IMG/VR virus record: IMGVR_UViG_3300044630_006741 | Origin: an uncultured virus (IMG/VR IMGVR_UViG_3300044630_006741) | Taxonomy: Duplodnaviria > Heunggongvirae > Uroviricota > Caudoviricetes | Direction: 5' to 3' (one strand) | DNA length: 64,000 bases | Shown: piece by piece, positions 1 to 64,000 of the stretch | Position numbering within the stretch: position 1 is the first letter of the stretch | Layout: the number at the start of each line of letters is the position of its first letter | Position numbers and translations under genes: made by a program | The notes under the pieces: generated by a model | Database searches by the model: none | What the model saw: the letters and a program-made list of their open reading frames with translations, nothing else | Told to the model about the DNA's origin: nothing

Positions 1-70
1 CATAGCACCCATAGTTTTTCATTTTGAAAAGTATCAGGGAAACTCCGGAGTTAATTAATAGATTAGCAGA

Positions 71-364
71 ATGAAAGTTGGAACAATAGTACAGTGTATA
101 GATGATAGGTATCCAGAAAAGGTTTATATGCACTGTCTAAACGCACCGAAGTTTGGGGAACACTACACGATCCGTGAGATTATCAATTCAGGCAAGGTCG
201 GACTCCTCCTGGTTGAGATTATAAACCCAAATATTAAAGGAACACTCAATGGTGTTGGGGTATTTGCAGAGCCCCAGTGGTTAGCAAGTAGATTCAGGGA
301 AGTAGAGGGGCTTGATGATCTAGTAGCAGAACTGATAGAAGAGTCAATATATGCCGAAGCTTAG
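71..364 (+). CDS. hypothetical phage protein, paralog of 36605..36901
   Basis: ORF; shares CxxD..P..G.HY.IREI...VG..L.EI.NP...EP...RF with 36605..36901. Confidence 0.75.
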   Translation: MKVGTIVQCIDDRYPEKVYMHCLNAPKFGEHYTIREIINSGKVGLLLVEIINPNIKGTLNGVGVFAEPQWLASRFREVEGLDDLVAELIEESIYAEA

Positions 365-511
365 AAAGACAGCGTCCACGTTCTTCCTTCACCTAGAAAC
401 AAAACGGTATTTAATGAGTAATATTTCAGTGAAGCTTTACTAAAACTAAGTAAGACAGTAATAGATCTAAATTATAGCAAAGATTAAAAGTGCCAAATAA
501 AATATTCGAAA

Positions 512-859
512 ATGTCAAGTAAGATAAAAATAAAAAATACAGGGGAAAAAAAATCCAAGAATATCTGTGATAATTACATCCCAGATTTTGTTAAAAAATA
601 CGAGTTAGAGAAGACGAAAGTTTCCACGTATTCCATTCACATAACTGAGGATTGCGTTTTTACCAAAAAGAACGACTACTATCAAGTTACCGAATGGGGA
701 AACGGAGAAGGATACGATCTCTTTGTTGACAAGGCTAACGGGGGAAGCCAAAGTATTTCCCTGCATCATGCAGAAATAGGTATTTTTCTAAAACTTCTAA
801 TGGAAGCCGGAGCGATAACAGATGGGATATTATTAAATGATACGGAGCTAGATAACTGA
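512..859 (+). CDS. hypothetical protein
   Basis: 115-aa ORF in a tightly packed plus-strand run. Confidence 0.65.
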   Translation: MSSKIKIKNTGEKKSKNICDNYIPDFVKKYELEKTKVSTYSIHITEDCVFTKKNDYYQVTEWGNGEGYDLFVDKANGGSQSISLHHAEIGIFLKLLMEAGAITDGILLNDTELDN

Positions 860-860
860 T

Positions 861-1676
861 ATGAAAATAAGCGAGGATAAAAGGGAGCTTACCCTTAAGG
901 AGGCTTCGGAAAAATACGGAAAGAAGAAGGAGAAAACCTTAGGTATTCCTTTCCGTAAGATATTTGATATTATGATCTGGGACGAGCTATATCCGGTTTA
1001 CGATATAGAAGGATATGAGCACGAATACGGAAAACAGAACGGGTGTCCAACAACTTGGTGGCTCGATCACAGCAAGGCTGATCCAGAAACTGGCGTGAAA
1101 GAGGAAAGACCTTTAGCTCCCTATATAGATAAAGGGGTCCATAGAATTTGCTGGGGTGTGAATTACACTCAGGGAAACACAACAAAGCACAAGTGGGGAG
1201 AATTGAATCTCCGATTCTCTGGGGTTTGCAAAATAACAGCAAACGGAAAGGAGGTTTACACTATCAGAAACTGGGATCTTAATTCAGCATTAATGAGTGC
1301 TCAAGCAATTATAGAAAAAATAATTTCACACCCATACAACTTCCTTGATCCAGAAAAGGAAAGGGGTAGAAAGATATGGTACTATAACTTACCAGCAACG
1401 GTTTCACCAGGACACGAGCCAGGTGAGATCAGTATATATCCAGATTTTTCATATATGACTCCGGAGCTATGGTGGTCCGAATTGGGAAGAAGAAAAACTA
1501 AGGTGACCCCGATTAATTGGGAAGAGATTAAAAAAGACGAGCATGCACTTATATCCGGATCTGGTGATGAAGAGTTGGACTGGGAAAGAAACGATATAGA
1601 AGAGTCCAGAGATTATGGTAGTATAAATCACGGAGATGCTTTTTGGGATGGAAATATATGGTGGTTCAGAGACTAA
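861..1676 (+). CDS. hypothetical phage protein
   Basis: 271-aa Trp-rich ORF starting 1 nt after the previous stop. Confidence 0.75.
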   Translation: MKISEDKRELTLKEASEKYGKKKEKTLGIPFRKIFDIMIWDELYPVYDIEGYEHEYGKQNGCPTTWWLDHSKADPETGVKEERPLAPYIDKGVHRICWGVNYTQGNTTKHKWGELNLRFSGVCKITANGKEVYTIRNWDLNSALMSAQAIIEKIISHPYNFLDPEKERGRKIWYYNLPATVSPGHEPGEISIYPDFSYMTPELWWSELGRRKTKVTPINWEEIKKDEHALISGSGDEELDWERNDIEESRDYGSINHGDAFWDGNIWWFRD

Positions 1677-1989
1677 AATCATAATATGAAAATAATACCC
1701 TTCTTTGATTTAACTTGGACTAAGGACTTTAAACAAATTGCCTTAATACCAACAATATTCCTAACCAAGAGTTACGGAACCAGATACAACTTTGGAATTA
1801 ACTTTTTATGCTTTGATTTTGGATTATGGGTACTAATAAGAAAATGACACAGCAGGAAATCATTTCAAGAGTTATTGAATTAGAATCAATTATAACAGAT
1901 GCGGTGTCCAAAGGACACAAAGCTCACACCCAAGATGAGTATCAACCATATAGGGAAGAGCTTAACCTATTAAGAAAAAAATTAATGCC

Positions 1990-2379
1990 ATGAGTGAAAT
2001 AAAAGTTCTTGAAGATTTAAGTAGCTATAAGGATTACCTTACTGTTGGAAAATTAAGAAAGTATTTGGAGCAGCACCCAGAACTGCCTGATGATGCGAAT
2101 GTTTTAATACAAAGAGTTGAAGATAGGTATTACGAGAAGAATGGATGGGGTGTCGTACTAAAGGAGGGCTATCATTATCAAATGAATAAAACCCATAACA
2201 TTCGAATGGAAGAGGAAATTCGTAGAAGAAAGAACGGGGAACACCCGAAGTATGAAACGGAAGACCCGTCAAAACACATCGTGGAATTAGATGACGCAAT
2301 GAAGGAACAATATCATCCAGCCTTCTCTTGTTTGAAATATAAGGACGATGATAACCTTTATATAGATCTACATTATTAA
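1990..2379 (+). CDS. hypothetical protein
   Basis: 129-aa ORF. Confidence 0.7.
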   Translation: MSEIKVLEDLSSYKDYLTVGKLRKYLEQHPELPDDANVLIQRVEDRYYEKNGWGVVLKEGYHYQMNKTHNIRMEEEIRRRKNGEHPKYETEDPSKHIVELDDAMKEQYHPAFSCLKYKDDDNLYIDLHY

Positions 2380-2382
2380 CAT

Positions 2383-2724
2383 ATGGCTAAGAAAGAACAA
2401 AAAATTAAAACTGAATTTGATAATTTCTGGGGTGATCGCATAAAAGAAATACTAGACGGAAGTCAGGTAGAATCGATAGAGGATTTCGTCTCAAGAGAAA
2501 TAGAGGAGGCTCAGCAGCTATCTGAGGTTTCTAATGATCCATCTTACTATCTAGGGAAGGTCTCAGCCTATCAAGATCTAAGGGATCACTTAAATAAAAT
2601 AATAGAGTATTACAACAAAAAATATAGGGACTATAAGGAATTCAGGTTTGATGACCTATCAGATGCTCTAAGAAAAATAGAAATAAAAGACAGACAAGAT
2701 GCGAGGAATAAACGGAATATCTAA
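2383..2724 (+). CDS. hypothetical protein
   Basis: 113-aa ORF, 3 nt after the previous gene. Confidence 0.65.
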   Translation: MAKKEQKIKTEFDNFWGDRIKEILDGSQVESIEDFVSREIEEAQQLSEVSNDPSYYLGKVSAYQDLRDHLNKIIEYYNKKYRDYKEFRFDDLSDALRKIEIKDRQDARNKRNI

Positions 2725-2852
2725 GTGGCTGACCTACACAGGATCCACAATCGGAATGATAACTGGGGTCATTGATCACAACTATAGCTATGCAGGTTTT
2801 GCTTTCACCACTTTCATTTGGTGTTTTCTCTATAATGACCTATTAGAAAAAA

Positions 2853-3173
2853 ATGGAATTTGAGAAATTCAAGGAGATAGTAGATCTTCAAGTGGAGCAC
2901 CATAAGAGGTTACACTCTTTATATGATTTAAAGGTTGATCTTTTAGATACCTTTGATGAACTAGAAAGAGTAGTGGAAATGCTATGGAGTGAAATTCTAA
3001 CAGACGAGGGAGCAGATTGGCTTTCGTGGTTCCTTTATGAAAAGGATTACGTATCAGGTAAGCTAAGAGAAGATATGAATGCTTGGGATGGTGAGAAAGA
3101 AATCTGTAAGGATTTAGAGGGGTTATATGCCTATTTAAAAAATTCAAATTACTTTCTCCTGAAAAATCAATAG
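2853..3173 (+). CDS. hypothetical protein
   Basis: 106-aa ORF with A-rich start context. Confidence 0.7.
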   Translation: MEFEKFKEIVDLQVEHHKRLHSLYDLKVDLLDTFDELERVVEMLWSEILTDEGADWLSWFLYEKDYVSGKLREDMNAWDGEKEICKDLEGLYAYLKNSNYFLLKNQ

Positions 3174-3219
3174 TCCTATTTTTCCGATCTGATATATACA
3201 AGAAAAGAATTCGGAATAA

Positions 3220-4416
3220 ATGGCTTATAGAATACTTCTCAGGAGAGACACCCTTATAAATTGGAATTATAATGAGCCAGTTCTTTTAAGCGGAGAAGCA
3301 GGGTTTGTTACAGACACAGGTAGATTAAAGATAGGAGACGGTCAGAGCAACTGGTCCGCCTTACCTTATCTTAATGTTGGTCTCTCTGAGGTGAATCAGA
3401 ACATATTGCCTGCTTTGGATAGAACCTATGATATAGGATCAGATACACTTAGATGGAGAAATGGTTACTTCGGTACAGTTTACACCGACGCTGGAACTAT
3501 CTATATAGGAACAGCTCAGCTATCACAAGCTCCTGGTGGAGGTATTCAAGCAAGCTCTTACACTATAGCTGATCCCAACGGAGGTACCGGTGTTCAATTA
3601 GTATTCGAAAATGGAACAGTGAGTGTAATAGACTCAAACGGGGTAACTGGTGAATTTGGGCCACAAGGAGTAACTGGTCCTCAAGGTTCTGTAGGAGCCA
3701 CTGGTCCTCAAGGTTCTGTAGGAGACACTGGTTCTGTAGGAGCCACTGGTCCTCAAGGTTCTGTAGGAGCCACAGGTTCTGTAGGAGCCACTGGTCCTCA
3801 AGGTTCTGTAGGAGCCACAGGTTCTGTAGGAGCCACTGGTCCTCAAGGTTCTGTAGGAGACACTGGTCCTCAAGGTTCTGTAGGAGACACTGGTTCTGTA
3901 GGAGCCACTGGTCCTCAAGGTTCTGTAGGAGACACTGGTCCTGTAGGAGCCACTGGTCCTCAAGGTTCTGTAGGAGCCACTGGTCCTCAAGGTTCTGTAG
4001 GAGCCACAGGTTCTGTAGGAGCCACTGGTCCTAGCGGGACCTCTCTCACTACAGGAAGTTGGACTTTATCACCAGGTGCAAATACTGTTAGTTTTACAGT
4101 TACTGCAGGTGAATCATATGTTATGTGGGTGAATGGAAACATTCCAAATGGTATTGTTAATTGGAACGCCACAGTAACGCTATCAAATACAAACGTACCT
4201 GCAATAGGTGTACAGTATGGGTGGTGGTACGATCCTTCCCCTTCAACAACGGGTACTTTAGTTTTAACCGCAATACCAAATCAGATAGTTGGAACTGCGG
4301 GAGGTATTAGTACCACAATTTATATGGGATCAACTTCAAATGTATTCACATTTGGTATAACCAATAACAGTGGTTCATCCCAAATAGTATATTACGGGTA
4401 CACTAAAGTAAGTTAA
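3220..4416 (+). CDS. tail fibre-like protein: Mtd_N/hyaluronidase-type N-terminus plus collagen triple-helix repeat
   Basis: RRDT..NW...PVLLSGE.G..TDTG.LKIGDG...W..LPY N-terminus; long G-X-Y run; GATATATA at 3191. Confidence 0.8.
3657..4032 (+). repeat. collagen-coding tandem repeat built from 9-nt modules
   Basis: Repeated GGTCCTCAA / GGTTCTGTA / GGAG(C/A)CAC(T/A) modules forming 18- and 27-bp units. Confidence 0.95.
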
Positions 4417-4460
4417 TTTGAGTCTCGTGCCAATAAATCAAAATACGGATTATAAACAAC

Positions 4461-5324
4461 ATGGCAACAGCAAGACCCTTCGCATATAACACAGGTTCAG
4501 CAATAGCTGGAACAGAACAAGTTGGAAGTATCGCAATTGGTACACCAACAAGTGGTTTCGAATCCACAGGATTACAGTGGTGGAACGGTCCTGACGAAGA
4601 TTTAGGTTATGTTATTGCTCATACCGTACCATCAGGAACACAACCAAATCCTCTTGGGGTTCCTGCCTATATTGGTTTTTGGAGAACACCAAGTAAAACA
4701 GATAATAACTTTATTAGTTTATCACAGTATGTCTCAAGCTTTGCTGGTACACCACAAACATTTGCAAATGCATCCGCGGCTAAGACATGGTTAAACTCAG
4801 CAGGATATTGGACATCCTGGGATTTAAGTTATACTGCAGGAGTATTTAAAACAACTTATAGCGGGTACTTTAATGATAATGTTAATTTCTTTGCAACTGC
4901 AACTCCTGCATCAGTAGGTGGAAATCCTGCGACTTCAGTACAAACCACCGAGATAACAGAACCACCTACCTCTGACGGTGAGAATTTCAGTTGTCAATGG
5001 TTAGGATATTTTAAACCGACGACCACGCAAACATATACATTTTACACATCTTCTGACGATGCGTCGTATGTGTGGATAGGTAATAATACCATATCAGGAT
5101 TTACTACGACAAACTCAACAGTTAATAACGGTGGATTACACGGGACACAAGAACGTTCAGGTTCTATTGCATTAACTGCTGGTACATATTATCCGTTACG
5201 AATACAATTTGGAGAATTAAGTGGTGGTGATGTAATGACTTTTAGTTACTCAACTCCAACAATTGCAAAAACAACCACCGTAACAGGTTTAATTTTTTAT
5301 AATTTGGCAACAAACGGATTTTAA
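4461..5324 (+). CDS. PA14-domain (carbohydrate-binding) protein, probably virion-associated
   Basis: NFSCQWLGYF..YTFYTSSDDASYVWI..NGGLHG..LTAGTYYPLRIQFGE..GGD is PA14-like. Confidence 0.8.
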   Translation: MATARPFAYNTGSAIAGTEQVGSIAIGTPTSGFESTGLQWWNGPDEDLGYVIAHTVPSGTQPNPLGVPAYIGFWRTPSKTDNNFISLSQYVSSFAGTPQTFANASAAKTWLNSAGYWTSWDLSYTAGVFKTTYSGYFNDNVNFFATATPASVGGNPATSVQTTEITEPPTSDGENFSCQWLGYFKPTTTQTYTFYTSSDDASYVWIGNNTISGFTTTNSTVNNGGLHGTQERSGSIALTAGTYYPLRIQFGELSGGDVMTFSYSTPTIAKTTTVTGLIFYNLATNGF

Positions 5325-5376
5325 AAACTAAAACTTATTAATTTATTTCTTCAATTTTTATTTAAAATTAATAAGA

Positions 5377-7170
5377 TTAAGCCATATTACTAGAAGATCT
5401 ATTCAATCCAAGAGCTGCTAGCTCGTTAGATGACATATAAGAATTGAATTCTTTTCTGTTATCGTTCCAGAATTTAACAGCTACTTCCGCGTTCTTTTCA
5501 GGATCGTGCACATTTGCTGCAGTCAAACCATATTTCTTGCCATATCCAGAGTTTGGATCTAGAGCGAAAAGGCCCTTGTATCTATTGTTTCCTGAGTTAG
5601 GATTGAACCCAGATTCCTGAGACGCCACTGCTGCTAAGAAATCAAGAGGGAAAACGTTTGCATACTTTTGAAGTATCGCTTTTATTTCAGGATGCTTTGG
5701 TAAATCTCTTCTGCCTCTTTCTAGCATTTGGTCGAATTTCTTCTTCTGATACTCTGTAAATAATTTAGCAACTAGCTGGTCGTTACCTTGGTCATAAGCT
5801 GCTTTTATTCTAGTCTTATATTCACCATCCCATCCTCTATTTCCAACGTTCCCCTTTATGTGGTTACTTTTGCCTTCCCATCCTCTCATGAACCATTGTT
5901 TTCCGTTAGATGAGAATTCCGGTTTAGAACCCAAAGCAACTTTCAAAAGCTCAGCAGCTCCAGCAGATCCTTGGTTGTGTGATAACCAATAAACCCAAGA
6001 GGTCTCGCCATCACCCAAACTGGTGTCACCTATAATAACATCAGAGCCTGCCATGTCTTGGCTTCCCTGTACTACTTTACTGAGGTCTTTTCTGCTGAAT
6101 CCATTCTCTCTTAATCTAGCGATCAAAGAGGAAAGGAAAGCTAGATCCATTACTGATCCTTCACCAGCTACGTTGTATTTTTGTTTAAAATCAGATACGG
6201 ATCTCGCAGTCTCAGGACCGTATAGACCATCTGCACCGTGTATAGGTAGATCAAAGCCTAGGAACTTAAGTCCTATCTGAACTCTTTCCACCATAGGATC
6301 GTATACGTAATTTGATGGACTCTGTTTGGTTTTGGTTTCGTTATTGTTGATAGCATTCTGTATGACATCATAGAATTCCCTCGTGCTAGCATCTGTATCC
6401 AGACCCTGTATGATTTCTCCGCTTTCGATGTCTTCTGCTTGAACAGGAATTTCTCCTTTAATCACGCCATCTATAAACTCTGTTAGCTTTTCCATCTCTG
6501 GTGTACTTTTACTAAGAGGCTCTGCGAACTTATCTTTTCCTTTTTTAATACCTATTTTAACAGGCAATCTATCAAATCCTAACTTGTCCCATAGTTCCTT
6601 ATAATATTCATTTATCTCCGAGGGTTCCTGAACTGTAGCGCCGTTTTCTATATTTCCACTCTCCCACATCCATGTAGGCATTTCTGCTTTATCCTCTGTG
6701 TTATAACCCCAACCGCTTCCGGGAATTATGAAAAATTTAGAGGCATTAGGGAATATCCTCTTTAACTCGATCTTAATATCCTTAGCATCTTCTAGCATCT
6801 GCTCAGAATATTGATACTTGTCACCCAAACCAAGGGAAAGAAAAACATACGGCATATCCGGATGTTGGTCTTTATACTGCTCTATCATTTTCAGATAGTC
6901 CGGAGTAGAGATATTACCAGAAGACCATATTCCTGATTTTATTTCGTCTCCGTTTACACTTCCGGCCCTTGTCCCCCCGTCGAATATTCTAGCTATTATG
7001 CTATTGAAAAAAGAAGCGAGATTATCACCTACTACTGCCGCCTTCGGTCTATTAGAGGATGTTTCGTTTAACGCCTTAAAGGAACGAAATCCTTCTATTC
7101 TTCCCTCGTTTACTCTTTTTTCTGACGAGATCTTGAAGAATCTACTAAAATTTAACAAATGTTTTTCCAT
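5377..7170 (-). CDS. SGNH-like domain + peptidoglycan-binding domain + SLT lytic transglycosylase
   Basis: VQIGL..LGF..GADGLYGPET..V.DF (PG_binding_1); AVASQESGFNP...GLFAL...DPEKN (SLT). Confidence 0.8.
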   Translation of the reverse strand: MEKHLLNFSRFFKISSEKRVNEGRIEGFRSFKALNETSSNRPKAAVVGDNLASFFNSIIARIFDGGTRAGSVNGDEIKSGIWSSGNISTPDYLKMIEQYKDQHPDMPYVFLSLGLGDKYQYSEQMLEDAKDIKIELKRIFPNASKFFIIPGSGWGYNTEDKAEMPTWMWESGNIENGATVQEPSEINEYYKELWDKLGFDRLPVKIGIKKGKDKFAEPLSKSTPEMEKLTEFIDGVIKGEIPVQAEDIESGEIIQGLDTDASTREFYDVIQNAINNNETKTKQSPSNYVYDPMVERVQIGLKFLGFDLPIHGADGLYGPETARSVSDFKQKYNVAGEGSVMDLAFLSSLIARLRENGFSRKDLSKVVQGSQDMAGSDVIIGDTSLGDGETSWVYWLSHNQGSAGAAELLKVALGSKPEFSSNGKQWFMRGWEGKSNHIKGNVGNRGWDGEYKTRIKAAYDQGNDQLVAKLFTEYQKKKFDQMLERGRRDLPKHPEIKAILQKYANVFPLDFLAAVASQESGFNPNSGNNRYKGLFALDPNSGYGKKYGLTAANVHDPEKNAEVAVKFWNDNRKEFNSYMSSNELAALGLNRSSSNMA

Positions 7171-7238
7171 ATTCCTTATATATCCTACGGTGATTTGAAA
7201 TAATTTTACTCATATAAACTAAAAAGTTCTAAAATATT

Positions 7239-7460
7239 ATGGCAGATTTTTGTACTAAGTGTCATCACGAACACGGCTTTCCAGGTAATCCAGGTATCGA
7301 CGTAGAAAATATTTTCGAGTCACTCGAAGAGGGATATATGATGAACGTTGGCATTTGTGAGGGGTGTGGAATAGTAGCTGTTGCTAAGAGAAACGACCAG
7401 TGTATAGTGGCTAGAGAATCCACAGTTGATAGTTTCGTTTGGGATCCGTATGAGGATTAA
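7239..7460 (+). CDS. small Cys-rich (CxxC x2) protein
   Basis: MADFCTKC...ICEGCG. Confidence 0.65.
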   Translation: MADFCTKCHHEHGFPGNPGIDVENIFESLEEGYMMNVGICEGCGIVAVAKRNDQCIVARESTVDSFVWDPYED

Positions 7461-7636
7461 CCCCCGTTAATAGGCCACTTACCAATTTTCTTAAGGTAAG
7501 CAATTGCTGCATTTCCCTGATCCGCAAATGGATCGAATTCATGCCCTAAATGTTCTTTCGGTAGATTGATTTCTCCACTAGCAGCTTTCAATCTATCTAA
7601 CTTGTCTGCAATAGCCTTGATGTATTCATTGTTCAT
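7457..7636 (-). CDS. small hypothetical protein (59 aa, not in ORF track)
   Basis: Manual translation MNNEYIKAIADKLDRLKAASGEINLPKEHLGHEFDPFADQGNAAIAYLKKIGKWPINGG; GGATATAT just upstream on minus strand. Confidence 0.55.
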   Translation of the reverse strand: MNNEYIKAIADKLDRLKAASGEINLPKEHLGHEFDPFADQGNAAIAYLKKIGKWPINGG

Positions 7637-7690
7637 GCTATAATATATCCGGCCAGCGAAATAAAAGGAGGATAGCTGTCTAAAATAAGT

Positions 7691-8719
7691 ATGGAAAAAA
7701 AGAAAGTTTTAGTTACAGGAGGATTGGGGTACATCGGTTCTCACACGGTTATATCACTCTTTGAAAACGGATTCGAACCCGTTATTTTAGATAATCTCAG
7801 CAATTCAAGTCCATCCGTTATCGATAGTCTACAGAGCATATTCGATGGATATAGACCACACGTTTATCTTGAAGAATTGAGGGACAGAAAGGTTCTACTA
7901 GAGATATTCGAGGAACATAAATTCCATGGAGTCATACATTTCGCAGCTAGCAAATATGTGGGCGAGTCTGTTACAAATCCACTGAAATACTACAAGAACA
8001 ACGTAGATGGTATATGCTCACTGATCTCTGTCATGCTGGAGTATGATGTGAAGAATATAGTTTTCAGTTCATCCTGCTCCGTTTATGGTGACAGCCAAGA
8101 ACAACCGGTTCACGAGGAAATGTTTAGGTACAATCCTGCTGCAAGTCCATACGGTCACACCAAACAGATAGGAGAGAGAATGCTGGAAGAATTCGCTAGA
8201 GCTTATGGTCTTAGATGTCTTTCTCTTAGATACTTCAACCCAGCGGGTGCTCACGAATCAGGAGAAATCGGAGAACTTCCGAACAGAAAAGAATCCAATC
8301 TATTTCCAATAATGTGCAGAGCAGCGGTGGATCCTGAATCAACACTGACTGTATTTGGAAAAGATTACGATACGTCAGATGGATCTTGTATCAGGGACTT
8401 TATACACGTTTGCGATCTTGCAGATGCACACGTTAGATCACTAGATGTGCTAGATGAGCAGGAAGGATCCTATCATGAGCTAATCAATATAGGTACAGGA
8501 AGAGGCACCTCGGTTTTGGAATGCATAAAAGAATTCTCGGATTCAAATGATGTTGCAGTGAAATATAAAATAGGTGAGAGAAGAGCTGGTGATGTTATGA
8601 AAGTTTGGTCATCAACGGCTAAAGCTGAGGCACTGCTAAAATGGAGTCCTAAAAGAACACTAGGTGAGATCTGCAAATCTTCTTTCATGTGGTACCAAAA
8701 ATCCACCACCAGATCCTGA
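7691..8719 (+). CDS. galE: UDP-glucose 4-epimerase
   Basis: VLVTGGLGYIGSHT, DNLSNS, HFAA.K.VGES, FSSS, PYGHTK, LRYFNPAGAH, RDFIHV.DLA. Confidence 0.95.
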   Translation: MEKKKVLVTGGLGYIGSHTVISLFENGFEPVILDNLSNSSPSVIDSLQSIFDGYRPHVYLEELRDRKVLLEIFEEHKFHGVIHFAASKYVGESVTNPLKYYKNNVDGICSLISVMLEYDVKNIVFSSSCSVYGDSQEQPVHEEMFRYNPAASPYGHTKQIGERMLEEFARAYGLRCLSLRYFNPAGAHESGEIGELPNRKESNLFPIMCRAAVDPESTLTVFGKDYDTSDGSCIRDFIHVCDLADAHVRSLDVLDEQEGSYHELINIGTGRGTSVLECIKEFSDSNDVAVKYKIGERRAGDVMKVWSSTAKAEALLKWSPKRTLGEICKSSFMWYQKSTTRS

Positions 8720-8742
8720 TATATAGCATAAAATAAAACTCA

Positions 8743-9111
8743 ATGAAAATTAAAAGACTATATGAAGATGCAAGATACCGTGACTCACAGATAAAAGATG
8801 CGGTGAAGGAATTTATCTATTCTAACAAAGACAATATAGATAGCATGGCTTCAGAAGAACTATGGGAACAGATCTACGATCTTCTAATATCTAATTTTCC
8901 AGATTACGACGAGGATGTTCTAATTACAACATTCAACAAAGAATATGGAACACCACCAGAGGAACTAACAGAGGATGGCGAAGAAGATGACGGGGATTTT
9001 AAAAAGACTGACGGTCTACCTGGTATGTCTTACACATCCTGGGCAAGATCCGCTCTAGGTGTCAACCAGAAATTAACAGAATCTTCGATAAAAAGATTAG
9101 GAGATTTTTAA
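8743..9111 (+). CDS. acidic hypothetical protein (late, leader-bearing)
   Basis: GATATATA at 8718; N-terminus MKIKRLYED. Confidence 0.7.
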   Translation: MKIKRLYEDARYRDSQIKDAVKEFIYSNKDNIDSMASEELWEQIYDLLISNFPDYDEDVLITTFNKEYGTPPEELTEDGEEDDGDFKKTDGLPGMSYTSWARSALGVNQKLTESSIKRLGDF

Positions 9112-9148
9112 AAAAAATAAAGGAGTCTATTTAGGCTCCTTTTTTATT
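9112..9148. terminator. bidirectional intrinsic terminator
   Basis: A-tract-AGGAGTCT-ATTT-AGGCTCCT-T-tract between convergent genes. Confidence 0.8.
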
Positions 9149-9165
9149 ATCTGACTTGTAATTTA

Positions 9166-10596
9166 TTATAGATCGAAAATTGGATATCCCTGATCTGGGT
9201 ATAATTTTTTAGCTATCTTGACTCTTAATGATTCGTTGATAAATTTAGATAGCATCTTAACCTTCTCGAAATCACCAGCATCTAAAGCTGCATCTATTTC
9301 CTTCTCGATTTCTCTTTTAGAAAGGTTAGAGTAATAATTATCGTCTTTTACCTCATCGCCCATCTCGACTTCTTCAGGCTCTTCCGCGTATGTCTCTATT
9401 CCCGCCTGAGCAAGGTCATATTTACTAAGCTCGTCTTTTATTGAATCTATGATCTTCTGGGTTTCTCTCTTAGCTATATCTAGTGCCTTTGCATCACCCA
9501 GAACAAAACCGTTTAATATGTTTCTAAAAAGCTCTAAGAATTTAGCAGGCTCCATAACCATAAGCTCACCTGCTACTCTTTCTTTAAGATTCTCCATCTC
9601 TTTAGACTCCTTGAAAGAGTTGATAAACTCTCTTAAGTCTGCGGCTATATAAGGACCATATCTAAGATCCTCTAGTTCATCTGCTAGTGTATCTGTATTC
9701 ATAACCACTATTTCAGCTGTCTCCTCATCTGAAGGAATGTTGTTAGCAAGAATTAGCTGCCATATTCCTTTAATTGCTTCGTGTAAAAGCATAGCAAAAT
9801 CATGGCCTCTTGCTATAACACTAATCCCTGTAAGATCAGATAAATCATCCTCTGCATCTTCAATGTTTCCTTTTTCTAGATTCTTTAAGAAATCCTCTAG
9901 ATCTTCTTCCTTATCTGGATTTTCTTTCTTCTCTTCCCATGATACTTTAGCAGATCCAGCAAAGCCATCTTTATTGGCTCTCCACATTTCTTTTTGAACC
10001 TCCATTGGTATTGACCAGTCGAAGAAATCCGCTATTTCTGTTATCTTATTAAGAAGCTCGATGTATTTTCTTCCATCTTGCTCACCCATTAGACCTAATA
10101 TAGCATCTCTTGTCTCAGGAAGGTTCAATGCTTTTTTAACCGATTTAGCTTCTCCCTGTCCGATGTTATTACCAATCTTTCTCATTTGAATGGCACTGAT
10201 AATACCTTTGTCTTTCAATTCTTCCAATTCTGGGAATTGTGGCTCTTCCGGTGTTTGCTCCATTGTGTCCTGGATCTCACCTTTCTTAGCAAATTTGATA
10301 TCAAGGTTAACCCCATCTAATATTTCAGAATACAAATTGAGAATAGCATCTTTTGCGATTTGCTCTAGCTCTTTTTTATATGGTTCCTGTAGTCTTCTGG
10401 ATTCACCAACCATTCCCATGAATCTACCGATATCTGCACCGTGTGTTCTTTTAAGTTGATCTAATTTCTCTTTAGCTCTTCTCTCAACGTCAGATAGGTA
10501 TTTTCCACCTCCATCTTCAGATTCACCGGGTATTCCTGGATTTCCTCTTAGAGAAGCTTCGTTTAAGTACTCCTCGAAATTTTTAATAGTTGCCAT
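9166..10596 (-). CDS. hypothetical protein, probably virion-associated
   Basis: 476 aa; leader MATIKNFEEYLNE; UVR-like IDAALDAGDFEKV near the C-terminus. Confidence 0.75.
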   Translation of the reverse strand: MATIKNFEEYLNEASLRGNPGIPGESEDGGGKYLSDVERRAKEKLDQLKRTHGADIGRFMGMVGESRRLQEPYKKELEQIAKDAILNLYSEILDGVNLDIKFAKKGEIQDTMEQTPEEPQFPELEELKDKGIISAIQMRKIGNNIGQGEAKSVKKALNLPETRDAILGLMGEQDGRKYIELLNKITEIADFFDWSIPMEVQKEMWRANKDGFAGSAKVSWEEKKENPDKEEDLEDFLKNLEKGNIEDAEDDLSDLTGISVIARGHDFAMLLHEAIKGIWQLILANNIPSDEETAEIVVMNTDTLADELEDLRYGPYIAADLREFINSFKESKEMENLKERVAGELMVMEPAKFLELFRNILNGFVLGDAKALDIAKRETQKIIDSIKDELSKYDLAQAGIETYAEEPEEVEMGDEVKDDNYYSNLSKREIEKEIDAALDAGDFEKVKMLSKFINESLRVKIAKKLYPDQGYPIFDL

Positions 10597-10846
10597 ATGC
10601 TTGTTTTAGTTTTTTAATATTAAGATCGAATGGTTTGCTAACTTTTTTAAGTTCCTCCATGAATCTATTAACTGCGTCTTCTACCTTAGCCTGTGGTTTA
10701 GGATCTACCGCTGGCTTTTCTCTTCTGATTGGACTTGGTCTAGATGGTGTTGTGCTCGGAGATGGTGTAGTTTTTGGAGGTGCCGTTGTGGGCTTTGGCT
10801 CCGACATCTGCACAAACTCGTCGATTTTTGTTGTAACCTTATTCAT
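10583..10846 (-). CDS. Pro/Thr-rich small protein
   Basis: ORF overlapping the start of 9166..10596; GATATATA on minus strand near 10868. Confidence 0.65.
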   Translation of the reverse strand: MNKVTTKIDEFVQMSEPKPTTAPPKTTPSPSTTPSRPSPIRREKPAVDPKPQAKVEDAVNRFMEELKKVSKPFDLNIKKLKQAYGNY

Positions 10847-10898
10847 TTTTGTTATTTATTTGTTTGATATATATCCAGGCAAATAATCTATATTTTAA

Positions 10899-12431
10899 AT
10901 GTACACTAAAAAGATAACCTACAACTCTCTCTTTGAGAACGTTCAGCAGGCAAAGGATTTCCTATTCAAGGAATACGCTAAGAAATACAGGAAAGAAGTA
11001 AAGGACCTAGACGAGGATATCAAAAAGGAAATTCTTAGAAATCCAGATTGGGTTGAAATCAGAGACCTCAATGTTAAAACTCCGGGGTACACCTACCTAC
11101 TAACTAAATTCTTCTTTGAGGAAGGAGCTACAATGGAGATGATTAAATCTATCCACGAGAAACTTTTGAGATTCAAACAGAATCTTAACGAGCTTCCAAT
11201 GACAGTAGATCAATATGCTAAGATAGAGAAGACCCCAGATGATTCTAGACCTGGATGGGAGAGATTAGAAGATGATCTAAATATAGTAGAGCAAAAGAGA
11301 GCTTTAAAGGATCTCACTAATGAATTTGCTTCGGAGCTAAAGGACGATTATAAGAAAGCCACAAAAGACCAGGTAAATGCTTTAATGGACATATCCAATA
11401 GAGCTAAAGAAAGAGGAGATGAATGCTTCAAGCAATTGCTAGGATATAATCCAGAGACCCAAAAATACAACCTAAGGGTTTATAAAACAGTTCAGCAATT
11501 TATAGATTCATCCAATCAGTTTCTAGAAAACTACGACAAGCTAACCAATGCACAAGAGGATATGGAAGAAGTTCCAATATACTCCGAGGAAATAAAGGAA
11601 CTTGGCAGTTCGGTTAAGGTTCTTTATAGAGATAAAGATTATCTATCGATTTCAACCAGAACTGGTAAAGCACAAACCAAGCTATTTGGCGACAAATGGT
11701 GTATAGGTAGAGCAACTTCTACTTTCTGGAGTTACGGAGGTGGAAAAATACAACTTAACACATTCAATTTCACAAAGCCAGTAACTGATAAGTATAGCTT
11801 AATTGGTATGACGATCTCACCAGACGGGAAGGTAACAGATAGCGCTGATAAGTTTAATAGTGCTCTCCCGGATGCAAAGGGAACTTATTTTTGGACGGTA
11901 TTTGAAAAACTGGGATATCCAGCTAAATTTATTAACGCAGTAAAGGAAGATTTCCCAAAAGAGGTTAAGTTGAGATTGGCAATGGAGAATTTCCACAAGT
12001 TCTCAGACGATTCTGCAAACTCTCTAAATCCTAGAAAGATAGTGACATCACTGGTGTCAATGAACCAAAACATTGCAAAGGGTATAATGAGCCCTGAGGA
12101 ATGGGAAGAAATATCTGCGGATGTATCTAGATTGATCTTTGATGAAATGGGACTAAAGCCATCTGACTTTCTTGAATTCTTTAAAGAAAACGGAATATTC
12201 ACAGAATCAATGTGGAACGTATTCGATGAGATTATCGGAAACAATTACGCAAAAGATGACATGGAGAAGATCTACACAGCATCCAATGAGGGATATGACG
12301 ACATAGAGCTTATCTACCAGATGTTTAAGAAGAAAGGCGTTGGTATAAAGAAAGAAGACGCAGAGGTTTTAAAAGAGGTAATCGATAGAAAGGATGAGTT
12401 CCTTAAAGCTATAAAGGCTAGAATCAAATAG
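10899..12431 (+). CDS. hypothetical protein (510 aa)
   Basis: Long ORF with KWCIG motif; GATATATA at 10866. Confidence 0.75.
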   Translation: MYTKKITYNSLFENVQQAKDFLFKEYAKKYRKEVKDLDEDIKKEILRNPDWVEIRDLNVKTPGYTYLLTKFFFEEGATMEMIKSIHEKLLRFKQNLNELPMTVDQYAKIEKTPDDSRPGWERLEDDLNIVEQKRALKDLTNEFASELKDDYKKATKDQVNALMDISNRAKERGDECFKQLLGYNPETQKYNLRVYKTVQQFIDSSNQFLENYDKLTNAQEDMEEVPIYSEEIKELGSSVKVLYRDKDYLSISTRTGKAQTKLFGDKWCIGRATSTFWSYGGGKIQLNTFNFTKPVTDKYSLIGMTISPDGKVTDSADKFNSALPDAKGTYFWTVFEKLGYPAKFINAVKEDFPKEVKLRLAMENFHKFSDDSANSLNPRKIVTSLVSMNQNIAKGIMSPEEWEEISADVSRLIFDEMGLKPSDFLEFFKENGIFTESMWNVFDEIIGNNYAKDDMEKIYTASNEGYDDIELIYQMFKKKGVGIKKEDAEVLKEVIDRKDEFLKAIKARIK

Positions 12432-12449
12432 GAAACGAACACACAAAAG

Positions 12450-12475
12450 AAAAGGAGCTAAAAGCTCCTTTTTTT
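12450..12475. terminator. intrinsic terminator
   Basis: AAAAGGAGCT-AAA-AGCTCCTTTTTTT between convergent genes. Confidence 0.8.
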
Positions 12476-12492
12476 ATTTAATAGTGTTAGGT

Positions 12493-13077
12493 TTAAAAAG
12501 ATTGGATTTCGCCAATAAGTCTTTTTATAGTGTCCTCCATTTCTGCTTTATCCTCGGAAGCTTCCACTATATTATCAAATAGGATAGCTAGGTTAGAGAT
12601 TAGCTTAGCAAAAGAGTCAGTGAATTTCATATTAGAGTCTCTTTTGTTAAGAGAATATAGATCTACAACGATCTCTTCTATAAATTCTATAGCGGTATTG
12701 AGATTGCCTCTGTACTTCCATTCTCCGTCCTCGTCACTAATTGATCCTTCCATAAAGTCCTCAACATCGGAGTTTATCTTATCAATTTCCGATTTTGTAT
12801 TGGAAGCTGAGCTAGAAGCAGAGACTAATTTTTGAGCGTCTTCCAGCTTCATTTTTTCTGCGCTTTCCTTAGGTATTCTGAATGATCTATCAGATGATGA
12901 ACCTATAGGCTGGATCACCCAGAAATTACCATCTAGATCTATTACCTGACCCGGTCCTCTATATGAATTAACATAGGATCCAATATCGATCACATCGTCA
13001 TCGCCATGTATTTCTCTATATGGATCCTCCAGGAATTTATCCAGATCAAAGTCCTCGTATATCTTTATATGTCTCAT
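12493..13077 (-). CDS. hypothetical protein (leader-bearing)
   Basis: Start placed at MRHIKIYEDF (ATG 13077), directly after the upstream gene. Confidence 0.7.
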   Translation of the reverse strand: MRHIKIYEDFDLDKFLEDPYREIHGDDDVIDIGSYVNSYRGPGQVIDLDGNFWVIQPIGSSSDRSFRIPKESAEKMKLEDAQKLVSASSSASNTKSEIDKINSDVEDFMEGSISDEDGEWKYRGNLNTAIEFIEEIVVDLYSLNKRDSNMKFTDSFAKLISNLAILFDNIVEASEDKAEMEDTIKRLIGEIQSF

Positions 13078-13078
13078 A

Positions 13079-13279
13079 TTAGCAGAATATTCTCTTAGCT
13101 TCTGTGTAGTCATCCTTAGAAAGATCCCAGTCTTTCATTTTAGGTTTTAAGTATTCCTTTGCCTCTGCGAAAGTTCCCTTAGCGTTCTTCTTAAAGAACT
13201 TTTCAAGGTGAGAGTAGATAGCGGGATGAATTCCTTTCTTCTCCGCAATGTAAGTTTCAAAAATTTTAATGTTTTTCAT
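13079..13279 (-). CDS. small basic protein with T4 CTS-like leader
   Basis: MKNIKIFETYIAE; GATATATA on minus strand at 13287-13294. Confidence 0.7.
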   Translation of the reverse strand: MKNIKIFETYIAEKKGIHPAIYSHLEKFFKKNAKGTFAEAKEYLKPKMKDWDLSKDDYTEAKRIFC

Positions 13280-13360
13280 AGTGAATTATATATCCAGAAA
13301 ACAAAAAAGAACTTTAACAAGGAAGATGTCTATAATAACAAAAAATAATCTAAAGAAAGT

Positions 13361-14407
13361 ATGAAAATAAAATTAGAGTACATTTGGTTGGATGGTACAA
13401 AACCAGAATCCCGATTAAGATCTAAAACAAAAATCTATTCTCCTTCTATAGGCCTAGACGGAATGCATTTAAGACTACCAGAGCTAAGTGACCTTCCACA
13501 GTGGACATTCGATGGAAGCTCGACCGGACAAGCTAGCGGAAATTTTTCAGATCTTATACTAAATCCGGTTAAGATGTGTCCAGATCCATTAAGAGACCTA
13601 GGATATCTAGTTCTTTGCGAGGTTTTAAATCCAGACGGTACACCACACAAGACAAACCATAGAGGTAGCATCATTAAGACCGATATGTGGGTGGGATTTG
13701 AGCAAGAGTATTTTATAAGGGAACTAGAGGGTAATATTCTTGGGTGGAAAAAAGATAGCTTTGAAATGAGACCACAGGGTGATTATTATTGCGGAGTTGG
13801 GGCAGGAAACGTTGCAGGCAGAACCATTGTGGAAGATCATCTTGACTACTGCCTCTCCTGCGGTTTGGAGATTACCGGGACTAATGCTGAAGTTGCTTTA
13901 GGTCAGTGGGAGTATCAGCTTTTTGCTAAGGATGCACTAGAAGCTGCGGATAATCTATGGATATCAAGATACATTTTAGAAAGAGTAGCTGAAAGATATA
14001 ACTATAAAATTGAATGGGCAGCTAAACCGGTAAAAGGTGACTGGAACGGGTCTGGTCTACACACTAACTTCTCAACAGAAGAAATGAGAGAAGAAGGGGG
14101 AGAGGATCTTTTTAATTCAATCTTTGAAACTCTTCAGACATATCACGACATATCGATCTCTTCATATGGCTCAGGAAATGAAATGAGATTAACAGGAAAG
14201 CACGAGACACAAAGCATAGATAAATTTAGCTGGGGCGTTTCAGATAGAGGTGCATCGATTAGGATCCCACTAGCTACAAAAGAGGAAGGATTTAAAGGAT
14301 ATCTAGAGGACAGAAGGCCAGCTTCAAATGCTAACCCGTATCTCCTTCTGGGAACTTTAACAACATTGGTTCTCACAGCTACTGAGAAAAAAATGATTGA
14401 GAACTAA
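13361..14407 (+). CDS. glnII: glutamine synthetase type II
   Basis: LEYIWLDG, LRSKTK, WTFDGSSTGQA, GFEQEY, QGDYYCGVG, NAEV..GQWEYQ, DWNGSGLHTNFST, RLTGKHET, RGASIRIP, GYLEDRRPASN. Confidence 0.95.
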   Translation: MKIKLEYIWLDGTKPESRLRSKTKIYSPSIGLDGMHLRLPELSDLPQWTFDGSSTGQASGNFSDLILNPVKMCPDPLRDLGYLVLCEVLNPDGTPHKTNHRGSIIKTDMWVGFEQEYFIRELEGNILGWKKDSFEMRPQGDYYCGVGAGNVAGRTIVEDHLDYCLSCGLEITGTNAEVALGQWEYQLFAKDALEAADNLWISRYILERVAERYNYKIEWAAKPVKGDWNGSGLHTNFSTEEMREEGGEDLFNSIFETLQTYHDISISSYGSGNEMRLTGKHETQSIDKFSWGVSDRGASIRIPLATKEEGFKGYLEDRRPASNANPYLLLGTLTTLVLTATEKKMIEN

Positions 14408-14766
14408 TGGCAGTTAGAAAGAAAAAAGAAGCACCCCGCTTAATAGAATCTTCTATATCGGATCTCGAGGTAGCTAGAAAAATGATAAAGATCCACCAGA
14501 GTGCAGTAGACAGAAAATTAGACTATAACTTATCTTTCGATACTGTTAGAAAGCTAATGTCATATAAAACTTGCTACTACACGGGTAAAGAATTCGAGCA
14601 AGATGGCATGTACTCAATGAGCTTTGACAGAGTGGATTCAGCCAAAGGGTACGTTGAGGGCAATGTCGTTTCATGCACAATCGATATAAACGGCAAGAAA
14701 TCAAACTTAAGTGTGGACGAGATTAAATCTCTATATGATAAACTAATAGCTAGAATTGAAAAATAA
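14407..14766 (+). CDS. HNH-like endonuclease-fold protein
   Basis: CYYTG...SFDRVDSAKGYVEGNVVSC...N..K. Confidence 0.65.
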   Translation: MAVRKKKEAPRLIESSISDLEVARKMIKIHQSAVDRKLDYNLSFDTVRKLMSYKTCYYTGKEFEQDGMYSMSFDRVDSAKGYVEGNVVSCTIDINGKKSNLSVDEIKSLYDKLIARIEK

Positions 14767-14783
14767 ACTAAAAAAACAATAAA

Positions 14784-15218
14784 ATGACAAAAGGAATTAT
14801 TAAAACAGACAAAGGAGATTTCCCATTTGATCTTTACGATACAGATGCTCCAGGAACAGTTAAAAATTTTGTGGATCTTTCTAAGAAGGGTTTTTACAAT
14901 GGACTTTCTTTCCATAGAGTGATCCCAGGATTCGTGGCTCAGGGTGGATGTCCCGATAATAATGGAGCGGGTGGACCAGGATACACCATACCATGCGAAA
15001 CAGGTGGTGGTAACCAATATCATGACACCGGAGTTTTATCAATGGCTCATGCTGGTAGAAACACAGGAGGGTCACAGTTCTTCATCTGTCACAATAGACA
15101 GAACACACAGCATTTGGATAGAAACCACACTTGCTTTGGAAGAATCACAGAAAACCTAGGTGCAATACAGAATATAACACCAGGCACTATCATCAACCAG
15201 ATAGAGATCGTTGAATAA
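14784..15218 (+). CDS. cyclophilin-type peptidyl-prolyl cis-trans isomerase
   Basis: [54 protein letters not shown]. Confidence 0.95.
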
Positions 15219-15244
15219 ACGGATATATAAATAAAAACTTTAAA

Positions 15245-15556
15245 ATGATACAGGGAAATATTTGCTACAGATTAGTAGCTAGCACAAACTATAGACCAGG
15301 CGCTACTGGTGCTACTGCAGGTCCTCAAAACGGAGACTTACCAATATGTGGAGTTTATGTTGCTCCTGGAGCTGCAACTCTAGATTTTTTTGACGCTAAC
15401 GGTAATAGAAATCAGATAAGTATAGGATCAGGTAACACTGGCGTATTTCTTCCGATATCAGTTTATCAAACAGGATCATCTTTATCAGGTACGATATTTG
15501 GATTCTCACCGGGAAATCCATACGGAAATGCCACTTCAACAGGTTACGTAGGATAA
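15245..15556 (+). CDS. Gly-rich small protein, possibly structural
   Basis: GGATATATA at 15221; terminator follows. Confidence 0.65.
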   Translation: MIQGNICYRLVASTNYRPGATGATAGPQNGDLPICGVYVAPGAATLDFFDANGNRNQISIGSGNTGVFLPISVYQTGSSLSGTIFGFSPGNPYGNATSTGYVG

Positions 15557-15570
15557 TGATATAGGGATAA

Positions 15571-15606
15571 AATAAAAGCCTCTTAGAAATAAGAGGCTTT
15601 TTTATT
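15571..15606. terminator. bidirectional intrinsic terminator
   Basis: AAAAGCCTCTTA-GAAA-TAAGAGGCTTTTTT. Confidence 0.85.
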
Positions 15607-15676
15607 TAAGTAGGTCTTTGGTTATAAATGGTGAGAGATCTTCAACGTTTAGAATAATGAAGGTATTAAGTTTCAT

Positions 15677-16285
15677 TTATTTCTTTTTCCTTCTTTCAGC
15701 TCTTGCTTTCTTAGCTTGCTTATAAAGAGCACCATCTGAAACCTTAGTAGTTCTGCCACCAACTGAGAAAGAATTCACTCTTGCCATTCCCCATTGTTGA
15801 GGATTCGTTCCAGGAACGTGACCGTTTTTCCAGGCAGCAACTCCCCTTTGATAAACCTTTCTCAGTATACCTAAAGGAAATCCCGTCTTCTTAGCTTTGT
15901 TTCTTAAAGCAGTATCCGCCTTTCCGCCCTCGTTAATGTCTTCTATTATAGACTCGAATTCTTCCTCTTCTAACTCTATTGAAAGATCCTCAAAAACTTC
16001 GAAAGCAGCTTCCTCCATAATCTTAGTGAATCCCTCTAGCTGTAAAATATTAGATTCTTCGTCCATGGAGGTATCCTCGCTTTCCCCGTATAATTCTTTG
16101 AACTTCTTGGTGTACTTGCTAGATTTAGTTTCAACCTTTTTACCCTTCCCTGCTTTTTTGCTTTTGTAATCCGCATCCCATGGTCCATATGCTGATGAAT
16201 CGTCATCCGCCTTTCCGCCGTGTTTTTTAATCTCCCTCTTCATAACATTCGGGTTTGTAGTCAAGTATTTCTTAGGATATTTCAT
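15677..16285 (-). CDS. basic protein with DUF5824-like C-terminus
   Basis: KAKKTG.PLGILRKVYQRG.AAW..GH.PG..PQQW..ARVNSF; family assignment from recall. Confidence 0.65.
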   Translation of the reverse strand: MKYPKKYLTTNPNVMKREIKKHGGKADDDSSAYGPWDADYKSKKAGKGKKVETKSSKYTKKFKELYGESEDTSMDEESNILQLEGFTKIMEEAAFEVFEDLSIELEEEEFESIIEDINEGGKADTALRNKAKKTGFPLGILRKVYQRGVAAWKNGHVPGTNPQQWGMARVNSFSVGGRTTKVSDGALYKQAKKARAERRKKK

Positions 16286-16312
16286 ATGCTTTATTATTTA
16301 TTGGTCCTGTCT

Positions 16313-16332
16313 TATATATCGGAGGATATATA
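16313..16332. promoter_or_regulatory. back-to-back putative late promoters (GATATATA on both strands)
   Basis: TATATATC-GGAG-GATATATA between divergent genes; the motif recurs before about 20 genes. Confidence 0.65.
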
Positions 16333-16338
16333 AGACAT

Positions 16339-17385
16339 ATGACATTTATTCTAGATTTTAAAAAATTTATCCTTAAAGAATCGGAAACTACCGAACTTCC
16401 CGAAGTAAGGGAGTTTAAAGATGCTTTTGAAAACTCGGAGTGGGGTAAAATATTAAGTAGGGGATCTACAATAGATCCAAAGAGAACCGGTAGGATCTAC
16501 CTGAAAACATCCTATTTGCCATCTAAGACACAGATAGAAAAAAGGGGTGACAACTGGGTTTACTGGTACAGTAGCGCAGGAAGAGATTATGGGCATAAGT
16601 ATATGCCAACTGCGGAGCTATTAATAAGAGAACTTATTTACGACTCCATAAGAAAAGGAAACAGCTCCATTCCAAGAAATGAGTTGGATAATTTTTTAAA
16701 AGATCATGATGTGTCTTTAAAGGTTCTTAGCGATCCTAATGTCACGATTGAATATCCCAGAAACGGTCAAATCTCTGCATACCAAGCTATAAAAGATCAC
16801 AAAGCGGAGGCATTGGGTATAATCCAGGATCTATCAGGGATCAGCTCTCCGTACCTTGATTTCTTAAAAAAGCAAGGATTTACTGTAAATGGTGAAGGTA
16901 AGGACTTAGAAATTACATTTAGATTAATCAGGCTTGTACCTGGTGAGGACCAACCGGGATTACCCCCGTTTTTCAAAGACGTTAAGGAGGTAATGGAAAA
17001 ATCAGGAGCGGTTGAAATATTTAGATCAGATAATTATGTTGGTTTAATTTTTAGACTTAAGGATCGTGATTATTTTAGTATTAAAATAACAGCTTCCGGT
17101 GAGGGTACAAGCGAACAAAAAGGTGCAGGGCTAAATATAATCACATTGGGATATAGCGACGAGAGGGAGCTAGTAAAAGCTCTGGATGATATCTTGAGAA
17201 AACAAATATCTAGCGAGCTTAAGCTATTAATAGGAAGAGATGATAAAATAAGCACAGACAGCCCGCTTGATGTCATCAAAAAAGAAACCAGGAGGTTCTT
17301 TAGAGAGGGCTCTAGTGTAAATATACCGGAGGACGAAAAAAAATATCTGATAGCTAGACTGAGGACTACGAATAGGATTATATAA
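16339..17385 (+). CDS. hypothetical protein (leader-bearing)
   Basis: 348 aa; MTFILDFKKFILKE; ends ARLRTTNRII. Confidence 0.7.
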   Translation: MTFILDFKKFILKESETTELPEVREFKDAFENSEWGKILSRGSTIDPKRTGRIYLKTSYLPSKTQIEKRGDNWVYWYSSAGRDYGHKYMPTAELLIRELIYDSIRKGNSSIPRNELDNFLKDHDVSLKVLSDPNVTIEYPRNGQISAYQAIKDHKAEALGIIQDLSGISSPYLDFLKKQGFTVNGEGKDLEITFRLIRLVPGEDQPGLPPFFKDVKEVMEKSGAVEIFRSDNYVGLIFRLKDRDYFSIKITASGEGTSEQKGAGLNIITLGYSDERELVKALDDILRKQISSELKLLIGRDDKISTDSPLDVIKKETRRFFREGSSVNIPEDEKKYLIARLRTTNRII

Positions 17386-17399
17386 AAAAATAATACAAT

Positions 17400-17516
17400 A
17401 TGGCAAAGGCAAGAAAAGAAGGTACCAAAAGAAGAAACAGAAAAAATTGGGCTAAGAACAACAAAAGAATTTCTAAAAATATAGAAGTTTTAAAGTCACT
17501 ATCCAAAGAAAAATAA
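17400..17516 (+). CDS. small basic peptide (38 aa)
   Basis: MAKARKEGTKRRNRKNWAKNNKRISKNIEVLKSLSKEK fills the intergenic gap. Confidence 0.5.
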   Translation: MAKARKEGTKRRNRKNWAKNNKRISKNIEVLKSLSKEK

Positions 17517-17522
17517 ATCAAG

Positions 17523-18620
17523 ATGCGCAATATATTAAGCTTTTCACTTTTTGAAAGCGATGGTAAAACAAATTTAAGCTGGGACTCTGATTATGATTCG
17601 CTAGAGTCCAATCCTCTATGGACCGAGCTAAAGAATAGAGGTTTTGTTAATGTGTCGAGTCCCATTATGGTTAAAAATAAGAGTCTACTTCTTAAAAATC
17701 CAGGATCTCCCTGGTTTTATCCAGAAGGAGTGGTTCTACAGAGATCAGGGTATATTAGAGACAAAGGAGCAAAATCAGGATTTGTAAGAAACGATCTTAT
17801 AGTGATAGACGATATGCTCACATACCTCATAGAAAGATACGATAAGGATCTCAAAAAAATGGGGGGAATCCTATCTTCCATGGAGGGGTCAAATTTAGGG
17901 ATGAGCCATGTGAAATTAATTTCCTCCGGAACTAAAGCAAAGTGGTATTACGACAAATCAACTGGGAGGGTTAATGTGGACGGTAAGATTAATCTTCTTA
18001 TAAGTAGCAAAGAGGATAAAGAAACACTATCTGAAATCAGCTTCGGAAGAATTAAAACCCAATTTACTGTAACATTTAGGGACAGAGCTTTTGACGACGG
18101 AGAAATTGGATCACTGGTTTACGCACCAAGTTACGTGGGGGATGCTTTTTTAATACAAGGGGGTAGACTTAAAGACCTAGAAGGTTTAGGTGAAGTTAAA
18201 GGAACAATCTCTATAAAGGGTGAAAACTATTATAATAGATTATCCTTAGAGGGCATATCGGAGTGCAAGTGGTTAAATATAGGAGAATTTTTTAACATAC
18301 CCTATGACACTAAACACTGTCTTCTAGTTTTAGAAAATGGCTGTTTAGCAAACAACTGGACAGTAAATGGACCGGTTATGGGAAAGGACATCCATGCAAC
18401 CAGATCAAATGATAATATTGCAAGGTCGATAATATTAACCGTTCCAATAATGCAAGAAGCCTCGCTTTTAAAATATTTCAATGAAAATCCATTGTCTATT
18501 GATCTATTAGATAGCCCAGCAGAAAGAATAAAAGGCATCAAGAATTTTATATTTTCTAAATTGGGATACACCGATGAGGATATTGCTGCTGTCAAAAGAC
18601 AGAAGAATAGGATATTATAA
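17523..18620 (+). CDS. hypothetical protein with degenerate LRR-family C-terminal half
   Basis: TGRVNVDG..ISFGRI..SLVYAPSYVGDAF..LKDLEGL resembles the cap and repeats of the LRR array. Confidence 0.65.
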   Translation: MRNILSFSLFESDGKTNLSWDSDYDSLESNPLWTELKNRGFVNVSSPIMVKNKSLLLKNPGSPWFYPEGVVLQRSGYIRDKGAKSGFVRNDLIVIDDMLTYLIERYDKDLKKMGGILSSMEGSNLGMSHVKLISSGTKAKWYYDKSTGRVNVDGKINLLISSKEDKETLSEISFGRIKTQFTVTFRDRAFDDGEIGSLVYAPSYVGDAFLIQGGRLKDLEGLGEVKGTISIKGENYYNRLSLEGISECKWLNIGEFFNIPYDTKHCLLVLENGCLANNWTVNGPVMGKDIHATRSNDNIARSIILTVPIMQEASLLKYFNENPLSIDLLDSPAERIKGIKNFIFSKLGYTDEDIAAVKRQKNRIL

Positions 18621-18663
18621 TCCAGGCGGCATAATAGCAGGTATCATAGCTTCTCTTAATATA

Positions 18664-18693
18664 GGAAACTACCGGTCTTTGCCTGTCTATAAT
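18664..18693 (+). promoter_or_regulatory. putative ECF-type promoter GGAAAC-N15-GTCTATAAT
   Basis: Directly upstream of the sigma gene; same spacing upstream of galE and glnII. Confidence 0.5.
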
Positions 18694-18695
18694 GA

Positions 18696-19307
18696 TTGAT
18701 GTCAAAGAAAGAGAAGCCAATTTACACCACACACGAAGAGGATAAGCAGCTAGTCATCCAGGCTATGGGTGGCGATCAAAGATCTTATAATATTCTCGCT
18801 AGAAAATATAAGCTGATTCTATTCACAGCTGCTCAAAGAAGATTACCCGGTAAAGGGGAGGATGATCTAGAAGATATAGTTATGTCTGTTTTGGGCAGGT
18901 GTTTCATATCACTACACCTTTACGATCCCGCTAAGAGCAAATTTTTCACATGGATGATAGCTTGTCTTCACAATCACGTCAACTCTATACCAAAAGGTAA
19001 AAAGAGGATTAGCGCAGAAAGCTACCAGGGTGTATCTACAGTTAGCATGGAAATTAGAGAGATTGGCCAATCTGAAAGCACAATAGAAGATATCGACCGC
19101 ACTCAGGTTATCAAACTAGTGAGATTACTTATTGAAAAGCTACCACCTGATGTTGCCACTGCTATTAAATTAAAGTACTTTAAGGATTACACTCACGAGG
19201 AGATAGCAAAAGAAATTGGATGTAAAGTTGGTGATGTTTGGTACAAAATAAAGAAAGGAAAGAAGATCCTAAAACGTTTAAGCGACATTAATGGATTGTT
19301 CGATTAA
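18696..19307 (+). CDS. ECF-type sigma-70 factor
   Basis: D.QLV.QA..GDQRSY..L, EDIV, YDP.KSKFFTW, region 4 LP......LKYF.DYTHEEIAKEIG. Confidence 0.85.
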   Translation: MMSKKEKPIYTTHEEDKQLVIQAMGGDQRSYNILARKYKLILFTAAQRRLPGKGEDDLEDIVMSVLGRCFISLHLYDPAKSKFFTWMIACLHNHVNSIPKGKKRISAESYQGVSTVSMEIREIGQSESTIEDIDRTQVIKLVRLLIEKLPPDVATAIKLKYFKDYTHEEIAKEIGCKVGDVWYKIKKGKKILKRLSDINGLFD

Positions 19308-19343
19308 TTTTGATATATAGTTCTGTAAATAATCCAAAAAAAA

Positions 19344-20192
19344 ATGAAAAGATTTAAAAAACTATCCGATTTTTCTCAATCGCTAAATGAGGATGATATA
19401 TCAAGTCTCACAAATGCCCACCCTTGGGAAGAGATCAGTAAAATGGGTACAAAACTCGTAAAAGGTCAGCCAATTCAACTAACGGCTAATCTTTTTGGAA
19501 CAGGTGTAGATAGAATAGATGTCAATTCCACATCATTTCAAGATGCAGTCCAGATTATAAGATGGCTGTATGTACAGAGTTACAGCGGTGCCGTTCCTCA
19601 ACAGGGGGCAAAATTGATAATTAGAGGCTCCGCATCAGCAGTCGGTTCTAGTTCTGGGTATGACAACTTCGCTTTAGCGCAGAGAAGGGCAAAAAATCTA
19701 TACAATGCTTTGGAGATATGGTTTGATAAAAACCATCCAAAAACGGATATTAAACCGGGCGAGGTCGAGGGCCTAACAGAGGATGTATATTGGTCATACA
19801 TAGAAAAGTACGTACCTATTAAGCAAGAAGCTGTAGTTGGAAGCGCAACCAGAAAAGGTTCACCTGAAGCATTAGCTGAGCAATGTGTGTATCTAATATG
19901 GGTACCTGTAGGTCAAAAAAACGATTTTCAATATGATTTGGTACAGCCTATAGATGACACGAGAACAGTACTTCCTCAACCACCAATAAGTATTATTAAA
20001 CCAGTAAACCCAGGTTTTAGTTTTAAAATAGAAAGATGCGGCTGCTGCGGAAGGCCATTCACGCAAAACGATCAATATTCTTGGGTTATGCAGAGATATC
20101 TTTGGTCTCTTAATGAACTTAAAAGTGGGTGGTTGAAAACTAAAATGGGTGATACTGTTTGGAGCTGGCTTATTAATATGTCAAAAAAATAA
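19344..20192 (+). CDS. OmpA C-terminal-like (peptidoglycan-binding) domain protein
   Basis: LF..G...I, IIRGSAS..G...DNFALAQRRA; GATATATA at 19312. Confidence 0.5.
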   Translation: MKRFKKLSDFSQSLNEDDISSLTNAHPWEEISKMGTKLVKGQPIQLTANLFGTGVDRIDVNSTSFQDAVQIIRWLYVQSYSGAVPQQGAKLIIRGSASAVGSSSGYDNFALAQRRAKNLYNALEIWFDKNHPKTDIKPGEVEGLTEDVYWSYIEKYVPIKQEAVVGSATRKGSPEALAEQCVYLIWVPVGQKNDFQYDLVQPIDDTRTVLPQPPISIIKPVNPGFSFKIERCGCCGRPFTQNDQYSWVMQRYLWSLNELKSGWLKTKMGDTVWSWLINMSKK

Positions 20193-20210
20193 AAAAAAAA
20201 ATTCAGATAT

Positions 20211-20240
20211 AAAAGATGATCCTAGGATCATCTTTTTTTT
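20211..20240 (+). terminator. palindromic terminator-like hairpin
   Basis: AAAAGATGATCCTAGGATCATCTTTT followed by T-tract. Confidence 0.65.
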
Positions 20241-20256
20241 CTTATATCAACAAAAA

Positions 20257-20556
20257 ATGGCAAAAACTCTATCTTCTTTCAGACCATCCGTTGCAAATAA
20301 TGCATGGATGTTCTCAGTCACTTCAGAAAACAAGAATGAGCTTGAAAAAGCTTTAGCTAATTTAAAAGGAGTGCATTCTTCCAAATTAATAAATTCTAGA
20401 ATAATAGACGACCCGGATGTTATAGGAAACTATACTCTAGGAGGGACGTGTAAAACCAAAGACGACGTTAGTCTAATTATACTTTTTATAGAGAACTCGC
20501 TGCACAAACACGAAATAATAGACGATAGTTACGACTGGCCATATTCCAACGATTAG
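20257..20556 (+). CDS. hypothetical protein
   Basis: Start placed at ATG 20257 (MAKTLSSF). Confidence 0.6.
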   Translation: MAKTLSSFRPSVANNAWMFSVTSENKNELEKALANLKGVHSSKLINSRIIDDPDVIGNYTLGGTCKTKDDVSLIILFIENSLHKHEIIDDSYDWPYSND

Positions 20557-20608
20557 TTGGCAGAATTATATTGGTCCTGTAAATATATAGTCTAAAAAAA
20601 GACTAACC

Positions 20609-20761
20609 ATGGCCAAGAAAACAACCACCTCCTCATCCACACAGCACAAGGCAAAGCCTAGAAGAAAAAGACCGGGCGTTCACTCGAAAACAAAATCATC
20701 CAACCTAAAATCTTCTAAATTGTGGAAGAAGATTAATAGAGGCCAAGGTTCAAAAAGATAA
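20609..20761 (+). CDS. small basic protein (50 aa, not in ORF track)
   Basis: MAKKTTTSSSTQHKAKPRRKRPGVHSKTKSSNLKSSKLWKKINRGQGSKR. Confidence 0.6.
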   Translation: MAKKTTTSSSTQHKAKPRRKRPGVHSKTKSSNLKSSKLWKKINRGQGSKR

Positions 20762-20771
20762 TTCTATTAAC

Positions 20772-21080
20772 ATGAGTATAAATGAAATAGAACAGATAAA
20801 GAACGATATAATAAGCCACAGATGCTGGATTAGATCGGTCGTTAAATCGGTAAATACACCGGATCAATTAGAATCAGCACAAAGACTGGTTGGAAATTGG
20901 AAAACCCTTACATACAAAAAGATAGATTCCTTTAAGCCTTCATTTTTCTCATCCAATAGTGGATGGAGAAGTCTTCTGGAACTTTTCATAAGAGTAGAAA
21001 AGGAATTAGAATCACACTTAGCCGGTAAAAAGGCTTTAATCAGAATAAAACATTTAGAAGACGTTTACGAAAATGCATAA
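20772..21080 (+). CDS. hypothetical protein
   Basis: 102-aa ORF coupled to the next gene. Confidence 0.6.
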   Translation: MSINEIEQIKNDIISHRCWIRSVVKSVNTPDQLESAQRLVGNWKTLTYKKIDSFKPSFFSSNSGWRSLLELFIRVEKELESHLAGKKALIRIKHLEDVYENA

Positions 21081-21555
21081 GGTAGAAAAATTCAGTGACT
21101 ATCTCTCACAGATAGAAGTAATGCCGCAGGTTAACAACGGGGAACCTTTCAGTATAGATGGGGAGAATATATCTCCATTATGTTGCTCCCTCATGGGACA
21201 CATGATGCAGGATATGCCTTTCCCTGAAGAGTCAATACCCTCTGTAATTTTCATAGAAGAAGAACAGCCAGATACGCATCCAGCTTTTAAAAGAACTGGG
21301 TACTATGACTTTAAGGATAACTGCATAAACATATACGTTACAGGCAGAGCACTTAAGGACATACTGAGATCAATCGCTCACGAGCTAATCCACGCAGACC
21401 AGCATATCAATAAGGGGCTAGATTTAAGTCCCGCAGTTACAGGATTAGGTGAGGATTCCACTAAAGCCGCTGAAGAGATAGAAGCTGATGCATATCTAAG
21501 AGGAAATCTTGGACTTAGAAAATGGGAGGATAGATTGAAACCGAAATTCAGATGA
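21073..21555 (+). CDS. HEXXH zinc metallopeptidase-like protein
   Basis: LRSIAHELIHADQ ... EADAY. Confidence 0.65.
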   Translation: MHKVEKFSDYLSQIEVMPQVNNGEPFSIDGENISPLCCSLMGHMMQDMPFPEESIPSVIFIEEEQPDTHPAFKRTGYYDFKDNCINIYVTGRALKDILRSIAHELIHADQHINKGLDLSPAVTGLGEDSTKAAEEIEADAYLRGNLGLRKWEDRLKPKFR

Positions 21556-22808
21556 TAGAAAGAGTTAAGAAATACAGGGATCTATTTGAGGGATATCAGG
21601 ATTCTGAATCGGGTAAGGAGGAGTCCAGGGGTCTAACTGAGGACCAGATTAAATTTTTAGATCTGCACTGCAGACAAAAAGGATCATGGACATATAACGA
21701 TGTAACAGGAAAGGTGGACATCAATGGGGATTTCGATGCGAGGGATTATGCACTATATGATCTAGAGGATATAGAATTTGGTGTTGTTACGGGAGTTTTT
21801 TTAATATCATCTAATAACCTAAAAACTTTAAAGGGATGCCCAGAAGTTGTAGGAGGTGATTTCTCGTGTAAAAGGAATAAGAGATTAGAGTCCCTCGAAT
21901 TTGGTCCGAAAAAGGTAGGTGGGGATTATCATTGCAATTCATGTAGCTTAGATTCTCTAAAAGGATCACCGGAAGAGGTAAAAGGTTACTTTGATTTCTC
22001 AGGTAATTACATTTACACACTAGAAGGAGGGCCTAAGGTTGTAGGAGAATCTTTTGTGGGTAAATTAAACAGTATAGAGAGTGTTGAGGGTGCTCCAAAT
22101 TTTGTTGGTGGCAGTTTCAACTTAGCACAGAATAACATAAAGAATCTAAAAGGATGCACTAAAGAAATCGAAGGTGATTTTATTATGTACTCAAACGATC
22201 TGGTTAGCTTAGAGGGAGGACCCACTAAGATTGATAAATCAGCAGATTATTTGATTTACTCAAACTCAAATCTAAAATCTCTGAAAGGATGTCCGGAGGA
22301 AACCGGTGATTTCGATGCATCAGGATGTGGATTAGAAACACTAGAGGGATCTCCTAAAATAGTTAACGGTTACTTTAATGTCTCTGAAAATAAATTAACA
22401 AGTCTAGAGGGTTCACCTGAAGAAGTTATAGGTTTATACAATTGCTCAGGCAATGAAATTAAGGACGTGGTTGGTATATCGGAATTCATAGATGGAACTA
22501 TAGATCTAGAGGACAATCCTATTGAATCACTAAAAGGATTTAATTACGAGGATCCAAAATTTCAGCTAGCTAGAACAATATGGATGACTGATCAAGACGA
22601 CATGCCAAAGGAATTTTTAAAGGACATAGCAAAGACATGCTATGCATACAAAATCTCATGGGAGCAAGGCATTATCAAGGAATGGGACAAAATGACCGAC
22701 GGAGAAAAGGTTAGAATATATAAACAGGCGAAAGACTTCCTATCCGAAGAAGACCTTAAGTACTACGGAGCTATGGAGAGATATCTTAACATGAAAAACC
22801 TATTATAG
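21552..22808 (+). CDS. 22-aa leucine-rich-repeat protein, solitary member of the array family
   Basis: About 11 repeats of NxLxSLxGxPxxVxGxFxC; same TGxVDIxGDF cap. Confidence 0.85.
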   Translation: MIERVKKYRDLFEGYQDSESGKEESRGLTEDQIKFLDLHCRQKGSWTYNDVTGKVDINGDFDARDYALYDLEDIEFGVVTGVFLISSNNLKTLKGCPEVVGGDFSCKRNKRLESLEFGPKKVGGDYHCNSCSLDSLKGSPEEVKGYFDFSGNYIYTLEGGPKVVGESFVGKLNSIESVEGAPNFVGGSFNLAQNNIKNLKGCTKEIEGDFIMYSNDLVSLEGGPTKIDKSADYLIYSNSNLKSLKGCPEETGDFDASGCGLETLEGSPKIVNGYFNVSENKLTSLEGSPEEVIGLYNCSGNEIKDVVGISEFIDGTIDLEDNPIESLKGFNYEDPKFQLARTIWMTDQDDMPKEFLKDIAKTCYAYKISWEQGIIKEWDKMTDGEKVRIYKQAKDFLSEEDLKYYGAMERYLNMKNLL

Positions 22809-22866
22809 AAACACCTATCCCAATTAAATACACGGCAGCATCTATACATTAAAATAATAAATAATT

Positions 22867-23223
22867 ATGAAATACTTAAAGAAATTTAACGAGAGCAACA
22901 CCAATTTACCATTTAGAAACGAAGATCTTGTCAAAGACTCTGACATCGGTACATATGAACTATATCTTGATGGAGGTACCTGCTGGGGAATAACATTCCC
23001 AAATGGTTATATGGAAGTTGAAGAGGGTCCACATGAGAGTGTTGGCTATATGAATGGCGAAATAAATGGCATTGCAGTATCGGCAAAAGGATATGACGTA
23101 CCTAGAATACCTGACAAATACTGGATGGGTGAAATGTCAAAGGATGAATTGTTAAAATTTTTAGATAGCGTTATTAGCGGATACGACGATATTGCTAAAG
23201 AACCATTTAGATATAAAATGTAA
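22867..23223 (+). CDS. hypothetical protein (leader-bearing)
   Basis: MKYLKKFNES. Confidence 0.7.
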   Translation: MKYLKKFNESNTNLPFRNEDLVKDSDIGTYELYLDGGTCWGITFPNGYMEVEEGPHESVGYMNGEINGIAVSAKGYDVPRIPDKYWMGEMSKDELLKFLDSVISGYDDIAKEPFRYKM

Positions 23224-23224
23224 A

Positions 23225-23869
23225 ATGAAACACGTAAAAGTATTTGAAAATTTTATCAACGAGGGTATCTTTGATTCTTTAGGACTTGGTAAAATTAAGT
23301 TATTTTCTAAAGTGATGACTGACCCGTTTATTTTATCGATACTTCCAGCCATTAAGAAAATGATGGATGCAAATCTAAAGGATCAAAAAAGCTGGATAGA
23401 GGAATATAAGACAATTTTCAGAAAATCTTGCGTTAAATTCGGCGGAGCTAAGAAGGAGGATATAAAGGGAACGTGCAACAAACCGCAGACAGTTCAGAAT
23501 TTAGTACAGTACTTTTTAGATCCAGCTAAGGGACTTCTAGACACAAAGACGTTTACACAATGGGTAGAGGAAACCACAAAAGGTGCTACGCCAGGTGAGG
23601 TTCCTTATAAATATAAAATCAGCGATGTAGACAAATACGTAACAACAGCTGTTGATATTTTAAAGAAAACTGGTGTTTCTGATGGTGACATTAAGAAGAC
23701 AGGAACTTACGCTTTAACAATACTGATTCCTTATATTGCTAAATTTTATACAGCTAAGGACATTGAAGAAACACAGATGGTGAAAAGCGGAAAACTAATA
23801 GACGCAGCTAAAGCTAAAGAATTGCTTGCAGGTGGAGGTGAAAACCCCGACGGAACCATATCAATATAA
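23225..23869 (+). CDS. hypothetical protein (leader-bearing)
   Basis: Start at ATG 23225, MKHVKVFENFINE. Confidence 0.7.
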   Translation: MKHVKVFENFINEGIFDSLGLGKIKLFSKVMTDPFILSILPAIKKMMDANLKDQKSWIEEYKTIFRKSCVKFGGAKKEDIKGTCNKPQTVQNLVQYFLDPAKGLLDTKTFTQWVEETTKGATPGEVPYKYKISDVDKYVTTAVDILKKTGVSDGDIKKTGTYALTILIPYIAKFYTAKDIEETQMVKSGKLIDAAKAKELLAGGGENPDGTISI

Positions 23870-23875
23870 AAGATC

Positions 23876-24940
23876 ATGAAAGCGTTACAACGAAATTTTT
23901 ACTTCTTTATTACAGTTCTTGCTTTAAGTTCTTGCGCGAGTTTTGAAAATTTGACCGATGATCGTACACGTGCAGAAGACGATGAAATGTATTGGAATGG
24001 AAAGGAATTGTTTTACGACAATTCACTCGTAGTGGATGCAGCGGGAACAGGTGATGATTACTACGATCATAGTTATACCTCTCGAGCCAATTCATTAAAT
24101 GGGGGGACAAATCCAAGAGCAATGTTTAATCCGATTAGCGGTTGGCAATTGAGTTACGGTTTGAATTCGTTTTCCAATTACAACAGTGCATATGGAATGG
24201 GTTTTAATTCATTAAGTCCATACAATTCACACGTTGGATTTGGTAGATACGGTAACTACGGCTACAATCCTTATGGTTATAATTTATATGGATATAACCC
24301 ATACAGTTCTTTCAATCCCTATGGATGGTATGGTTACAATCCTTATGGCTATGGCCTTGGCGGATTGGGCTGGGGAGGTTACTGCTATGGAAATGGCTGG
24401 TACGGAAACGGAAATGGCTGGAATGGTAATGGTGGTGGATGGGGAAGCTCAAACGTGGGTGGTGAAACACCAAATGTTACACACCATCACCGTAGACCTA
24501 CAAGTGTAGGAACCGGGAATTCTTCAACATACGGACGCGGTGTGCTTCAAAAGAGTTTGGTGCAACCTATTAGTGAAGCATCTCGCACACCTCAGTCAGT
24601 GGCTACTGCCCGCTCGAACAATTACAACTATTCAAATCCAACTTATTCAAGACCGTCATCAACGAATACTCAAGCAATTCCATCTTATTCGAGCCCTTCA
24701 CGATCAACCCCTTCACACACACGCCCATCGAATTCAGGACCTTCAAGAACGACGCCCCCAACACACACAAGTCCTTCGCGTCCTTCGCCAAGTTACAGTT
24801 CGCCATCGCCTTCAAGATCGGCGCCAACGAAACCTTCAACGAGCTCACCTTCTCCATCTCCATCTCGTTCAACTCCAACGCGCACGAGCCCTGCTCCAAG
24901 CTCTCCTACAAGAACAACTTCACCAGGTAAGAGACCTTGA
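23876..24940 (+). CDS. lipoprotein with Gly/Tyr/Asn-rich and Ser/Pro/Arg-rich low-complexity regions
   Basis: Signal peptide II ending LALSSC; GYNPY repeats; SPSRS-rich tail. Confidence 0.7.
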   Translation: MKALQRNFYFFITVLALSSCASFENLTDDRTRAEDDEMYWNGKELFYDNSLVVDAAGTGDDYYDHSYTSRANSLNGGTNPRAMFNPISGWQLSYGLNSFSNYNSAYGMGFNSLSPYNSHVGFGRYGNYGYNPYGYNLYGYNPYSSFNPYGWYGYNPYGYGLGGLGWGGYCYGNGWYGNGNGWNGNGGGWGSSNVGGETPNVTHHHRRPTSVGTGNSSTYGRGVLQKSLVQPISEASRTPQSVATARSNNYNYSNPTYSRPSSTNTQAIPSYSSPSRSTPSHTRPSNSGPSRTTPPTHTSPSRPSPSYSSPSPSRSAPTKPSTSSPSPSPSRSTPTRTSPAPSSPTRTTSPGKRP

Positions 24941-25022
24941 TGCGAAGCAAGATGTTACAAAAGATATACATCCTCTATTACTCGCATTAAATTATCTATG
25001 TCCTTAATTGATATATAGACAT

Positions 25023-25343
25023 ATGGAAAACATTGAGCTTTACGAGTTTTTTAATATAATGGGAAAAAGCAAGGAAAAATCCCTCAAAATATTATTCTGC
25101 GATTCAAAAGGATTGGTTCTAGAATCGGATTCACTTTCAGATTGCATTCATATACTACCAGGTCTGAGTGAACTTGAATTACCCGGAGAAGATAATTTCT
25201 CATCTGTTATCATCTTTTTTAAGGATGGTAAATGTGCAGGTGGATACGAAAACGGTTCCCAGGTAATCACTTGGAACGCTACTAATGAGATAAAGGATCT
25301 GAATATATTTGATCTATTAAGTGAATATAACATCTCTATTTAA
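25023..25343 (+). CDS. hypothetical protein
   Basis: ATG 25023 after GATATATA at 25010. Confidence 0.6.
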   Translation: MENIELYEFFNIMGKSKEKSLKILFCDSKGLVLESDSLSDCIHILPGLSELELPGEDNFSSVIIFFKDGKCAGGYENGSQVITWNATNEIKDLNIFDLLSEYNISI

Positions 25344-25344
25344 A

Positions 25345-26763
25345 ATGAGGATAATTAACAAATTCGAGCTATTTGAAGCTCTAAACGAGGGGTCTAGAGA
25401 GATCCCGTCTAATATAATAATAGGTGATTCTCTATCACCTCTTATTGACAGAAACACAACAAAGGCTTCCCTTATAGGAAGTACAGGAAACGAGTCTAAC
25501 CTTTGGAAAGGCGGAATGGGGGTTTCTTGGTTAAAAGGAGCTGTTGATAAGTTCCCGGCAACTCCAGGTGTCAAAAATGTAATCATTGAAATTGGAACTA
25601 ACGGTGCATTTAGTTCCAGGGATGATATATCAGGTCTCGTTTCTTCAATTAAAAAGGTGTTTCCAAATGCGAAACTCTATGTTGTACAGGGGTCATGGGG
25701 ATGGGGAGGCAACGCGAAAGTAACAATAAGCGAAGTCACCGAATACTATAATAGATTCAAAGCTCTTGGGGTTGTAGTCGTTGAGCCACCAATTGGATAT
25801 TCTGCAACCGACACTGAGGCACACCAAAACAAGGAATCAATTAAAAAAATAGGAAAAAACATAGATGCTGTATTATCAGGGCAGTCACAGGTCCCAACCA
25901 ATCAAAGCCCAATAGGTGCAGATGACGTCATAATAAAAACTGATCCATCAGATAAGGATACTGTGATCTATAAATCAAAGAGTGATCCCTACTACTATAA
26001 GATAGTAAATGGCATATGGTTTGCTAAGGGTCCAAAATTAAAGCAATGGACATCACTAGAAAAAAATCAATTAGCAAACAATATACTTGATAAAAGATAT
26101 CCTGGTGTTAGATCCGGATCTGGTGAGATACAATATAAGGAACCGGTAAAAGTGGATCCTGAAAAGATAAGTGGGGATTTTATTAGCTCTGGCTCATTTG
26201 ATCCCGAGAAAGAGGATGCAGGGATATCTAAAACTTACAACATACATCTTATACCTGATAATCTATCCACAACCAAGCCTAATTACAGAAGTGCACAGAT
26301 GCCACTCAAAGATCTTAAGTATTTCCTAGAGAAGTATGGTATAAGAAACGTTATTAGACTAAATGGGGACGGCGGGGACAGCAAACACAGAAAGTCAGAT
26401 CCAGAAACTTCCATACAGGAGGAGAAAAATCTGTGCAATAGCTTGGGTGTTAAATTCAATAAGCTATCTTCAACAAAGGATCAGGATAAAGTAAACGAGA
26501 TACTCTCGGGAGGTAACACTCTAATACACTGCGCTCATGGAGCAGATAGGACTGGCGGTAATGTAGGAGGGTATTTCTACACCAAGAAGGTAAATTCAAA
26601 TCTAGACTCGACAGATGAAATCTGGAATTACACTACGAAATATAACGGATGGAATAGGATGGTGAAGAATAGCCCAGACAAGTTCTCTTCGGGTGGATAT
26701 CTTAGGCAAGCTCAAAAATTCGGGGTTAGGGATCTGGAGCAAGCAAAGTTGCTAGCCAAATAA
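25345..26763 (+). CDS. SGNH-like domain fused to a PTP/DSP-family phosphatase domain
   Basis: IIIGDS...IEIGTNG N-domain; YRSAQ..YGIRNVIRLN..LIHCAHGADRTG (CX5R). Confidence 0.75.
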   Translation: MRIINKFELFEALNEGSREIPSNIIIGDSLSPLIDRNTTKASLIGSTGNESNLWKGGMGVSWLKGAVDKFPATPGVKNVIIEIGTNGAFSSRDDISGLVSSIKKVFPNAKLYVVQGSWGWGGNAKVTISEVTEYYNRFKALGVVVVEPPIGYSATDTEAHQNKESIKKIGKNIDAVLSGQSQVPTNQSPIGADDVIIKTDPSDKDTVIYKSKSDPYYYKIVNGIWFAKGPKLKQWTSLEKNQLANNILDKRYPGVRSGSGEIQYKEPVKVDPEKISGDFISSGSFDPEKEDAGISKTYNIHLIPDNLSTTKPNYRSAQMPLKDLKYFLEKYGIRNVIRLNGDGGDSKHRKSDPETSIQEEKNLCNSLGVKFNKLSSTKDQDKVNEILSGGNTLIHCAHGADRTGGNVGGYFYTKKVNSNLDSTDEIWNYTTKYNGWNRMVKNSPDKFSSGGYLRQAQKFGVRDLEQAKLLAK

Positions 26764-26767
26764 AATT

Positions 26768-26796
26768 AAAAAAGCAATCAATCGATTGCTTTTTTT
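26768..26796. terminator. bidirectional intrinsic terminator
   Basis: AAAAAAGCAATC-AATC-GATTGCTTTTTTT between convergent units. Confidence 0.8.
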
Positions 26797-26809
26797 GTGA
26801 CCTAATGTT

Positions 26810-27868
26810 TTATATGATTCTTCCCCTGTACCTAGATAATGCCTCATATCCTTTCTTCTCCTCAGGAGAGAGATCTTGGTTATGCTTGGCTAGGTAGATT
26901 CGGTCTTCCTCTGTGGTATTATTCCAGCACAGTGCCACTGCCTCTTCAAAAGTAATATTTTCTTCCTCCATGGATAAAAAAATCTTCCGGACAGCAGCTT
27001 GAGTGATCGGATTGGCTGAGAAGTATATTTCTCCTTCCACAATCTGGGGTGCTCCCTCCAAAGAGGTAATGTTATTTGCTCTGCAATAAAAAGAACCCTC
27101 TATAATCCGTGGTGCCCCCTTTAAAGAGGTAAGCGAGTTGTCGGAGCAATCAAAATACGAGTTTATTATTTCCGGTGCCCCATCTAAGGAGGTAAGCTGG
27201 TTTTTAGAACACATATATCCTCCGCCTACTTTCTGTGGGCCTCCTTCTAATGATTTAAGATTGTCACCGGAGCATTCAAAAGTTCCCTTTATGATCTGTG
27301 GTGCCCCCTTTAGAGAGGTGAGAGGATTTCTGGAGCAATCGAAACTATTTTCTATAGTCTGAGGTGCTCCCTTTAGAGAAGTGAGCAAGTTATCGGAACA
27401 ATTGTATGCACCACCCACGCTCAGCGGTGCTTTCTCTAAAGATGTGATTGAATTATAGGAGAAATTGAAATTGCCACCTATCTTCTGGGGTGCTCCCTCT
27501 AGGGATGTCAGTTTGTTACCGGAACAATGAAAATGCCCGCCCACTTCCTGAGGTGCTCCTTTTAGAGATGTGAGTCTGTTGTTACTGCAATCGAAACCTC
27601 CTCTAATTACTTTTAGGGGTGCTCCTTCCAGAGAGGTGAGATAATTATTAGGGAAAGCGAAATGTCTACTAACGTTACCAAATCTCACTCCTTTAAAATC
27701 TGTCAGATTTCCCCAGGAGCATCTAAAATCACCATCGATATCAACAAGTCCAGTCTCTGGATTAATCGTCCAGGTTCCCTTTACGCACTCGTCAAGCCAT
27801 TCTCTCTGCTCCAGATTGAGCTCCTGCACGTTTTCGTATAGCTCGTGATATCCTTTAATGTGTCTCAT
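26810..27868 (-). CDS. LRR-array protein (10 repeats)
   Basis: 22-aa NxLTSLxGAPxxVxGxFxCS repeats between conserved caps. Confidence 0.9.
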   Translation of the reverse strand: MRHIKGYHELYENVQELNLEQREWLDECVKGTWTINPETGLVDIDGDFRCSWGNLTDFKGVRFGNVSRHFAFPNNYLTSLEGAPLKVIRGGFDCSNNRLTSLKGAPQEVGGHFHCSGNKLTSLEGAPQKIGGNFNFSYNSITSLEKAPLSVGGAYNCSDNLLTSLKGAPQTIENSFDCSRNPLTSLKGAPQIIKGTFECSGDNLKSLEGGPQKVGGGYMCSKNQLTSLDGAPEIINSYFDCSDNSLTSLKGAPRIIEGSFYCRANNITSLEGAPQIVEGEIYFSANPITQAAVRKIFLSMEEENITFEEAVALCWNNTTEEDRIYLAKHNQDLSPEEKKGYEALSRYRGRII

Positions 27869-27879
27869 GTTTCTATATA

Positions 27880-28809
27880 TTATAGCACTCTCTTCTTTAG
27901 CCTAGCTAGTGCTTCATATCCTTTAATTTCATCTGGTGAAAGATCAGGATTGTGCTTGGCTAAGTATGCCTTGTCGTCATCTGGTATTATTTCCCAGAAA
28001 TACGCGACCGCCTGTTCTAATTTGATTTTAGAATGGTCCATAAGAGCGATAATTCTATCGATTGATTCTTGAGATATCGGGTTACCGTTGGAACGTATAT
28101 AGTCATCATCGATCGGAGGAGCTCCTTCCAAACTTGTGAGTTGATTATTTGCACAATTGAAATATCTACCAACACTATTAGGGGCTCCCTTTAGTGAAGT
28201 GATCTTATTATAGGAACACCTAAAATCCCTTCCAACCTCAAGGGGTCCTCCCTCTAGGGTGGTAAGCGAGTTAGCATTGCAAAAGAAATCACCTGTCACG
28301 ATTTGTGGTGCTCCCTCTAGCGAGGTGAGTCTGTTGCCATAGCACCGGAAACTACCGTCCTCGACCAGTGGTGCTCCCTCTAGGGAAGTTAGCCGATTCG
28401 TGGAACAATCGAAATCTGAAGGGACTTTCTGAGGTGCTCCTTTTAGGGAGACGAGTTTGTTGCTGTAGCATAAGAATCTACGTCCCACTTCCTGTGGTGA
28501 ACCCTCGAGTGAGGTTAACCAATTACCATAGCACAGAAAATCCACACCCACGCTTTGTGGTGCTCCTTCTAATGAAGTGATATCATTTGTGCCACAGTTA
28601 AAATTACCGCTAACATGTCCGAATTTTACACCATTAAAACCCTTAATTTGCTGAGCCCTACAATCGAAATCACCCTCCACATCAACCAATCCGGTATCAG
28701 GATTAAGACTCCACTTGCCACCAGTGCATTTATCTAGCCACCCGATCTGATCTGGTGTTAATTCTGGGCTATTCTCAAATATGTCTATAAATCTCTTGAC
28801 GTGCCTCAT
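27880..28809 (-). CDS. LRR-array protein (8 repeats)
   Basis: Same repeat and caps. Confidence 0.9.
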   Translation of the reverse strand: MRHVKRFIDIFENSPELTPDQIGWLDKCTGGKWSLNPDTGLVDVEGDFDCRAQQIKGFNGVKFGHVSGNFNCGTNDITSLEGAPQSVGVDFLCYGNWLTSLEGSPQEVGRRFLCYSNKLVSLKGAPQKVPSDFDCSTNRLTSLEGAPLVEDGSFRCYGNRLTSLEGAPQIVTGDFFCNANSLTTLEGGPLEVGRDFRCSYNKITSLKGAPNSVGRYFNCANNQLTSLEGAPPIDDDYIRSNGNPISQESIDRIIALMDHSKIKLEQAVAYFWEIIPDDDKAYLAKHNPDLSPDEIKGYEALARLKKRVL

Positions 28810-29417
28810 ATCACTCTCTTCTTTAGTCTAGCTAGTGCTTCATACTCTCTTATCTCCTCCTGTGAGAGTCTTGGATTATATTGGGCAAGTAGTGCTCGAT
28901 CGTCTTCATCCATATCGTCCCACTGCATCTCAACAGCTTCATACCAGTCCATGCCGGATTTCATTCGCTTATAGAGAGCTTTCAATGTGGGGTTAGAAAC
29001 TGGATTGTCCCAGCAAAGAAATTCATTTCGAATACCCTCGGGTAACCCCTCTAGTGAGGTTAGCTGGTTTCCGTAGCAATAGAAATTCCTCCCAACCTTC
29101 TGTGGTGCACCCTTTAGTGAGGTGAGCTGGTTATTATGACAATAGAAACCATTTCCAACATTCTGTGGTGCTCCCTCTAAGGAGGTGAGCTGGTTGTTTC
29201 GACACCAGAAATCACTGGTTACCTCCCCGAATTCCACACCCTTAAAATCTGTCAGTTTCTGTTCAGAACAATTGAAATCACCATCTATATCAACCAGCCC
29301 AGTTTCTGGATTACGTATCCACATTCCTCTTGTGCACTTATCGAGCCACTCGATCTGTTCTGGTGTTAATGGAGTTCTAGCTTCAAAAAGCTCTTGATAC
29401 CTCTTTACGTGCTTCAT
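28806..29417 (-). CDS. LRR-array protein (3 repeats)
   Basis: Same repeat and caps; ATGA overlaps. Confidence 0.9.
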   Translation of the reverse strand: MKHVKRYQELFEARTPLTPEQIEWLDKCTRGMWIRNPETGLVDIDGDFNCSEQKLTDFKGVEFGEVTSDFWCRNNQLTSLEGAPQNVGNGFYCHNNQLTSLKGAPQKVGRNFYCYGNQLTSLEGLPEGIRNEFLCWDNPVSNPTLKALYKRMKSGMDWYEAVEMQWDDMDEDDRALLAQYNPRLSQEEIREYEALARLKKRVI

Positions 29418-30403
29418 AATACTCTCTTCTTTAGTCTAGCTATTGCTTGATACTCTCTTATCTCCTCTGGCGTGAGTCTAGGATTGTACTGTGCCACTAG
29501 TGCCCTATCGTCTTCATTCATATCGTCCCACAGCATCTCAACAGCTTCTTCCCAGGACATCCCTGATTTCATCTTCCTATAGAGAGATTTAAGCACGAGT
29601 ACAGAAACTTGATTTCCCTCACAATAAAGATCACCGCCAATCTTTTTCGGTACCCCCTCTAGTGAGATGAGCTGATTGTCCGCACAATTGAAATCTGTCC
29701 CAACTTTCCGGAGTGTTCCCTCTAGTGAGGTGAGCTGGTTACGTGAACAATTAAATCTACCATCAACAGTCTGGGGTGCTCCCTCTAATGTGATGAGCTG
29801 ATTATCAGAACACTTGAAATTCCCACCAACCCGCTGTGGAGCTCCCTCTAGTGTGGTCAGCTGATTTCTTTCACACCAGAAACTTCCTCCAACCTGTTGG
29901 GGAGCTCCCTCCAGTGAGGTGAGCTGGTTGTTCCCACAATAGAAATCCAACCAAATCTTCTGTGGCACTCCCTCTAGTGACGTGATGTAGTTATCGGAGC
30001 AAGTGAAATGATCTCCAACCTCCTTTGGCGCATTCACCAGTGAGGTAATCTGATTATCCGAACAATCGAAAGCCTTTCCAATCCGCTGTGGTGCCCCGTC
30101 TAGAGACGTGAGCTGATTGTCATAGCAAAAGAATCCTCTCAAAACCTCCTGTGGTGCCCCCTCCAGTGAGGTAAGCTGATTTCCGTTGCACCAGAAATCT
30201 CCTCTCACCACTCCAAATTTAACTCCCCTCAAATCTGTCAGGTCCTGTTCACTACAATAAAAAGTACCATTCACATTAACAAGTCCTGTTTGGGAATCGA
30301 GTGTCCATGTATCTTTAGTGCAGGAATCCAGCCACTCGATCTGCTCCTGTGTTAATCGAGTTTGGGCTTCAAAAAGCTCTTGATATTTCTTGACGTGTCT
30401 CAT
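29414..30403 (-). CDS. LRR-array protein (9 repeats)
   Basis: Same repeat and caps. Confidence 0.9.
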   Translation of the reverse strand: MRHVKKYQELFEAQTRLTQEQIEWLDSCTKDTWTLDSQTGLVNVNGTFYCSEQDLTDLRGVKFGVVRGDFWCNGNQLTSLEGAPQEVLRGFFCYDNQLTSLDGAPQRIGKAFDCSDNQITSLVNAPKEVGDHFTCSDNYITSLEGVPQKIWLDFYCGNNQLTSLEGAPQQVGGSFWCERNQLTTLEGAPQRVGGNFKCSDNQLITLEGAPQTVDGRFNCSRNQLTSLEGTLRKVGTDFNCADNQLISLEGVPKKIGGDLYCEGNQVSVLVLKSLYRKMKSGMSWEEAVEMLWDDMNEDDRALVAQYNPRLTPEEIREYQAIARLKKRVL

Positions 30404-31140
30404 AGTATTCTCTTTTTAAATCTACCTAGTGCTTCGTATCCCTTTACTTCCTCCGGAGATAACGTGGGGTTATAGGGAGCCAATACGGCTAGGTCTTCCG
30501 GGTCCTTTATCTTCTCCCAGTATCTGACCAGTGATTCAGTAAAGCTATGTCCGGTCTTCATGCCAATATAGATCCATTGAAAGGTCGGAGAAGAAACCGG
30601 GTTATCGTGTAATTCTAAAGTTCTTCCAATATATTTGGGCAAGCCCTCTAAAGAAACGATCTGGTTGCGAGGGAAAGCGAGATACCCACCAACGGAATCA
30701 GGAGATCCCTCTAGAGAGGTAAGAAAGTTTCTACCACAGTCGAAATAACCACCAACCCTCCTGGGCGCACCCTTTAGGGAGACGAGATTATTACGCGAGC
30801 AATTGTAATCCCACTTAACAATAGAAGGCCCTCCCTCTAGTGTGGTGAGCTGATTGTCATAGCAGTAGAAATTGTTCCCTACCTCCTGTGGTGAACCGTC
30901 CAGAGAGGTGATATTATTATAAGAGCAATCGAAATTTCCATCAACCTTTCCAAATCTCACTCCTTTAAAATCAGTTAGATCCTTTCTATGAACCCTGAAA
31001 TTGCCCTCTATGTCAACCAGACCTGTTTCAGGATTAATGGACCAACTTCCGTCGGTCCACATATCTAACCATTTGATCTGCTCGGGTGTTAATTCGGTTT
31101 GTGATTCAAATAGCTCTTGGTATCCCTTGACGTGCTTCAT
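30400..31140 (-). CDS. LRR-array protein (5 repeats)
   Basis: Same repeat and caps; GATATATA at 31146-31153 on minus strand. Confidence 0.9.
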   Translation of the reverse strand: MKHVKGYQELFESQTELTPEQIKWLDMWTDGSWSINPETGLVDIEGNFRVHRKDLTDFKGVRFGKVDGNFDCSYNNITSLDGSPQEVGNNFYCYDNQLTTLEGGPSIVKWDYNCSRNNLVSLKGAPRRVGGYFDCGRNFLTSLEGSPDSVGGYLAFPRNQIVSLEGLPKYIGRTLELHDNPVSSPTFQWIYIGMKTGHSFTESLVRYWEKIKDPEDLAVLAPYNPTLSPEEVKGYEALGRFKKRIL

Positions 31141-31157
31141 GCTCTTATATATCGGGA

Positions 31158-31697
31158 TTAGTTGAGACCAATCCTACGCTGACCGAGACACTGACCTAAT
31201 AAGTCACCTGAGACCTGCTGTGGTTGCATGCCCTGTTCTCTAATGGCCCACTGCACAAAGTCTATAATAGTGGGTCCATCCAATTCTTGAGCTGCTGGCA
31301 AAGCGGAGATTTTGCGAACTAGAGCCGCTTCCTCGTCTGTGACATCATCAGATTCAAAAGGCCAGTCCTGAGTGATGATCTCGTACTCGTCTCCCCCTAG
31401 GTACCAGATCACTGAGATGCCCCAGTCTTCCTCGTATTCTGCCCAGATGCCGATCTTAGTGCCCGCTGCTCTTTTAAGGGTCTCGTGGTAACCCAGGAAT
31501 TCCCCATCATCTTCTATTTGGTCGCCGTTGACGGATAAAGGCAGAGCCTCAAGAGCAGCCCAGTCGTTTATCCAGTCTGGTCCATAGGCCCAGTCAAGCA
31601 GTTCTTTTAGAGTGGATTTATAGTTGCGTTCAGAATCTTGGTCCTCACCTCCTTTCTGAATCCACTGCCATGTTTCCCAAAGTCGGATGTGTTTCAT
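31158..31697 (-). CDS. acidic Trp-rich non-LRR protein within the LRR array
   Basis: MKHIRLWETW leader; ATGA overlap with the upstream LRR gene. Confidence 0.75.
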   Translation of the reverse strand: MKHIRLWETWQWIQKGGEDQDSERNYKSTLKELLDWAYGPDWINDWAALEALPLSVNGDQIEDDGEFLGYHETLKRAAGTKIGIWAEYEEDWGISVIWYLGGDEYEIITQDWPFESDDVTDEEAALVRKISALPAAQELDGPTIIDFVQWAIREQGMQPQQVSGDLLGQCLGQRRIGLN

Positions 31698-32374
31698 ATA
31701 ACTCTTTTCTTTAATCTCGCTAGTGCCTCGTACCCTCTTCTCTCTTCTGGCGAGAGATCAGGTTTATGTCCAGCCAGATAGGCTCTATCCTCTTCTGGAA
31801 TATCAGGCCAGCACTTGCTCACAGCTTCTTCTAGAGTGAGCTCTTCCTTGCTCATCTTCTGAAGCACGACTTTCATAGACTCTTCAGATATCGGGTTGCC
31901 CTCACAGTAGAAAAACCTGCCCACTGATTGTGGTGCCCCATCTAAGGAAGTGATGTAGTTATCGCAGCAGGAGAAATCTCCACCGACTATCTCTGGGCTT
32001 CCCTCTAGTGAAGAGAGACGGTTACGGTCACAGTAGAAATTACCATCCACTGTCTGAGGTGCCCCTTCGAGTGTGGTAAGAGAGTTAGAGGAACAATAGA
32101 AATTACCGCCCACTTTCTGGGGTGCTCCCGCTAAGGAAGTGAGAGAGTTATTCTCGCAATAGAAACCCTTCCAGACATTTCCAAATCTTACACCCTTGAA
32201 ATCTGTCAGCCTCTGTCCTGAGCATTCAAAAAATCCCCTGACATCAACCAGTCCAGTCTGTGGATTTAGCTCCCAAATTCCGCGGGATGAGTCATCCAGC
32301 CACTCGATCTGCCCGGGTGTTAGCTCTGTTTGGCTCTCGAATAGTTGATCGAATGCCTTAATGTGTCTCATCAT
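31694..32374 (-). CDS. LRR-array protein (4 repeats)
   Basis: Same repeat and caps. Confidence 0.9.
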   Translation of the reverse strand: MMRHIKAFDQLFESQTELTPGQIEWLDDSSRGIWELNPQTGLVDVRGFFECSGQRLTDFKGVRFGNVWKGFYCENNSLTSLAGAPQKVGGNFYCSSNSLTTLEGAPQTVDGNFYCDRNRLSSLEGSPEIVGGDFSCCDNYITSLDGAPQSVGRFFYCEGNPISEESMKVVLQKMSKEELTLEEAVSKCWPDIPEEDRAYLAGHKPDLSPEERRGYEALARLKKRVI

Positions 32375-33132
32375 AAATACCCCTTTATTTTAGCGTATGT
32401 GGCTAGAGCCTTGTACTTTCTCGCATCTTCCGGGGGTAAATCCGGCATTTGTTTATACATTACTGACCTATCTTCTTCTCCCATATTAGGCCAGTATTCT
32501 TCTAGGGCCTGCTGATATCTCATTCCTTTTAGCATTAGCTCAAAAATGGCTTTTAAAGTCTTTTCAGAGACCGGATTGTCACTACAAGAGAAATCCAAAG
32601 AGGAGCCCCATCTGCTCTCCTGTGGTGCTCCTTCGAGTGAAGTGATTTGATTCTTATCGCAAGCGAAAACCCCGCCAACGCTCTGAGGTGCTCCTTCGAG
32701 AGTGGTGAGCCGATTATCATAACAATTGAAATACCCTCTAGTGGTCTGAGGTGCTCCCTTTAGTGTGGTGAGCTGATTTCCATTACAAAAGAAACCACCA
32801 ACGCTCTGAGGTGCTCCCTCTAGTGTGGTGAGTCGATTACCATAACAAAAGAAACTAGCGCCAACACTCTGTGGTGCTCCCTCTAGTGTGGTGAGCTGAT
32901 TGTTAGCACAAGAGAAATCCCCACCAACTGTCCCGAATTTAACTCCTTTAAGATCTTCTAAATTCTGTGAGTTACAATTGAAATTTCCTTTCACATCCAC
33001 AAGCCCCGTGGAAGTGTTAAGCTCCCAGCTGCCGGATGTGCATTCATTCAGCCAGTCAATCTGCTCTGCTGTAAGTTCTTCTGGTGCTGCTGCACTGGCT
33101 TCAAATATCTGATATGGCTTAATGTGTCTCAT
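32371..33132 (-). CDS. LRR-array protein (5 repeats)
   Basis: Same repeat; KIKGYL-type C-cap. Confidence 0.9.
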   Translation of the reverse strand: MRHIKPYQIFEASAAAPEELTAEQIDWLNECTSGSWELNTSTGLVDVKGNFNCNSQNLEDLKGVKFGTVGGDFSCANNQLTTLEGAPQSVGASFFCYGNRLTTLEGAPQSVGGFFCNGNQLTTLKGAPQTTRGYFNCYDNRLTTLEGAPQSVGGVFACDKNQITSLEGAPQESRWGSSLDFSCSDNPVSEKTLKAIFELMLKGMRYQQALEEYWPNMGEEDRSVMYKQMPDLPPEDARKYKALATYAKIKGYL

Positions 33133-34001
33133 TATAAATATCCCTTTATTTTATTGTATGTGCCTAGAGCCTTGTAAGTTCTCACATCTTCCTGAGGTAA
33201 ATTCGGCATTTGTTTATACATTAAAGCCTTATCTTCATCTCCCATCTTAGGCCAGAGTTTTTCTAGAGCCTGCTGATACCCCATTCCTTTTAGCATTAGC
33301 AAAAAGATGGATTTTAAAGTCGTTTCAGAGACTGGATTATCACTACAATATAAACTACCGCCAACACTCTGAGGTGCTCCCTCCAGTGAGGTGAGACGAT
33401 TGTTCTCACAATAGAAATTTCCGACAATGGTCTGAGGTGCTCCCTCTAGTGAGGTGAGCTGATTGTTAGCACAATAGAAATACCTTCTAATGTTCTTAGG
33501 TGCTCCCTTTAGTGTGGTGAGCCGATTGTTACCACAAAAGAAAATCCCACCAACGGTCCGAGGTGCTCCCTCTAGTGAGGTGAGCTGATTGTTATCGCAA
33601 AGGAAATCCCCACCAACGGTCAGAGGTGCTCCTTTTAGTGTGGTGAGCTGATTTCCATGACAATAGAAAACCCAACTAACACTCCGAGGTGATCCCTTTA
33701 GTGTGGTGAGCTGGTTGTTATTACAAACGAAACCTCCACCAACTTTCTTAGGTGCTCCCTCTAGCGTGGTGAGCTGATTGCTATCACAATAGAAATACAA
33801 CTCAACTTTCCCGAACTTAACACCTTTAAAATCTTCTAAATCCTGCGAGCTACAATCGAAATTCCCATCCACATCAACAAGCCCTGTAGAAGTGTTAATC
33901 TTCCATCTGCCGGATGTGCATTGATTCAGCCACTCGATCTGCTCGGGTGTTAGCTCTGTTTGGCTCTCGAATAGTTGACTGTATGGCTTAATGTGTCTCA
34001 T
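33132..34001 (-). CDS. LRR-array protein (7 repeats)
   Basis: Same repeat; KIKGYL-type C-cap. Confidence 0.9.
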   Translation of the reverse strand: MRHIKPYSQLFESQTELTPEQIEWLNQCTSGRWKINTSTGLVDVDGNFDCSSQDLEDFKGVKFGKVELYFYCDSNQLTTLEGAPKKVGGGFVCNNNQLTTLKGSPRSVSWVFYCHGNQLTTLKGAPLTVGGDFLCDNNQLTSLEGAPRTVGGIFFCGNNRLTTLKGAPKNIRRYFYCANNQLTSLEGAPQTIVGNFYCENNRLTSLEGAPQSVGGSLYCSDNPVSETTLKSIFLLMLKGMGYQQALEKLWPKMGDEDKALMYKQMPNLPQEDVRTYKALGTYNKIKGYL

Positions 34002-34609
34002 AGTACTCTTTTTCTTAGTCTCCCTAGTGCCTGGTAACTCTTTAGATCATCAGGAGACAGAGTGCGGTTATAAGGAGCCAGCAGGACCTTATCTTCATCG
34101 GATTCAATGGAATCCCACTCCTCCGCAACAGCATCCGGCCAGCTCATACCAGATCGCATTATATCATGGATATCTTCTAGCGCCTCTTCAGAGACGGGAT
34201 TGCCTGAGCAATAGAAACTCTTTCCAATCCAAGAAGGTGCTCCCTCCAGGGAAGTGAGCTGGTTTTTGGAGCAATCGAAATTCCCCTCCACTTGCTGGGG
34301 TGCTCCCTTTAGGGAAGTGAGCTGGTTGTTAATACAATAGAAATCACTACCAACACTCTGTGGTGCTCCATCCAAAGAGGTGAGCTTGTTGTAGGAGCAA
34401 TAGAAGTGCCCAGCCACTCCAAATCTCACACCTTTAAAATCAGTCAGACCCTGATCATAGCAATTGAAACCCTCTTTCACATCAACAAGGCCAGTTTGGG
34501 GATTAAGGGTCCACTTTCCAATAGCGCATTCATCCAGCCACTCGATCTGCTCGGGTGTTAGCTCTGTTTGACTCTCGAATAACTGATCATACAGCTTAAT
34601 GTGTTTCAT
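33998..34609 (-). CDS. LRR-array protein (3 repeats)
   Basis: Same repeat and caps. Confidence 0.9.
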   Translation of the reverse strand: MKHIKLYDQLFESQTELTPEQIEWLDECAIGKWTLNPQTGLVDVKEGFNCYDQGLTDFKGVRFGVAGHFYCSYNKLTSLDGAPQSVGSDFYCINNQLTSLKGAPQQVEGNFDCSKNQLTSLEGAPSWIGKSFYCSGNPVSEEALEDIHDIMRSGMSWPDAVAEEWDSIESDEDKVLLAPYNRTLSPDDLKSYQALGRLRKRVL

Positions 34610-35355
34610 TATAAATACCCCTTTATTTTAGCGTATGTGGCTAGAGCCTTGTACTTTCTCGCATCTTCCAGGGGTAAATTCGGCATTTGTTTATACATTA
34701 AAGCCTTATCTTCATCGCCCATCTTAGGCCAGTATTGTTCTAAAGCCTGTTGATAATCCATTCCTTTTTCCATTAGCGCAAAGATGGAATACAAAGTTGA
34801 TTCAGAGGCTGGATTACCCTCACAATTGAAACTCCCTTTAACGGTCTGAGGTGCTCCCTCTAGTGAGGTGAGCCCATTGTCATTACAAAAGAAATGCCCA
34901 CCAACGGTCTGAGGTGCTCCCACCAGTGAGGTGAGCTGATTGTCGTCACAACTGAAACTCCCTTTAACGGTCTGAGGTGCTCCCTCAAGACTCGTGAGAT
35001 GATTGTCGTCACAATCGAAACGCCCGCCAACCTTCTGAGGTACTCCCTCTAGTGAGGTGAGTCGATTAGAATAACAAAAGAAATCACCGCCAACACTCCG
35101 AGGTGCTCCCTCTAGTGTGGTGAGCTGATTATAACCACAATGGAAATCCCCACTCACTTCGCCAAATCTGATACCCCTAAAATTTGGCAGACCCTTATTA
35201 GTACAATCGAAATCGCCATCCACATCAACCAGTCCAGTTTGTGGATTAAGCTCCCAAATTCCGCGGGATGTGAACTTATTCAGCCACTTGACCTGTTCCT
35301 GAGAGAGCTCTGTTTGACTCTCGAATAGTTCTTTATAGCTCCTGACATGTCTCAT
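34609..35355 (-). CDS. LRR-array protein (5 repeats)
   Basis: Start placed at MRHVRSYKELFE (ATG 35355); GATATATA at 35361-35368 on minus strand. Confidence 0.9.
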   Translation of the reverse strand: MRHVRSYKELFESQTELSQEQVKWLNKFTSRGIWELNPQTGLVDVDGDFDCTNKGLPNFRGIRFGEVSGDFHCGYNQLTTLEGAPRSVGGDFFCYSNRLTSLEGVPQKVGGRFDCDDNHLTSLEGAPQTVKGSFSCDDNQLTSLVGAPQTVGGHFFCNDNGLTSLEGAPQTVKGSFNCEGNPASESTLYSIFALMEKGMDYQQALEQYWPKMGDEDKALMYKQMPNLPLEDARKYKALATYAKIKGYL

Positions 35356-35399
35356 GTCTCTATATATCAAAACCGATGGGGGATGTTTCAGGGAAAATC

Positions 35400-36350
35400 G
35401 CTAGACCCCCGGCCCACCAGATAGTTATGACTCTTTCCTTTCCATATAGACAAGAGACTACTAGACATAGAGAGAACTAGAGAGACACAAAGAGAGACTA
35501 GACATAGAGAGCATACTCAATACACCAACTCTTACTCTAAACAACCAAACACTCACACCCATCTCAATAGACACAAGCATAGGCATAGACCTATTACTCT
35601 AGAGAGACGGCATAGACAAGACCTAGCATAGAGAGAGACTAGAGAGTAGACTAGACACCCCAGTCATGACTTAACATAGGGAGCTTTAGTTACCCCAGCC
35701 AGGGACATCCCATAGGACTCAGACAAGACCCATTAGAAGGACCTAGCAGAAGATAGCTTATACAGCTTGGCCAGGTGACGTCATAAGTACTAGACCAGGT
35801 GAGGTCATGCGAACTTAACAGAGGTGTCATATACAGCTTGGCCAGGTGAGGTCATGCGAACTAGGCCCTCCTAGTAAGCCCGCTCCAGGGCCGAGTCCAC
35901 CACCCAGGGTCCATGGTCTCCAGGCTATCCGAGTTTCCGCGAAGCCCCAGTCTCAACCTCCAGGTCTCTCAGTCCTCCTCGGCCGAGTCTGGAATCCTGG
36001 TAAGCAGTGGAGATTTGTGGAGATTTGTGGGGATTTCTGGGATTCCCCAGAGGCCATGCCCAGATCCGCCCCGTGTTCGCCCCGATTGCTCGGTCTCTCT
36101 ATGTGTCTAGGCTCGCCCCGTATAATCTCTCGCCTCTCTCTCTATGTCTCTCTAGTAGTCTGAGTTCTTCTCTCTTGTCTACTAGGAAAGGAAACTCTTG
36201 GATTAAATATTTCGGTGGCGAAATTTTTTTACGGTGGGCCGAGTTTTTCCTGCCACGTGAAATTTTGTTTAGGTTGTTTGTGGGTGTCCGCGGTTTCTCA
36301 GTAACCCAGCCATATATAGTTTTAAACAAGCGAACAGTTAATAAAAAAAT
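35400..36350. other. repeat-rich non-coding region at the transcriptional divergence point (origin or terminus candidate)
   Basis: AGAC/TAGA/GAGA simple repeats, inverted counterpart near 36093-36186, short direct repeats, no credible ORF. Confidence 0.5.
35759..35862 (+). repeat. three direct repeats of CCAGGTGA(C/G)GTCAT
   Basis: Copies at 35771, 35795 and 35842; flanks TATACAGCTTGG (x2) and GCGAACT (x2). Confidence 0.9.
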
Positions 36351-36363
36351 AAAAATCAACCCC

Positions 36364-36591
36364 ATGAAAAAAGAAACTTTGTCCCGGAAAAAAACTAAAA
36401 TATACAAAGGGACAGAAGTAAAGATTAAGCAAGCTAAATCAGAGCACGAGAGATTCTACTCTGTGTTTGGCTTTGAAGACAATGTCTACGATGAAGTGAG
36501 CACTAGGGTTCGCATGTCTACCAGGATCTGGCAGAGCATCAAAGGCTTTCTTCTCATTGGGCTGAGCTTCATTAACTCTCTGCCTCTCTAA
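36364..36591 (+). CDS. hypothetical protein
   Basis: Start placed at ATG 36364 (MKKETLSRK). Confidence 0.5.
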   Translation: MKKETLSRKKTKIYKGTEVKIKQAKSEHERFYSVFGFEDNVYDEVSTRVRMSTRIWQSIKGFLLIGLSFINSLPL

Positions 36592-36604
36592 AGGAAATTA
36601 ATTT

Positions 36605-36901
36605 ATGATAGCACCAGGATCCTTAGCTCTCTGTGTCAACGACACCTTTCACCCAGAGAGCATGCGTCTTATTCCCAACCGTCCCCAGAAGGGTCAGCAC
36701 TACTTCATCCGAGAGATCGAAGAGTACTACGGCACTGATCGAGTGGGTGTGAGACTAGAGGAGATTCAGAATCCACACGTTAGATTCAGCAATGGAGCGG
36801 TCAAGGAGCCGAGCTTCGATGTGGACCGATTCAGCTTTGAAGACGATGTGGACCTCTCGGAGATCATGGAAGAGGTTGGTGTCAACGAGGAGACTTATTA
36901 A
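36605..36901 (+). CDS. hypothetical protein, paralog of 71..364
   Basis: Shared motif pattern. Confidence 0.75.
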   Translation: MIAPGSLALCVNDTFHPESMRLIPNRPQKGQHYFIREIEEYYGTDRVGVRLEEIQNPHVRFSNGAVKEPSFDVDRFSFEDDVDLSEIMEEVGVNEETY

Positions 36902-36955
36902 CTTTTTTTAAACCCACCCAGGGTTCTACGGGAACCTGGATTACATTTGAGACAT

Positions 36956-37198
36956 ATGACAGATCACGTATACTATAGAATCATGAACTGGCTGGGCTGG
37001 TCTCTGATCGCACTCGGCCTGCTAGAGGTCGTGCTTTACCTAACCGGGCTTTACCCCGAGTTCACATGGCAGGGGCTGGACTTGCCCATGCTCGCTGTTA
37101 ACCTGCTCGTCGTGGTACGCCTGCTGAAGGACAAGGACGAGACCATAGAGAGACAGGAGCAGGTCATAGACACCCTAAGAAAAAACCTAAGAAAGTGA
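36956..37198 (+). CDS. small membrane protein
   Basis: Two hydrophobic segments; follows TACATTTG at 36942. Confidence 0.6.
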   Translation: MTDHVYYRIMNWLGWSLIALGLLEVVLYLTGLYPEFTWQGLDLPMLAVNLLVVVRLLKDKDETIERQEQVIDTLRKNLRK

Positions 37199-37370
37199 TG
37201 TCCTACATCCTGACCCTGCTGCTGGGCACCTGCCTGGTTCGTCTGCTCTCTCTACATAAGGACACACCAGAAGAGAGATCCCACCCAGGGTATCAGGTCT
37301 ACATGTTTCTGGTCACACTTTTCATCTACACTGTTCTTTTTGAAATCATCGGATTAATTATAACTCATAT

Positions 37371-37682
37371 ATGAGAGATAGACTAAGAGATAGACTCTTG
37401 ACATTACTAATCGTTGTGGCAGCATTGCTAGGCGGCTGGGTTTTCCTGGAAGCTGGCCAGAGCAGAGCCGAAGAGAAAGCCCTTCGCATGCAGGTCACCC
37501 TTGATTCCCTAAGACATGTGAATCACGACCAGAATCTATACATCATGCAGCTGGAGTATGAAACGGAATCACTGGGTGACGCCCTATCAGACTGCACAGA
37601 AGATTTCCAGAACTGCATTGCTGGCCGGAAAATCCAGATTCGTCATAGTGACGGCAGCATCCCAATCACTAATCCGGAATAA
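37371..37682 (+). CDS. membrane-anchored coiled-coil protein
   Basis: N-terminal hydrophobic segment then heptad-like region. Confidence 0.6.
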   Translation: MRDRLRDRLLTLLIVVAALLGGWVFLEAGQSRAEEKALRMQVTLDSLRHVNHDQNLYIMQLEYETESLGDALSDCTEDFQNCIAGRKIQIRHSDGSIPITNPE

Positions 37683-37701
37683 TTTTTCTTCGAATACTAA
37701 G

Positions 37702-38505
37702 ATGCCGGAAGGTCCAGAAGTTAAAAGAATGGCTCTCAGTCTCCAAGAGAGACTACTGGGAGAAGTTATAACAGAAGCTCAGGTTCTTGGAGGGAAGTGG
37801 CTCAGAACTCCTCCCAAGGGCATTGACGGATTCATAGGATCACTGCCACAGAGAGTTGTTGCAGTGAATGTGAAAGGCAAGGCCATCCAGATCCTGCTGG
37901 AAGGCGGCTGGAGTATCTGGAACACTTTAGGTATGAGTGGCGGCTGGCGGGATGTCAGAACCAAGCATGCCCACTTCCAGTTCACCACCCAGGGCGGACG
38001 TACCGTCTGGTTTGATGACATCCGAAGATTCGGAACTCTTATCTTTATGCAGCACGAATCCGAGTTACAGAGAAGATTAAAAGGCATCGGACCTGATATG
38101 CTACATCCGGATACCAAGTTTTCTGATTTCTCTAGAGCTATCTCCCATAGGAAAATCCCGATCTGCAGAGCACTCATGGATCAGAAGGTGGTGGGAGGAG
38201 TGGGTAACTACATCAAGGCTGAGGCACTCTATCGAGCCAGGATTTCTCCACATCGGATCTGCTCGGATCTGACACACGTAGAGTTACAGCGTCTCTTTGA
38301 TGTGACCCGCTGGATTATGGCGAAGAGTCTAGAGCAGGGAGGAGCAACATTCTCCACCTACTCAGATATGGACGGAGGAGAGGGCAGCTTCCCATTCTAC
38401 TTCCATGTCTATATGAGAAGCGTGTGCCCGCTCGGGTATCCAGTTCTCCGTGAAGAAACCGAGGATAAGAGAACAACCCACTGGGTACCACAAATCCAGG
38501 TCTAG
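37702..38505 (+). CDS. Fpg/Nei-family DNA glycosylase/AP lyase
   Basis: Start at MPEGPEV; KGK, LGMSG, D.RRFG, LMDQKVVGGVGNYIKAE.LY (H2TH), RTTHWVP.IQ. Confidence 0.9.
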   Translation: MPEGPEVKRMALSLQERLLGEVITEAQVLGGKWLRTPPKGIDGFIGSLPQRVVAVNVKGKAIQILLEGGWSIWNTLGMSGGWRDVRTKHAHFQFTTQGGRTVWFDDIRRFGTLIFMQHESELQRRLKGIGPDMLHPDTKFSDFSRAISHRKIPICRALMDQKVVGGVGNYIKAEALYRARISPHRICSDLTHVELQRLFDVTRWIMAKSLEQGGATFSTYSDMDGGEGSFPFYFHVYMRSVCPLGYPVLREETEDKRTTHWVPQIQV

Positions 38506-38562
38506 CTTCGGGATTCTCCCGCTGATTGGTTGTATATTTGCTACATAACCAATCACAAGCAT

Positions 38563-38844
38563 ATGACACCACATGAAAAGGCAATTTTAGAAATCACCAG
38601 ACTAGGTGAGAGACTAATCGAGAAAGGAGCCGAGGCTGAGGATCAGGGACTAATCTCTATTGGTTTGACCTTACGCCTGTATATGGCAACAGCAGTCCAC
38701 GGAGAGCTAGAGGAGTTCATCGATCACATCCATAAGTTCGTAGAGCAGAAGATCAAGGACCAAATCTCCCAGCTGGAGAACGCCAGCATCGGCCGTACCC
38801 TACAGGCTCTACGATATGTGAACAACCCAGTCCACATGAACTGA
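38563..38844 (+). CDS. hypothetical early protein
   Basis: ATG after promoter cassette. Confidence 0.7.
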   Translation: MTPHEKAILEITRLGERLIEKGAEAEDQGLISIGLTLRLYMATAVHGELEEFIDHIHKFVEQKIKDQISQLENASIGRTLQALRYVNNPVHMN

Positions 38845-38922
38845 AAAAAAATCTTAGGCTTTCGGGGTTCTCCCGAGGCCTAGGCCTATATTTGCATCAT
38901 AACCAATTAACACTATAAGATC

Positions 38923-39306
38923 ATGAAAATTCAACTGACAAAAGAGGAGTCTGAGAAAATCTTCCACAACTCTCTATGCAACGGACACCAAATCGCTCAC
39001 TACGGTCTACAAATGGACTACAGCGAGAAGGAGTACGAGAAGGCGAAGAAAAGGTTACAGAAGAAGGGCGAGGACACCTGCCTAGAGGACGTGTGGCTGG
39101 AAATCCTACGGGGCGGAGGCACCCTGACACTAATCGACGAGGAGAACGGGATGGACCCGTCGGTCATCACCATAGAGGATGTACATGAGCGTGTTCAGGA
39201 GTCGCCTGTCCGTCACCTACTGGATGCCATTAACGAGCAGGACGATGGCGACACGGCAGACGTGATTTTGCAGTCTGTCTTCTACCAGGACGTGATCTTC
39301 GGGTAA
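38923..39306 (+). CDS. hypothetical early protein
   Basis: Promoter cassette; C-terminus DGDTADVILQSVFYQDVIFG. Confidence 0.75.
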   Translation: MKIQLTKEESEKIFHNSLCNGHQIAHYGLQMDYSEKEYEKAKKRLQKKGEDTCLEDVWLEILRGGGTLTLIDEENGMDPSVITIEDVHERVQESPVRHLLDAINEQDDGDTADVILQSVFYQDVIFG

Positions 39307-39324
39307 GCTACGGGGATATCCATA

Positions 39325-39440
39325 GGGGCTAGGCTTAGAGGCCTAGCCTCTTTTGTGGACCCAGGAGTCCTAGGGTGTGGCGCAGGTTGGAGTACACTCT
39401 CCCGGGGTTGCTCCGCCCCAGCCCGTCTTGATTGATTGAC
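39325..39440 (-). ncRNA. putative small RNA, copy 1
   Basis: Minus-strand cassette promoter at 39445-39476; conserved core shared with copy 2; no ATG ORF; ends in a hairpin. Confidence 0.55.
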
Positions 39441-39565
39441 TCAGCTAAAGTAAGGTGAAATCCCGTGGGAACCCCGCTGGTCGACTTAAAAAAAGATTCC
39501 AAAATTCTCGGGGTCTTTCCGACATCCTGGTCTATATTTGCCTCATAACCAATCAGCACAAAAAG

Positions 39566-39772
39566 ATGATAGAGGAATTCGAAGTAACGGAGGGCAACCT
39601 TAAAGCAGTAAAGGACACATCTGGCTTTGGGGGAAAGAACAAGTGGAAGCTGGAGATCCTGACACCAGGAGGACGCTGGAGATTAGTCCAGTGGATGAGC
39701 GTGGGCAACATCCAGGAGTTCTTCAAGGCCAATCTGCCCACCTACGAGGAGACAGACAGTTTCAGGAACTAA
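39566..39772 (+). CDS. hypothetical early protein
   Basis: ATG after promoter cassette. Confidence 0.65.
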   Translation: MIEEFEVTEGNLKAVKDTSGFGGKNKWKLEILTPGGRWRLVQWMSVGNIQEFFKANLPTYEETDSFRN

Positions 39773-39836
39773 ATGGGTAACCCTCAAGGGTTCCGGGGTA
39801 CCAGATCCTATATTTGCATCATAACCAATTAACACC

Positions 39837-40142
39837 ATGAGTATGTCAAGCACCACGACACTATTTGATCTAGAGCAACAGGCTGAAACAATCATGCAGA
39901 GCTTCGACTTTGAGAAGGTTCTGAAGCACATGCAAGACACCAACCATCAGTGGTACCAGGGAGGAGGTCGTATGGCGGTGCCAGACATCATGGACCTTAG
40001 GGTCACAGCCCGTGATCTACTCACCAAGGCGATCCATGACAAAAGCGTGGCTTCTAATGTGGGTACTGGTGGCTTTGTTGCCTACAAGTTGCCTTGGGGC
40101 ATGCAACTCACATTCCAAATAGCTTGGGTCTCGGCCTGCTGA
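39837..40142 (+). CDS. hypothetical early protein
   Basis: FDFEKV..M...W...TGGF motif; promoter cassette. Confidence 0.75.
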   Translation: MSMSSTTTLFDLEQQAETIMQSFDFEKVLKHMQDTNHQWYQGGGRMAVPDIMDLRVTARDLLTKAIHDKSVASNVGTGGFVAYKLPWGMQLTFQIAWVSAC

Positions 40143-40198
40143 GGTTCCGTGGAGTCCTGAAGTATATTAGCACTATCAAACAATTAAAACTTACCACC

Positions 40199-40432
40199 AT
40201 GAAGATTTATCTTTTAATCAAATGTTACGAGGATGGCGATAGCTATCAAACATTTAGCGATCTCAAGGAAGCAAAAGAAGTGTTCGAGGGGGAGAAGAAG
40301 AAGGCATGGTATCACACTCTGGCTCTTTGCGAGATCGGACCAAACCAAAGCTTTGGGTTCAACGACTATGGATTTTATGGGGAAGACGTCAATGTCATAG
40401 GGGAGTGGTCCAGAGATTATGGAGATGCGTAA
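40199..40432 (+). CDS. hypothetical early protein
   Basis: ATG after promoter cassette. Confidence 0.65.
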   Translation: MKIYLLIKCYEDGDSYQTFSDLKEAKEVFEGEKKKAWYHTLALCEIGPNQSFGFNDYGFYGEDVNVIGEWSRDYGDA

Positions 40433-40492
40433 CCTGCGGGGATTCCGAGTGATCTTGAAGTACATTTGTCTCAATCAATAAAACATAAGAGC

Positions 40493-40753
40493 ATGGCAGA
40501 AACAAAGCAAGGAGGTCTGGAACTCCTAAGACACCAGAAAGAAGAGGCCGTAGAGGTCCACACCTACACAATCAAGGATGAGGATGGTATTCTCGTCTAC
40601 AAGGAATGGGTCCAAGGCGGAGAAGTCATTGACTCCCTTCTGGAGGGCAAGCATGGAGACACCATCTTCGACGAGGTCCTCATCGAGAGAGTGCAGGAGT
40701 TCGTAGACAACAAGATACAGGAGGGAGCAATTAAACCCTCCTCCTGGTTCTAA
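40493..40753 (+). CDS. hypothetical early protein
   Basis: ATG after promoter cassette; stop codon lies inside the inverted-repeat copy. Confidence 0.65.
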   Translation: MAETKQGGLELLRHQKEEAVEVHTYTIKDEDGILVYKEWVQGGEVIDSLLEGKHGDTIFDEVLIERVQEFVDNKIQEGAIKPSSWF

Positions 40754-40855
40754 AGAGAGCTCGTTGGTTCTGCTCTCGTCTTTGCATAAGAATTTATCTT
40801 TCATAATATAAGGGTTATCTGGTTGTTAATGATAAGGGTCGAGATCTGGGTTAGG
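40738..40855 (-). repeat. 118-bp inverted copy of 44398..44515
   Basis: Reverse complement matches with 2 substitutions. Confidence 0.95.
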
Positions 40856-40920
40856 TATGATGTATAAAAAAGAGGCCGAGGTAACGGAAGTTCCTCGGCC
40901 TTCTCTATTACATTAGCGCC

Positions 40921-41466
40921 ATGGGATTAGATATAACAGCATTTTCAAAACTACAGGTCCTTACTCCAGAGGAGACTAAGGCAGCAGAAAGATCAGTTGG
41001 AGTACAGATAGACCTCGGAGAGAGCGTCTACCACTTCACACAGAGGGATATCAACAGTCCGGATAACTGGATCCGCGATATGGTACCCGGCACCTACTAT
41101 CAGTCGCCCAAGACGGAGGAGTATGACTTCAGAGCGGGCTCGTACAGCGGCTATAGTGCATACCGCAGAATGCTCTCGGAGTGTTTCTTAGGAGCTTTAC
41201 CGGAGGAGGTCTGGGGCAACCAGAGCATCTATAGAGGACAGCCTTTCTACGAGCAGGTTAACTTTTCAGACTGCGAGGGCTTTATCGGACCAGAGTTCTC
41301 AGCCAAGCTGGCCGAGGACTATGAGGAAGGCAGAGACCAGTGGTACGAGTACCTAAAGGAGTCAGGCGAGGGTGCTAATTGGGTAGAAGTCCATATGGCT
41401 AGATATGATAACTGGACCAAGGCTTTTAAGGTAGCCAGCGACGGTGGCTTTGTTTGGTTCCACTAA
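40921..41466 (+). CDS. conserved phage hypothetical protein
   Basis: MGLDI...FRAGSYSGY...FSDCEGFIGP. Confidence 0.75.
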   Translation: MGLDITAFSKLQVLTPEETKAAERSVGVQIDLGESVYHFTQRDINSPDNWIRDMVPGTYYQSPKTEEYDFRAGSYSGYSAYRRMLSECFLGALPEEVWGNQSIYRGQPFYEQVNFSDCEGFIGPEFSAKLAEDYEEGRDQWYEYLKESGEGANWVEVHMARYDNWTKAFKVASDGGFVWFH

Positions 41467-41539
41467 AGATTGGGAAGTTTAGGCTTCCCGTTTTTTTGCT
41501 GCGGGGATTAGAGATATATTAGCTAAACAACCAAACAAC

Positions 41540-42229
41540 ATGCAAGCAGGAACCTACACATTCGATGAACTCTCAGACCGCCTCAAGGAGGAGGCCATAG
41601 AGGCCAACAGAGATATCAACACCTATCATGACTGGCACGAAAACGTGATAGAGGAATTTCATCAGGACTTATCCAAGATGGGTGTTGAAGAAGTGGATGT
41701 GCAGTACTCGGGCTTCTATAGTCAGGGCGATGGAGCTTCCTTCACCGGTAAGGTGGTGGACACGAAGCTATTCCTAACCAAAACTTTGGGCATGACACAG
41801 TATTCGAACGAGGAGTTAGACGAGCTACCCGTAGCCGTGAAAGAGAAAGTAAGAGAGTTCATCGACTCACTAACTATTGCCTTCAATAGAAAGTACGGCA
41901 GCAGATACAGCCACGAGGGAACTTGTCAGGCAGACACTTGGTGCGAGATCCTCCATAACGCAGGCTACGATGAGGAATACCCGGACGGTAAGATCCACTT
42001 CACAAATAGAGTGTTAACTGGAGACCCTATAGTCTTTATGGACCTAGATCACGAGGTGGAAAAGATCGACGGGGCAGCAGAGGAGTGGAGATCGAATCAG
42101 TGCCGAGAACTCTATGACTCCTTAGAGAATGAATACGACTCACTTCAGTCAGACGAGGCTATAGCTGAAACACTAGAGTCGAACGGGACGGAATTTGAAG
42201 TAGACGAAGACGGAGAATTAGTTACATAA
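41540..42229 (+). CDS. acidic phage protein with YSGFYSQGDGASF motif
   Basis: YTFDELS..A, YSGFYSQGDGASF, LENEYD...SDEAI; function not assigned. Confidence 0.7.
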   Translation: MQAGTYTFDELSDRLKEEAIEANRDINTYHDWHENVIEEFHQDLSKMGVEEVDVQYSGFYSQGDGASFTGKVVDTKLFLTKTLGMTQYSNEELDELPVAVKEKVREFIDSLTIAFNRKYGSRYSHEGTCQADTWCEILHNAGYDEEYPDGKIHFTNRVLTGDPIVFMDLDHEVEKIDGAAEEWRSNQCRELYDSLENEYDSLQSDEAIAETLESNGTEFEVDEDGELVT

Positions 42230-42290
42230 ACTTCTTTTTTATAACGGAGATAACAATTAATCTAGCAGAAACAAACAAAGGAACAAAGAG

Positions 42291-42545
42291 ATGAACAAGG
42301 GAAAGAACAACCAGGGCACAGTCACACTCAATGAGGAGACACCCCGCAGCATCGAGCAATTGGTAGACGACTTCTTCACTTCAGGCAAGAAGGTAAGTGA
42401 ATTCGAAAAGGAACTAGGACAGCGAGAGCGTATCATATGGAACGCCAAGAAGGATGAATTCTTATTGGATGAATTCGAAGAATCACCAACCTCATTTGAT
42501 GACGACGAAGAGGAGGATTTCTTAGACGATAGAATTGGCTACTAG
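42291..42545 (+). CDS. acidic hypothetical protein
   Basis: ORF. Confidence 0.6.
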   Translation: MNKGKNNQGTVTLNEETPRSIEQLVDDFFTSGKKVSEFEKELGQRERIIWNAKKDEFLLDEFEESPTSFDDDEEEDFLDDRIGY

Positions 42546-42582
42546 GTCGAAAGAAAAACACCGATCTGCACTATAATAAGAT

Positions 42583-42804
42583 ATGGCAGCAATCAAATGC
42601 ATTTGTAAAACAGATTCAAAACAGAATCATGACGAGGTAAAGAGAAAGATCTATTTTGCCGGAGGTGCTATCACCAGAGAGAAGGTGCACGAAATGTCAA
42701 AAAGCTTCTCCGGCGAATTAGAGTTCGTCTCCGAGGGTGGAACCCTATTCAGGGAATTAAAAGACTCCCCCTTAGTCACGATCATTAATATTGTAAATTT
42801 ATGA
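42583..42804 (+). CDS. hypothetical protein
   Basis: ORF with ATGA overlap to the next gene. Confidence 0.6.
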   Translation: MAAIKCICKTDSKQNHDEVKRKIYFAGGAITREKVHEMSKSFSGELEFVSEGGTLFRELKDSPLVTIINIVNL

Positions 42805-43109
42805 GCGAGAATTTCGAAACAGAAGGTCCAGACGTTGAGGTTATCCTAGAGAAATTCAGAAAGGAGGCTATCCAGAAATTTGTAGAAGCATGCTATGAAG
42901 CATACGAACTTATTAAAACTAGCGGAGTTGATGCGGAAGAGTTTGAAGATAGAGAGGAGATCCGCAAGGCACTTCGCAAGATGCTAGCCCTATTTGAATC
43001 CAGAGAGGAGTACGAGAAGTGCAAGGAGGTGGCTTGGGTGTTAGAGAGTGAGTATCCTGGATTCGAGACAACTCCGGATTACAACTATATTCAAGAGATG
43101 GGCTTATGA
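42801..43109 (+). CDS. hypothetical protein with UVR-like FESREEYEKC motif
   Basis: ORF and motif. Confidence 0.65.
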   Translation: MSENFETEGPDVEVILEKFRKEAIQKFVEACYEAYELIKTSGVDAEEFEDREEIRKALRKMLALFESREEYEKCKEVAWVLESEYPGFETTPDYNYIQEMGL

Positions 43110-43291
43110 CCTCTAGGAAACAGAAAACATCTGAAGGAACCAAAAGCATCGCAGAACTCCGGAGGGAGAATGGATGCAAGAACATGAACTGCAGAGAGTG
43201 CTCGGAGTCAGTGGAAAACGTTGACTACCGGGCAACCTCGGTGCTCTGTTACAAATGTCTAAGCAAATCACTTAATAGAGGAAGAGGATAA
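43106..43291 (+). CDS. small CxxC..CxxC zinc-ribbon protein
   Basis: CREC...CYKC. Confidence 0.5.
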   Translation: MTSRKQKTSEGTKSIAELRRENGCKNMNCRECSESVENVDYRATSVLCYKCLSKSLNRGRG

Positions 43292-43298
43292 ATACTAT

Positions 43299-43511
43299 AT
43301 GCAACAAGATCCTAAGACAAGACAGATATTAGAAAGTGTCTACATCCCAAAGGTGCAGGCCACGGCCAGAAGAGCTTACCTACAGGCTACTGCTCTCATT
43401 AGGGAGCTAGACAGTGCCAAGCTTAACCCTGAGGACTCCTTAGAGATAAAGATGCATATAATAAACATGCTCTCGCTCATCCGAACGACAGAGCCTCAAA
43501 AAAACCAATAA
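43299..43511 (+). CDS. hypothetical protein
   Basis: ORF in packed operon. Confidence 0.6.
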   Translation: MQQDPKTRQILESVYIPKVQATARRAYLQATALIRELDSAKLNPEDSLEIKMHIINMLSLIRTTEPQKNQ

Positions 43512-43515
43512 CCCC

Positions 43516-43722
43516 ATGGCACAGGAAACCAACGACCTAATTCAAAACATCATAGCTGATTACTACCGTCAGAACGGCGGTCTCTTTGGTGAAAAAGATC
43601 TACCAGCTATCCAAAGAGAGCTTAAGCTCATGCACAATATAGACATATCAGATAGAGGACTTGACGCTAGGATTAAAGACTATATGGGTTCACTTTTTTC
43701 CGGAAGAGGAGGAAGAGCATAA
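43516..43722 (+). CDS. hypothetical protein
   Basis: ORF in packed operon. Confidence 0.6.
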   Translation: MAQETNDLIQNIIADYYRQNGGLFGEKDLPAIQRELKLMHNIDISDRGLDARIKDYMGSLFSGRGGRA

Positions 43723-44048
43723 TGACCTATAGAGAGAGATTCGAGGCCTGGTGGTCAGAGTGGAGCTACTTCAAGAAGAAGGAGCTAGCGATCTGGAGAG
43801 AGACGAAGAGAAGAGGTGGACCAGAGCTTAGGATCATGAAGAGGAAGGCGAGGCAGGAGGAGATTAAGGAGCTGAAGGAAGCTTTATACTCTGATCTTGA
43901 AAAAGGATGGATGACAGGAGATTTCAGAATGGAGATAGAGCATGTTGATGCTCTAAGAGAAGGCTTCGCAAAGATTCCGCTGGAAGACCTGGAAAAAATT
44001 TACCTGTATTACAGGAGCATGCAGAACGAAACTATTAGTCGATTCTAG
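43722..44048 (+). CDS. hypothetical protein
   Basis: TAATG overlap. Confidence 0.6.
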   Translation: MTYRERFEAWWSEWSYFKKKELAIWRETKRRGGPELRIMKRKARQEEIKELKEALYSDLEKGWMTGDFRMEIEHVDALREGFAKIPLEDLEKIYLYYRSMQNETISRF

Positions 44049-44082
44049 TTTTCTCTGCGGAAAAATAAAGTATATTTGAATC

Positions 44083-44427
44083 ATGAAATTCATAGGAATA
44101 GCAGATTGCCACGGATTAGAAAGTTTCTTTCCGGCCAGAAAGTTTAATCTCGAAACTCAGAGTTTCGACGAGAACAACGAGATCATTGGATTTATGGTTC
44201 TAAGAGCCAATGCCAATGCCCACAGAAGAGCACTTGTGTTCAGAGTGGAACTAGGTAAAGAGGAAGGACTTGAGGTCATGGAAATGTTCGAGGATGGCGA
44301 ATACCTAGAGGCACTGAACCTACTAAAGCAGTACGCCACTAAGGTGGAGGTAGCAGGAGGTCAAGGCATGAACAGACAGAAGGCCTGGGACAGCATTCCT
44401 AACCCAGATCTCGACCCTTATCGTTAA
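44083..44427 (+). CDS. hypothetical protein
   Basis: GIADCHGLESF...W..IPNPDLDPY; TATATTTG at 44071. Confidence 0.75.
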   Translation: MKFIGIADCHGLESFFPARKFNLETQSFDENNEIIGFMVLRANANAHRRALVFRVELGKEEGLEVMEMFEDGEYLEALNLLKQYATKVEVAGGQGMNRQKAWDSIPNPDLDPYR

Positions 44428-44448
44428 CAACCAGATAACCCTTATATT

Positions 44449-44727
44449 ATGAAAGATAAATTCTTATGCAATGACGAGAGCAGAACCAACGAGCTCTCTT
44501 TAGAACCAGGAGGAGTAACCCTCACGGTAACCACGAGAGACGGCAAGACCGTATCTTATGACAAGATCAAGAATCACTGGGCTTACGCCAAGAAGGTGCT
44601 AAGAGTCCAGGGAGACGATGTGGTTAGCATCATGCTGGGGACCACAGACCTAACCAAAACCCTTAGGGAAGGTCCACCTAAAAATGATCCTCCCAAGAAC
44701 GAGGAAGGAGATAAACTTCCATTTTAA
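44449..44727 (+). CDS. hypothetical protein with SSB-like acidic DxLPF tail
   Basis: Ends EEGDKLPF. Confidence 0.7.
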   Translation: MKDKFLCNDESRTNELSLEPGGVTLTVTTRDGKTVSYDKIKNHWAYAKKVLRVQGDDVVSIMLGTTDLTKTLREGPPKNDPPKNEEGDKLPF

Positions 44728-44801
44728 CCAAAATCAAACTAACCCGGAACTTTCCGGGTTTTTTGCGGTATAATGTTTATATAAACTTAATCCCAAGAGA
44801 A

Positions 44802-45053
44802 ATGATGAGAAATCAAAAAAACAGACCAGCCTCCTACAAGAGGATGAGCTACATGCAAAAGATTGCTAGCATTAACGCAAGACGCAGAATGGGTGATGTG
44901 ACCATCGTGGCACAACGCACTGGATTCGGCACTAGCACAGTTAGCGAAGTGCTTTCTGGCATGTACATGAACAAAAGAATCATTAACAAAGCCTATGATA
45001 TGTCCAGAGGACGTAAGGTTAACCAAAGAGTGATTCAGTCCATGGGCAACTAA
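44802..45053 (+). CDS. basic HTH-like protein
   Basis: DVTIVAQRTGFGTSTVSEVLSG helix-turn-helix pattern. Confidence 0.6.
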   Translation: MMRNQKNRPASYKRMSYMQKIASINARRRMGDVTIVAQRTGFGTSTVSEVLSGMYMNKRIINKAYDMSRGRKVNQRVIQSMGN

Positions 45054-45077
45054 GAGTTAAGATCTAATTCTTAAGAG

Positions 45078-45100
45078 AAGCCGGTTTTTCCGGCTTTTTT
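45078..45100 (+). terminator. intrinsic terminator
   Basis: AAGCCGG-TTTTT-CCGGCTT followed by T-tract. Confidence 0.7.
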
Positions 45101-45124
45101 GTTGCGGAAAAAATAGATACATTT

Positions 45125-45319
45125 ATGGTAATGAAAGAGACATTGAGACCAAGCAAATTCACACAGGCCGAGGATAAATGGGGTTTAGATCTAGTTGCCT
45201 CTGTCTTCAAGGAGGCCAACAATAGGGGTAAGGCTAAAGCCTTCGTATTCTTTGAAGAGTGTGAGAACTATAGAGCTCTAGATTGTCTCAGATTCCTTTT
45301 CGGGTATTCCCGTTACTGA
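45125..45319 (+). CDS. hypothetical protein
   Basis: 64-aa ORF. Confidence 0.5.
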   Translation: MVMKETLRPSKFTQAEDKWGLDLVASVFKEANNRGKAKAFVFFEECENYRALDCLRFLFGYSRY

Positions 45320-45501
45320 TTCGCTCTCTTCTTCAAGAGGAAGTATAACCCAAAAAAGCAAACCGATATGCCATAGAAGATTGCGTCTGTGACGAAGTAG
45401 GAACCTGTCCATTTTGTCACAAGAGCAAAGGCGGCATCGAACCCCAGGGGATTGAAGAATGTTGCAAGAATCAGGCTTATTGTAGCTGCTCTGTTTTTCA
45501 C
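45313..45501 (-). CDS. small two-helix membrane protein
   Basis: LATFFNPLGFDA..F..V...TGSY...IFY..S..FFGLY; start uncertain (GTG). Confidence 0.55.
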   Translation of the reverse strand: MKNRAATISLILATFFNPLGFDAAFALVTKWTGSYFVTDAIFYGISVCFFGLYFLLKKRANQ

Positions 45502-45700
45502 TATCGGGGTCTGCGTCCATAAATGGATTTTTTTAGAGAAATTCTCAGAAAGTCTGAAATTTCTTGAAAACTTTGCTTTCGATTTATATATAACTTCCGT
45601 GATTAAAAATCGGCTATCTTCAGTCTCTCTACGTGGATTTGCCTGATATTAGCGAATGTCAAACAGGACACACTGATCTTTGACATACTGGAAAAAACAT

Positions 45701-45774
45701 GCCTCCGTAGCTCAGCTGGATAGAGCAACGCACTTCTAATGCGTAGGTCACACGTTCGAATCGTGTCGGGGGTA
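45701..45774 (+). tRNA. tRNA-Arg(TCT)
   Basis: Cloverleaf; loop CTTCTAA; GTTCGAATC T-loop. Confidence 0.9.
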
Positions 45775-45779
45775 CAATC

Positions 45780-45861
45780 GGGAGATTCGCATAGCGGCAA
45801 TTGCAAGGGACTGTAAATCCCTCGCCTTCGGGCTTCAGTGGTTCGAGTCCACTATCTCCCA
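45780..45861 (+). tRNA. tRNA-Tyr(GTA)
   Basis: GGGAGAT/ATCTCCC stem; loop CTGTAAA; long variable arm. Confidence 0.9.
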
Positions 45862-45915
45862 CTATATTTATGTGTTAACTCTTAAGACCTGAATTCAATA
45901 TCGGATATATAAATT

Positions 45916-46458
45916 ATGGAAACATTTATCTACACTCTATCCGACTCATCAGGTATTAAATATGTCGGGAAATCAAACGATCCACTGGATCGCCTAAAAA
46001 GCCATCTGAAAGACTGCAAGAAAAAAAGAACGCGGAAAGAAAGATGGATACACGGAATGCTGGAAAGAAAAGAATTACCTGTCGTAGAGATTATAGATTA
46101 TGTTCCAAATAACATGTGGTCTTTTTATGAATCATACTGGATCAGTCAATTGAAAGCATGGGGATTCGATCTTGTTAATGGGACTGAAGGTGGAGAGGGA
46201 AGCAACGGATTTAAGGGTAAAACACACACCAAAGAAACTATAGAGAAATGCAGATCAGCTAGGTACAAAAGGGAATCAGAGACAAACTTAACTGGTTCAA
46301 ATAATGGAAACAGCAAGCTCGATGAATCTAAGGTTATTGAGATTAAAAAAATGTTAGAGCAAAAAATCAGTCATACAAAAATAGCTAGCATTTTCAACGT
46401 TTCAAAGGTAACGATAACACATATCTCAACGGGTAAAAAATGGAAGCATGTAAAATAA
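45916..46458 (+). CDS. free-standing GIY-YIG homing endonuclease
   Basis: FIYTL..IKYVGKS...RL..H; E.YWI; N.TEGGEG; NUMOD-like GKTHTKET; C-terminal HTH. Confidence 0.85.
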   Translation: METFIYTLSDSSGIKYVGKSNDPLDRLKSHLKDCKKKRTRKERWIHGMLERKELPVVEIIDYVPNNMWSFYESYWISQLKAWGFDLVNGTEGGEGSNGFKGKTHTKETIEKCRSARYKRESETNLTGSNNGNSKLDESKVIEIKKMLEQKISHTKIASIFNVSKVTITHISTGKKWKHVK

Positions 46459-46463
46459 TATAT

Positions 46464-46537
46464 TGTGGGTTGGAGAAGATGGCCATCTCGCGAGCCTCAT
46501 AAGCTCGAGGTCGGGGGTTCGAATCCCTCACCCGCTA
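46464..46537 (+). tRNA. tRNA-Met(CAT), initiator-like
   Basis: Loop CTCATAA; unpaired 1:72 position. Confidence 0.8.
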
Positions 46538-46543
46538 CTAAAT

Positions 46544-46661
46544 AGTCAGGTGGCAAATTGGTAAAGCGCCTCAGGCATGGGGAGATACGGTTCGAATCCG
46601 TTGTTAGGAGGCATCCGAAGCAAGTATGGTACTATTGCAGGTTCGATCCCTGCCCTGGCTA
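46544..46661 (+). ncRNA. tRNA-scaffold RNA 1
   Basis: AGTCAGG/CCTGGCT acceptor stem, D-like arm and T-arm; expanded middle with a second TTCGAAT hairpin. Confidence 0.65.
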
Positions 46662-46740
46662 CTAAAAAACATTTGAAACCCTTCGGGGTTATCACGAGAA
46701 GAAAATCTATATTTGCATCATAACCAATAAATCAATAGAT

Positions 46741-46989
46741 ATGGAAAATGAAGTAACAAAAGTATTCTCTGATATGACCGACTTAGAATTAGCTCAAGCG
46801 GTTAGAGAAATGAAAGAAGATGGACCACAAGGATTTGTCCGTACAGAAGGCGTTGTTAGAGAACGATGCAAAATGGTTAACGAGATAGTTGGTGGTAATG
46901 TTTATGCCCACTTGATGATGACTCAGATGTCTATCTACAAGGAAGCGGCAGAGCGTTTCACTCCAAACTTGGATCTCTTAAATAAATAG
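46741..46989 (+). CDS. hypothetical early protein
   Basis: Promoter cassette at 46678-46727. Confidence 0.7.
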   Translation: MENEVTKVFSDMTDLELAQAVREMKEDGPQGFVRTEGVVRERCKMVNEIVGGNVYAHLMMTQMSIYKEAAERFTPNLDLLNK

Positions 46990-46995
46990 TAACAT

Positions 46996-47151
46996 AGTCA
47001 GGTGGCGGAATTGGTAGACGCTGTACTAAGAAAAAACCGATACTACAAGAGTTGAAAGGTTTGAAACCTTTAGCGATGACGGTAGATTGACAGAAAATGT
47101 CATTCAGGAAGGCTTCAAGTACATATACAGGTTCGAATCCTGTCCTGATTA
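46996..47151 (+). ncRNA. tRNA-scaffold RNA 2
   Basis: AGTCAGGTGGCGGAATTGGTAGACGC...ACAGGTTCGAATCCTGTCCTGATTA with ~100-nt middle closed by TGTACT/AGTACA. Confidence 0.7.
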
Positions 47152-47206
47152 CTAAAGTACACATCACGCTACACATAAGAACAGCGTCCCGGGGTGTGTC
47201 TTTTGC

Positions 47207-47328
47207 GTGTTGTTCCCTTGAGAAAGGAATTAGTAATTATAGATGCTGACCTCTCAAATAGAGAGTTAAGTATGAGGGTGATGATCATCTATAGTTAATG
47301 ACTCTACAACACAGAGGTTCTCAACCTC
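47207..47328 (+). ncRNA. structured RNA with complementary hairpin loops
   Basis: GTGTTGT/ACAACAC and AATTATAGATG/CATCTATAGTT stems; loops TTGAGAA and TTCTCAA. Confidence 0.55.
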
Positions 47329-47333
47329 AAATT

Positions 47334-47408
47334 GCGCCTGTAGCTCAGCTGGTCAGTAGCAACGGTCTCATAAACCGTAGGTCCTTGGTTCGAACCCAAG
47401 CAGGCGCA
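47334..47408 (+). tRNA. tRNA with CAT anticodon (Met or Ile2)
   Basis: GCGCCTG/CAGGCGC stem; loop CTCATAA. Confidence 0.85.
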
Positions 47409-47412
47409 CTAT

Positions 47413-47490
47413 GCCCCTTTGGCGGAATTGGTAGACGCGCTACTTTTAGGCAGTAGTCTTCGGGTGTAGGTTCGAGTCCTACAGGGGGTA
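47413..47490 (+). tRNA. tRNA-Leu(TAG)
   Basis: GGCGGAATTGGTAGACGC D-arm; CTACT-TTTAGGC-AGTAG anticodon arm. Confidence 0.85.
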
Positions 47491-47510
47491 CAAGTCTCAG
47501 CCTTTTTTAT

Positions 47511-47598
47511 GGAGATGTGTCCGAGTGGTTGAAGGAGCACGCCTGGAAAGTGTGTATACCTCAAAAGGGTATCGGGAGTTCGAATCTCTCCATCTCCG
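47511..47598 (+). tRNA. tRNA-Ser(GGA)
   Basis: GGAGATG/CATCTCC stem; loop CTGGAAA; long variable arm; G73. Confidence 0.9.
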
Positions 47599-47677
47599 CT
47601 ATTTTTTCCAGTATCAACAGAGTCTCTCAGAGGATCAGCCTTATATTTGCCTCATAACAAATAAACAACCAATCGTT

Positions 47678-47887
47678 ATGTCAGGCAACAAATTACCAAA
47701 AGAATCAAGAGAGGTTAAACCCCGTTACGCTGTAGACAAGTATGGCTTATTAGTAAACTTATCAATGAACGAGACTGATGAGTTGGTAGTGAGACGTCTT
47801 TTGAACTCAATAAACAATAAGGACCAGAACAATCCAACTAGCTGGCCTAAGACACCCAACGGAATGCCTTGGTGTGAGTCCTGCTAA
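47678..47887 (+). CDS. hypothetical early protein
   Basis: ATG after TATATTTG at 47642. Confidence 0.6.
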   Translation: MSGNKLPKESREVKPRYAVDKYGLLVNLSMNETDELVVRRLLNSINNKDQNNPTSWPKTPNGMPWCESC

Positions 47888-47948
47888 AAATCTGGAACTT
47901 CTTCGGAACTTCCACGTAGAATATTCATAACTTAGCAAAAAATAAATT

Positions 47949-48275
47949 ATGCCTTATATCACAGTAGAAGAAGACGTTGATATCGAAGATATCCTATCAG
48001 ATTGCTCGACCCTTGAGCTTAAAGCAGCAGCACAGTATATAGTCAGAGAAGCAGCAGAGAACGATAGCGTCAGAGAAGCTATGGTTAGCGAGATGCTTGA
48101 GCACACTGACTCTTTCGGAAGAGATCTTGTAAAGAACTTTGGAAAGGGTAGCAGCACCTACTCACCTCTAGAGCAGGAACACATTGAGAAAATGGAGCTG
48201 CTAGCATCTAAGTTCTATAGTCTGAGTCCGGAGGACGAAAAGGCTCTAGAGGAGATCTATCAAAAGTACCGCTAA
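47949..48275 (+). CDS. hypothetical protein
   Basis: ORF. Confidence 0.7.
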   Translation: MPYITVEEDVDIEDILSDCSTLELKAAAQYIVREAAENDSVREAMVSEMLEHTDSFGRDLVKNFGKGSSTYSPLEQEHIEKMELLASKFYSLSPEDEKALEEIYQKYR

Positions 48276-48335
48276 GAAGCTGAAGAAATAAGGTTGGTTG
48301 GTTGTTCAAAGTCCCTTCCCCAACCTGGGAGGGCG

Positions 48336-48369
48336 AAGGCCTAGATTCGAAAGAGTCTAGGCCTTTTTT
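48336..48369 (+). terminator. intrinsic terminator
   Basis: AGGCCTAGATTC-GAAA-GAGTCTAGGCCT followed by T-tract. Confidence 0.85.
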
Positions 48370-48414
48370 ATTGACCTTCGTTTTCTCCCCGTGGTTATGT
48401 ATTACTCTTGAGGT

Positions 48415-48732
48415 ATGAATCAAACACAACTACCAAAGCTCATCAACGAGATACCACTAGAAACTAAGGCCTTAGATAATGAGGGTAGAAGCTACGAGGT
48501 GTCGATCCGAAGATCTCTAATAGATCCGAGCTATGATGAGCCTATATTGGATATCAAGGGAACACCTGTGAAGTACTTCATGAATGGATTAAATAGTCCA
48601 GAAAAAGGGAAACCCCTCGCCATCGATTCGGGACAAGGATGGCTCATAGTTAACTTTGGTCAAATCATCGAGGAAGTTGGGAAGGTAATGGAGGAAATTT
48701 CAAAGATAAAAAGGAGCAACATTTTACTCTAA
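48415..48732 (+). CDS. hypothetical protein
   Basis: ORF. Confidence 0.65.
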   Translation: MNQTQLPKLINEIPLETKALDNEGRSYEVSIRRSLIDPSYDEPILDIKGTPVKYFMNGLNSPEKGKPLAIDSGQGWLIVNFGQIIEEVGKVMEEISKIKRSNILL

Positions 48733-48788
48733 CCATTTTTTTACAACGGGACTAGGCCATATATTTACATCATAATAAATAACCAATC

Positions 48789-49166
48789 ATGGAAAACACA
48801 AAAACAAAAACAGAAGTCTTAGCGGGAGTGCAAGCTTCTATCAGTTCAATCTTCAGCAAAGAAGATGTTGTTGGAATCATTAAGTCTATCAAGGAGGGTG
48901 AGGGAGGCAAGGGCATCACCAAAAGTCAATTGATAGATGCCTTGGAGTCAATTGACCTGGATGACTTCACATCGAAGGATCTCGAGTTTGATCACTCGGA
49001 ACTTGAGATCACCTACGACACAGACGACAACGGAAACGGAGGCGTCATCGTCACAGCAGAGGTCGACGAGAGCTCGGTAGAGGGTGCAGTCAGCGTAACA
49101 CTCACCTTAATTGACGCCAGCGGCTTGGCTCAGGAGATCCTGGACAACTTGGGCTCTGAGGACTAA
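48789..49166 (+). CDS. acidic hypothetical protein
   Basis: SSIFSKEDV N-terminal motif; promoter-like cassette upstream. Confidence 0.7.
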   Translation: MENTKTKTEVLAGVQASISSIFSKEDVVGIIKSIKEGEGGKGITKSQLIDALESIDLDDFTSKDLEFDHSELEITYDTDDNGNGGVIVTAEVDESSVEGAVSVTLTLIDASGLAQEILDNLGSED

Positions 49167-49229
49167 AAACCCAGAAAAAGACTGGTCGGGGAGCGGAAGT
49201 TCCTCGGCCTTCTTTTCTATATTTGCATC

Positions 49230-49634
49230 ATGACCAACCAATATAAATACTTCCAACCTAAGAGCTCTGATGATATCAAATGCTCTAAAGACTGCATGAT
49301 CCGTTCGGTGGTGATAGCCACAGGACGTCCCTACAACGAGGTGTACCAGCTAATGAAAGCCAAAGGCTGGAGGACCAAGAGGTCCAGCGCTGACAAAGAC
49401 TGGGAGAAGCAGATCACCGACACTCTAAAGGAGTTAGGCTTCAAGGCCACCAGACACTCCTTCCCTGGCATCAAGGGACAACCCCGCAGAACAGCAATGA
49501 CCATGCCCTCCACCGGCACCTGGATCCTGCGTGTGTCAAAACACGTAGCATGCCTGAAGGATGGAGTGCTACTCGACACCTGGGACTGCAGATCATCCTG
49601 CGTCTACTTCGCCTGGGAAATTCATCCTATCTAG
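49230..49634 (+). CDS. conserved phage protein with Cys/His/Asp motif
   Basis: DCMIRS...HVACLKDG.L.DTWDC. Confidence 0.7.
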   Translation: MTNQYKYFQPKSSDDIKCSKDCMIRSVVIATGRPYNEVYQLMKAKGWRTKRSSADKDWEKQITDTLKELGFKATRHSFPGIKGQPRRTAMTMPSTGTWILRVSKHVACLKDGVLLDTWDCRSSCVYFAWEIHPI

Positions 49635-49693
49635 CAGGATCTTCTCGGGGCTAGACCCTATATTTGCTTCATAACCAATCAACACATAAGAAC

Positions 49694-49984
49694 ATGAGCA
49701 ATAATGAAAAAATCGAGCAGCTTCTCGTCACTCTAGTTGGCAATAGCAAAACCCAGATTAATGTATGTGACCTTCTTGTTGACTACATTAGCTCTTTGAG
49801 CGAAGTTGAACAAATAGAATTGATCCAAAGAATCCCTGAAGAGGTGGGCGAGGTACACGAGTGTCATAGTTGCAGCCACACCACTTTAGACGAAAGACTT
49901 ATTTTTGATGATGGTATGTCATGTGAGCTTTGTAGCTCATCCTACCACTGGAATCACGAAGGACAAAGCGGTTACCTACCTTGA
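49694..49984 (+). CDS. CxxC-containing early protein
   Basis: ATG after cassette; CHSC..CELC. Confidence 0.65.
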   Translation: MSNNEKIEQLLVTLVGNSKTQINVCDLLVDYISSLSEVEQIELIQRIPEEVGEVHECHSCSHTTLDERLIFDDGMSCELCSSSYHWNHEGQSGYLP

Positions 49985-50058
49985 AAAAGATAAGACCTTC
50001 GGGGTTACACTGGGGCTAGATCCTATATTTGCAGCATAACCAATTAACACATAAGAGC

Positions 50059-50286
50059 ATGAGCGAGAAAAAACTCTATTGCGTGGTCGTTACAGACCCT
50101 GCTGATGTACTAGGCTGCTTAGAAAGCCCTATCATCTTCCACATCAAAACAGACGAAGCTGCAGCTGCTGAAGCCAAGGTCATTGAAGAACTCACGTCGG
50201 AGGACTATGGCTATGACATTGAGGATGTGACAGGCTTGGACATCTTTGTCTTCGAGGTCACTGAGTTGGACATTTTAGAGGGATAA
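50059..50286 (+). CDS. acidic early protein
   Basis: ATG after cassette. Confidence 0.65.
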   Translation: MSEKKLYCVVVTDPADVLGCLESPIIFHIKTDEAAAAEAKVIEELTSEDYGYDIEDVTGLDIFVFEVTELDILEG

Positions 50287-50360
50287 CTTTTCAAGAACCC
50301 TCGGGGCTTCCCGGTGGTTCATTCCTATATTTGCTTCATAACCAATCAACATATAAGAAC

Positions 50361-50660
50361 ATGGCAAAAAAAGAAGAGATCATTTCAAAGACAGGCTTCC
50401 TCATCTACAACGATGGCTACAACAACAGTGGCAAGAGCTGGTCACTAACAGGCTCTCCCAAAGGGGTATACCGCTTCCGAGACTATGAATGTGCCTACGA
50501 TATACAGGATCACCTAAAGGAGAAGGTGGGCAGTCCAGAGGGCATTAAATGGGACTCCGAGTACTGCCAGATGTGGGCCTACTTCCCAGACAAGAGATCG
50601 GCAGTCAACTACCTTAAGAAGATCGAGAAGTACTTCGAGAAGGCAGTAAGCATCCTCTAA
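50361..50660 (+). CDS. hypothetical early protein
   Basis: ATG after cassette. Confidence 0.7.
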   Translation: MAKKEEIISKTGFLIYNDGYNNSGKSWSLTGSPKGVYRFRDYECAYDIQDHLKEKVGSPEGIKWDSEYCQMWAYFPDKRSAVNYLKKIEKYFEKAVSIL

Positions 50661-50735
50661 AAAAGTCAGCCGGGGAGCAGGTTCTTCCCGGCTTTCTCTC
50701 TTACATTTGCATCACAACCAATACTCATAAAGAAC

Positions 50736-51167
50736 ATGTCAACACGCTCAAGAATAGGAATGATAAACGAGGACGGATCTATCACCTCCGTCTACTGTCA
50801 CTGGGACGGCTATCCAAGCCACAACGGTTTAATTCTAGAGAAGAACTACCAGGACCCCGAGAAGATCAAGACGCTAATGTCTTTAGGCGATCTTTCCTCA
50901 CTAGGCAAAAAATTGATCCCTGAGGGAAACGCTGTGCACACCTTCGATGACCCTGCGGATGGCGTATGTGTGTTCTATGGCAGGGACCGAAAAGAAATCG
51001 GCACCAATTGTAAGGTCTCAGCAAACATGAAGGAATTCATTGAAATGTCAGACTGGTGTGACTACTGCTACATCTTTGAAGCCGGGGTGTGGTTCGTAAT
51101 AGAGATGCACCATGGGAATAAGCCGGTGAAGCTCTCTGAATACTTTGCAAAAGATCCTAGGGAATAA
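50736..51167 (+). CDS. conserved phage protein
   Basis: MSTRSRIG...SVYCHWDGYP...LGDLSSL...YGRDR. Confidence 0.8.
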   Translation: MSTRSRIGMINEDGSITSVYCHWDGYPSHNGLILEKNYQDPEKIKTLMSLGDLSSLGKKLIPEGNAVHTFDDPADGVCVFYGRDRKEIGTNCKVSANMKEFIEMSDWCDYCYIFEAGVWFVIEMHHGNKPVKLSEYFAKDPRE

Positions 51168-51241
51168 TCACAAACCATTTTTTTTCTACGGTGATTTCAA
51201 TTACTTTAGCTGCATAACCAAAAGATAAACTCTATAGCAAA

Positions 51242-52261
51242 ATGGCAAGAAAAGAAACAACAGGACAGAGAGCGCCAATGAGCCCAGAAGCTCGTCAGCG
51301 CATCGCAGAGGCTGTACGCCTAGCAGCAGAACGCAAACGTCAGGAGATGGGTTTACCCCCTGCACAGCCAACCGCACAAAGACCGCCGGCTAACCCAGTC
51401 TTCGTGGATCGAGCAATCGAGTTGGTGAAGATGCAGGACCAACACTTCGCAGATGACTTATTCGTACCCATGCCAACTGGCAAGGCTATTGACACCTTGT
51501 TCACCAACGACGGGGGTTTGCCTAAAGCATGTAACTACATGGTGATTGGAGACCCGGGTGTCGGTAAATCTACGGTCACTTTAGATATGCTATCTGATCT
51601 GGCTCGTGTCGGTAAAAAGGTCTTATTCATCTCCGCGGAAATGACGAGGATCGACCTTTGGGGCTACGTAAAAAGATATCCAAAGTTCGGAGAAGTTCCG
51701 GTACTTTTCTTAGGAGAGTATTTGGACGCTAACCCAAAGCAAGTAGTCGAGGACTCATTAAAGCCCGGCTATGACATTGTCTTGATCGACTCCTTCGCCG
51801 AGGTACAAGAGGCAGTCAAAGAGTCAAATTACATGACAACAGGACAGTCAGAGAAGTGGTTAATTGATCTTATGATCGTCAACAATATGGGTCAGAACGA
51901 CACAGGAACCAACACCACATTCCTGGCCATTCAGCAGGTAACCAAAGGAGGCGTGTTCGTAGGGTCCAACAAATTGAAGCACAACACCACCGGTATGATG
52001 GAACTCCGCATTGATGCAGATACCGGATCATCTTTTGTCATCTTTACAAAGAACCGCAGAGGCATCGTTAATCGTAGACTTTTCTTCTCCTTGGCAGAGT
52101 CCGGAGACGTTGTATACGACACACGCCGCTTAAACTCCGACAATGAGGCGAGAGAAGCCCTAAGTGCCGAAAAGAAGCAGATGGAAGAGGAGGAAAATGC
52201 ATTTGACACCTTGTTCGGAGACGGCATGGTTGAACGCTACACACCACGTGACGATTTTTAG
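51242..52261 (+). CDS. RecA-superfamily (RadA/Sms-like) ATPase
   Basis: Walker A GDPGVGKST; FISAEM; Walker B LIDS; QVTKGG.F.G...LKH; KNR. Confidence 0.8.
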   Translation: MARKETTGQRAPMSPEARQRIAEAVRLAAERKRQEMGLPPAQPTAQRPPANPVFVDRAIELVKMQDQHFADDLFVPMPTGKAIDTLFTNDGGLPKACNYMVIGDPGVGKSTVTLDMLSDLARVGKKVLFISAEMTRIDLWGYVKRYPKFGEVPVLFLGEYLDANPKQVVEDSLKPGYDIVLIDSFAEVQEAVKESNYMTTGQSEKWLIDLMIVNNMGQNDTGTNTTFLAIQQVTKGGVFVGSNKLKHNTTGMMELRIDADTGSSFVIFTKNRRGIVNRRLFFSLAESGDVVYDTRRLNSDNEAREALSAEKKQMEEEENAFDTLFGDGMVERYTPRDDF

Positions 52262-52366
52262 GAAGCTATAGAGGAGGATCGGGCTCTAAAAAAGATTACA
52301 AACCTTCTCTTTTATCCCGGTCCTTTATCTTACTTTAGCACTATCAATCAAAACAACATAAAGCTT

Positions 52367-53464
52367 ATGAAAAAGTTTGAAACAATCTCCCAGGACATTT
52401 GGGACGCAAAGGCCAAGGAGGCCTTAGAAAAACAACCTCTCCGTAAGGAGATATCGCTAAGGGAGGTACAGCTGGTTAACAGCGACACCTTATCGATCTC
52501 AGGTAAGCCCGTCCGACTGACAGTGCAGGCCTTCAAAGACCTCTGTAAGATCGTTGGTTTGCCTATCGGCTTCGACAAGACCTTCACCGGCACATTCGGC
52601 GAGGGAGCACGCCAACAATTGGTCAATAAGCTAAAGGTCGTAGCAGCTTCGAAGGGTAACACCTCAGTGAGCTTGGTCTTCTCGCCCTTTACCAAAGAGA
52701 TCGTAAGTATCCAGAGGGATCCACGTGAAATTGTTAGCAACAAGACCTTCTTGGACACCACTACTCGTATCGTGGATCGCTACGGACTTGAGATCAATAG
52801 CTTCTCAGTTAACGAGGATGGTCGTTTAGCAATCAACGCTTCTTCACCAAAAAATGAGTTTGGTATCAAGGGGTTGCCTAACGAGGATCACTACGGGGGT
52901 GTGAGTTTCTTGAACAGCCCAGATGGAGGCTTCGAGGTTACACCGTTCCTTTACCGCTTGGTCTGCGCCAACGGCATGATAGGAAAAAGCTTCGAGGAAA
53001 GCATGAAGCTTGGGTCAATGGATCCGGTTTCCGTAGAAACTATGTGGAACCAGCTAAATGAATTAGCACTCCGCAACTTCCGACCTATCGGGTTTGAAAA
53101 TCGTATCCGCAAGGCGATGAACACGCCGGCTTCACTAGCCGAGCTAGGAGATGCTCACTACTCAATACTTAGCCTTAGTGACGTTCGCCTCAGAGAAGCC
53201 GAAGCTTGGGTGCCTTATCACGAGACAAAGGACGTGTTCCACCGAGCTGAGATTGACACAGTAACGATGACGCCAGGACAGCGTAAGTGCGCCAAAACTG
53301 GAACATCGATCTGGGACTTAGTGAATGGTATTACTCACTTCGCTACACACGACAACGGCTTTAAAATCGAGGACTACGATCGTCGTCGTCTTCAGGTCGA
53401 GGCTTCTAAGATCCTATCTAAGAAGACCTACGATATGGAAAACATCGTAGCAAGTCCGTACTAA
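52367..53464 (+). CDS. DUF932-like phage protein
   Basis: NS.DG...PFLYRLVCANGM; S.WDLVNGIT.FATH. Confidence 0.6.
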   Translation: MKKFETISQDIWDAKAKEALEKQPLRKEISLREVQLVNSDTLSISGKPVRLTVQAFKDLCKIVGLPIGFDKTFTGTFGEGARQQLVNKLKVVAASKGNTSVSLVFSPFTKEIVSIQRDPREIVSNKTFLDTTTRIVDRYGLEINSFSVNEDGRLAINASSPKNEFGIKGLPNEDHYGGVSFLNSPDGGFEVTPFLYRLVCANGMIGKSFEESMKLGSMDPVSVETMWNQLNELALRNFRPIGFENRIRKAMNTPASLAELGDAHYSILSLSDVRLREAEAWVPYHETKDVFHRAEIDTVTMTPGQRKCAKTGTSIWDLVNGITHFATHDNGFKIEDYDRRRLQVEASKILSKKTYDMENIVASPY

Positions 53465-53621
53465 TATTGTTTGGTTGATTGGTTGGATCTGGGGCTCTTG
53501 AGCCCCATTTCCTATTGGGGCCTTACCACCCAGGGCCGCGTGACACCCGCGAAATAACGCTCGTACGAGCGGGGTTCCTACGTACGCGTATAGTATATTT
53601 GTATCATAACCAATAAGCACT

Positions 53622-53879
53622 ATGGATAAGGTATATGTTGTAATGAACAGATCAGAGGTCGAGAAAGACATCTGTATTATCTCTACTGATCTAATTAAGG
53701 CTAAGTCCTCATTTGATACCTACTCTGCCAACTGGGGCATGACAGTTCTGGCTGAGGTGGAGCTGGACAAGGACTTCGGTATGGATGATGACTTCCTCTT
53801 CTGGGGTGGCACCGTCCTGTATGAGTTCCACAATGAGCCAGACGAGGATGACTCGGAGTACGAGTTTAGTTTCGTATAA
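53622..53879 (+). CDS. acidic early protein
   Basis: Promoter cassette; weak resemblance to 40199..40432. Confidence 0.65.
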   Translation: MDKVYVVMNRSEVEKDICIISTDLIKAKSSFDTYSANWGMTVLAEVELDKDFGMDDDFLFWGGTVLYEFHNEPDEDDSEYEFSFV

Positions 53880-54179
53880 ACCTTCTGGGGTTCTGCAGGA
53901 AGTAATTCTATATTTGCACCATAACCAATCACAACTATGTACTACTTCCAACCACTAGATCCAGAGGTCTTCGGAGACCGCTACCAAGAAGAACAAGAAC
54001 TCATGCGTAACATGGCCAGAGAAGCCTTCCTGCGTGAGTCAAAGGAGCCGCAATGGGAATACGATAACGGGTACTAAACAAAGCCCATGCAAGGGGACGA
54101 GGAGGCTATAATTAAATAGCCAACCCTCGGGTTCCCTACGCTAAAAGGAATTAACATTGCACCATAACACATAAGCAAT

Positions 54180-54374
54180 ATGATTAAGAAGATCACCGAC
54201 TTCATACGGTCCCTTAGACAGACCGAGCCAGCAGGGGAAGCGATAGACCTCACCTACGGCAAGCTCAAGGTACGAAGTACCATCGGGAATAATGCGGAGT
54301 TTGACTTCAACGAGCAGTCCCGCCATGTACACCGGGAAATGTGTCGGATCAAGGGGGTTAAGCCTAAGGCATAA
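54180..54374 (+). CDS. hypothetical protein
   Basis: ORF after cassette-like sequence. Confidence 0.55.
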   Translation: MIKKITDFIRSLRQTEPAGEAIDLTYGKLKVRSTIGNNAEFDFNEQSRHVHREMCRIKGVKPKA

Positions 54375-54448
54375 AAAAGTTTCAAAACCATTTTTTTCCT
54401 GAGGGGGTTGTTCCTATATTTGCATCATAACCAATAACAATTAAGCAA

Positions 54449-54928
54449 ATGAACAAGCCACTTAACCCCCAGAACTTCCCTCACATTTTCTTCGCAGGAC
54501 GTACCCGCGTAACTCTTAAGAACAACGCTAAGGACACGCACGTTCGCTTGAAGATCAAGGAGCAGAAGGAGCGCAAGAACGGCCAATTGGTAGGCACCGG
54601 CCGCTTCTTCGTCTACACCTCTATCCTCAACGACGGCGACGCAGGATGGGACTTCGCTGCTACCTTCTTCGCTGACAGCAAGAACTACCGCTTGGGCCAG
54701 AAGCACTCTCGAGGCTCACAGGTCGATCGCATCATGAATTTCGTTTCTAACGCACTTAAGAACCCTGCACTATTCCGCGAGAAAGGTGCTAGCGTATACC
54801 ACGAAGGACGCTGCTGCCGCTGCGCTATGCCTCTTACGCATCCAGACTCAATCGTCTTAGGCGTTGGTCCAGACTGCTTAAAGCAAATGCCAGAGGGCTT
54901 CATGCTAGATCTCATCCCAGCCATCTAA
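54449..54928 (+). CDS. DUF6011-like zinc-binding phage protein
   Basis: HEGRCCRCAMPLTHPDSI..GVGPDC. Confidence 0.7.
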   Translation: MNKPLNPQNFPHIFFAGRTRVTLKNNAKDTHVRLKIKEQKERKNGQLVGTGRFFVYTSILNDGDAGWDFAATFFADSKNYRLGQKHSRGSQVDRIMNFVSNALKNPALFREKGASVYHEGRCCRCAMPLTHPDSIVLGVGPDCLKQMPEGFMLDLIPAI

Positions 54929-54944
54929 GAGCTGGGGTGCTAAT

Positions 54945-55055
54945 AAAAAGAGCCTTAACCGGCTCTTTTCCTGCGGATAGGGGTCTAGGGTGTGGCGCAG
55001 GTTGGAGTACACTCTCCCGGGTTGTTAGCCCACGCCCGTCGGTTGGTTGATCGAC
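54945..55055 (-). ncRNA. putative small RNA, copy 2
   Basis: Minus-strand promoter at 55060-55091; same core as copy 1; terminator AAAAGAGCC-GGTTAA-GGCTCTTTTT. Confidence 0.55.
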
Positions 55056-55181
55056 AGAGCTAAAGTAAGGCAGGACCGCTCGGAACCTCCGAAGGAGGGA
55101 GGGGAAAAAAGAATCACGGATCCTCTGGATCTCTCCGTCATTCGACCCTATATTTGCTACATAACCAATCAGCATACCAAT

Positions 55182-55592
55182 ATGGAAGAAACCACATTAA
55201 GAGCTCAGCTCGAAGCATTCAAGGAAGGCAATCTAATGGATTCCAACGGAGAGTTAAACACCTGGTGCTCCAACTTCTTCGACTGGTTCTGCAGGGATGC
55301 ATCCCTAGAGGACAAGGCCAGAAAGCTATTTCCTAGAGTGAAGACCTTCGTTGAGAAGATGGGGGTGAACTTGGACACAACCTATTGCATCTTCAAGAAC
55401 AACTGTCCTGTGGGTGGACCACTCTACGATGATTTCCGAATCTGCGATAGAGCCACGGGATATGTGATATGGACCGTTACACCTAAGTGTGGTCACAGCG
55501 GCAAAGCTGAGATCTGGGGCACAATCAACGGGTTCCAAGAGGCTTACCGTACAGGGGATACGCTAAGTAAAATTTACAAAGACCTCGGGTAA
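55182..55592 (+). CDS. conserved phage protein
   Basis: FFDWFCRDASL...FKNNCP..GPLYDDFRIC. Confidence 0.75.
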   Translation: MEETTLRAQLEAFKEGNLMDSNGELNTWCSNFFDWFCRDASLEDKARKLFPRVKTFVEKMGVNLDTTYCIFKNNCPVGGPLYDDFRICDRATGYVIWTVTPKCGHSGKAEIWGTINGFQEAYRTGDTLSKIYKDLG

Positions 55593-55621
55593 TTCCCGGG
55601 ATCTTCCCTTATATTAGCTGT

Positions 55622-55819
55622 ATGAACATCAAACAACTAAAAGAGCACGCTCAGGGGATCATCCAAAACCACCCCATTTTAAAGGACGAAGTCGTAGAAC
55701 TCTTCGAACTCGCAATGACCGAGATAGAAGAAGGAGGATCGGAGTCCCACGAATGCCAGTTAGCCATCAATGACATGGACGAATTGGTAAACGAAATGAC
55801 CAACGAGAACCTCGGGTAA
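55622..55819 (+). CDS. hypothetical protein
   Basis: EIEEGGS..HE motif; promoter cassette. Confidence 0.65.
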   Translation: MNIKQLKEHAQGIIQNHPILKDEVVELFELAMTEIEEGGSESHECQLAINDMDELVNEMTNENLG

Positions 55820-55868
55820 CTCCCGGGGTTCTCTCTTATCTTAGCGATATATAAAAATAAAAAACGGT

Positions 55869-56099
55869 ATGAACCATATCAAATTATACGAGGACTTCGG
55901 ACAAGAGCCGGAGATTGACTTCACCAAAATTGACAGCATCGAGTTCGATGGTGTAGACCACAGTGACGCACCAGACTACTCAGACGCATTCATAATCAGC
56001 TGTGACATAGATGGTAGACCAGCCACTGAGGAAGAGTTGGACATCATTAACAACGATTCAGAGTTCGTTTACAACTCACTAATGGATCAACTCTCTTAA
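55869..56099 (+). CDS. acidic leader-bearing protein
   Basis: MNHIKLYEDF; D.PDYSDAFI motif; GATATATA at 55846. Confidence 0.7.
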   Translation: MNHIKLYEDFGQEPEIDFTKIDSIEFDGVDHSDAPDYSDAFIISCDIDGRPATEEELDIINNDSEFVYNSLMDQLS

Positions 56100-56265
56100 G
56101 AAACCTTAGGGGTTCCTTCGGGAACCCTTCTTATTTTAGCATCATGAAACAGACAAGGGCCCTTCAAACGATAGAGATCTCCATGCAGGAGATTTGGGCC
56201 CACACGCGTCCAATCATTCAGAGAAACAAGAAAGCTTACACCAGAAAAGAGAAACACAACAAGCC

Positions 56266-56523
56266 ATGGCAAAGACCGGAATAAAGACATTCGATGACCT
56301 AGAGTTCAGGGTTCATCCCACGCTGGGAGGAACTTCTAAGCTAGCCACGATGAACTTCAGAGGAAGTGGATGGATCTCCGTTGTGGGCGGGCCTCGTGCA
56401 TACGGGGACGGTGTAACTACCTTTGAGGTGATGAGCTCCCTGACCGACGATAACGTGCTAGAGTATCTCAGCAAGGACGAGGTCACTGAGCACATGCTAG
56501 AGATACAGACCCCGGTTATCTAA
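56266..56523 (+). CDS. hypothetical protein, paralog of 56775..57074
   Basis: TFDDL.F..H...GWI.V...FEVMSS.T..YL..DEVTEHM. Confidence 0.7.
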   Translation: MAKTGIKTFDDLEFRVHPTLGGTSKLATMNFRGSGWISVVGGPRAYGDGVTTFEVMSSLTDDNVLEYLSKDEVTEHMLEIQTPVI

Positions 56524-56774
56524 ATACCAAACCAAGTCACCTATGAAAAAGTCAACATTTTATATTCTGCTTTACTTCGCACTCATCACTGCTATAGCTC
56601 TTCTGACGTCCTGTAGCAGCACTCAGCATGGTTATGATTATAAAACCCACCACAGGAAATCGAATAACGCTAAACCGAGTAAGTGCTATAAGACCCACAA
56701 TAAGTGGTAGAATAGTCTAACTCTTTCTGGATCTTCTCGGGATCTGTTTTTATATTTGCATCACAATCAACATC

Positions 56775-57074
56775 ATGAGTGATAAGAGGATTTTGACATT
56801 CGAAGATCTGGTCTTCCAGAAGCACTCCACTATAGGGGTTCCAGAAGTCTCTGCTTCTGTAAAATTCAAGAATGGAGGGTGGATCCTAGTTTTTCCTTTA
56901 GAAATTCCTTTAGAATCGGGTGTTATAGCCCGGCACAACACGGGGTACGAATGGTACGAATTGGGTAGAAACTTCGAGGTGATGAGTTCTGAGACAGAGA
57001 CGGACACACTGTTCTACCTCACAGCGGATGAGGTGACCGAGCACATGATTGGTATCCAGATGAGAGTTCTATAA
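56775..57074 (+). CDS. hypothetical protein, paralog of 56266..56523
   Basis: Same motifs. Confidence 0.7.
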   Translation: MSDKRILTFEDLVFQKHSTIGVPEVSASVKFKNGGWILVFPLEIPLESGVIARHNTGYEWYELGRNFEVMSSETETDTLFYLTADEVTEHMIGIQMRVL

Positions 57075-57133
57075 AACCCTTCGGGGTCTTTCCGGGACTT
57101 CTTCATATATTAGCTACATAAAACAATAAGCTC

Positions 57134-57520
57134 ATGACTAAAGAATTTGTACCCTACGAGTTGGCTGTTAAACTCAAAGCACTTGGTTTCGATGAACCTT
57201 GTTTCGGTTACTACTTGGAAGACGGTACACGGGTACCTGCTTCTTACTCAAAGGCAGGCACTGCGTATCCTAGCAATACTGATCTGTTACCTGAATGGTC
57301 AGCAGCACCAACTTTCTCACAGATATTCCGATGGTTTAGAGAGAAGAATGGTTTAGTTGGTATCGTTAAGTTTGGAACTAATGATTTTACATGTAACATC
57401 TACAATGTAGATGGCATAGGGTTGCTTACCAAAGAATCATTAAACTTTAATGGAACCTACGAAGAGGCTGAATTAGCTTGTCTTATCAAGCTCATAGAAA
57501 TAGAAGAGGCCAGGATCTAG
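57134..57520 (+). CDS. phage protein, paralog of 63029..63409
   Basis: KEF..YELA..LK.LGF.EPC...PT.SQ.FRWFREK...TYEEAELACL. Confidence 0.75.
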   Translation: MTKEFVPYELAVKLKALGFDEPCFGYYLEDGTRVPASYSKAGTAYPSNTDLLPEWSAAPTFSQIFRWFREKNGLVGIVKFGTNDFTCNIYNVDGIGLLTKESLNFNGTYEEAELACLIKLIEIEEARI

Positions 57521-57575
57521 ACCCTTCGGGGTCTTCCCGGGACTACGCCATATATTTGCATCACAACCAATCAGC

Positions 57576-57860
57576 ATGGCAAGAACAACAGCAAAAGACT
57601 TAGACCGCGTACAGGGCATACTTAACAGCAATGTGAAGCACCTTGGGATCGAGTTCATGTGGAACTCCCGCAACGGCTACCACGCTTTAGATTACAAGAT
57701 GGAGAACGAGAGAGGACAGCAGGGGATAGACACATTCAGAAGTGGTTTAAGTATGGGACAGGTCTGCGAGCTGATGAACGCCATGAATTGGATAGCTCAG
57801 CTCGCTAAAGAAAAAGGTAAAGAAAGAGCGAGATTCTTTCTGGAGTACCTCGGAGCCTGA
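57576..57860 (+). CDS. hypothetical early protein
   Basis: Promoter cassette. Confidence 0.65.
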   Translation: MARTTAKDLDRVQGILNSNVKHLGIEFMWNSRNGYHALDYKMENERGQQGIDTFRSGLSMGQVCELMNAMNWIAQLAKEKGKERARFFLEYLGA

Positions 57861-58013
57861 TCCTATATTTGCATCATAACCAATCACAAATAAGAAAATG
57901 AAAAAGATCAAAGAAAACAAGGAGTTTACCTTCGCAGTTTTATTCTCAGCCGCATTGGCAGCAATCACAATCTATAACGCGGTTTCCTTCGGGACGAACA
58001 ATCCATTCTAAGC

Positions 58014-58244
58014 ATGGCGGAAAAAGAAAAAGAAGTTACTAGATGGGAGCGGGAGCTTCTCTTCTACACCAGAGGCACAGCAGGAGGCTTCTTCACAAAA
58101 CTAGTCGATGCGTTCATGAACGCAGATGGTGTAAACACAGCTCGACTGTTAAAAGCATTTCCAGATGAACTCACGCCAGTACACAGGTACCGCAGCGAAG
58201 AGGGTTACTGGGAGGACCTACAAAAGAGGGTCAACAAGGATTAG
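58014..58244 (+). CDS. hypothetical protein
   Basis: GGFF..L.DA...AD..N..RL..AFP motif. Confidence 0.7.
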   Translation: MAEKEKEVTRWERELLFYTRGTAGGFFTKLVDAFMNADGVNTARLLKAFPDELTPVHRYRSEEGYWEDLQKRVNKD

Positions 58245-58363
58245 GCTTGGTTTGGTTTATATGTGGGGTTAAGAAGGTCTTAGGATTCGGGGGTTTCCTA
58301 AGACCTGTTTTTTTGCTGCGGGGTTATGCCCTACATTAGCGATATATAAAAATAAAAGAAAGA

Positions 58364-58714
58364 ATGAAAAACATCACCACATTCGAAAGCTTCGTAAACG
58401 AGTCGGATTCCAAGTTTGAAAGAAAGCATGACAAATATCTAGGCAGACCGGTTCTCCACGAGGTGAGCTTCCCAGCAAGTGGAACTTTTGATGCCATCGG
58501 CAAGGCAGAGGAATACCTGAAGGATCTTGGCTACACTAGAGGCAGCATGTCTAGAGACGAACCCATCGGATTCGCTCAGGGTGTAGACTATGTTGCTAAG
58601 TGGTACAACATCCCTAAGGAGGACAAGGCTAAGCTAGACGGGGTCATCATCCCAGAGCCTGAGTTCAGAGAGGGCGGAGTACGCATTCTCTTCTTCACTC
58701 CTCCTAATTATTAA
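58364..58714 (+). CDS. leader-bearing hypothetical protein
   Basis: MKNITTFESFVNE; GATATATA at 58341. Confidence 0.7.
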   Translation: MKNITTFESFVNESDSKFERKHDKYLGRPVLHEVSFPASGTFDAIGKAEEYLKDLGYTRGSMSRDEPIGFAQGVDYVAKWYNIPKEDKAKLDGVIIPEPEFREGGVRILFFTPPNY

Positions 58715-58759
58715 AACAATCTTCAAGGATCCTACGGGATCCTTTTTTATTTTAGCACC

Positions 58760-59068
58760 ATGAAAAAACACTCATTCTTTTTAATAGTTGCCCTAGTGGG
58801 CTTGTTTATGTTAACCGGCTGTGCTGACAACGAAGTCATGCAGTGTCAGCCTCCAGCGGGTCATCAGTATGGATTCTGGGGAGGTCTCTGGCACGGACTG
58901 ATTGTCGGGTTTGACTTTGTCGGCATGCTCATCTGGGACGACGTGGCAGTCTACGCTCCCAACAACAATGGGACTTGGTATGCCTTTGGCTTCTCCCTTG
59001 GATGCGGCGGCTTTGGCACCTTCATTGGGAGAGCCCGCTCTAGATGGGAGAAAGAAACTGAGGAGTAA
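58760..59068 (+). CDS. membrane lipoprotein
   Basis: Lipobox LTGC; GFWGGLWHG; NNG.WY.FGF. Confidence 0.75.
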   Translation: MKKHSFFLIVALVGLFMLTGCADNEVMQCQPPAGHQYGFWGGLWHGLIVGFDFVGMLIWDDVAVYAPNNNGTWYAFGFSLGCGGFGTFIGRARSRWEKETEE

Positions 59069-59108
59069 CCCTCGGGTTCTCTTCCGGAACATACCCTATA
59101 TTAGCTGT

Positions 59109-59576
59109 ATGGACATACTACTCAACCCAAGACCAAACCTACTTATCGACCTGAGCAAGAACAGGATCATCAGCTACGACACAGTTGTTGCCGAGATCGA
59201 CTTCAAGAAGGGGGTAATCACACCCACTGGGAAGTTCACCAGAACAACAACCAATCACATCTCATATGTCTCGAACTGGCTCGGACTTGCTACGGAGAAG
59301 ACGAATAAGAAAAGAAACGACTTCTATGAGTACCAACAAGGGATAAAGATACGCTACAGCGGAGCTCTAGGAGAGATCACTTCTAGGAAAGTGGTAGCTG
59401 GTCTAAAGGAGCTCAAGGATCTAACCCTATCTCTTGTTGATGCCTACAACCAGACAAGCAAAAGAAGTCGAGATCTAGAGGTCCTACGAGGTATAATCAG
59501 TGGTCTTGGAGCAGACTTAGAGGAGACGACCAAGGAGTTAAAGACACTCAGAAAGGTCAGGGACATGGTAATCTAA
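59109..59576 (+). CDS. hypothetical early protein
   Basis: ATG after TATATTAG; SYDT.VA...TRTT..HI motif. Confidence 0.65.
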   Translation: MDILLNPRPNLLIDLSKNRIISYDTVVAEIDFKKGVITPTGKFTRTTTNHISYVSNWLGLATEKTNKKRNDFYEYQQGIKIRYSGALGEITSRKVVAGLKELKDLTLSLVDAYNQTSKRSRDLEVLRGIISGLGADLEETTKELKTLRKVRDMVI

Positions 59577-59695
59577 ACCCTAGGGTGAACCTTCAAAAGG
59601 GCCCTTCCGGATATCCGGCTAGCTGGGCCCGGGTTCTTTCCCTCTGGGAATTTACGGGAATCCTGCTTATATTAGCATCATAACCAAAACGCACT

Positions 59696-59899
59696 ATGAG
59701 AGAGGAACTAGAAGAACAAATCAGGACTATAGGGGAACGCCTAGAGTTTCTAAAGACAGACAGAACGGTCTGGACTAGTGCCTGGGCTGGTCCAAAGGGA
59801 TACACCCCATACAACCACGGTCCTTATCTAAGAAAGCTGGAGCGTAACAGATTAAATGCTAAATTGAAAACCCTAAGAAAGAAGCTGAGTAAAATTTAA
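59696..59899 (+). CDS. small basic protein
   Basis: Promoter cassette. Confidence 0.55.
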   Translation: MREELEEQIRTIGERLEFLKTDRTVWTSAWAGPKGYTPYNHGPYLRKLERNRLNAKLKTLRKKLSKI

Positions 59900-59956
59900 G
59901 ACCCTCGGGGTTATCCCGGGGAGAAGATCTATATTAGCTAAGTAAATAATAAGAAC

Positions 59957-60163
59957 ATGAACCATCCTATAAAAGAGATCGCTAAAAGATATTCAGAATT
60001 GTCTGATCTTAGAAAAGATAAAAAACGATTTGTTGGGTCTGACTTTATTCAGTTTGCAAAAGACAATAAGAATAAGTACTCCATTATCGAAGATGGCGAC
60101 GACTTGTTAGTTAGCACTTGGCATTCAAATGACTTAATTGAGGATTACCAAAAAACTTTGTAA
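59957..60163 (+). CDS. hypothetical protein (AT-rich)
   Basis: Promoter cassette; followed directly by a tRNA-scaffold RNA. Confidence 0.6.
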   Translation: MNHPIKEIAKRYSELSDLRKDKKRFVGSDFIQFAKDNKNKYSIIEDGDDLLVSTWHSNDLIEDYQKTL

Positions 60164-60167
60164 ATAT

Positions 60168-60239
60168 AGTCAGGTGGCGAAATTGGCACGCATCCATGAA
60201 CAACGCGGAAGATTGCAGGTTCGAATCCTGTCCTGACTA
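60168..60239 (+). ncRNA. tRNA-scaffold RNA 3
   Basis: AGTCAGG/CCTGACT stem and T-arm; non-canonical anticodon arm. Confidence 0.65.
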
Positions 60240-60316
60240 CGCACCTACAATTGGGTAGGAAGTTGGCCGCCAACCAACAAGGGAAAAGGCTGACACCTCG
60301 GAAAGACGAGGAATAT

Positions 60317-60410
60317 AGTCAGGTGGCGCAATTGGTAGACGTTGTTCAGAAGTACAATGAACGTAAAATGCCGCAAGCATAGTATACAGGTTCGAATCCT
60401 GTCCTGACTA
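60317..60410 (+). ncRNA. tRNA-scaffold RNA 4
   Basis: Same termini; GTTCA-GAAGTACAA-TGAAC 9-nt loop; ATGC-CGCAA-GCAT variable arm. Confidence 0.65.
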
Positions 60411-60459
60411 CACATAAACCCTTCGGGGTTATACCGAGATCCGGTCTTATATTAGCGAT

Positions 60460-60720
60460 ATGGAAAAAAGGATAATCATAACAGGATGCGAGATGGTGGA
60501 GGACAACTGGGGTCGCACCACATTCATGGACAAGGAGAAGGACATACTGGAGCAGCTCATCTACCCACTAGACTGGACGGACGATGTGACATTCATAGAC
60601 TCTGACGGCAACAGGCACCTCATAGACGACCTCGACGGCAAGGAGGTGGAGGTAAAGGGTTTGGTCTATCAGATAGACGTGGCAAACGAAAAGGTAACTG
60701 ACATAACACTACAGCAATGA
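60460..60720 (+). CDS. hypothetical early protein
   Basis: Promoter cassette. Confidence 0.65.
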   Translation: MEKRIIITGCEMVEDNWGRTTFMDKEKDILEQLIYPLDWTDDVTFIDSDGNRHLIDDLDGKEVEVKGLVYQIDVANEKVTDITLQQ

Positions 60721-60908
60721 AACTAGCAATCCTTATCATCATACTAGGCGGCTTATTCGGCTTTTTCAAGGAGCACGAGGAGGAGGTGGAATTCGAATAC
60801 GAAGCTCCTGTTAAGAAGAAGAGATTAAAGGCTCTACCGGAGCACAAGGAAATGTTGGCCCTGCCACCCAAGAGACCTCTGGAACTGCCACCCCACGCGG
60901 ACTTATAA
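60717..60908 (+). CDS. small membrane-anchored protein
   Basis: ATGA overlap; N-terminal hydrophobic segment. Confidence 0.55.
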   Translation: MKLAILIIILGGLFGFFKEHEEEVEFEYEAPVKKKRLKALPEHKEMLALPPKRPLELPPHADL

Positions 60909-60958
60909 AACCAGCTGTCTCGCTGAGGTGCTTTACGATATATAGAGAAAACGATAAA

Positions 60959-61405
60959 ATGAAACACATTAAAGTATTTGAATCCTTCGGGACAGGAATG
61001 GAGCCTAACGAGAAAACCATAGTGGAGATCTTCCTAAATGGTGAAAACCCAGACGTTGAATATGGATGCGTTGCAAATGGCGTGGGTAACACACCTAGAG
61101 AGGCTGCTATGTTTGCTCTTCAAGTTGCCTGTGATTGGTTGCTGAATGGAGACGATAGCGTGACAGTAGACGACCTAGATGGGTTTGAGAACTCACCAGT
61201 AATGGAGTACTTCGAGGACGAGAAGGATCTAGAGGAAGCTCTACAAATGCTAGAGATGGGAAAGGTTAAAAAAGACTTCAGAGGTTACTCACTCTTCTCC
61301 TCCCATGGCGACGAGATCGATACGGAGTCTTATGTAAAGTCTAGCCCAGACTCATTAGCACCAATCGGAGGATCCATATTAAGCTCCTACTCCGAGGACT
61401 TATAG
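60959..61405 (+). CDS. acidic leader-bearing protein
   Basis: MKHIKVFESF; GATATATA at 60937. Confidence 0.7.
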   Translation: MKHIKVFESFGTGMEPNEKTIVEIFLNGENPDVEYGCVANGVGNTPREAAMFALQVACDWLLNGDDSVTVDDLDGFENSPVMEYFEDEKDLEEALQMLEMGKVKKDFRGYSLFSSHGDEIDTESYVKSSPDSLAPIGGSILSSYSEDL

Positions 61406-61423
61406 TCCTGTCTAATTCTTTAG

Positions 61424-61452
61424 AAGCCTCGAGACACCCTCGGGGCTTTTTT
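61424..61452 (+). terminator. intrinsic terminator
   Basis: AAGCCTCGAG-ACACC-CTCGGGGCTT followed by T-tract. Confidence 0.7.
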
Positions 61453-61485
61453 GTACATTAGCGATACATAAAGGAAAACAATGGA

Positions 61486-61731
61486 ATGAGACACATATCT
61501 AAATACGAAGACCTTCTGAACGAAGATAAAGGTAGAGATACATTAGCTGAATTGAAAGAAATGGCATTGGGTCAACTTGAGAGAATAGCTGATTATGCAA
61601 ACATGATTAAAGAGAGAATGGAGAAGGGCGAAGAATTAGAGTCCTGGATGTATTCTCAGTTAACTACTTCTTTAGACAATTTAAATGCTGTCCATGATGC
61701 AATGGATGGCAATGACGGAAAAGTAGAATAA
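61486..61731 (+). CDS. leader-bearing hypothetical protein
   Basis: MRHISKYEDLLNE; LESWMYSQLT; GATACATA at 61463. Confidence 0.7.
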   Translation: MRHISKYEDLLNEDKGRDTLAELKEMALGQLERIADYANMIKERMEKGEELESWMYSQLTTSLDNLNAVHDAMDGNDGKVE

Positions 61732-62128
61732 ATCACAATCCGGGTTACAGGAGGGATAGCCCCTTACCACCCAGGGCGGGCGCCTACGTGCGTATACGAA
61801 GGGGGGAAGATCTGGATCCATAATCCAACCAGCAGGGATCTAACGGGTTCTCCCCTTATATTAGCAGCATAACCCAATACCATGTACACACTAGACTGCA
61901 GCTACTACACCAAGTCCTTTGCCACCATTGATGCACTCATCAGTGACATCATGATCTCAGGCATGGATCCCAACTACCCTATCATGTTCAATGGAGATCA
62001 CACAGGTGAAATGGCCTGTGACCTCATTCAGTTCTGAGCCCAAGGGATGTTGGACCGGGCTGAACCACAGGAGCAAAAGCTCTAGGAACCATCGGGCTCA
62101 CTACGAGGATCTGGCTTATGTTTGCACC

Positions 62129-62563
62129 ATGATCAACAAACTCATCACTCGCTTTGTCTACCTCACCTCCCTGAAGGTGGTTGTCTTGACACTCTCCCTC
62201 CTGTTGGGAGTACCCTTCCTCCTGCTCACCCCAAAGGACCTGCACCTGGCACTTAGAGTTTTCTACTCCCTGGCATCTGGGCTCATGCTGTCTCTCCCAC
62301 TCCTGGCCATCCTCTACAACATGAGGCAGGATAACAAGTTCTGGAGACTGCTGGGAGAGACCAGACACCTACTGTATGAAGCCCAGAACCTCTCGGACGT
62401 CAACTGGATCCGCAATGGACACTTCACCGATCTACAGAAGCTGCTAGGTGAAGCCGGTACCAGAGAGGCCAACCTCATGCAGGTGGCAGAGCTACACCGA
62501 CTACAGCTGGACATAGACTGGAGGAACAGGGAGCTCATGGGGTACTACGAGCCGGAGAAGTAA
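62129..62563 (+). CDS. membrane protein
   Basis: ATG after TATGTTTG; two hydrophobic segments. Confidence 0.6.
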   Translation: MINKLITRFVYLTSLKVVVLTLSLLLGVPFLLLTPKDLHLALRVFYSLASGLMLSLPLLAILYNMRQDNKFWRLLGETRHLLYEAQNLSDVNWIRNGHFTDLQKLLGEAGTREANLMQVAELHRLQLDIDWRNRELMGYYEPEK

Positions 62564-62617
62564 CGGAAGTTCCGCGGCACCAGGTTCTATATTTGCAACA
62601 TAACCAATTAAGACACT

Positions 62618-62956
62618 ATGAACCCATTCAATCAACTTTGCGTTTGGCCAGCAACTCTACTAGAAGAGAACCAGATCCAGGACTTCGTCAACTTCTTCCA
62701 AGAGGACATGGGAGTAAGGGTGGAGTACAAGACCACACTGCTCACCAATCCAGACCTAGATGCCAAGGGCAACCCCAAGCCTGACACAGGAGGTCGTCAC
62801 GACGTGTTCTTCTACATCCACGATGATGACGTCCAGAAGTTCGCTATGGTGAGATTCCCGCTGGGAATCCGCTGGTGGGAAGACGTGATCAAGTACAACG
62901 ATAACTCTCATCTGTACCCGCAGGAGTTCATAGAGGCCAATCCTCCCAAGTGGTAG
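62618..62956 (+). CDS. conserved phage protein
   Basis: TGGRHDVFFYIH..D..KFA..RF..GIRWWED. Confidence 0.75.
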   Translation: MNPFNQLCVWPATLLEENQIQDFVNFFQEDMGVRVEYKTTLLTNPDLDAKGNPKPDTGGRHDVFFYIHDDDVQKFAMVRFPLGIRWWEDVIKYNDNSHLYPQEFIEANPPKW

Positions 62957-63028
62957 AATACCTTCTGGTAGAACCCTCGGGGTTGTCTCGGGGGTTCACT
63001 CTATATTTGCATCATAACAGCTAAGAGC

Positions 63029-63409
63029 ATGGAAAAAGAATTTATATCTTACGAGTTGGCTTTAGAGTTAAAGCAACTTGGATTTGCTGAACCCTGTTTA
63101 GCAGTATTTAATGACTCTAAACAATTTAGAATTAATTCGGAGTCAAGAAATTGGAATGATAATTTAGTAAATGGTGATACTACATCATCTCCAACCTACT
63201 CACAAGCATTTAGATGGTTTAGGGAGAAGTTTGGTATGTGCATAGTGATTAAACCCATTGATGACAAGAACCTTGAGCTAGGTTACAACCTGTTGAAGAA
63301 CGGTTTAATGATGGGTTCTCATCCCACCTACGAAGAGGCTGAATTAGCTTGCTTACAAAAGCTGATAGAAATTTTACAAAATCTGATAGTAATTGTTAAG
63401 TCTCGCTAG
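63029..63409 (+). CDS. phage protein, paralog of 57134..57520
   Basis: Same motifs; 26-nt identical block near the 3' end. Confidence 0.75.
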   Translation: MEKEFISYELALELKQLGFAEPCLAVFNDSKQFRINSESRNWNDNLVNGDTTSSPTYSQAFRWFREKFGMCIVIKPIDDKNLELGYNLLKNGLMMGSHPTYEEAELACLQKLIEILQNLIVIVKSR

Positions 63410-63476
63410 TGAATAACCTTCGGGGTTCTCCCGGCTCCGCACCCTATATTTGCTCTACAACCAATCAATAGAGCAA

Positions 63477-63641
63477 ATGGAACTAGCAATCACACTCACC
63501 GCACAAGAGCAAGCCCTCTACAGCGCACACTTCGACTTCTTCCGCTTTGTACACAAGCTATCAAAGGCAAAGGCAGAGGCTAGAGCCAAGGCAGAGGTGG
63601 TAGCCAAGAGACCCAAGAGGAGATGGGGCTTTCCGGCCTAA
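63477..63641 (+). CDS. small hypothetical protein
   Basis: ATG after promoter cassette. Confidence 0.55.
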   Translation: MELAITLTAQEQALYSAHFDFFRFVHKLSKAKAEARAKAEVVAKRPKRRWGFPA

Positions 63642-64000
63642 CCCTCGGGATTCCCCCGGCCACACACCTTATATTTGTCTCATAATACTATAGCATATGA
63701 TCAGAAGAATCAAGAGATTGAGAAGAGAGTTCTCCCGCATGAGTAAAGCAGAGCAGGCAGACACCCTGGATATGATACTAGGAGTAGGTCTCGGAGTTGT
63801 CTCGGTAACGGCTGTATTGATCTGGACCATCTTTTAAGGTCCTAGAAAAAGACAGGACTTTCGGGTTCTCTCCGGGACTAGTAGTTACATTTAGGTCAAA
63901 TCAAAAACTAAATAGCTATGGAAAAGAATAAGTATGACGATTACTCAAAAACTCAAGAAGAACCATCCCTTGGGCTAGAATTATCTATTGTAGCAATAGT

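Follow-up and report, generated by a model that had tools for sequence, protein, structure and literature searches.

A shared N-terminal leader on late genes of a T4-type lake phage is a probable address tag for head cargo

Some thirty genes in one part of an uncultured T4-type phage begin with the same short N-terminal leader, a genuine shared feature with the consensus M-[KR]-[HN]-I-K-x-[FY]-E-x-[FL]…[ILV]xE. The window, i.e., the whole 64,000-nt stretch that was analysed, is part of a lake phage of roughly 250-320 kb whose T4-type clade probably infects Bacteroidota. The leader is carried by 30 window genes, 24 of them firmly and 6 weakly. Since the leader aligns with the tag of T4 internal proteins and resembles a scaffold repeat of the phage's relatives, the virus probably packs a varied cargo; by analogy with T4, we consider it likely that this late-gene leader directs a large and varied set of proteins into the head via the T4-type scaffold and protease route.

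A leader profile was trained on 22 window leaders and used with a main cut-off of at least 9 bits. In-sample, it picked out 28 of the 114 called window genes and none of 222 internal methionines, and when the window N-termini were shuffled 0.4 reached the cut-off; in leave-one-out tests, 16 of the 22 training leaders stayed at or above 8 bits. Genome-wide counts were taken from relatives, the window genome itself being represented by its 64,000 nt. The enrichment held out of sample, both in G004, a complete relative kept out of profile training (38 of 424 N-termini at or above 9 bits versus a shuffle mean of 1.1), and in G002, the closest relative fetched (95% identity in one protein; 32 of 234 scored genes), in which the head module is absent. 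Core genes did not carry it: of the 31 G004 genes annotated for replication, tail, portal, terminase or capsid, not one reached 9 bits, the top score being the 8.0 of the tail sheath. Copies of the motif at C-termini were not enriched (4/396 in G004 versus a 0.8% background; 0/93 in the window), and one window gene within the set at or above 8.5 bits, at 56775, is probably a false positive. All ten N-termini and all twelve GATATATA sites quoted in an earlier, sequence-only reading of this DNA are present at their positions.

On the minus strand, the leader opens a 597-aa protein with peptidoglycan-binding and SLT lytic transglycosylase domains (5377-7170; GATATATA at 7177-7184, minus strand), which bears out the lysozyme called earlier. 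It also opens a 476-aa protein with clade-wide conservation (9166-10596), separated from GATATATA at 10868-10875 (minus strand) by an 87-aa gene at 10583-10846; a 194-aa orphan whose start is its second methionine (12493-13077); and a 66-aa protein with the T4-like leader end IAE (13079-13279; GATATATA at 13287-13294, minus strand). Firm leaders on the plus strand precede a 365-aa distant member of the LRR family (17523-18620), a 282-aa protein with a weak OmpA-like match (19344-20192; GATATATA at 19312), a 418-aa LRR protein (21552-22808), a 214-aa protein with the clearest full leader, F-E-N-F-I-N-E (23225-23869), and a 472-aa protein with a Cys-phosphatase-like motif at its C-terminus (25345-26763). 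The proposed phosphatase is upheld by that motif, HCxxGxDRT, but its Pfam matches are sub-threshold only. The six leaders that failed leave-one-out are the weak ones, all on the plus strand: a 122-aa acidic orphan (8743-9111; GATATATA at 8718), a 510-aa orphan (10899-12431; GATATATA at 10866), a 348-aa orphan (16339-17385; GATATATA at 16325), a 160-aa HExxH metallopeptidase-like protein (21073-21555), a 118-aa orphan (22867-23223) and a 106-aa protein (25023-25343; GATATATA at 25010). An array at 26810-35355 (minus strand) holds ten LRR paralogues and an unrelated gene at 31158-31697, with the leader on all and GATATATA at 35361-35368 and 31146-31153 (minus strand); its LRR variant of the leader terminates in [LI]-[FY]-E. 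Four single plus-strand genes follow, each given here with the span that includes its promoter: a 76-aa acidic protein (55869-56099; 55846-56099), a 116-aa protein (58364-58714; 58341-58714) and a 148-aa acidic orphan (60959-61405; 60937-61405), all with GATATATA, and an 81-aa protein with GATACATA, one mismatch away (61486-61731; 61463-61731).

The 31 window genes at or above 8.5 bits fall into 20 BLAST families, one of which comprises 12 LRR-type paralogues. What had been described as about 30 unrelated proteins is indeed a leader shared by about 30 genes, but because 12 of these are LRR paralogues the unrelated families number 13-19. Most of the bodies have no Pfam or PHROG name, a fold search with the 58364 body and an Atlas search with the 9166 protein gave no match, and the leader bodies of G004 are no more acidic than its remaining proteins. 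The suggestion that the leader is portable was confirmed, in that the same body is found with and without it among homologues, and such homologous bodies demonstrate its gain or loss: two homologues of the 55869 body lack it, as do most homologues of 58364, in whose predicted structure the leader is an unstructured, low-confidence tail attached to a folded body. Counting against packaging, the cargo includes an adenylate kinase, a RimK-like ligase and several murein hydrolases, unobvious as head contents, and the aromatic pair is gone from the G004 orthologue of 9166, which scores 2.1 bits.

There are 18 GATATATA sites in the window versus 2.7 expected, 17 of them 12-35 nt upstream of a same-strand start. 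G004 encodes a late sigma factor, and its GATATATA sites lie upstream of genes for the protease-scaffold, portal and sheath and for gp25-like and gp14-like proteins; from its position and the genes behind it, GATATATA appears to serve this T4-type clade as late promoter. That most leader genes follow GATATATA is true when counted by operon (22/29 versus 7/85), but only 10 of 29 follow it directly. The proposed link between leader and promoter likewise stands as an association, but GATATATA marks late genes generally and not leader genes specifically; portal, sheath and baseplate genes have it upstream and carry no leader.

Head machinery of the T4 type was to be expected, and the relatives encode it: a gp21-type protease, a scaffold core and a gp23-type capsid occur in 4/4 relatives at least 90% complete, but not in the window itself. 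In G003-G006, the genes directly behind the capsid gene begin with short leader-like N-termini, mostly of 4.9-10.7 bits. The capsid targeting sequence (CTS) of T4 internal proteins IPII, IPIII and IPI is cut off by the prohead protease gp21, according to reviews that credit the CTS work to Mullaney and Black 1996 (PMC9026906, PMC9958956, PMC3012670), one of which assigns targeting to residues 4 and 7 and processing to residues 8 and 10 (PMC9026906). The IPII/IPIII N-terminus, Y4-Q-E-F7-I8-A-E10, scored 9.3 bits on the window-trained profile, and IPI only 5.0 bits. The CTS-like character first ascribed to the leader is borne out by its core, aromatic-x-x-aromatic-I-x-E, which lies in the IPII/IPIII register with profile columns 0 and +3, the two targeting positions, both aromatic. 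When leaders were picked without the cleavage columns, [LIV]xE in the exact T4 register was present in 18/42 leaders versus 12/382 others in G004 and 6/31 versus 0/83 in the window, and in G002 the counts for the site were 11/34 versus 10/200; a non-circular test of downstream [LIV]xE in the window gave no significant enrichment (11/31 versus 17/83, p 0.14). The protease-like site of the LRR variant sits one residue earlier than the T4 register, and in several window leaders, those of 55869 and 60959 among them, that register holds no Glu site.

Relatives encode a protease-scaffold fusion with 14 tandem Y-S-E-Y-L-A-E repeats that share the leader's register, the repeat region lying at residues 291-486; across the clade's scaffolds the leader core recurs 11-14 times. 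Leader and repeat are both present in three lineages and both absent in three; a capsid tree of 11 proteins does not separate one from several origins of the pair. The sequences give moderate support to the idea that the leader may imitate the unit from which the scaffold assembles. A more specific version, which we hold tentatively and think doubtful as it stands, takes the leader for one free copy of the 14-residue scaffold repeat; a protein would then load by like-with-like helix co-assembly with the scaffold and be released by the protease cuts that destroy it. How proteins are placed in the T4 scaffold core remains mysterious, according to a 2023 review (PMC9958956). If true, the scaffold-copy proposal would identify the receptor that T4-type targeting tags use, account for the tag's spread to dozens of genes in repeat-scaffold lineages only, and allow the proteins that uncultured giant phages inject to be read from sequence; a clade with a common tag and a recurring scaffold core allows a direct binding test.

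The leader, which is associated with the promoter, could also be a by-product of expression: many genes would have received a copied late promoter together with the first codons behind it, and what matters would be the DNA or mRNA, not the peptide. The four single genes at 55869-61731 do share similar DNA flanking GATATATA, with an A-rich spacer, but the leader is conserved at the protein level: its fixed residues are written in a synonymous codon mix (TTT, TTC, TAT, TAC; GAA, GAG) and the pattern persists in genomes of 31% and 43% G+C. Many leader genes are intra-operonic with no promoter ahead, and in G004 there are 25 genes behind GATATATA that stay under 6 bits; we find a by-product highly improbable. 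Improbable, too, is a general amphipathic helix that leads to the membrane, the head exterior or a host protein, or serves stability, its T4 likeness being convergence. The seven-residue pattern is short, and column-permuted scaffold profiles sometimes equal the real one in setting leaders apart (5/60 in G004, 18/60 in the window), but the register with the T4 targeting and processing residues (PMC9026906) is exact, and the leader is limited to late non-tail genes in phages with T4-type head assembly.

The [LIV]xE enrichment would also suit a tag for docking and cleavage by the prohead protease, or by some other protease of the phage, through which late proteins are activated or timed in the cell and never packed. 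Murein hydrolases and other enzymes could thereby stay inactive until late, and the capsid propeptide ends with a similar aromatic pair ahead of LNE or INE. We judge this unlikely, as gp21 of T4 works within the assembled prohead (PMC9958956) and several leaders keep the aromatic pair without a Glu site, a pattern in keeping with targeting but no processing, like that of the T4 position-10 Asp variant (PMC9026906).

Under the packaging reading, the phage late sigma factor would transcribe from GATATATA, as position and downstream genes suggest, and a 10-13 residue propeptide on a subset of late proteins would, on the T4 model, dock its aromatic pair (i, i+3) into the prohead scaffold core. The gp21-type protease would then cut after (L/I/V)-x-E where present, freeing the body in the head. 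The cargo would comprise conserved core-like proteins beside the capsid gene and a second, rapidly changing group made up of LRR proteins, cell-wall hydrolases, enzymes that modify nucleotides or proteins, and acidic orphans. A gene would presumably enter the cargo when its 5' end acquires the leader and a late promoter; that part of the cargo may be ejected with the DNA is the least supported step. In the distant cyanophage S-SM1, the one N-terminus of 205 at or above 9 bits is that of an enzyme found in purified virions and the second-ranked is not in the virion-detected set, a result that concerns one or two proteins. No N-terminus reached 9 bits among 58 in 50 kb of S-PM2 or 51 (24 virion-detected) in a 50-kb stretch of PA5oct, which is therefore not a test of the leader. 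The literature search, with most subscription papers and the original T4 work outside its coverage, found no genome-wide leader of this kind, no tag-scaffold likeness and no mention of GATATATA as a phage late promoter, nor was a virion proteome of the leader clade found. If the tag works as T4's does, roughly one in ten genes of these phages would encode pre-made cargo, and LRR arrays, phosphatase, kinase, ATP-grasp ligase and hydrolases would be candidate first-minute effectors or counter-defence among the hypotheticals.

Other phages also load proteins into their heads. The N-terminal signal of P1 DarB suffices to bring a foreign protein into the head, but the Dar proteins have no sequence in common with one another and P1 has no T4-type scaffold, making them a functional analogue only (PMC9024508). 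In ϕKZ and SPN3US, many head proteins are cut after Glu by a gp21-related protease and the internal cargo is large, but the ϕKZ cleavage motif is S/A-x-E and the accessible part of the source describes no short shared leader (PMC9026906). The closest likeness is to the T4 CTS: both tags are N-terminal, span 10-13 residues and have two aromatics spaced three residues apart, with (I/L/V)-x-E next in part of the leaders; the bodies behind them are unrelated, and the clade has a protease and capsid of the T4 type. Unlike the CTS, the leader has three extra conserved residues ahead (H/N-I-K), occurs on about 9-14% of the relatives' genes (versus three in T4), and precedes bodies as long as 597 aa, among them enzymes and LRR arrays. 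The late promoter here is GATATATA, whereas that of T4 is TATAAATA, and the scaffold, a fusion with the protease, consists of repeats in which the leader core is contained; T4 gp22 offers only a partial match to that core, KEWLAE.

A 12-column profile of the leader, trained on 22 window N-termini including four members of the LRR family, scored at least 9 bits on 28 of the 114 genes called in the window (which also carries 8 tRNAs), and on none of 222 internal methionines. When each of the 22 training leaders was left out in turn, 16 stayed at or above 8 bits and six dropped below. In G004, a complete relative genome of 31% G+C outside the training set, 38 of 424 N-termini reached 9 bits; 4 of 1167 internal methionines did so, and shuffling the N-terminal residues left an average of 1.1. 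In G002, the closest of the relatives compared, the figures were 32 of 234 and 0.5 after shuffling. The leader is a real sequence feature, and the genome-wide profile search that the sequence-only reading had proposed bears this out. Its claim that about 30 unrelated proteins share the leader held for the number of genes (30 in our tally, 24 of them firm), but less well for their unrelatedness, as the families number 13 firm and up to 19; at a threshold of 8.5 bits there were 31 genes in 20 families, one of them made up of 12 LRR-type paralogues.

The leader is conserved as a peptide and is portable between bodies. Mixed codons encode its fixed positions in both genomes. Among 25 aligned homologues of window gene 58364, of 30 found, six have the leader and the rest, at 45-67% identity, begin at or near the domain. 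For 55869, 26 homologues were found and 20 aligned, of which 2 are without the leader. A structure model of the 58364 protein had pLDDT below 50 at residues 1-17 and a mean above 80 in the body, with fewer aligned rows over the leader too. The LRR arrays comprise 10 paralogues in the window (26810-35355) and 11 in G004 (38668-48374). Each of these orthologous arrays has a single leader variant of its own throughout, a pattern that points to expansion or homogenisation having taken place separately in the two genomes.

The element GATATATA, found 18 times in the window where 2.7 were expected, has a same-strand start within 100 nt downstream at 17 of 18 sites there, 31 of 34 in G002 and 45 of 55 in G004. 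The G004 genes behind it include the protease-scaffold, a portal, tail sheath, gp25-like and gp14-like genes, and G004 encodes a gp55-like late sigma; GATATATA is best read as the late promoter. The proposed link between leader and promoter survived as an enrichment, at the operon level (window, 22/29 leader genes versus 7/85 others; G004, 18/38 versus 71/386) and also directly behind GATATATA, with fewer leader genes there (10/29 versus 7/85 in the window, 10/38 versus 29/386 in G004), and the element also precedes portal and sheath genes. Leader genes are a subset of the late genes, since none of 31 annotated G004 replication, tail, neck, portal, terminase, capsid and sigma genes, in an annotation of 107 of the 424 genes, reached 9 bits; equal commonness on early or metabolic genes, named in the sequence-only reading as a ground for refutation, was not seen among these annotated genes. 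Three genes preceded by GATATATA (G004:170514, G004:199460 and G002:126473) have no N-terminal leader and a leader-like C-terminal end; such ends showed no overall enrichment.

A search with the window protein at 9166-10596 recovered 8 virus contigs, of which five span 180-319 kb. A protease of the T4 gp21 type and a capsid protein of the gp23 type are encoded by each of the four relatives whose completeness is at least 90%. Every one of the 20 runs containing the window stretch is a lake metagenome, and 5 may be its source. The G004 capsid protein has matches in an uncultured 462-kb phage, in Lak phages, in Tenacibaculum PTm1/PTm5 and in Flavobacterium MaF61, and motifs resembling TATATTTG, the Bacteroidota housekeeping promoter element, precede many genes in the window's right half; from these two observations we infer that the host is probably a member of the Bacteroidota. 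The region 38500-64000 holds dozens of small genes, four of them leader genes, many with their own upstream TATATTTG/TATATTAG-like motif, and at 58364 and 61486 this motif directly adjoins the late element. G004:289775-293036 encodes two tandem full-length portal paralogues of 555 and 529 aa, both matching the T4-type portal family, and tandem portal paralogues occur also in relatives G003, G005 and G006. A second, weaker Gp23-family match lies distant from the head module at G003:178465, G005:180999, G006:170687 and G002:45478, the last interrupted by stops.

The putative cargo of the window comprises an SLT hydrolase that also has a peptidoglycan-binding domain, LRR proteins, a Cys-phosphatase-like and a metallopeptidase-like protein and orphans. 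In G004 it comprises eleven LRR paralogues, three hydrolases (two SLT, one CHAP), an adenylate kinase and a RimK-like ATP-grasp enzyme, together with lysine/glutamate-rich proteins that have shorter leader-like starts and are encoded directly behind the capsid gene. One would not readily expect hydrolases and housekeeping-type enzymes inside a head, which counts against packaging. Neighbors with no leader include a nucleotide-sugar epimerase (7691-8719), glutamine synthetase (13361-14407), an Srd-like or HNH protein (14407-14766), a cyclophilin (14784-15218) and a sigma factor (18699-19307). In cyanophage S-SM1, for which PMC3037559 (supplementary Table 8) gives 41 virion proteins, only one of 205 called ORFs reached 9 bits, the cytidylyltransferase SSM1_190 (10.9), listed there with 25 counts (its cluster is 1200 nt in the Table and 1164 in GenBank); the third-ranked N-terminus, SSM1_192 (6.7), was also detected, and the second-ranked (7.7) is absent from that list. 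This is consistent with head loading, without significance, because about one gene in six is detected in virions anyway.

As to how loading might work, the leader could mimic the scaffold, a mechanism we regard as less likely than not. In G004, protease and scaffold are fused, and the scaffold has 14 tandem 14-residue repeats with the core Y-S-E-Y-L-A-E; [FYW]xx[FYW][ILV]xE falls within the first 20 residues of 21 G004 genes and past residue 25 at 42 places, 14 of them in the protease-scaffold protein. G003, G005 and G006 have 13 copies each; LR756502 has 11, with 16 leaders among 69 ORFs of a 50-kb stretch, and LR756500 has 2 exact plus degenerate copies, with 33 among 586 ORFs of 450 kb. Repeats were absent from MaF61 (leaders 0/183), PTm1 (4/280, near noise and atypical) and Lak-A1 (0/113 ORFs in 110 of 542 kb), although three versus three lineages is a small sample whose independence the tree leaves undecided, and the repeats are one ancestral unit. 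A repeats-only profile, best of 14 offsets in the Y-x-x-Y-L-x-E frame, ranked leader N-termini above others (AUC 0.85 in G004, 0.86 in G002, 0.71 in the window), and was equalled by 5/60 column permutations in G004 and 18/60 in the window. An aromatic pair ahead of LNE or INE also closes the capsid propeptides of G003-G006 and LR756502. T4 gp22 matches the repeat core only partially, and S-PM2 gp22 does not match it.

The original work on the capsid-targeting sequence (CTS) of T4 internal proteins is reportedly, from citing papers, that of Mullaney and Black in 1996. IPII and IPIII begin M-K-T-Y-Q-E-F-I-A-E, with the spacing of the clearest window leader, ending F-E-N-F-I-N-E. The review PMC9026906 assigns targeting mainly to residues 4 and 7 and processing to residues 8 and 10; an Asp at position 10 prevents processing and leaves targeting intact, and gp21 cleaves after L/I-X-E. 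With leaders selected without the cleavage columns, [LIV]xE stood in exact register in 18/42 leaders versus 12/382 other genes in G004, 11/34 versus 10/200 in G002 and 6/31 versus 0/83 in the window, a test leaving out the LRR variant, in which [LI]-[FY]-E lies one residue earlier in 10/10 array members; anywhere in the next 12 residues there was no significant excess in the window (11/31 versus 17/83, p 0.14), and some leaders have no Glu site. Apart from the cleavage site, where the picture is mixed, the window clade shows every sequence-level feature of the T4 CTS. The T4-like character first ascribed to the leader was upheld by this register and by a profile score of 9.3 bits for IPII/III, but only in part, as IPI scores 5.0 and, in the G004 counterpart of 9166, an IEE site remains and the aromatic pair is lost. 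Different short N-termini are shared within other clades, by virion-detected PA5oct gp140, gp150 and gp175 (M-K/R-I/F-x-E/D...E) and by three Lak-A1 genes (M-N-K-x-I-K-x-L-[LI]-E). Cargo loading as an idea is already known, since PMC9026906 already proposes the CTS as a means for T4-like phages to load various proteins; the leader's scale and the tag-scaffold likeness did not turn up in the literature searched, which included passages of several papers (PMC3012670, PMC9958956, PMC9026906, PMC7824862, PMC10537231, PMC7318152, PMC6102473, PMC3037559, PMC9024508). We think it likely that the leader, a real portable late-gene tag, works like the T4 CTS, with putative packaging, cutting and ejection, and its scale is much larger than that of the T4 CTS.

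What the first reader, a model, noticed from the sequence alone, without database searches (positions are those of the whole stretch)
26810..35355. Tandem repertoire of ten variable LRR proteins: a possible antibody-like binder library in a phage
Seen: ten co-oriented, mostly translationally coupled genes share one design: leader, conserved N-cap (ELTxEQxxWLxxCTxGxWxxNPxTGLVDxxGxFxC), then 3-10 copies of a 22-aa repeat, then a helical C-cap. By hand I count 10, 8, 3, 9, 5, 4, 5, 7, 3 and 5 repeats (about 59). The framework NxLTSLEGAPxxVxGxFxC is nearly fixed, while the x positions around F-x-C-x-x-N vary widely (Y, W, D, N, S, H, R, G). An 11th member lies at 21552-22808 and a degenerate relative at 17523-18620. 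Established: in LRR solenoids the exposed beta-strand residues form the ligand-binding face, and lamprey VLRs use this cap/variable-repeat/cap logic. Inference: a diversifying set of protein binders, expressed late and possibly packaged in the head and injected, e.g. to neutralise host defence proteins. This is the best candidate here for an undescribed system.
Basis: partly seen in the sequence, partly recalled or inferred. Interest (0 to 1): 0.88.

Follow-up and report, generated by a model that had tools for sequence, protein, structure and literature searches.

The report
Tagged LRR binder gene array, lake phage
A large uncultured lake-water phage carries ten back-to-back genes for small leucine-rich-repeat binding proteins that differ mainly on their predicted binding face and all start with a short tag resembling the one phage T4 uses to load proteins into its head, so they may be injected binders of host proteins, though no experiment shows this.

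Summary
Ten co-oriented paralogous genes (26810-35355, minus strand) share one design: leader, N-cap, repeats, helical C-cap. An 11th member and a degenerate relative are confirmed.

The fold is a confident LRR solenoid, closest to IpaH/SspH/YopM and InlJ. The variable residues alternate with core Phe/Cys in the concave strand.

It is a fixed set of paralogs, not an antibody-like diversifier.
- Orthologs are under purifying selection (omega 0.42 at variable positions).
- The array is near-identical in independent lake metagenomes.
- There is no retroelement signature.
- Gene content does change, by unequal crossing-over in repeat register (9-gene versus 10-gene forms, and a differently composed array in a roughly 89%-identical relative).

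The 12-residue leader (M-R/K-H-I/V-K-x-Y/F-x-x-L-F-E) resembles the T4 capsid-targeting sequence. Unrelated proteins of the same phage carry it. Both complete related phages examined encode a T4 gp21-type prohead protease.

Head packaging and injection are therefore plausible but unproven. The proteins are acidic, unlike T4 internal proteins.

The family is large, found only in viral records here, unnamed, and often arrayed in huge phages. This scan has noted it before on other DNA.

The parts
34609..35355 (-). LRR gene 10 (248 aa from the ATG at 35355; 5 repeats; C-cap subtype ending ...KIKGYL)
   Evidence: protein identical in G001
33998..34609 (-). LRR gene 9 (203 aa; 3 repeats)
   Evidence: 0 nt differences to G001
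33132..34001 (-). LRR gene 8 (289 aa; 7 repeats; the only non-acidic member, mature pI 7.4)
   Evidence: its 5' part is fused to gene 7 in G001 and in an X20 contig
32371..33132 (-). LRR gene 7 (253 aa; 5 repeats, one of 20 aa)
   Evidence: 3' partner of the hybrid gene in G001 and X20
31694..32371 (-). LRR gene 6 (225 aa from MRH; 4 repeats)
   Evidence: ortholog in G002 with dN/dS 0.25
31158..31697 (-). Embedded non-LRR gene (179 aa, pI 4.2, Trp-rich, ORFan), overlapping gene 6 by 4 nt. Its homologs start MKHIKIYE / MKYLESFEHFTNIGE, which is leader-like.
   Evidence: absent at this place in G002; AF2 model poor (pLDDT 50.8)
30400..31140 (-). LRR gene 5 (246 aa; 5 repeats)
29414..30403 (-). 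LRR gene 4 (329 aa; 9 repeats); the modelled member
28806..29417 (-). LRR gene 3 (203 aa; 3 repeats); no counterpart in the G002 array
27880..28809 (-). LRR gene 2 (309 aa; 8 repeats); no counterpart in the G002 array
26810..27868 (-). LRR gene 1 (352 aa; 10 repeats); last gene of the run
   Evidence: 91% identical ortholog in G002
26768..26795 (-). Terminator-like hairpin (12-bp stem plus T run) just after gene 1
   Evidence: a consensus match only; the number found in the region equals the shuffle expectation
35371..36600 (.). About 1.2 kb without convincing genes upstream of the array. It has TCTCTCTA/GTCTAG-type short repeats, three copies of a 38-nt direct repeat, and inverted arms at 35434-35497 and 36134-36194. 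Possibly a divergent control region.
   Evidence: more diverged from G001 than the array itself
21552..22808 (+). 11th, divergent family member (418 aa; leader MIERVKKYRDLFE, N-cap, degenerate repeats, C-cap)
   Evidence: probability 100%, E 1.8e-40; ortholog in G002 with dN/dS 0.18
17523..18620 (+). Degenerate relative (365 aa; starts MRNILSFSLFES; internal N-cap-like segment plus about two repeats)
   Evidence: probability 89%, E 2.4e-6
25345..26763 (+). Non-LRR protein with the same kind of leader (MRIINKFELFEA...), 472 aa, pI 9.1, with a C-terminal HCxxGxxR phosphatase-like motif
   Evidence: (Pfam DSPc / Y_phosphatase3 only at E 0.07-0.09)
23225..23869 (+). Non-LRR protein with leader MKHVKVFENFINE (214 aa, pI 9.0, unknown)
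12493..13279 (-). Two adjacent non-LRR genes with leaders MRHIKIYEDF (12493-13077) and MKNIKIFETYIAE (13079-13279)
55869..56099 (+). Small non-LRR ORF with leader MNHIKLYEDF (76 aa)

Best explanation
The locus is a germline multigene repertoire of small, soluble, mostly acidic LRR binding proteins that is specific to large tailed phages.

Architecture. Each protein is a 21-residue Cys/Asn-ladder LRR solenoid with 4 to 11 turns. It sits between a conserved N-cap and a four-helix C-cap. The ligand face is set by the outward residues of the concave strand and the following loop (repeat positions 14, 16, 18, 19, and also 10 and 21).

Proposed mechanism. Each paralog presents a different, evolutionarily conserved face, so each probably binds its own target. 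A roughly 12-residue N-terminal tag precedes the fold (M-R/K-H-I/V-K-x-Y/F-x-x-L-F-E, then S or A). I propose it works like the T4 capsid-targeting sequence. It would load the protein into the prohead core and then be cut after the Glu by a gp21-type prohead protease. The mature binders would travel in the head and enter the host with the DNA, where they bind host proteins (defence or takeover targets) before any phage gene is expressed.

Evolution. The repertoire changes by unequal crossing-over in repeat register and by gene gain and loss, not by hypermutation.

Shown: the fold class, where the variability lies, purifying selection, structural variants, the tag's N-terminal specificity and its presence on unrelated proteins, and gp21-type proteases in complete relatives.

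Inferred: exposure of the variable residues, packaging, cleavage, injection and the nature of the targets.
For: Fold.
- AF2 on a 54-sequence alignment gives pLDDT 93.9 and pTM 0.86.
- Foldseek's top hits are SspH1, YopM, SspH2 and IpaH LRR domains.
- PDB sequence hits are SspH2 (2.8e-14) and InlJ (8.2e-14).
- Strands fall on repeat positions 14-16, alternating with core F15 and C17.

Each face is conserved.
- Ortholog omega is 0.42 at variable and 0.20 at framework positions. Amino-acid differences are 30 of 186 against 42 of 469 (odds ratio 1.96, p 0.012).
- 0 amino-acid changes in 5 LRR genes against G001.
- Long pieces in runs X3, X6 and X20 show 0 differences.

Repertoire turnover.
- G001 and an X20 contig carry a gene-8/gene-7 hybrid (joint 32872 to 33751), giving 9 genes.
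- The G002 array lacks genes 2 and 3, has other members and holds a 684-aa fibre-like gene.

Tag.
- A leader regex found 17 hits in all window frames: 10 LRR genes, 6 other plausible gene starts and 1 internal site.
- In the complete relative G003 it found 14 hits in 991 frames: 8 LRR and 6 non-LRR. Thirteen lie within 17 codons of the frame start and one at codon 84.
- 130 of 149 family representatives have a hydrophobic-x-E end within 15 residues (LFE 56, IFE 22, VFE 15), followed by S 64 or A 21. A few members lack the leader and start right at the N-cap.
- Residues 1-13 of the model have low pLDDT.

Comparison with T4.
- The T4 capsid-targeting sequence is MKTYQEFIAE and is cleaved off (PMC8442874 passage).
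- T-even internal proteins are diverse anti-restriction proteins that share only this sequence (PMC3012670 passage).
- T4, phiKZ and SPN3US proteases cut after Glu in short motifs, and SPN3US paralogs share an identical N-terminal propeptide (PMC5694885 passages).

Protease.
- Peptidase_S77 is above the curated cut-off in 2 of 2 complete phages with leader-type arrays. It was found in 0 of 3 incomplete ones.
- In G003 it lies next to a gp23-type capsid gene. That capsid protein's N-terminus holds IIE-S, ITE-E and LNE-S.

Viral-only distribution.
Against: - No virion proteomics and no expression data exist. No RNA run was listed.
- The prohead protease of this phage itself could not be examined. 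Peptidase_S77 was not found in G001 (17% complete) or G002 (66% complete), and no head module was found in the parts of those contigs examined.
- 9 of 10 LRR proteins are acidic (mature pI 4.5-5.3). T4 IPI-III are described as highly basic (PMC8442874 passage).
- The array is not next to head genes, here or in G003.
- The tag is short, and Lys-rich N-termini are common in AT-rich genomes.
- Many other phage lineages with this repeat type have different N-termini, and one (Vibrio phage SRILMA) has no such leader or caps.
- The similar 'capsid-address leader' note of this scan (e1-5468953) is marked 'part of it fell'.
- No target is known.
Confidence: 0.4

Rival explanations
1. The proteins are binders made during infection and are not packaged. 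They would act as host-takeover or anti-defence factors, or as adaptors that bring targets to another phage or host machine. The conserved N-terminus would then serve translation, stability or capping of the solenoid.
For: - Everything that supports 'binder repertoire' applies equally.
- The proteins are acidic, unlike basic T4 internal proteins.
- The array is an operon-like run far from head genes.
- No S77 protease was seen in G001 or G002.
- G002 encodes a ClpP (PF00574, 187 bits), so a protease-adaptor role is conceivable.
Against: - The same tag sits on unrelated proteins of different folds.
- The tag is outside the confident fold.
- The tag is absent from some family members that start exactly at the N-cap.
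- It ends in the L/I/V-F-E motif followed by a small residue, which fits proteases that cut after Glu.
Confidence: 0.33
2. The proteins are virion-surface accessory adhesins. The caps would dock them on fibres or the capsid, and the LRR face would bind host surface structures and widen host range.
For: - In G002 a 684-aa fibre-like gene (collagen-like stretch at Pfam E 0.0021, below the cut-off) lies inside the array.
- The window has a tail-fibre gene with Mtd_N plus collagen, and a PA14/GLEYA protein.
- The Goslar preprint (passages read) proposes virion fibre proteins with LRR/beta-helix domains for host recognition.
Against: - No known docking domain is present: Pfam and PHROGs give nothing for the caps.
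- The proteins are small monomer-like solenoids without trimerisation motifs.
- The tag-and-cleavage pattern is not explained.
- The fibre-like gene is absent from the window's array.
Confidence: 0.1
3. The array is an actively diversifying, antibody-like library, driven by a retroelement or by hypermutation or cassette conversion at the variable codons.
For: - The cap / variable-repeat / cap design, variable repeat number and high entropy at the concave positions resemble lamprey VLRs.
- A tail-fibre gene with an Mtd_N domain is in the window.
Against: - Omega is below 1 at the variable positions.
- The array is 99.9-100% identical to G001 while the flanks differ by 1-10%.
- Long pieces from three other lake runs show 0 differences (contigs drop rare variants).
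- Substitution rates per consensus base are A 0.30, T 0.31, G 0.28 and C 0.23, so there is no adenine bias. Repeat units are old, with a maximum of 56 of 63 nt identical.
- No reverse transcriptase appeared among the window proteins scanned with Pfam. This was not every ORF.
- There are no partial cassettes.
Confidence: 0.02

Closest known systems
T-even phage internal proteins (IPI, IPII, IPIII, Alt) with the capsid-targeting sequence
   Same: - A short N-terminal tag ending in Glu is shared by otherwise diverse proteins. Compare T4 MKTYQEFIAE with M-R/K-H-I/V-K-x-Y-x-E-L-F-E here.
- Both are non-essential-looking, variable gene sets.
- The T4 proteins have an anti-defence role (IPI* against GmrSD).
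- A gp21-type protease is present in complete relatives.
   Different: - The fold is LRR.
- There are 10-11 paralogs in one operon-like run.
- The proteins are acidic rather than highly basic.
- Packaging and cleavage are not shown.
- The protease of this phage was not seen.
LRR domains of type III effectors IpaH / SspH1 / SspH2 / SlrP / YopM (short bacterial LRR class)
   Same: - These are the best sequence and fold matches.
- Both have short repeats of 20-22 residues.
- These effectors bind host proteins on the concave face after delivery into a target cell (general knowledge).
   Different: - There is no NEL ligase domain. The C-terminal part is a 65-aa helical cap without a conserved Cys.
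- Each repeat has a Cys in the core.
- The caps differ.
- These proteins are phage-encoded.
Listeria internalin J (PDB 3bz5), the cysteine-ladder LRR
   Same: A Cys occupies a core LRR position in every repeat (entry title; sequence hit at 8.2e-14). That InlJ's period is also 21 residues is recalled, not checked.
   Different: - InlJ is a secreted, wall-anchored surface protein.
- These proteins have no signal peptide or anchor and have different caps.
Lamprey and hagfish variable lymphocyte receptors
   Same: The cap / variable-number LRR / cap layout, with diversity concentrated on the concave strand. Hagfish VLR appears at Foldseek rank 48.
   Different: - VLRs are assembled somatically from cassettes (recalled).
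- Here all members are complete germline genes that are stable across populations.
- The caps are helical, not disulfide-rich.
Ejection-protein paralog families of giant phages (SPN3US gp53/gp54, phiKZ gp93)
   Same: Diverged paralogs keep an identical N-terminal propeptide that is cut after Glu by the prohead protease (PMC5694885 passages).
   Different: The fold differs. Those proteins were found in virions by mass spectrometry; these have not been tested.

Membership tests
LRR superfamily (short bacterial class) | Repeated LxxLxLxxNxL core with a regular period of 20-30 residues | tested here: met
   F15-x-C17-x-x-N20-x-L1 occurs in 59 repeats. 48 of 53 spacings are 21 aa.
LRR superfamily (short bacterial class) | Curved solenoid fold with a parallel sheet on the concave side | tested here: met
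   AF2 pLDDT 93.9. Foldseek matches to SspH1, YopM, SspH2 and IpaH have probability 1.00 and E of 1e-4 to 1e-3.
LRR superfamily (short bacterial class) | Pfam LRR model above the gathering score | tested here: inconclusive
   LRR_4 is above the 27-bit cut-off in 2 of 10 paralogs (28.8 and 32.0 bits), below it in 4, and gives no hit in 4.
IpaH/SspH NEL E3-ligase effectors | C-terminal NEL domain with a catalytic Cys | tested here: not met
   Only a 65-aa four-helix cap follows the repeats, with no invariant Cys there. PDB matches cover the LRR part only.
Internalins | N-terminal signal peptide and a cell-wall anchor | tested here: not met
   There is no hydrophobic N-terminal stretch in any of the 10 proteins (a simple hydropathy test, not SignalP). 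No anchor motif was seen in the C-caps.
T4-type capsid-targeted internal proteins | N-terminal tag of about 10 residues ending in Glu, shared by unrelated cargo proteins | tested here: met
   All 10 LRR genes plus at least 6 other window genes carry it. In G003 there are 8 LRR and 6 non-LRR hits. 130 of 149 representatives carry it. The likeness to MKTYQEFIAE is by eye.
T4-type capsid-targeted internal proteins | A gp21-family (Peptidase_S77) prohead protease in the same genome | tested here: inconclusive
   Not found in G001 or G002, which are fragments in which no head module was found in the parts examined. Found in 2 of 2 complete relatives with leader-type arrays and in 0 of 3 incomplete ones.
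T4-type capsid-targeted internal proteins | Presence in the mature head, with the tag removed | not testable with these tools
   Needs virion mass spectrometry.
T4-type capsid-targeted internal proteins | Basic, DNA-associated small proteins (IPI-III) | tested here: not met
   9 of 10 have a mature pI of 4.5-5.3. This is a property of IPI-III rather than a strict definition of cargo.
Lamprey VLR-type somatic diversification | An incomplete germline gene completed from flanking LRR cassettes | tested here: not met
   All 10 are complete ORFs with caps. The sequence is stable across strains and lakes.
Diversity-generating retroelement target | Reverse transcriptase plus a template/variable repeat pair with adenine-specific changes | tested here: not met
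   No adenine bias and no near-identical unit pair. No RT appeared among the proteins scanned (not every ORF was scanned).

The most novel reading that the evidence does not exclude
Huge and jumbo phages with T4-type heads may carry, pre-loaded in the capsid, a heritable 'pre-immune' library of LRR binders that is injected with the DNA. Each paralog would neutralise or capture a different host defence or sensor protein. Unequal crossing-over in repeat register would create and delete specificities, so the composition of the array would help set host range. This would be a protein-delivered counterpart of host LRR/NLR-type immunity, and a natural scaffold library of compact Cys-ladder binders.
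Probability: 0.2. Interest if true: 0.85.

Novelty: new variant of a known kind. Interest (0 to 1): 0.6.

Why it matters
If the tag really loads these proteins into the head, large phages inject many different ready-made protein binders, not only DNA. That would be a large, unexplored class of first-minute counter-defence or takeover effectors.

The family is big. The N-cap profile finds 744 clusters at 50% identity. Arrays reach 14 genes within one 21-kb locus.

It was found only in viral records in my tests, and it has no name in Pfam or PHROGs. The proteins are small and confidently modelled, and their variable faces are naturally diversified, which makes them attractive as binder scaffolds.

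Even without packaging, the locus gives a clear case of how a phage binder repertoire evolves. Each specificity is kept under purifying selection, while the gene set is reshuffled by recombination in repeat register.

Tried and rejected
- Own assembly: not held.
- megablast of 20 kb against phage records: no match.
- Phage-record protein search: 20 records. Only Vibrio phages SRILMA and TDDLMA (repeat part only, other caps) and three uncultured huge-phage records are close. Listeria and Lak records match at 25-27% and are generic LRR.
- Cellular genomes: 40 pattern matches, 0 confirmed relatives. The patterns were N-cap specific, so distant LRR kin are not excluded.
- T4 late promoter TATAAATA: 5 matches against 3.5 expected, none placed before the array.
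- Sigma-70 and terminator scans: at shuffle level.
- Expression: no RNA holder listed.
- Read laying used contigs only, so rare variants cannot be seen. Joints with short sides (under about 50 nt) in X6 and X14 were not used. The X14 joint 31155 to 31696, which would remove exactly the 179-aa gene, has a side of only 30 nt and is a weak hint.
- The 179-aa embedded protein has no Pfam, PHROG or Atlas hit and only 4 homolog clusters. Its AF2 model has pLDDT 50.8, so no fold search was run on it.
- G002 'head maturation protease' (phrog_94) is a ClpP among metabolic genes and was not taken as the prohead protease.
- Literature on phage LRR arrays: searches found no description of this family. Only loosely related mentions turned up (a coral vibriophage LRR-like protein, passages of PMC10945359; Goslar LRR fibre proteins). 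Subscription journals and supplements were not covered. Matsushima et al. 2021 on viral LRRs was seen only as a reference and not read.
- Complex prediction was not used because no specific partner is claimed.

Full report
**What is there**

One search lists ten co-oriented minus-strand genes between 26810 and 35370: 352, 309, 203, 329, 246, 226, 253, 289, 203 and 253 aa (248 aa from the ATG at 35355). One unrelated 179-aa gene (31158-31697) sits between the fifth and sixth. Eight of the ten junctions in this eleven-gene run overlap by 1 or 4 nt. The other two are gaps of 11 and 17 nt. A terminator-like hairpin follows the last gene (26768-26795), but hits of that kind were no more frequent than in shuffles.

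The ten proteins are 48-55% identical to the first. They share a 12-residue leader, an N-cap, a run of repeats and a roughly 65-residue helical C-cap.

My repeat parse gives 10, 8, 3, 9, 5, 4, 5, 7, 3 and 5 LTSL-type repeats, 59 in all. The period is 21 residues, not 22: 48 of 53 spacings are 21, four are 22 and one is 20.

Over 48 internal units, L1, T2, L4, G6, P8, V11, F15, C17 and N20 are nearly fixed (0.15-0.97 bits). Positions 10, 14, 16, 18, 19 and 21 carry 2.7-3.3 bits and are rich in D, N, S, Y, H, G, R and F.

The 11th member at 21552-22808 has the full architecture (hhalign probability 100%, E 1.8e-40). The 17523-18620 protein is a weak relative (probability 89%, E 2.4e-6).

The leader is not a secretion signal, because no hydrophobic stretch exists in any of the ten.

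**What kind of protein**

Pfam sees only weak LRR_4: above the cut-off in 2 of 10 paralogs, below it in 4, and no hit in 4. PHROGs gives two families of unknown function.

Against PDB sequences the best matches are SspH2 (2.8e-14), InlJ (8.2e-14) and SspH1.

AlphaFold2 on a 54-sequence alignment models gene 4 with pLDDT 93.9 and pTM 0.86. Only the first 13 or so residues have low confidence. Foldseek ranks the LRR domains of SspH1, YopM, SspH2 and IpaH first.

DSSP puts the main strand on repeat positions 14-16. F15 and C17 are therefore the inward LxL residues, N20 is the ladder Asn, and 14, 16 and 18 are the outward residues of the concave sheet.

Each repeat has one core Cys, as in the InlJ cysteine ladder (entry title).

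Nine of the ten proteins are acidic, with mature pI 4.5-5.3.

**Genome context**

The window has a tail-fibre gene (Mtd_N plus collagen), a PA14/GLEYA protein, an SLT lysozyme, a sigma-like factor, eight tRNAs and many small ORFs.

Three related viral records were used:
- G001 is a 47-kb fragment of nearly the same phage.
- G002 is a 181-kb contig, about 89% identical in DNA and 66% complete. It has a baseplate, T4-style replication genes and a gp23-family protein, and no head module was found in the parts examined.
- G003 is a complete 290-kb phage that carries arrays of the same leader type.

Twenty-four lake-water metagenome runs hold 79-98% of the array's sampled words. This is therefore a large freshwater myovirus-like phage.

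Independent contigs bridge the composition shift at 27-31 kb with 0 differences, so the join is not an assembly chimera.

**How the array evolves**

Against G001, five LRR genes and the 179-aa gene (4,203 nt) show 3 nucleotide differences and 0 amino-acid changes in the LRR genes. The flanks from 35.7 to 48.7 kb differ by roughly 1-10% per 500 nt.

G001 has one gene fewer. A clean hybrid joins the first 80 or so codons of gene 8 to gene 7 inside the first repeat. A contig of run X20 carries the same joint (32872 to 33751, side 206 nt), and that run has no depth over the skipped part. So 9-gene and 10-gene forms coexist in nature.

The G002 array is differently composed. It has orthologs of genes 1, 4, 5 and 6, no genes 2 and 3, other members upstream, and a 684-aa fibre-like gene where the window has the 179-aa gene.

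For the four ortholog pairs, dN/dS is 0.24-0.30, against 0.05-0.29 for six flanking control genes. By site class it is 0.42 at variable positions, 0.20 at framework positions, 0.32 in the N-cap and 0.22 in the C-cap. Variable positions change about twice as often as framework ones: 30 of 186 against 42 of 469, p 0.012. They remain under net purifying selection.

Repeat units are old: at most 56 of 63 nt are identical and the mean is 60%. Substitutions show no adenine bias.

So this is a stable germline repertoire, remodelled by recombination in repeat register. It is not a hypermutating library.

**The leader**

All ten proteins start M-R/K-H-I/V-K-x-Y/F-x-x-L/I-F/Y-E, followed by S, A or N.

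A regex for this pattern, run over every ATG in every frame of the window, found 17 sites. Ten are the LRR genes, six are plausible starts of unrelated genes (12493, 13079, 19344, 23225, 25345 and 55869), and one is internal. The 11th member, the degenerate relative and homologs of the 179-aa protein have similar starts.

In G003 the pattern hit 14 of 991 frames: 8 LRR and 6 non-LRR. Thirteen lie within 17 codons of the frame start and one at codon 84.

Among the 150 best representatives of an N-cap profile search, 149 start with M. Of these, 130 have a hydrophobic-x-E end within 15 residues (LFE 56, IFE 22, VFE 15), followed by S (64) or A (21). A few members lack the leader and begin at the N-cap.

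Three papers supply the T4 comparison, all read as passages:
- PMC8442874 gives the T4 capsid-targeting sequence as MKTYQEFIAE, cleaved off after loading.
- PMC3012670 describes T-even internal proteins as diverse anti-restriction proteins that share only this sequence.
- PMC5694885 reports that T4, phiKZ and SPN3US prohead proteases cut after Glu in short motifs, and that diverged SPN3US paralogs keep an identical N-terminal propeptide.

Peptidase_S77 scored above its cut-off in 2 of 2 complete phages with leader-type arrays, and in 0 of 3 incomplete ones. In G003 it lies next to a gp23-type capsid gene. That capsid protein's N-terminus holds IIE-S, ITE-E and LNE-S.

This makes head loading and cleavage plausible. 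It proves nothing for this phage. Its own head module is not in the held contigs, the proteins are acidic unlike T4 IPI-III, and the array is not near head genes.

**Distribution**

- The big protein collection gave 7,265 hits among 8,000 scored candidates, which is a capped figure.
- The N-cap profile found 744 clusters at E 1e-3 or better and 301 at 1e-10 or better among 1.84 billion representatives. Nearly all matches start at residue 1.
- In IMG/VR, 483 of 569 candidate stretches encode relatives. Within the 65 loci kept, my regex found 191 members. 29 loci have at least 2, 16 have at least 5, and one 21-kb locus has 14.
- Each phage lineage has its own leader and caps around the same repeat type.
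- Cellular genomes gave 0 confirmed relatives with N-cap patterns.
- The nearest Atlas clusters are 100% viral.
- No paper describing these arrays turned up in four searches, within the limits of that library.
- This scan has noted the same family repeatedly on other DNA. Those are AI notes, not independent evidence, and one related note is marked as partly fallen.

**Verdict**

The best reading is a phage-specific, leader-tagged repertoire of LRR binders with conserved individual specificities. It is probably delivered with the virion or acts very early against host proteins. I put the packaged-and-injected mechanism at about 0.4, an intracellular, non-packaged binder role at about 0.33, virion-surface adhesins at about 0.1, and active antibody-like diversification at about 0.02.

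It is a new variant of known kinds: a short bacterial-type LRR fold combined with T4-style cargo tagging.

Noticed in passing
window 25345-26763 (+): A 472-aa basic protein has the same kind of leader (MRIINKFELFEA) and a C-terminal HCxxGxxR(T) phosphatase-like motif. Pfam sees DSPc / Y_phosphatase3 only at E 0.07-0.09. The G002 ortholog is only 257 aa and lacks the N-terminal half.
   Followed up: partly
window 23876-24940 (+): A 354-aa protein has a lipoprotein-like start (…LALSSC) and long Tyr/Gly/Asn-rich and Ser/Pro/Thr-rich low-complexity regions. The gene is absent from the collinear G002 region: the alignment jumps from 25002 to 23867.
   Followed up: partly
window 35371-36600: About 1.2 kb has no convincing gene. 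It carries TCTCTCTA/GTCTAG-type short repeats, three copies of a 38-nt direct repeat (35759-35867), and inverted arms at 35434-35497 and 36134-36194. It is much more diverged from G001 than the adjacent array.
   Followed up: partly
window 29500-35300 versus 35700-48700: Against G001 the LRR array is 99.9-100% identical, while the neighbouring 13 kb differs by about 1-10% per 500 nt. This could reflect a recent sweep or exchange of the array between strains, or an assembly effect. It is unexplained.
   Followed up: partly
window 1-26000 versus 28000-64000: Base composition shifts from about 37-39% G+C on the left to 44-49% on the right. The change falls inside the array (genes 1-2 at about 41%). 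Independent contigs bridge it.
   Followed up: partly
L013:3981-6035 (G002): A 684-aa fibre-like protein, with an N-terminus like the window's tail-fibre gene and a collagen-like stretch, lies inside the G002 LRR array where the window has the 179-aa gene.
   Followed up: partly
window 45701-47599 and 60168-60411: There are eight tRNA genes (Arg, Tyr x2, Met x2, Leu, Ser, Cys) with a GIY-YIG homing-endonuclease-like gene (45916-46458) among them.
   Followed up: no
window 3220-5324 (+): A tail-fibre gene with an Mtd_N domain and collagen repeats is followed by a PA14/GLEYA carbohydrate-binding protein. No reverse transcriptase was seen among the ORFs scanned.
   Followed up: no
window 13361-14407 (+) and 19344-20192 (+): A glutamine-synthetase-like protein (Gln-synt_C 7e-23) and a leader-bearing 282-aa protein with a weak OmpA-like peptidoglycan-binding motif (E 0.017).
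   Followed up: no
L079:6108-6833 and 11308-12201 (G002): A ClpP protease (PF00574, 187 bits) and a short 297-aa gp23-family protein lie among NAD-salvage and tRNA-repair genes, away from any head module.
   Followed up: partly

Follow-up and report, generated by a model that had tools for sequence, protein, structure and literature searches.

Phage-encoded small RNAs are, to our knowledge, few and mostly confined to single lineages. Among those that come closest to the locus described here are the species 1 and 2 RNAs of T4, which are small and non-coding, depend on their own promoter or on processing, and derive from an early, tRNA-rich phage region; the role of such stable small RNAs from phage tRNA regions is unknown. 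The present locus lies in 64,000 nucleotides of DNA from an uncultured virus of the Caudoviricetes (the whole stretch is referred to as the window), where two copies of a putative small RNA gene lie on either side of a tRNA cluster (45.7–47.6 kb). The two RNAs have no sequence or Rfam relation to those of T4 and belong to a family whose 18-mer is invariant over many unrelated phages.

Further parallels exist to systems with better defined functions. CsrB/RsmZ sponge sRNAs likewise rely on a short hairpin motif, sometimes several per RNA, as in the rumen-type members of the phage family with two; however, the phage motif is not A(N)GGA, and most family members carry it once. Type III antitoxins and pseudo-ToxI RNAs share with the window RNA that a phage-borne structured RNA has been proposed as a decoy, and a few relatives show a comparable 33–34-nt period, but the window RNA has no tandem array, no adjacent endoribonuclease toxin and no host counterpart. 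RNA anti-CRISPRs are likewise solitary phage blocks of ~37 nt with a small hairpin, whereas the phage core studied here matched neither a CRISPR repeat nor any other host sequence beyond chance in 185,579 species genomes, and only 18 of the 37 nt are kept in the family. The nut (boxB) sites of lambda and the put sites of HK022 also occur in two copies per genome just after a promoter and contain a sequence-specific small hairpin; in contrast, the phage family has strong terminators 3′ of the RNA, its orientation is often useless for read-through, and an N-like protein was not identified. Finally, a variable hairpin with GAYGG.. before it and GGGAGAGU after it is also a feature of loop E/helix IV of 5S rRNA, but the phage RNA has no 5S model match and differs in strand length and downstream sequence.

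Two promoter-driven units on the minus strand

The 37-nt block CCCGGGAGAG..CCCTAG occurs exactly twice in the window, both times on the minus strand (39370–39406 and 54985–55021); no identical block of this kind is expected by chance (100 shuffles). The first-pass annotation had described two intergenic minus-strand units 15.6 kb apart that share this block, and both units were recovered together with the anatomy assigned to them: GACGGGC (39427–39421 in copy A, 55040–55034 in copy B), a variable hairpin and a terminal hairpin. The variable hairpin reads CUGGGG-CGGAGCAA-CCCCGG in one copy and is a shorter UGGG-CUAACAA-CCCG in the other. The features of the two units and of the genes near copy B are as follows.

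39327–39348, minus: copy A terminal hairpin GGCUAGGC-CUCUAA-GCCUAGCC, read from the sequence
39370–39383, minus: copy A lineage-specific 3′ extension GCGCCACACCCUAG, containing ACAC
39381–39427, minus: copy A core module (covariance model 60.5 bits, E 9e-14; P2 closing-pair covariation), with GGG at 39424–39422, P2 at 39421–39402 and the invariant 18-mer GAGAGUGUACUCCAACCU at 39401–39384
39425–39440, minus: copy A 5′ hairpin P1 (GUC-AAUCAAUCAA-GAC, CA-rich loop), from sequence and folding
39430–39487, minus: copy A promoter cassette, 58-nt match (13.5 bits), with the −7-type box TACTTTAG at 39445–39452
52367–53464, plus: gene of a DUF932-like protein (365 aa), 1.5 kb from copy B, candidate partner by neighbourhood
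54449–54928, plus: gene of a DUF6011 protein (159 aa; Pfam E 1.9e-11), convergent with copy B
54945–54969, minus: copy B bidirectional terminator AAAAGAGCC-GGUUAA-GGCUCUUUUU, read from the sequence and folded
54985–54998, minus: copy B lineage-specific extension GCGCCACACCCUAG
54996–55040, minus: copy B core module (covariance model 61.5 bits, E 5e-14), with GGG at 55037–55035, P2 at 55034–55017 and the 18-mer at 55016–54999
55038–55055, minus: copy B 5′ hairpin P1 (GUCG-AUCAACCAAC-CGAC), from sequence and folding
55045–55102, minus: copy B promoter cassette (6.4 bits), with box TACTTTAG at 55060–55067

A covariance model search revealed no third copy in the window. The proteins flanking copy A are not paralogues of those flanking copy B, indicating that the RNA unit alone was duplicated.

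Promoter scores were computed with a weight matrix of 58 nt built from 21 plus-strand cassettes of the window. Scores above 10 were obtained at 41 plus-strand positions, all between 38.5 and 63.9 kb, and only three minus-strand positions scored above 0. The top two minus-strand scores of the whole window coincide with copies A and B, as predicted by the earlier assignment of a cassette promoter to each. The box TACTTTAG is present at 8 sites in the window versus 2.8 expected. Each copy appears to be a self-contained gene for a predicted non-coding RNA of ~90–115 nt, which would be transcribed from the same promoter type as the neighbouring plus-strand gene cassettes.

The two regions had also been reported to contain no ATG ORF. 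Minus-strand ORFs do span both of them (39335–39559 with a GTG start, 54912–55175 with an ATG start); these ORFs start upstream of the promoter box. The variable hairpin differs in length by 2 nt between the copies, which shifts the reading frame of the shared core in one relative to the other. A peptide reading of the core (GUG-UAC-UCC..) was rejected because of this difference in frame and because natural variants change GUG to GUA.

In copy A, a T-run is found only on the plus-strand side of the terminal hairpin, which is therefore a canonical terminator for the upstream plus-strand gene and not for the RNA. Neither copy's terminal hairpin was listed by a terminator scan; that of copy B was probably missed since its stem extension consumes the T-run. 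RNA libraries yielded only small word shares (0.05–0.10) plus contigs. One metatranscriptome contig, unstranded and without end information like the others, covers copy A at a depth similar to that of gene contigs, and none of the RNA-library contigs covers the core of copy B.

A family in otherwise unrelated phages

The RNA is not a private duplication of the window but belongs to a family that is widespread in phages. The 18-mer GAGAGUGUACUCCAACCU is held by 78 metagenome loci, 74 of which score at least 25.8 bits with the covariance model R1 and four of which score 20 bits or less; a 16-nt sub-core is held by 12 viral loci. In both window copies, R1 recovers GGG, the covarying hairpin closed by a Y–R pair and GAGAGURUACUCCAACCU. 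The complete phage genomes G153 and G154 (326 and 366 kb) carry the identical 18-mer in single copy, although only 4 and 3 of the 153 window ORFs, respectively, are found in them. An identical 18-nt core in otherwise unrelated large phages suggests that its partner or target is highly conserved. For a sequence that remains unchanged across phages with almost no other genes in common, such constraint is, as far as we know, usually seen only in RNAs in contact with the core machinery of the cell.

Family members start with a promoter and a 5′ hairpin; the invariant GGG then leads into the variable hairpin P2, which is followed by the 18-nt core and a terminator. The same order was found with unrelated promoters and terminators in other lineages, where 5′ hairpins analogous to P1 of copy A are also present. 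Most of the phages with family members carry Bacteroidota-style promoters, and most members have a hairpin plus a long U-run directly 3′ of the RNA. The orientation of the RNA relative to its neighbours differs between lineages. Natural variants of the core (UAGAG.., UCGAGUAUACUCC, AGUAUA, AGUACA) retain GAG-URYA-CUC. Rumen-type RNAs contain two hairpin copies, the first often without the AACCU tail, and in some of them the two motif copies are 33–34 nt apart.

Among 50,697 phage records, blastn found nothing similar to copy A, and a 510-aa protein of the window had a single tblastn match, at 24% identity, to an uncultured 635-kb phage. With Rfam 15 at the gathering threshold, the window yielded 8 matches, all to tRNA, with the element itself unmatched. 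With the limit relaxed to E 10 or 1, the RNA-strand element was likewise unmatched at 20 loci of 10 lineages; the only overlap was a sub-threshold match of RF01093 (20.2 versus 35 bits) to the terminator hairpin on the opposite strand. Literature searches by core sequence and by topic returned nothing relevant in the accessible parts of the sources. Fitting no Rfam 15 model and not found in the literature searched, the RNA family is apparently undescribed. Matches to the core in Prevotella contigs look coding.

Structure of the RNA

Structure was analysed with 35 distinct sequences in an alignment anchored at both ends; a right-anchored MAFFT alignment was of no use for this purpose. The closing pair of P2 is C–G in 23 sequences, U–A in 12 and unpaired in none, and its covariation score of 0.201 (0.113 in shuffles) was reached by 0 of 500 shuffles. 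P2 contains G–U pairs that are workable only on the RNA strand. This strand-specific covariation and the promoter scores together support the earlier proposal of independent, promoter-driven, non-coding units on the minus strand. GGG is invariant in 35/35 sequences although it lies outside the search pattern. A hairpin abuts the core in 32 of 34 distinct sequences, and the abutting hairpin has at least 5 bp in 18 of 34, compared with 12% of shuffles.

In the proposed fold, the 5′ hairpin would be followed by the invariant GGG abutting the variable P2. Directly after P2, GAGAGUGUACUCCAACCU may form a small GAG-UGUA-CUC hairpin, and CCU would pair back to GGG to give a three-way junction. The columns of the putative P0 (GGG/CCU) and P3 pairings are invariant in the alignment, their 3′ halves being fixed by the search pattern. 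The UAGAG and UCGAG variants preserve the GAG-URUA-CUC register, and a longer pairing, GGGUUG(GA)/(UC)CAACCU, is available in L004 and in the Z lineage; a fourth P0 pair is possible in only 15 of the 35 sequences. Single-sequence folds were not significantly stabler than shuffles (z −1.1 and −2.1).

The first-pass annotation had instead proposed an invariant, possible pseudoknot core, with a GUGU loop pairing to a downstream ACAC. Comparison across the family did not support this description as it stood: no more than 18 of the 37 nt are common to the whole family, and the ACAC partner is confined to the window lineage, being absent from the Y, Z, V, U and rumen lineages and also from L004 and L009. 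The GCGCCACAC part was found among viral contigs only in G001, a near relative of the window, and among metagenome loci in window-like and some X-type ones. The 3′ extension GCGCCACACCCUAG of copy A is common only to these same types of loci. The 3′ half of the 37-mer, AACCTGCGCCACACCC, occurs at 32 viral-contig loci, of which only two (from G001) are real. Across 17 distinct members of the window lineage, GUGU and ACAC can pair in 66 of 68 cells, and the number of compensatory changes is 0.

Candidate partner and competing explanations

A structured small RNA acting in trans is the reading that we favour, tentatively: its sequence-invariant hairpin and tail would together be the working part, a recognition module for one highly conserved partner. 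This partner is most likely a protein, either a factor of the host or the DUF932 protein encoded nearby, so that the RNA would serve in trans during host takeover as a decoy, a sponge or an RNP subunit. A partner of protein type is favoured because the rumen-type hairpin is duplicated with a first copy that often lacks the tail, and because no extended complement to the RNA was found in phages or host rRNA. Should a host factor be bound, the RNA would reveal a new point at which Bacteroidota cells are attacked.

Alternatively, the 18-mer could be the single-stranded seed of a base-pairing regulator directed at a conserved host or phage RNA site (mRNA start, rRNA, tRNA). Hairpins, a conserved unstructured stretch and a terminator are a layout typical of trans-acting sRNAs, and GUGUACUCC can pair with the universal 16S segment GGAGUACGC, giving a best duplex of −21.3 kcal/mol. 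Shuffled motifs, however, give duplexes that span this value (mean −18, sd 1.9, minimum −22.3). Complementary 11-mers in the window and in G154 proved to be single VGVQ-codon coincidences in non-homologous genes, at shuffle-level counts, and 151 Bacteroidota genomes contained no recurrent site at up to 2 mismatches (18 matches versus 11 in the reversed control). Invariance of all 18 nt including the stem, together with the tail-less duplicated hairpins, fits protein recognition better, and we regard base pairing as rather unlikely.

A cis-acting role as a nut/put-like antitermination site, an insulator of convergent transcription or an origin-proximal priming transcript is improbable. The two copies directly downstream of a promoter do resemble nutL/nutR or putL/putR, and transcription may run on past copy A because that copy has no U-tract; in the window, however, read-through would yield only antisense RNA, and in most family members a hairpin with a long U-run comes immediately after the RNA. 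Perfect DnaA box arrays lie beside the RNA in the AT-rich V and Z lineages (11 boxes in L086, 6 in L103, 5 in L071) and iteron-like repeats follow the rumen-type RNAs, but the window has no perfect DnaA box (16 one-mismatch sites versus 17 in the control). The variable orientation to neighbouring genes also argues against an action in cis.

A small ribozyme or an aptamer, in which the three-way junction would by itself support catalysis or ligand binding, is very unlikely. Its freely varying helix flanked by invariant junction nucleotides would be in line with small ribozymes and riboswitch aptamers, as would a core conserved in phages with almost no proteins in common. Yet no Rfam ribozyme or riboswitch matched even at E up to 10, most contexts offer no downstream gene under control of the RNA, and nothing points to a cleavage site.

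Slimmer still are the prospects of the early anti-defence decoy originally proposed, in which a GGAG/CUCC hairpin with the GUGU loop–ACAC pairing mimics a type III antitoxin or a CRISPR repeat. The pairing capacity within the window lineage and the two motif copies 33–34 nt apart in some rumen-type RNAs are compatible with it, but most lineages have no ACAC and compensatory changes are absent. Mimicry of ToxI found no support, as there is neither a tandem array (repeats of ~34–36 nt) nor a toxin-like neighbour nor a host match. Pfam, PHROG and PADLOC searches of the flanking proteins identified no ToxN/AbiQ-type toxin or other defence family; PADLOC gave only weak matches (mad8, E 2.5e-7; PDC-S37, E 0.0046), both on the AAA ATPase at 51242–52261, and NCBIfam gave nothing relevant for neighbouring proteins. 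The CRISPR-repeat version fared no better: the 185,579 species genomes, scanned for the exact 20-nt degenerate core so that diverged repeats fall outside the search, contained 2 single chance matches of coding type, and none of the 18 matches in the 151 Bacteroidota genomes lay in an array. No Rfam family was matched either. An anti-defence role is possible only through gene context, namely the DUF932, SprT-like, DUF1281_C and orphan D12 methylase neighbours in several lineages, which are of kinds that we take to be typical of establishment and anti-defence regions of mobile elements.

Least probable is a decoy that would capture a 5S-binding ribosomal protein by mimicking loop E and helix IV of 5S rRNA: two Bacteroidota 5S genes (GAUGGUA-CUGC..(hairpin)..-GGGAGAGUA) and the phage RNAs (GAYGGG-CUG..(hairpin)..-GGGAGAGUR) have similar flanks in the same order, but this likeness of two short strings may be chance, the Rfam 5S model (RF00001) matches no lineage at E up to 10, the phage 5′ strand is shorter by one base, GAGAGU is followed by a different sequence, and the rumen-type duplicated hairpins have no GAYGGG partner.

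For a trans-acting RNA with a protein partner, the candidate encoded nearby is the DUF932-like protein. DUF932 is widespread on plasmids, ICEs and prophages. The window protein matched Pfam DUF932 at E 4.3e-4 (20.6 bits, under the 23-bit cut-off) and phrog_1362 at E 4.7e-8. A single-copy DUF932 gene lies ~0.45–2.3 kb from the RNA in four unrelated lineages and not in two others; the distances are 0.9 kb in G153, 1.1 kb in G154, 2.2 kb in G001, 1.5 kb in the window and 0.45 kb in L103. In the rumen lineage it is not adjacent to the RNA (62 kb away in G155), and three fragmentary records that hold the RNA contain none. The AlphaFold model of DUF932 (pLDDT 84.6) gave nothing in Foldseek at E up to 0.001, and its best VIA-align score (Z 5.8; OB-like part of RPA/Teb1, frataxin-like middle) is below the reliable level; no PDB relative was found by sequence. 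The accessible parts of the literature matches listed contain no functional study of DUF932.

It is conceivable, but rather doubtful, that the RNA, together with the DUF932 protein, makes up a new two-part RNA–protein module in very different large Bacteroidota phages, with the invariant hairpin and tail as the DUF932 binding site and a role in host takeover or counter-defence. If DUF932 is the partner, this would be the first function for a family without known function that occurs on many mobile elements. The covariance model, the structural hypothesis and this candidate partner are provided here. The second gene near copy B encodes a DUF6011 protein, a family not found in the literature searched; at 24 loci a DUF6011 gene adjoins the RNA, and two distinct arrangements occur among them.

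Two small-RNA units under cassette-type promoters

The two minus-strand intergenic units that the first-pass annotation had described as copies of one small RNA were recovered with the parts assigned to them. The features concerned are:

39381..39427, minus strand, core module of copy A
54996..55040, minus strand, core module of copy B
52367..53464, plus strand, DUF932-like gene
54449..54928, plus strand, DUF6011 gene

On the minus strand, each copy is headed by a promoter of the cassette type that ends in TTACTTTAGC. A small 5' hairpin whose loop is CA-rich comes next, then GACGGGC, then a hairpin (P2) unlike that of the other copy, a 37-nt block, and finally a terminal hairpin. The 37-nt block is identical in both copies and absent elsewhere in the window, and a covariance model of the RNA family detected no third copy. 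Both copies are present, at 95% and 85% identity, in the viral record closest to the window (G001, 47 kb, estimated 17% complete, 24% of sampled words in common). The proteins next to copy A are unrelated to those next to copy B.

From 38.5 kb on, the plus strand is a succession of small gene cassettes with a conserved unit of approximately 58 nt (consensus ..CCnTCGGGGTTnTCnCGGGA-N6-CCTATATTTGCnnCATAACCAAT) 5' of each cassette. Approximately 41 copies of this unit were counted at 38498-63908 (plus strand), upstream of nearly every small gene, and none at 1-38 kb; its elements are, in order, a UUCG-type hairpin, CCCGGG, CTATATTTGC or TTATATTAGC, and a CATAACCAAT leader. Two box variants cluster by region, TTTGC mainly at 38-54 kb and TTAGC at 55-62 kb. 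A weight matrix trained on 21 plus-strand cassettes only scored above 10 bits at 41 plus-strand positions and above 0 at only 3 minus-strand positions. On the minus strand, the two highest scores fell at copy A (13.5 bits) and copy B (6.4 bits), in support of the proposed cassette promoter in front of each. The variant TTACTTTAGC-N4-TCAATCAA of their promoter is also used by the plus-strand DUF932-like gene. The cassette box TATATTTG matches TAnnTTTG, the -7 element of Bacteroidota promoters, from which we tentatively infer a Bacteroidota host.

Promoter boxes across the family are mostly of the TAnnTT(T/A)(G/A) kind (TACTTTAG, TACTTTTA, TATCTTTG, TATATTTG, TACCTTTG), with the exception of one jumbo-phage lineage using CCAGTACTGGCCCGTTAATATAC, which also lies upstream of the neighboring protein gene. 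The RNA thus uses the promoter type that is ordinary for the phage carrying it. In loci L051, L081, and L110 and in the viral record G154 near 160.9 kb, CCAGTACTGGCCCGTTAATATAC forms a different conserved promoter-like unit before the RNA and neighboring genes, which suggests a phage-specific transcription system.

Three metatranscriptome runs covered small shares of the region. Copy A lay in one contig with a depth like that of gene contigs, and no contig covered the core of copy B. Because these contigs show neither strand nor ends, we infer expression of the RNA from its own promoters on the basis of the promoter evidence.

Breadth and structure of the RNA family

A scan of viral contigs with a 16-nt piece of the core gave 12 loci, two of them in G001 and one (L007) that looks like a coding chance match; the others lie on very different contigs, between 14 kb and 366 kb long, and keep the order of parts. 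Metagenome contigs searched with the 18-mer GAGAGTGTACTCCAACCT yielded 78 loci in 67 distinct contexts; 74 of the 78 loci scored at least 25.8 bits with the covariance model built after the scan, whereas L053, L067, L074, and L109 (at most 20 bits) look like chance matches. Differences in promoter, terminator, and 5' part separate at least eight lineages. One copy is present in each of two complete genomes, G153 (326 kb) and G154 (366 kb), and as many as 3-4 in rumen-type contigs. Only 4 of the 153 window ORFs have a match in G153 and 3 of 153 in G154 (tblastn, E 1e-5); thus, the RNA core is far better conserved than the proteomes. Very probably, these loci represent a genuine small-RNA gene family with a GGG-P2-core architecture. 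In contig L083 (956-1093), two members on opposite strands point toward each other and have one bidirectional A/U hairpin terminator in common; one of them has the loop variant AGUAUA.

The structure was evaluated with 35 distinct sequences trimmed from 3 bases before GGG to 3 after the core and aligned by MAFFT with both ends anchored. GGG, which lay outside every search pattern, was unchanged in 35/35 sequences. The closing pair of P2 was C-G in 23 and U-A in 12 sequences and never unpaired, and all five P2 pairs showed changes on both sides. Pairing was possible in 83.6% of cells versus 77.1% in shuffles, with a covariation score of 0.201 versus 0.113 (0/500 shuffles reached either value), and it fell to 52-59% when the 3' partner was shifted by one column. 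Three P2 pairs included G-U in a total of 15 cells; these would be A-C mismatches on the opposite strand, which assigns the structure to the minus-strand RNA. Of 34 distinct sequences parsed independently, 32 had a hairpin abutting the core (24 different stems) and 18 had one of at least 5 bp, versus 12% of shuffles. The frame GGG-Y...R-GAGAG was kept in 52 of 53 instances. Folding of single sequences gave no significant gain over shuffles.

For the core, we propose two stems, GGG/CCU and, closed around a UGUA loop, GAG/CUC; the columns concerned are invariant and partly fixed by the search pattern. Indirect support comes from the natural variants UAGAGUGUACUCC and UCGAGUAUACUCC, which break the GGAG/CUCC register of the first-pass annotation and keep GAG-URUA-CUC, and from two lineages in which the GGG strand is lengthened to full complementarity with UCCAACCU.

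The structured, non-coding minus-strand RNA is supported by its G-U pairs and P2 covariation; the GUGU/ACAC pseudoknot, previously proposed as a possible invariant core, did not hold outside its own lineage. The ACAC partner sits in a 14-nt extension (GCGCCACACCCUAG) limited to the lineage of the window and to some members of a sister lineage, so the pseudoknot is not a family feature; in the remaining lineages, CCU-RC runs directly into the terminator. Among extension-bearing members 66 of 68 cells can pair, and the sole departures are two G-C pairs turned into G-U and two mismatches, none of them compensatory.

Gene neighborhood and possible role

A DUF6011 protein (~160 aa) adjoins the RNA in 24 loci. 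In the copy-B type its gene converges on the RNA; in a sister lineage it lies downstream in the same direction and has its own promoter. DUF932 (PF06067) is single-copy in G153, G154, G155, and G001 and, in four lineages, lies close to the RNA.

Distance between the DUF932 gene and the RNA
G153: 0.9 kb (RNA upstream of the gene and co-oriented with it)
G154: 1.1 kb (arranged as in G153)
G001: 2.2 kb
Window: 1.5 kb from copy B (Pfam 20.6 bits, under the 23-bit cut-off; phrog_1362, E 4.7e-8)
L103 (V lineage): 0.45 kb downstream

Against this link, the gene lies 62 kb from the RNA in the rumen-type G155 and is absent from three fragmentary records with the RNA, of 38.6, 14, and 30 kb. A DUF932 structure model (pLDDT 84.6) had no convincing solved relative. 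Other neighbors are SprT-like proteins (G153, L100), a DUF1281_C protein, and an orphan D12 methylase, kinds found in early/establishment regions of mobile elements. G153 has homologues of only four window proteins; one of these, a phrog_1987 protein of unassigned function (window 50736-51167; G153 184846-185238; 40% identity), lies 3-4 kb from the RNA in both genomes.

Tentatively, we favor a trans-acting module that a conserved protein (a host factor or DUF932) would recognize, because the invariance spans stem, loop, and tail, some members have two hairpins, no extended RNA target occurs in the genomes examined, and the phages with the RNA have almost no proteins in common. Base pairing through a short seed is unlikely; pairing of the motif with rRNA was inside the range of shuffled motifs, and complementary sites within three phage genomes were at chance level. 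A cis-acting role in transcription or at an origin is rather improbable; in its favor, arrays of perfect DnaA boxes adjoin the RNA in two AT-rich lineages. These arrays (L086 +328..+461 relative to the RNA core, L071, L103, L063; up to 11 boxes in 135 nt; contigs of 23-27% GC) might serve as an origin or as a site that titrates DnaA, and iteron-like repeats of other kinds also adjoin the RNA genes there.

A ribozyme or aptamer has little probability; no Rfam 15 family matched in ten lineages, whether at the gathering threshold or with E values as high as 10. The anti-defense decoy pseudoknot of the first-pass annotation is very improbable. Species genomes (185,579) gave only 2 isolated coding-type matches to the core, and with up to 2 mismatches 18 matches were found in 16 of 151 Bacteroidota genomes versus 11 for the reversed control; this background level argues against mimicry of a CRISPR repeat or type III antitoxin and likewise against a long target in the host. 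Mimicry of 5S loop E is the least probable. In Bacteroidota 5S rRNA (L142 1304-1415, L143 4477-4588), the helix IV flanks GAUGGUA-CUG... and ...GGGAGAGUA resemble the flanks of phage P2, and one of the two terminates in CCAACCUU.

Phage small RNAs as a kind are already known. Titles and abstracts searched by sequence, topic, and domain name contained neither the motif nor a description of such an RNA, and the family, its breadth, invariant core, and DUF932 neighborhood appear undescribed in Rfam 15 and in the literature searched.

Other genes of the window

The window is a piece of an uncultured large phage, to which no similar cultured phage was found. The majority of its ORFs have no known family; those recognizable also include an SLT lysin and an Fpg glycosylase, in addition to:

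3220-4416, gene resembling a tail fibre, in which an Mtd_N domain is combined with a collagen triple-helix repeat (DNA repeats of 9-nt period at 3621-4106)
13361-14407, glutamine-synthetase-like gene
18699-19307, sigma-70 region 4 (ECF-like) factor
26810-35355, minus strand, eleven tandem leucine-rich-repeat paralogues (Pfam LRR_4; 63-nt, 21-aa periodicity)
45701-47599 and 60168-60411, two clusters with eight tRNA genes
45916-46458, GIY-YIG homing-endonuclease-like gene, inside the first tRNA cluster

Diversity-generating retroelements target Mtd proteins; the window showed no reverse transcriptase. The paralogue block is opposite in orientation to the 1-24 kb part and higher in GC. At the tRNA clusters, RNA-library contigs showed many joints between tRNA-like pieces, which are probably tRNAs of other organisms.
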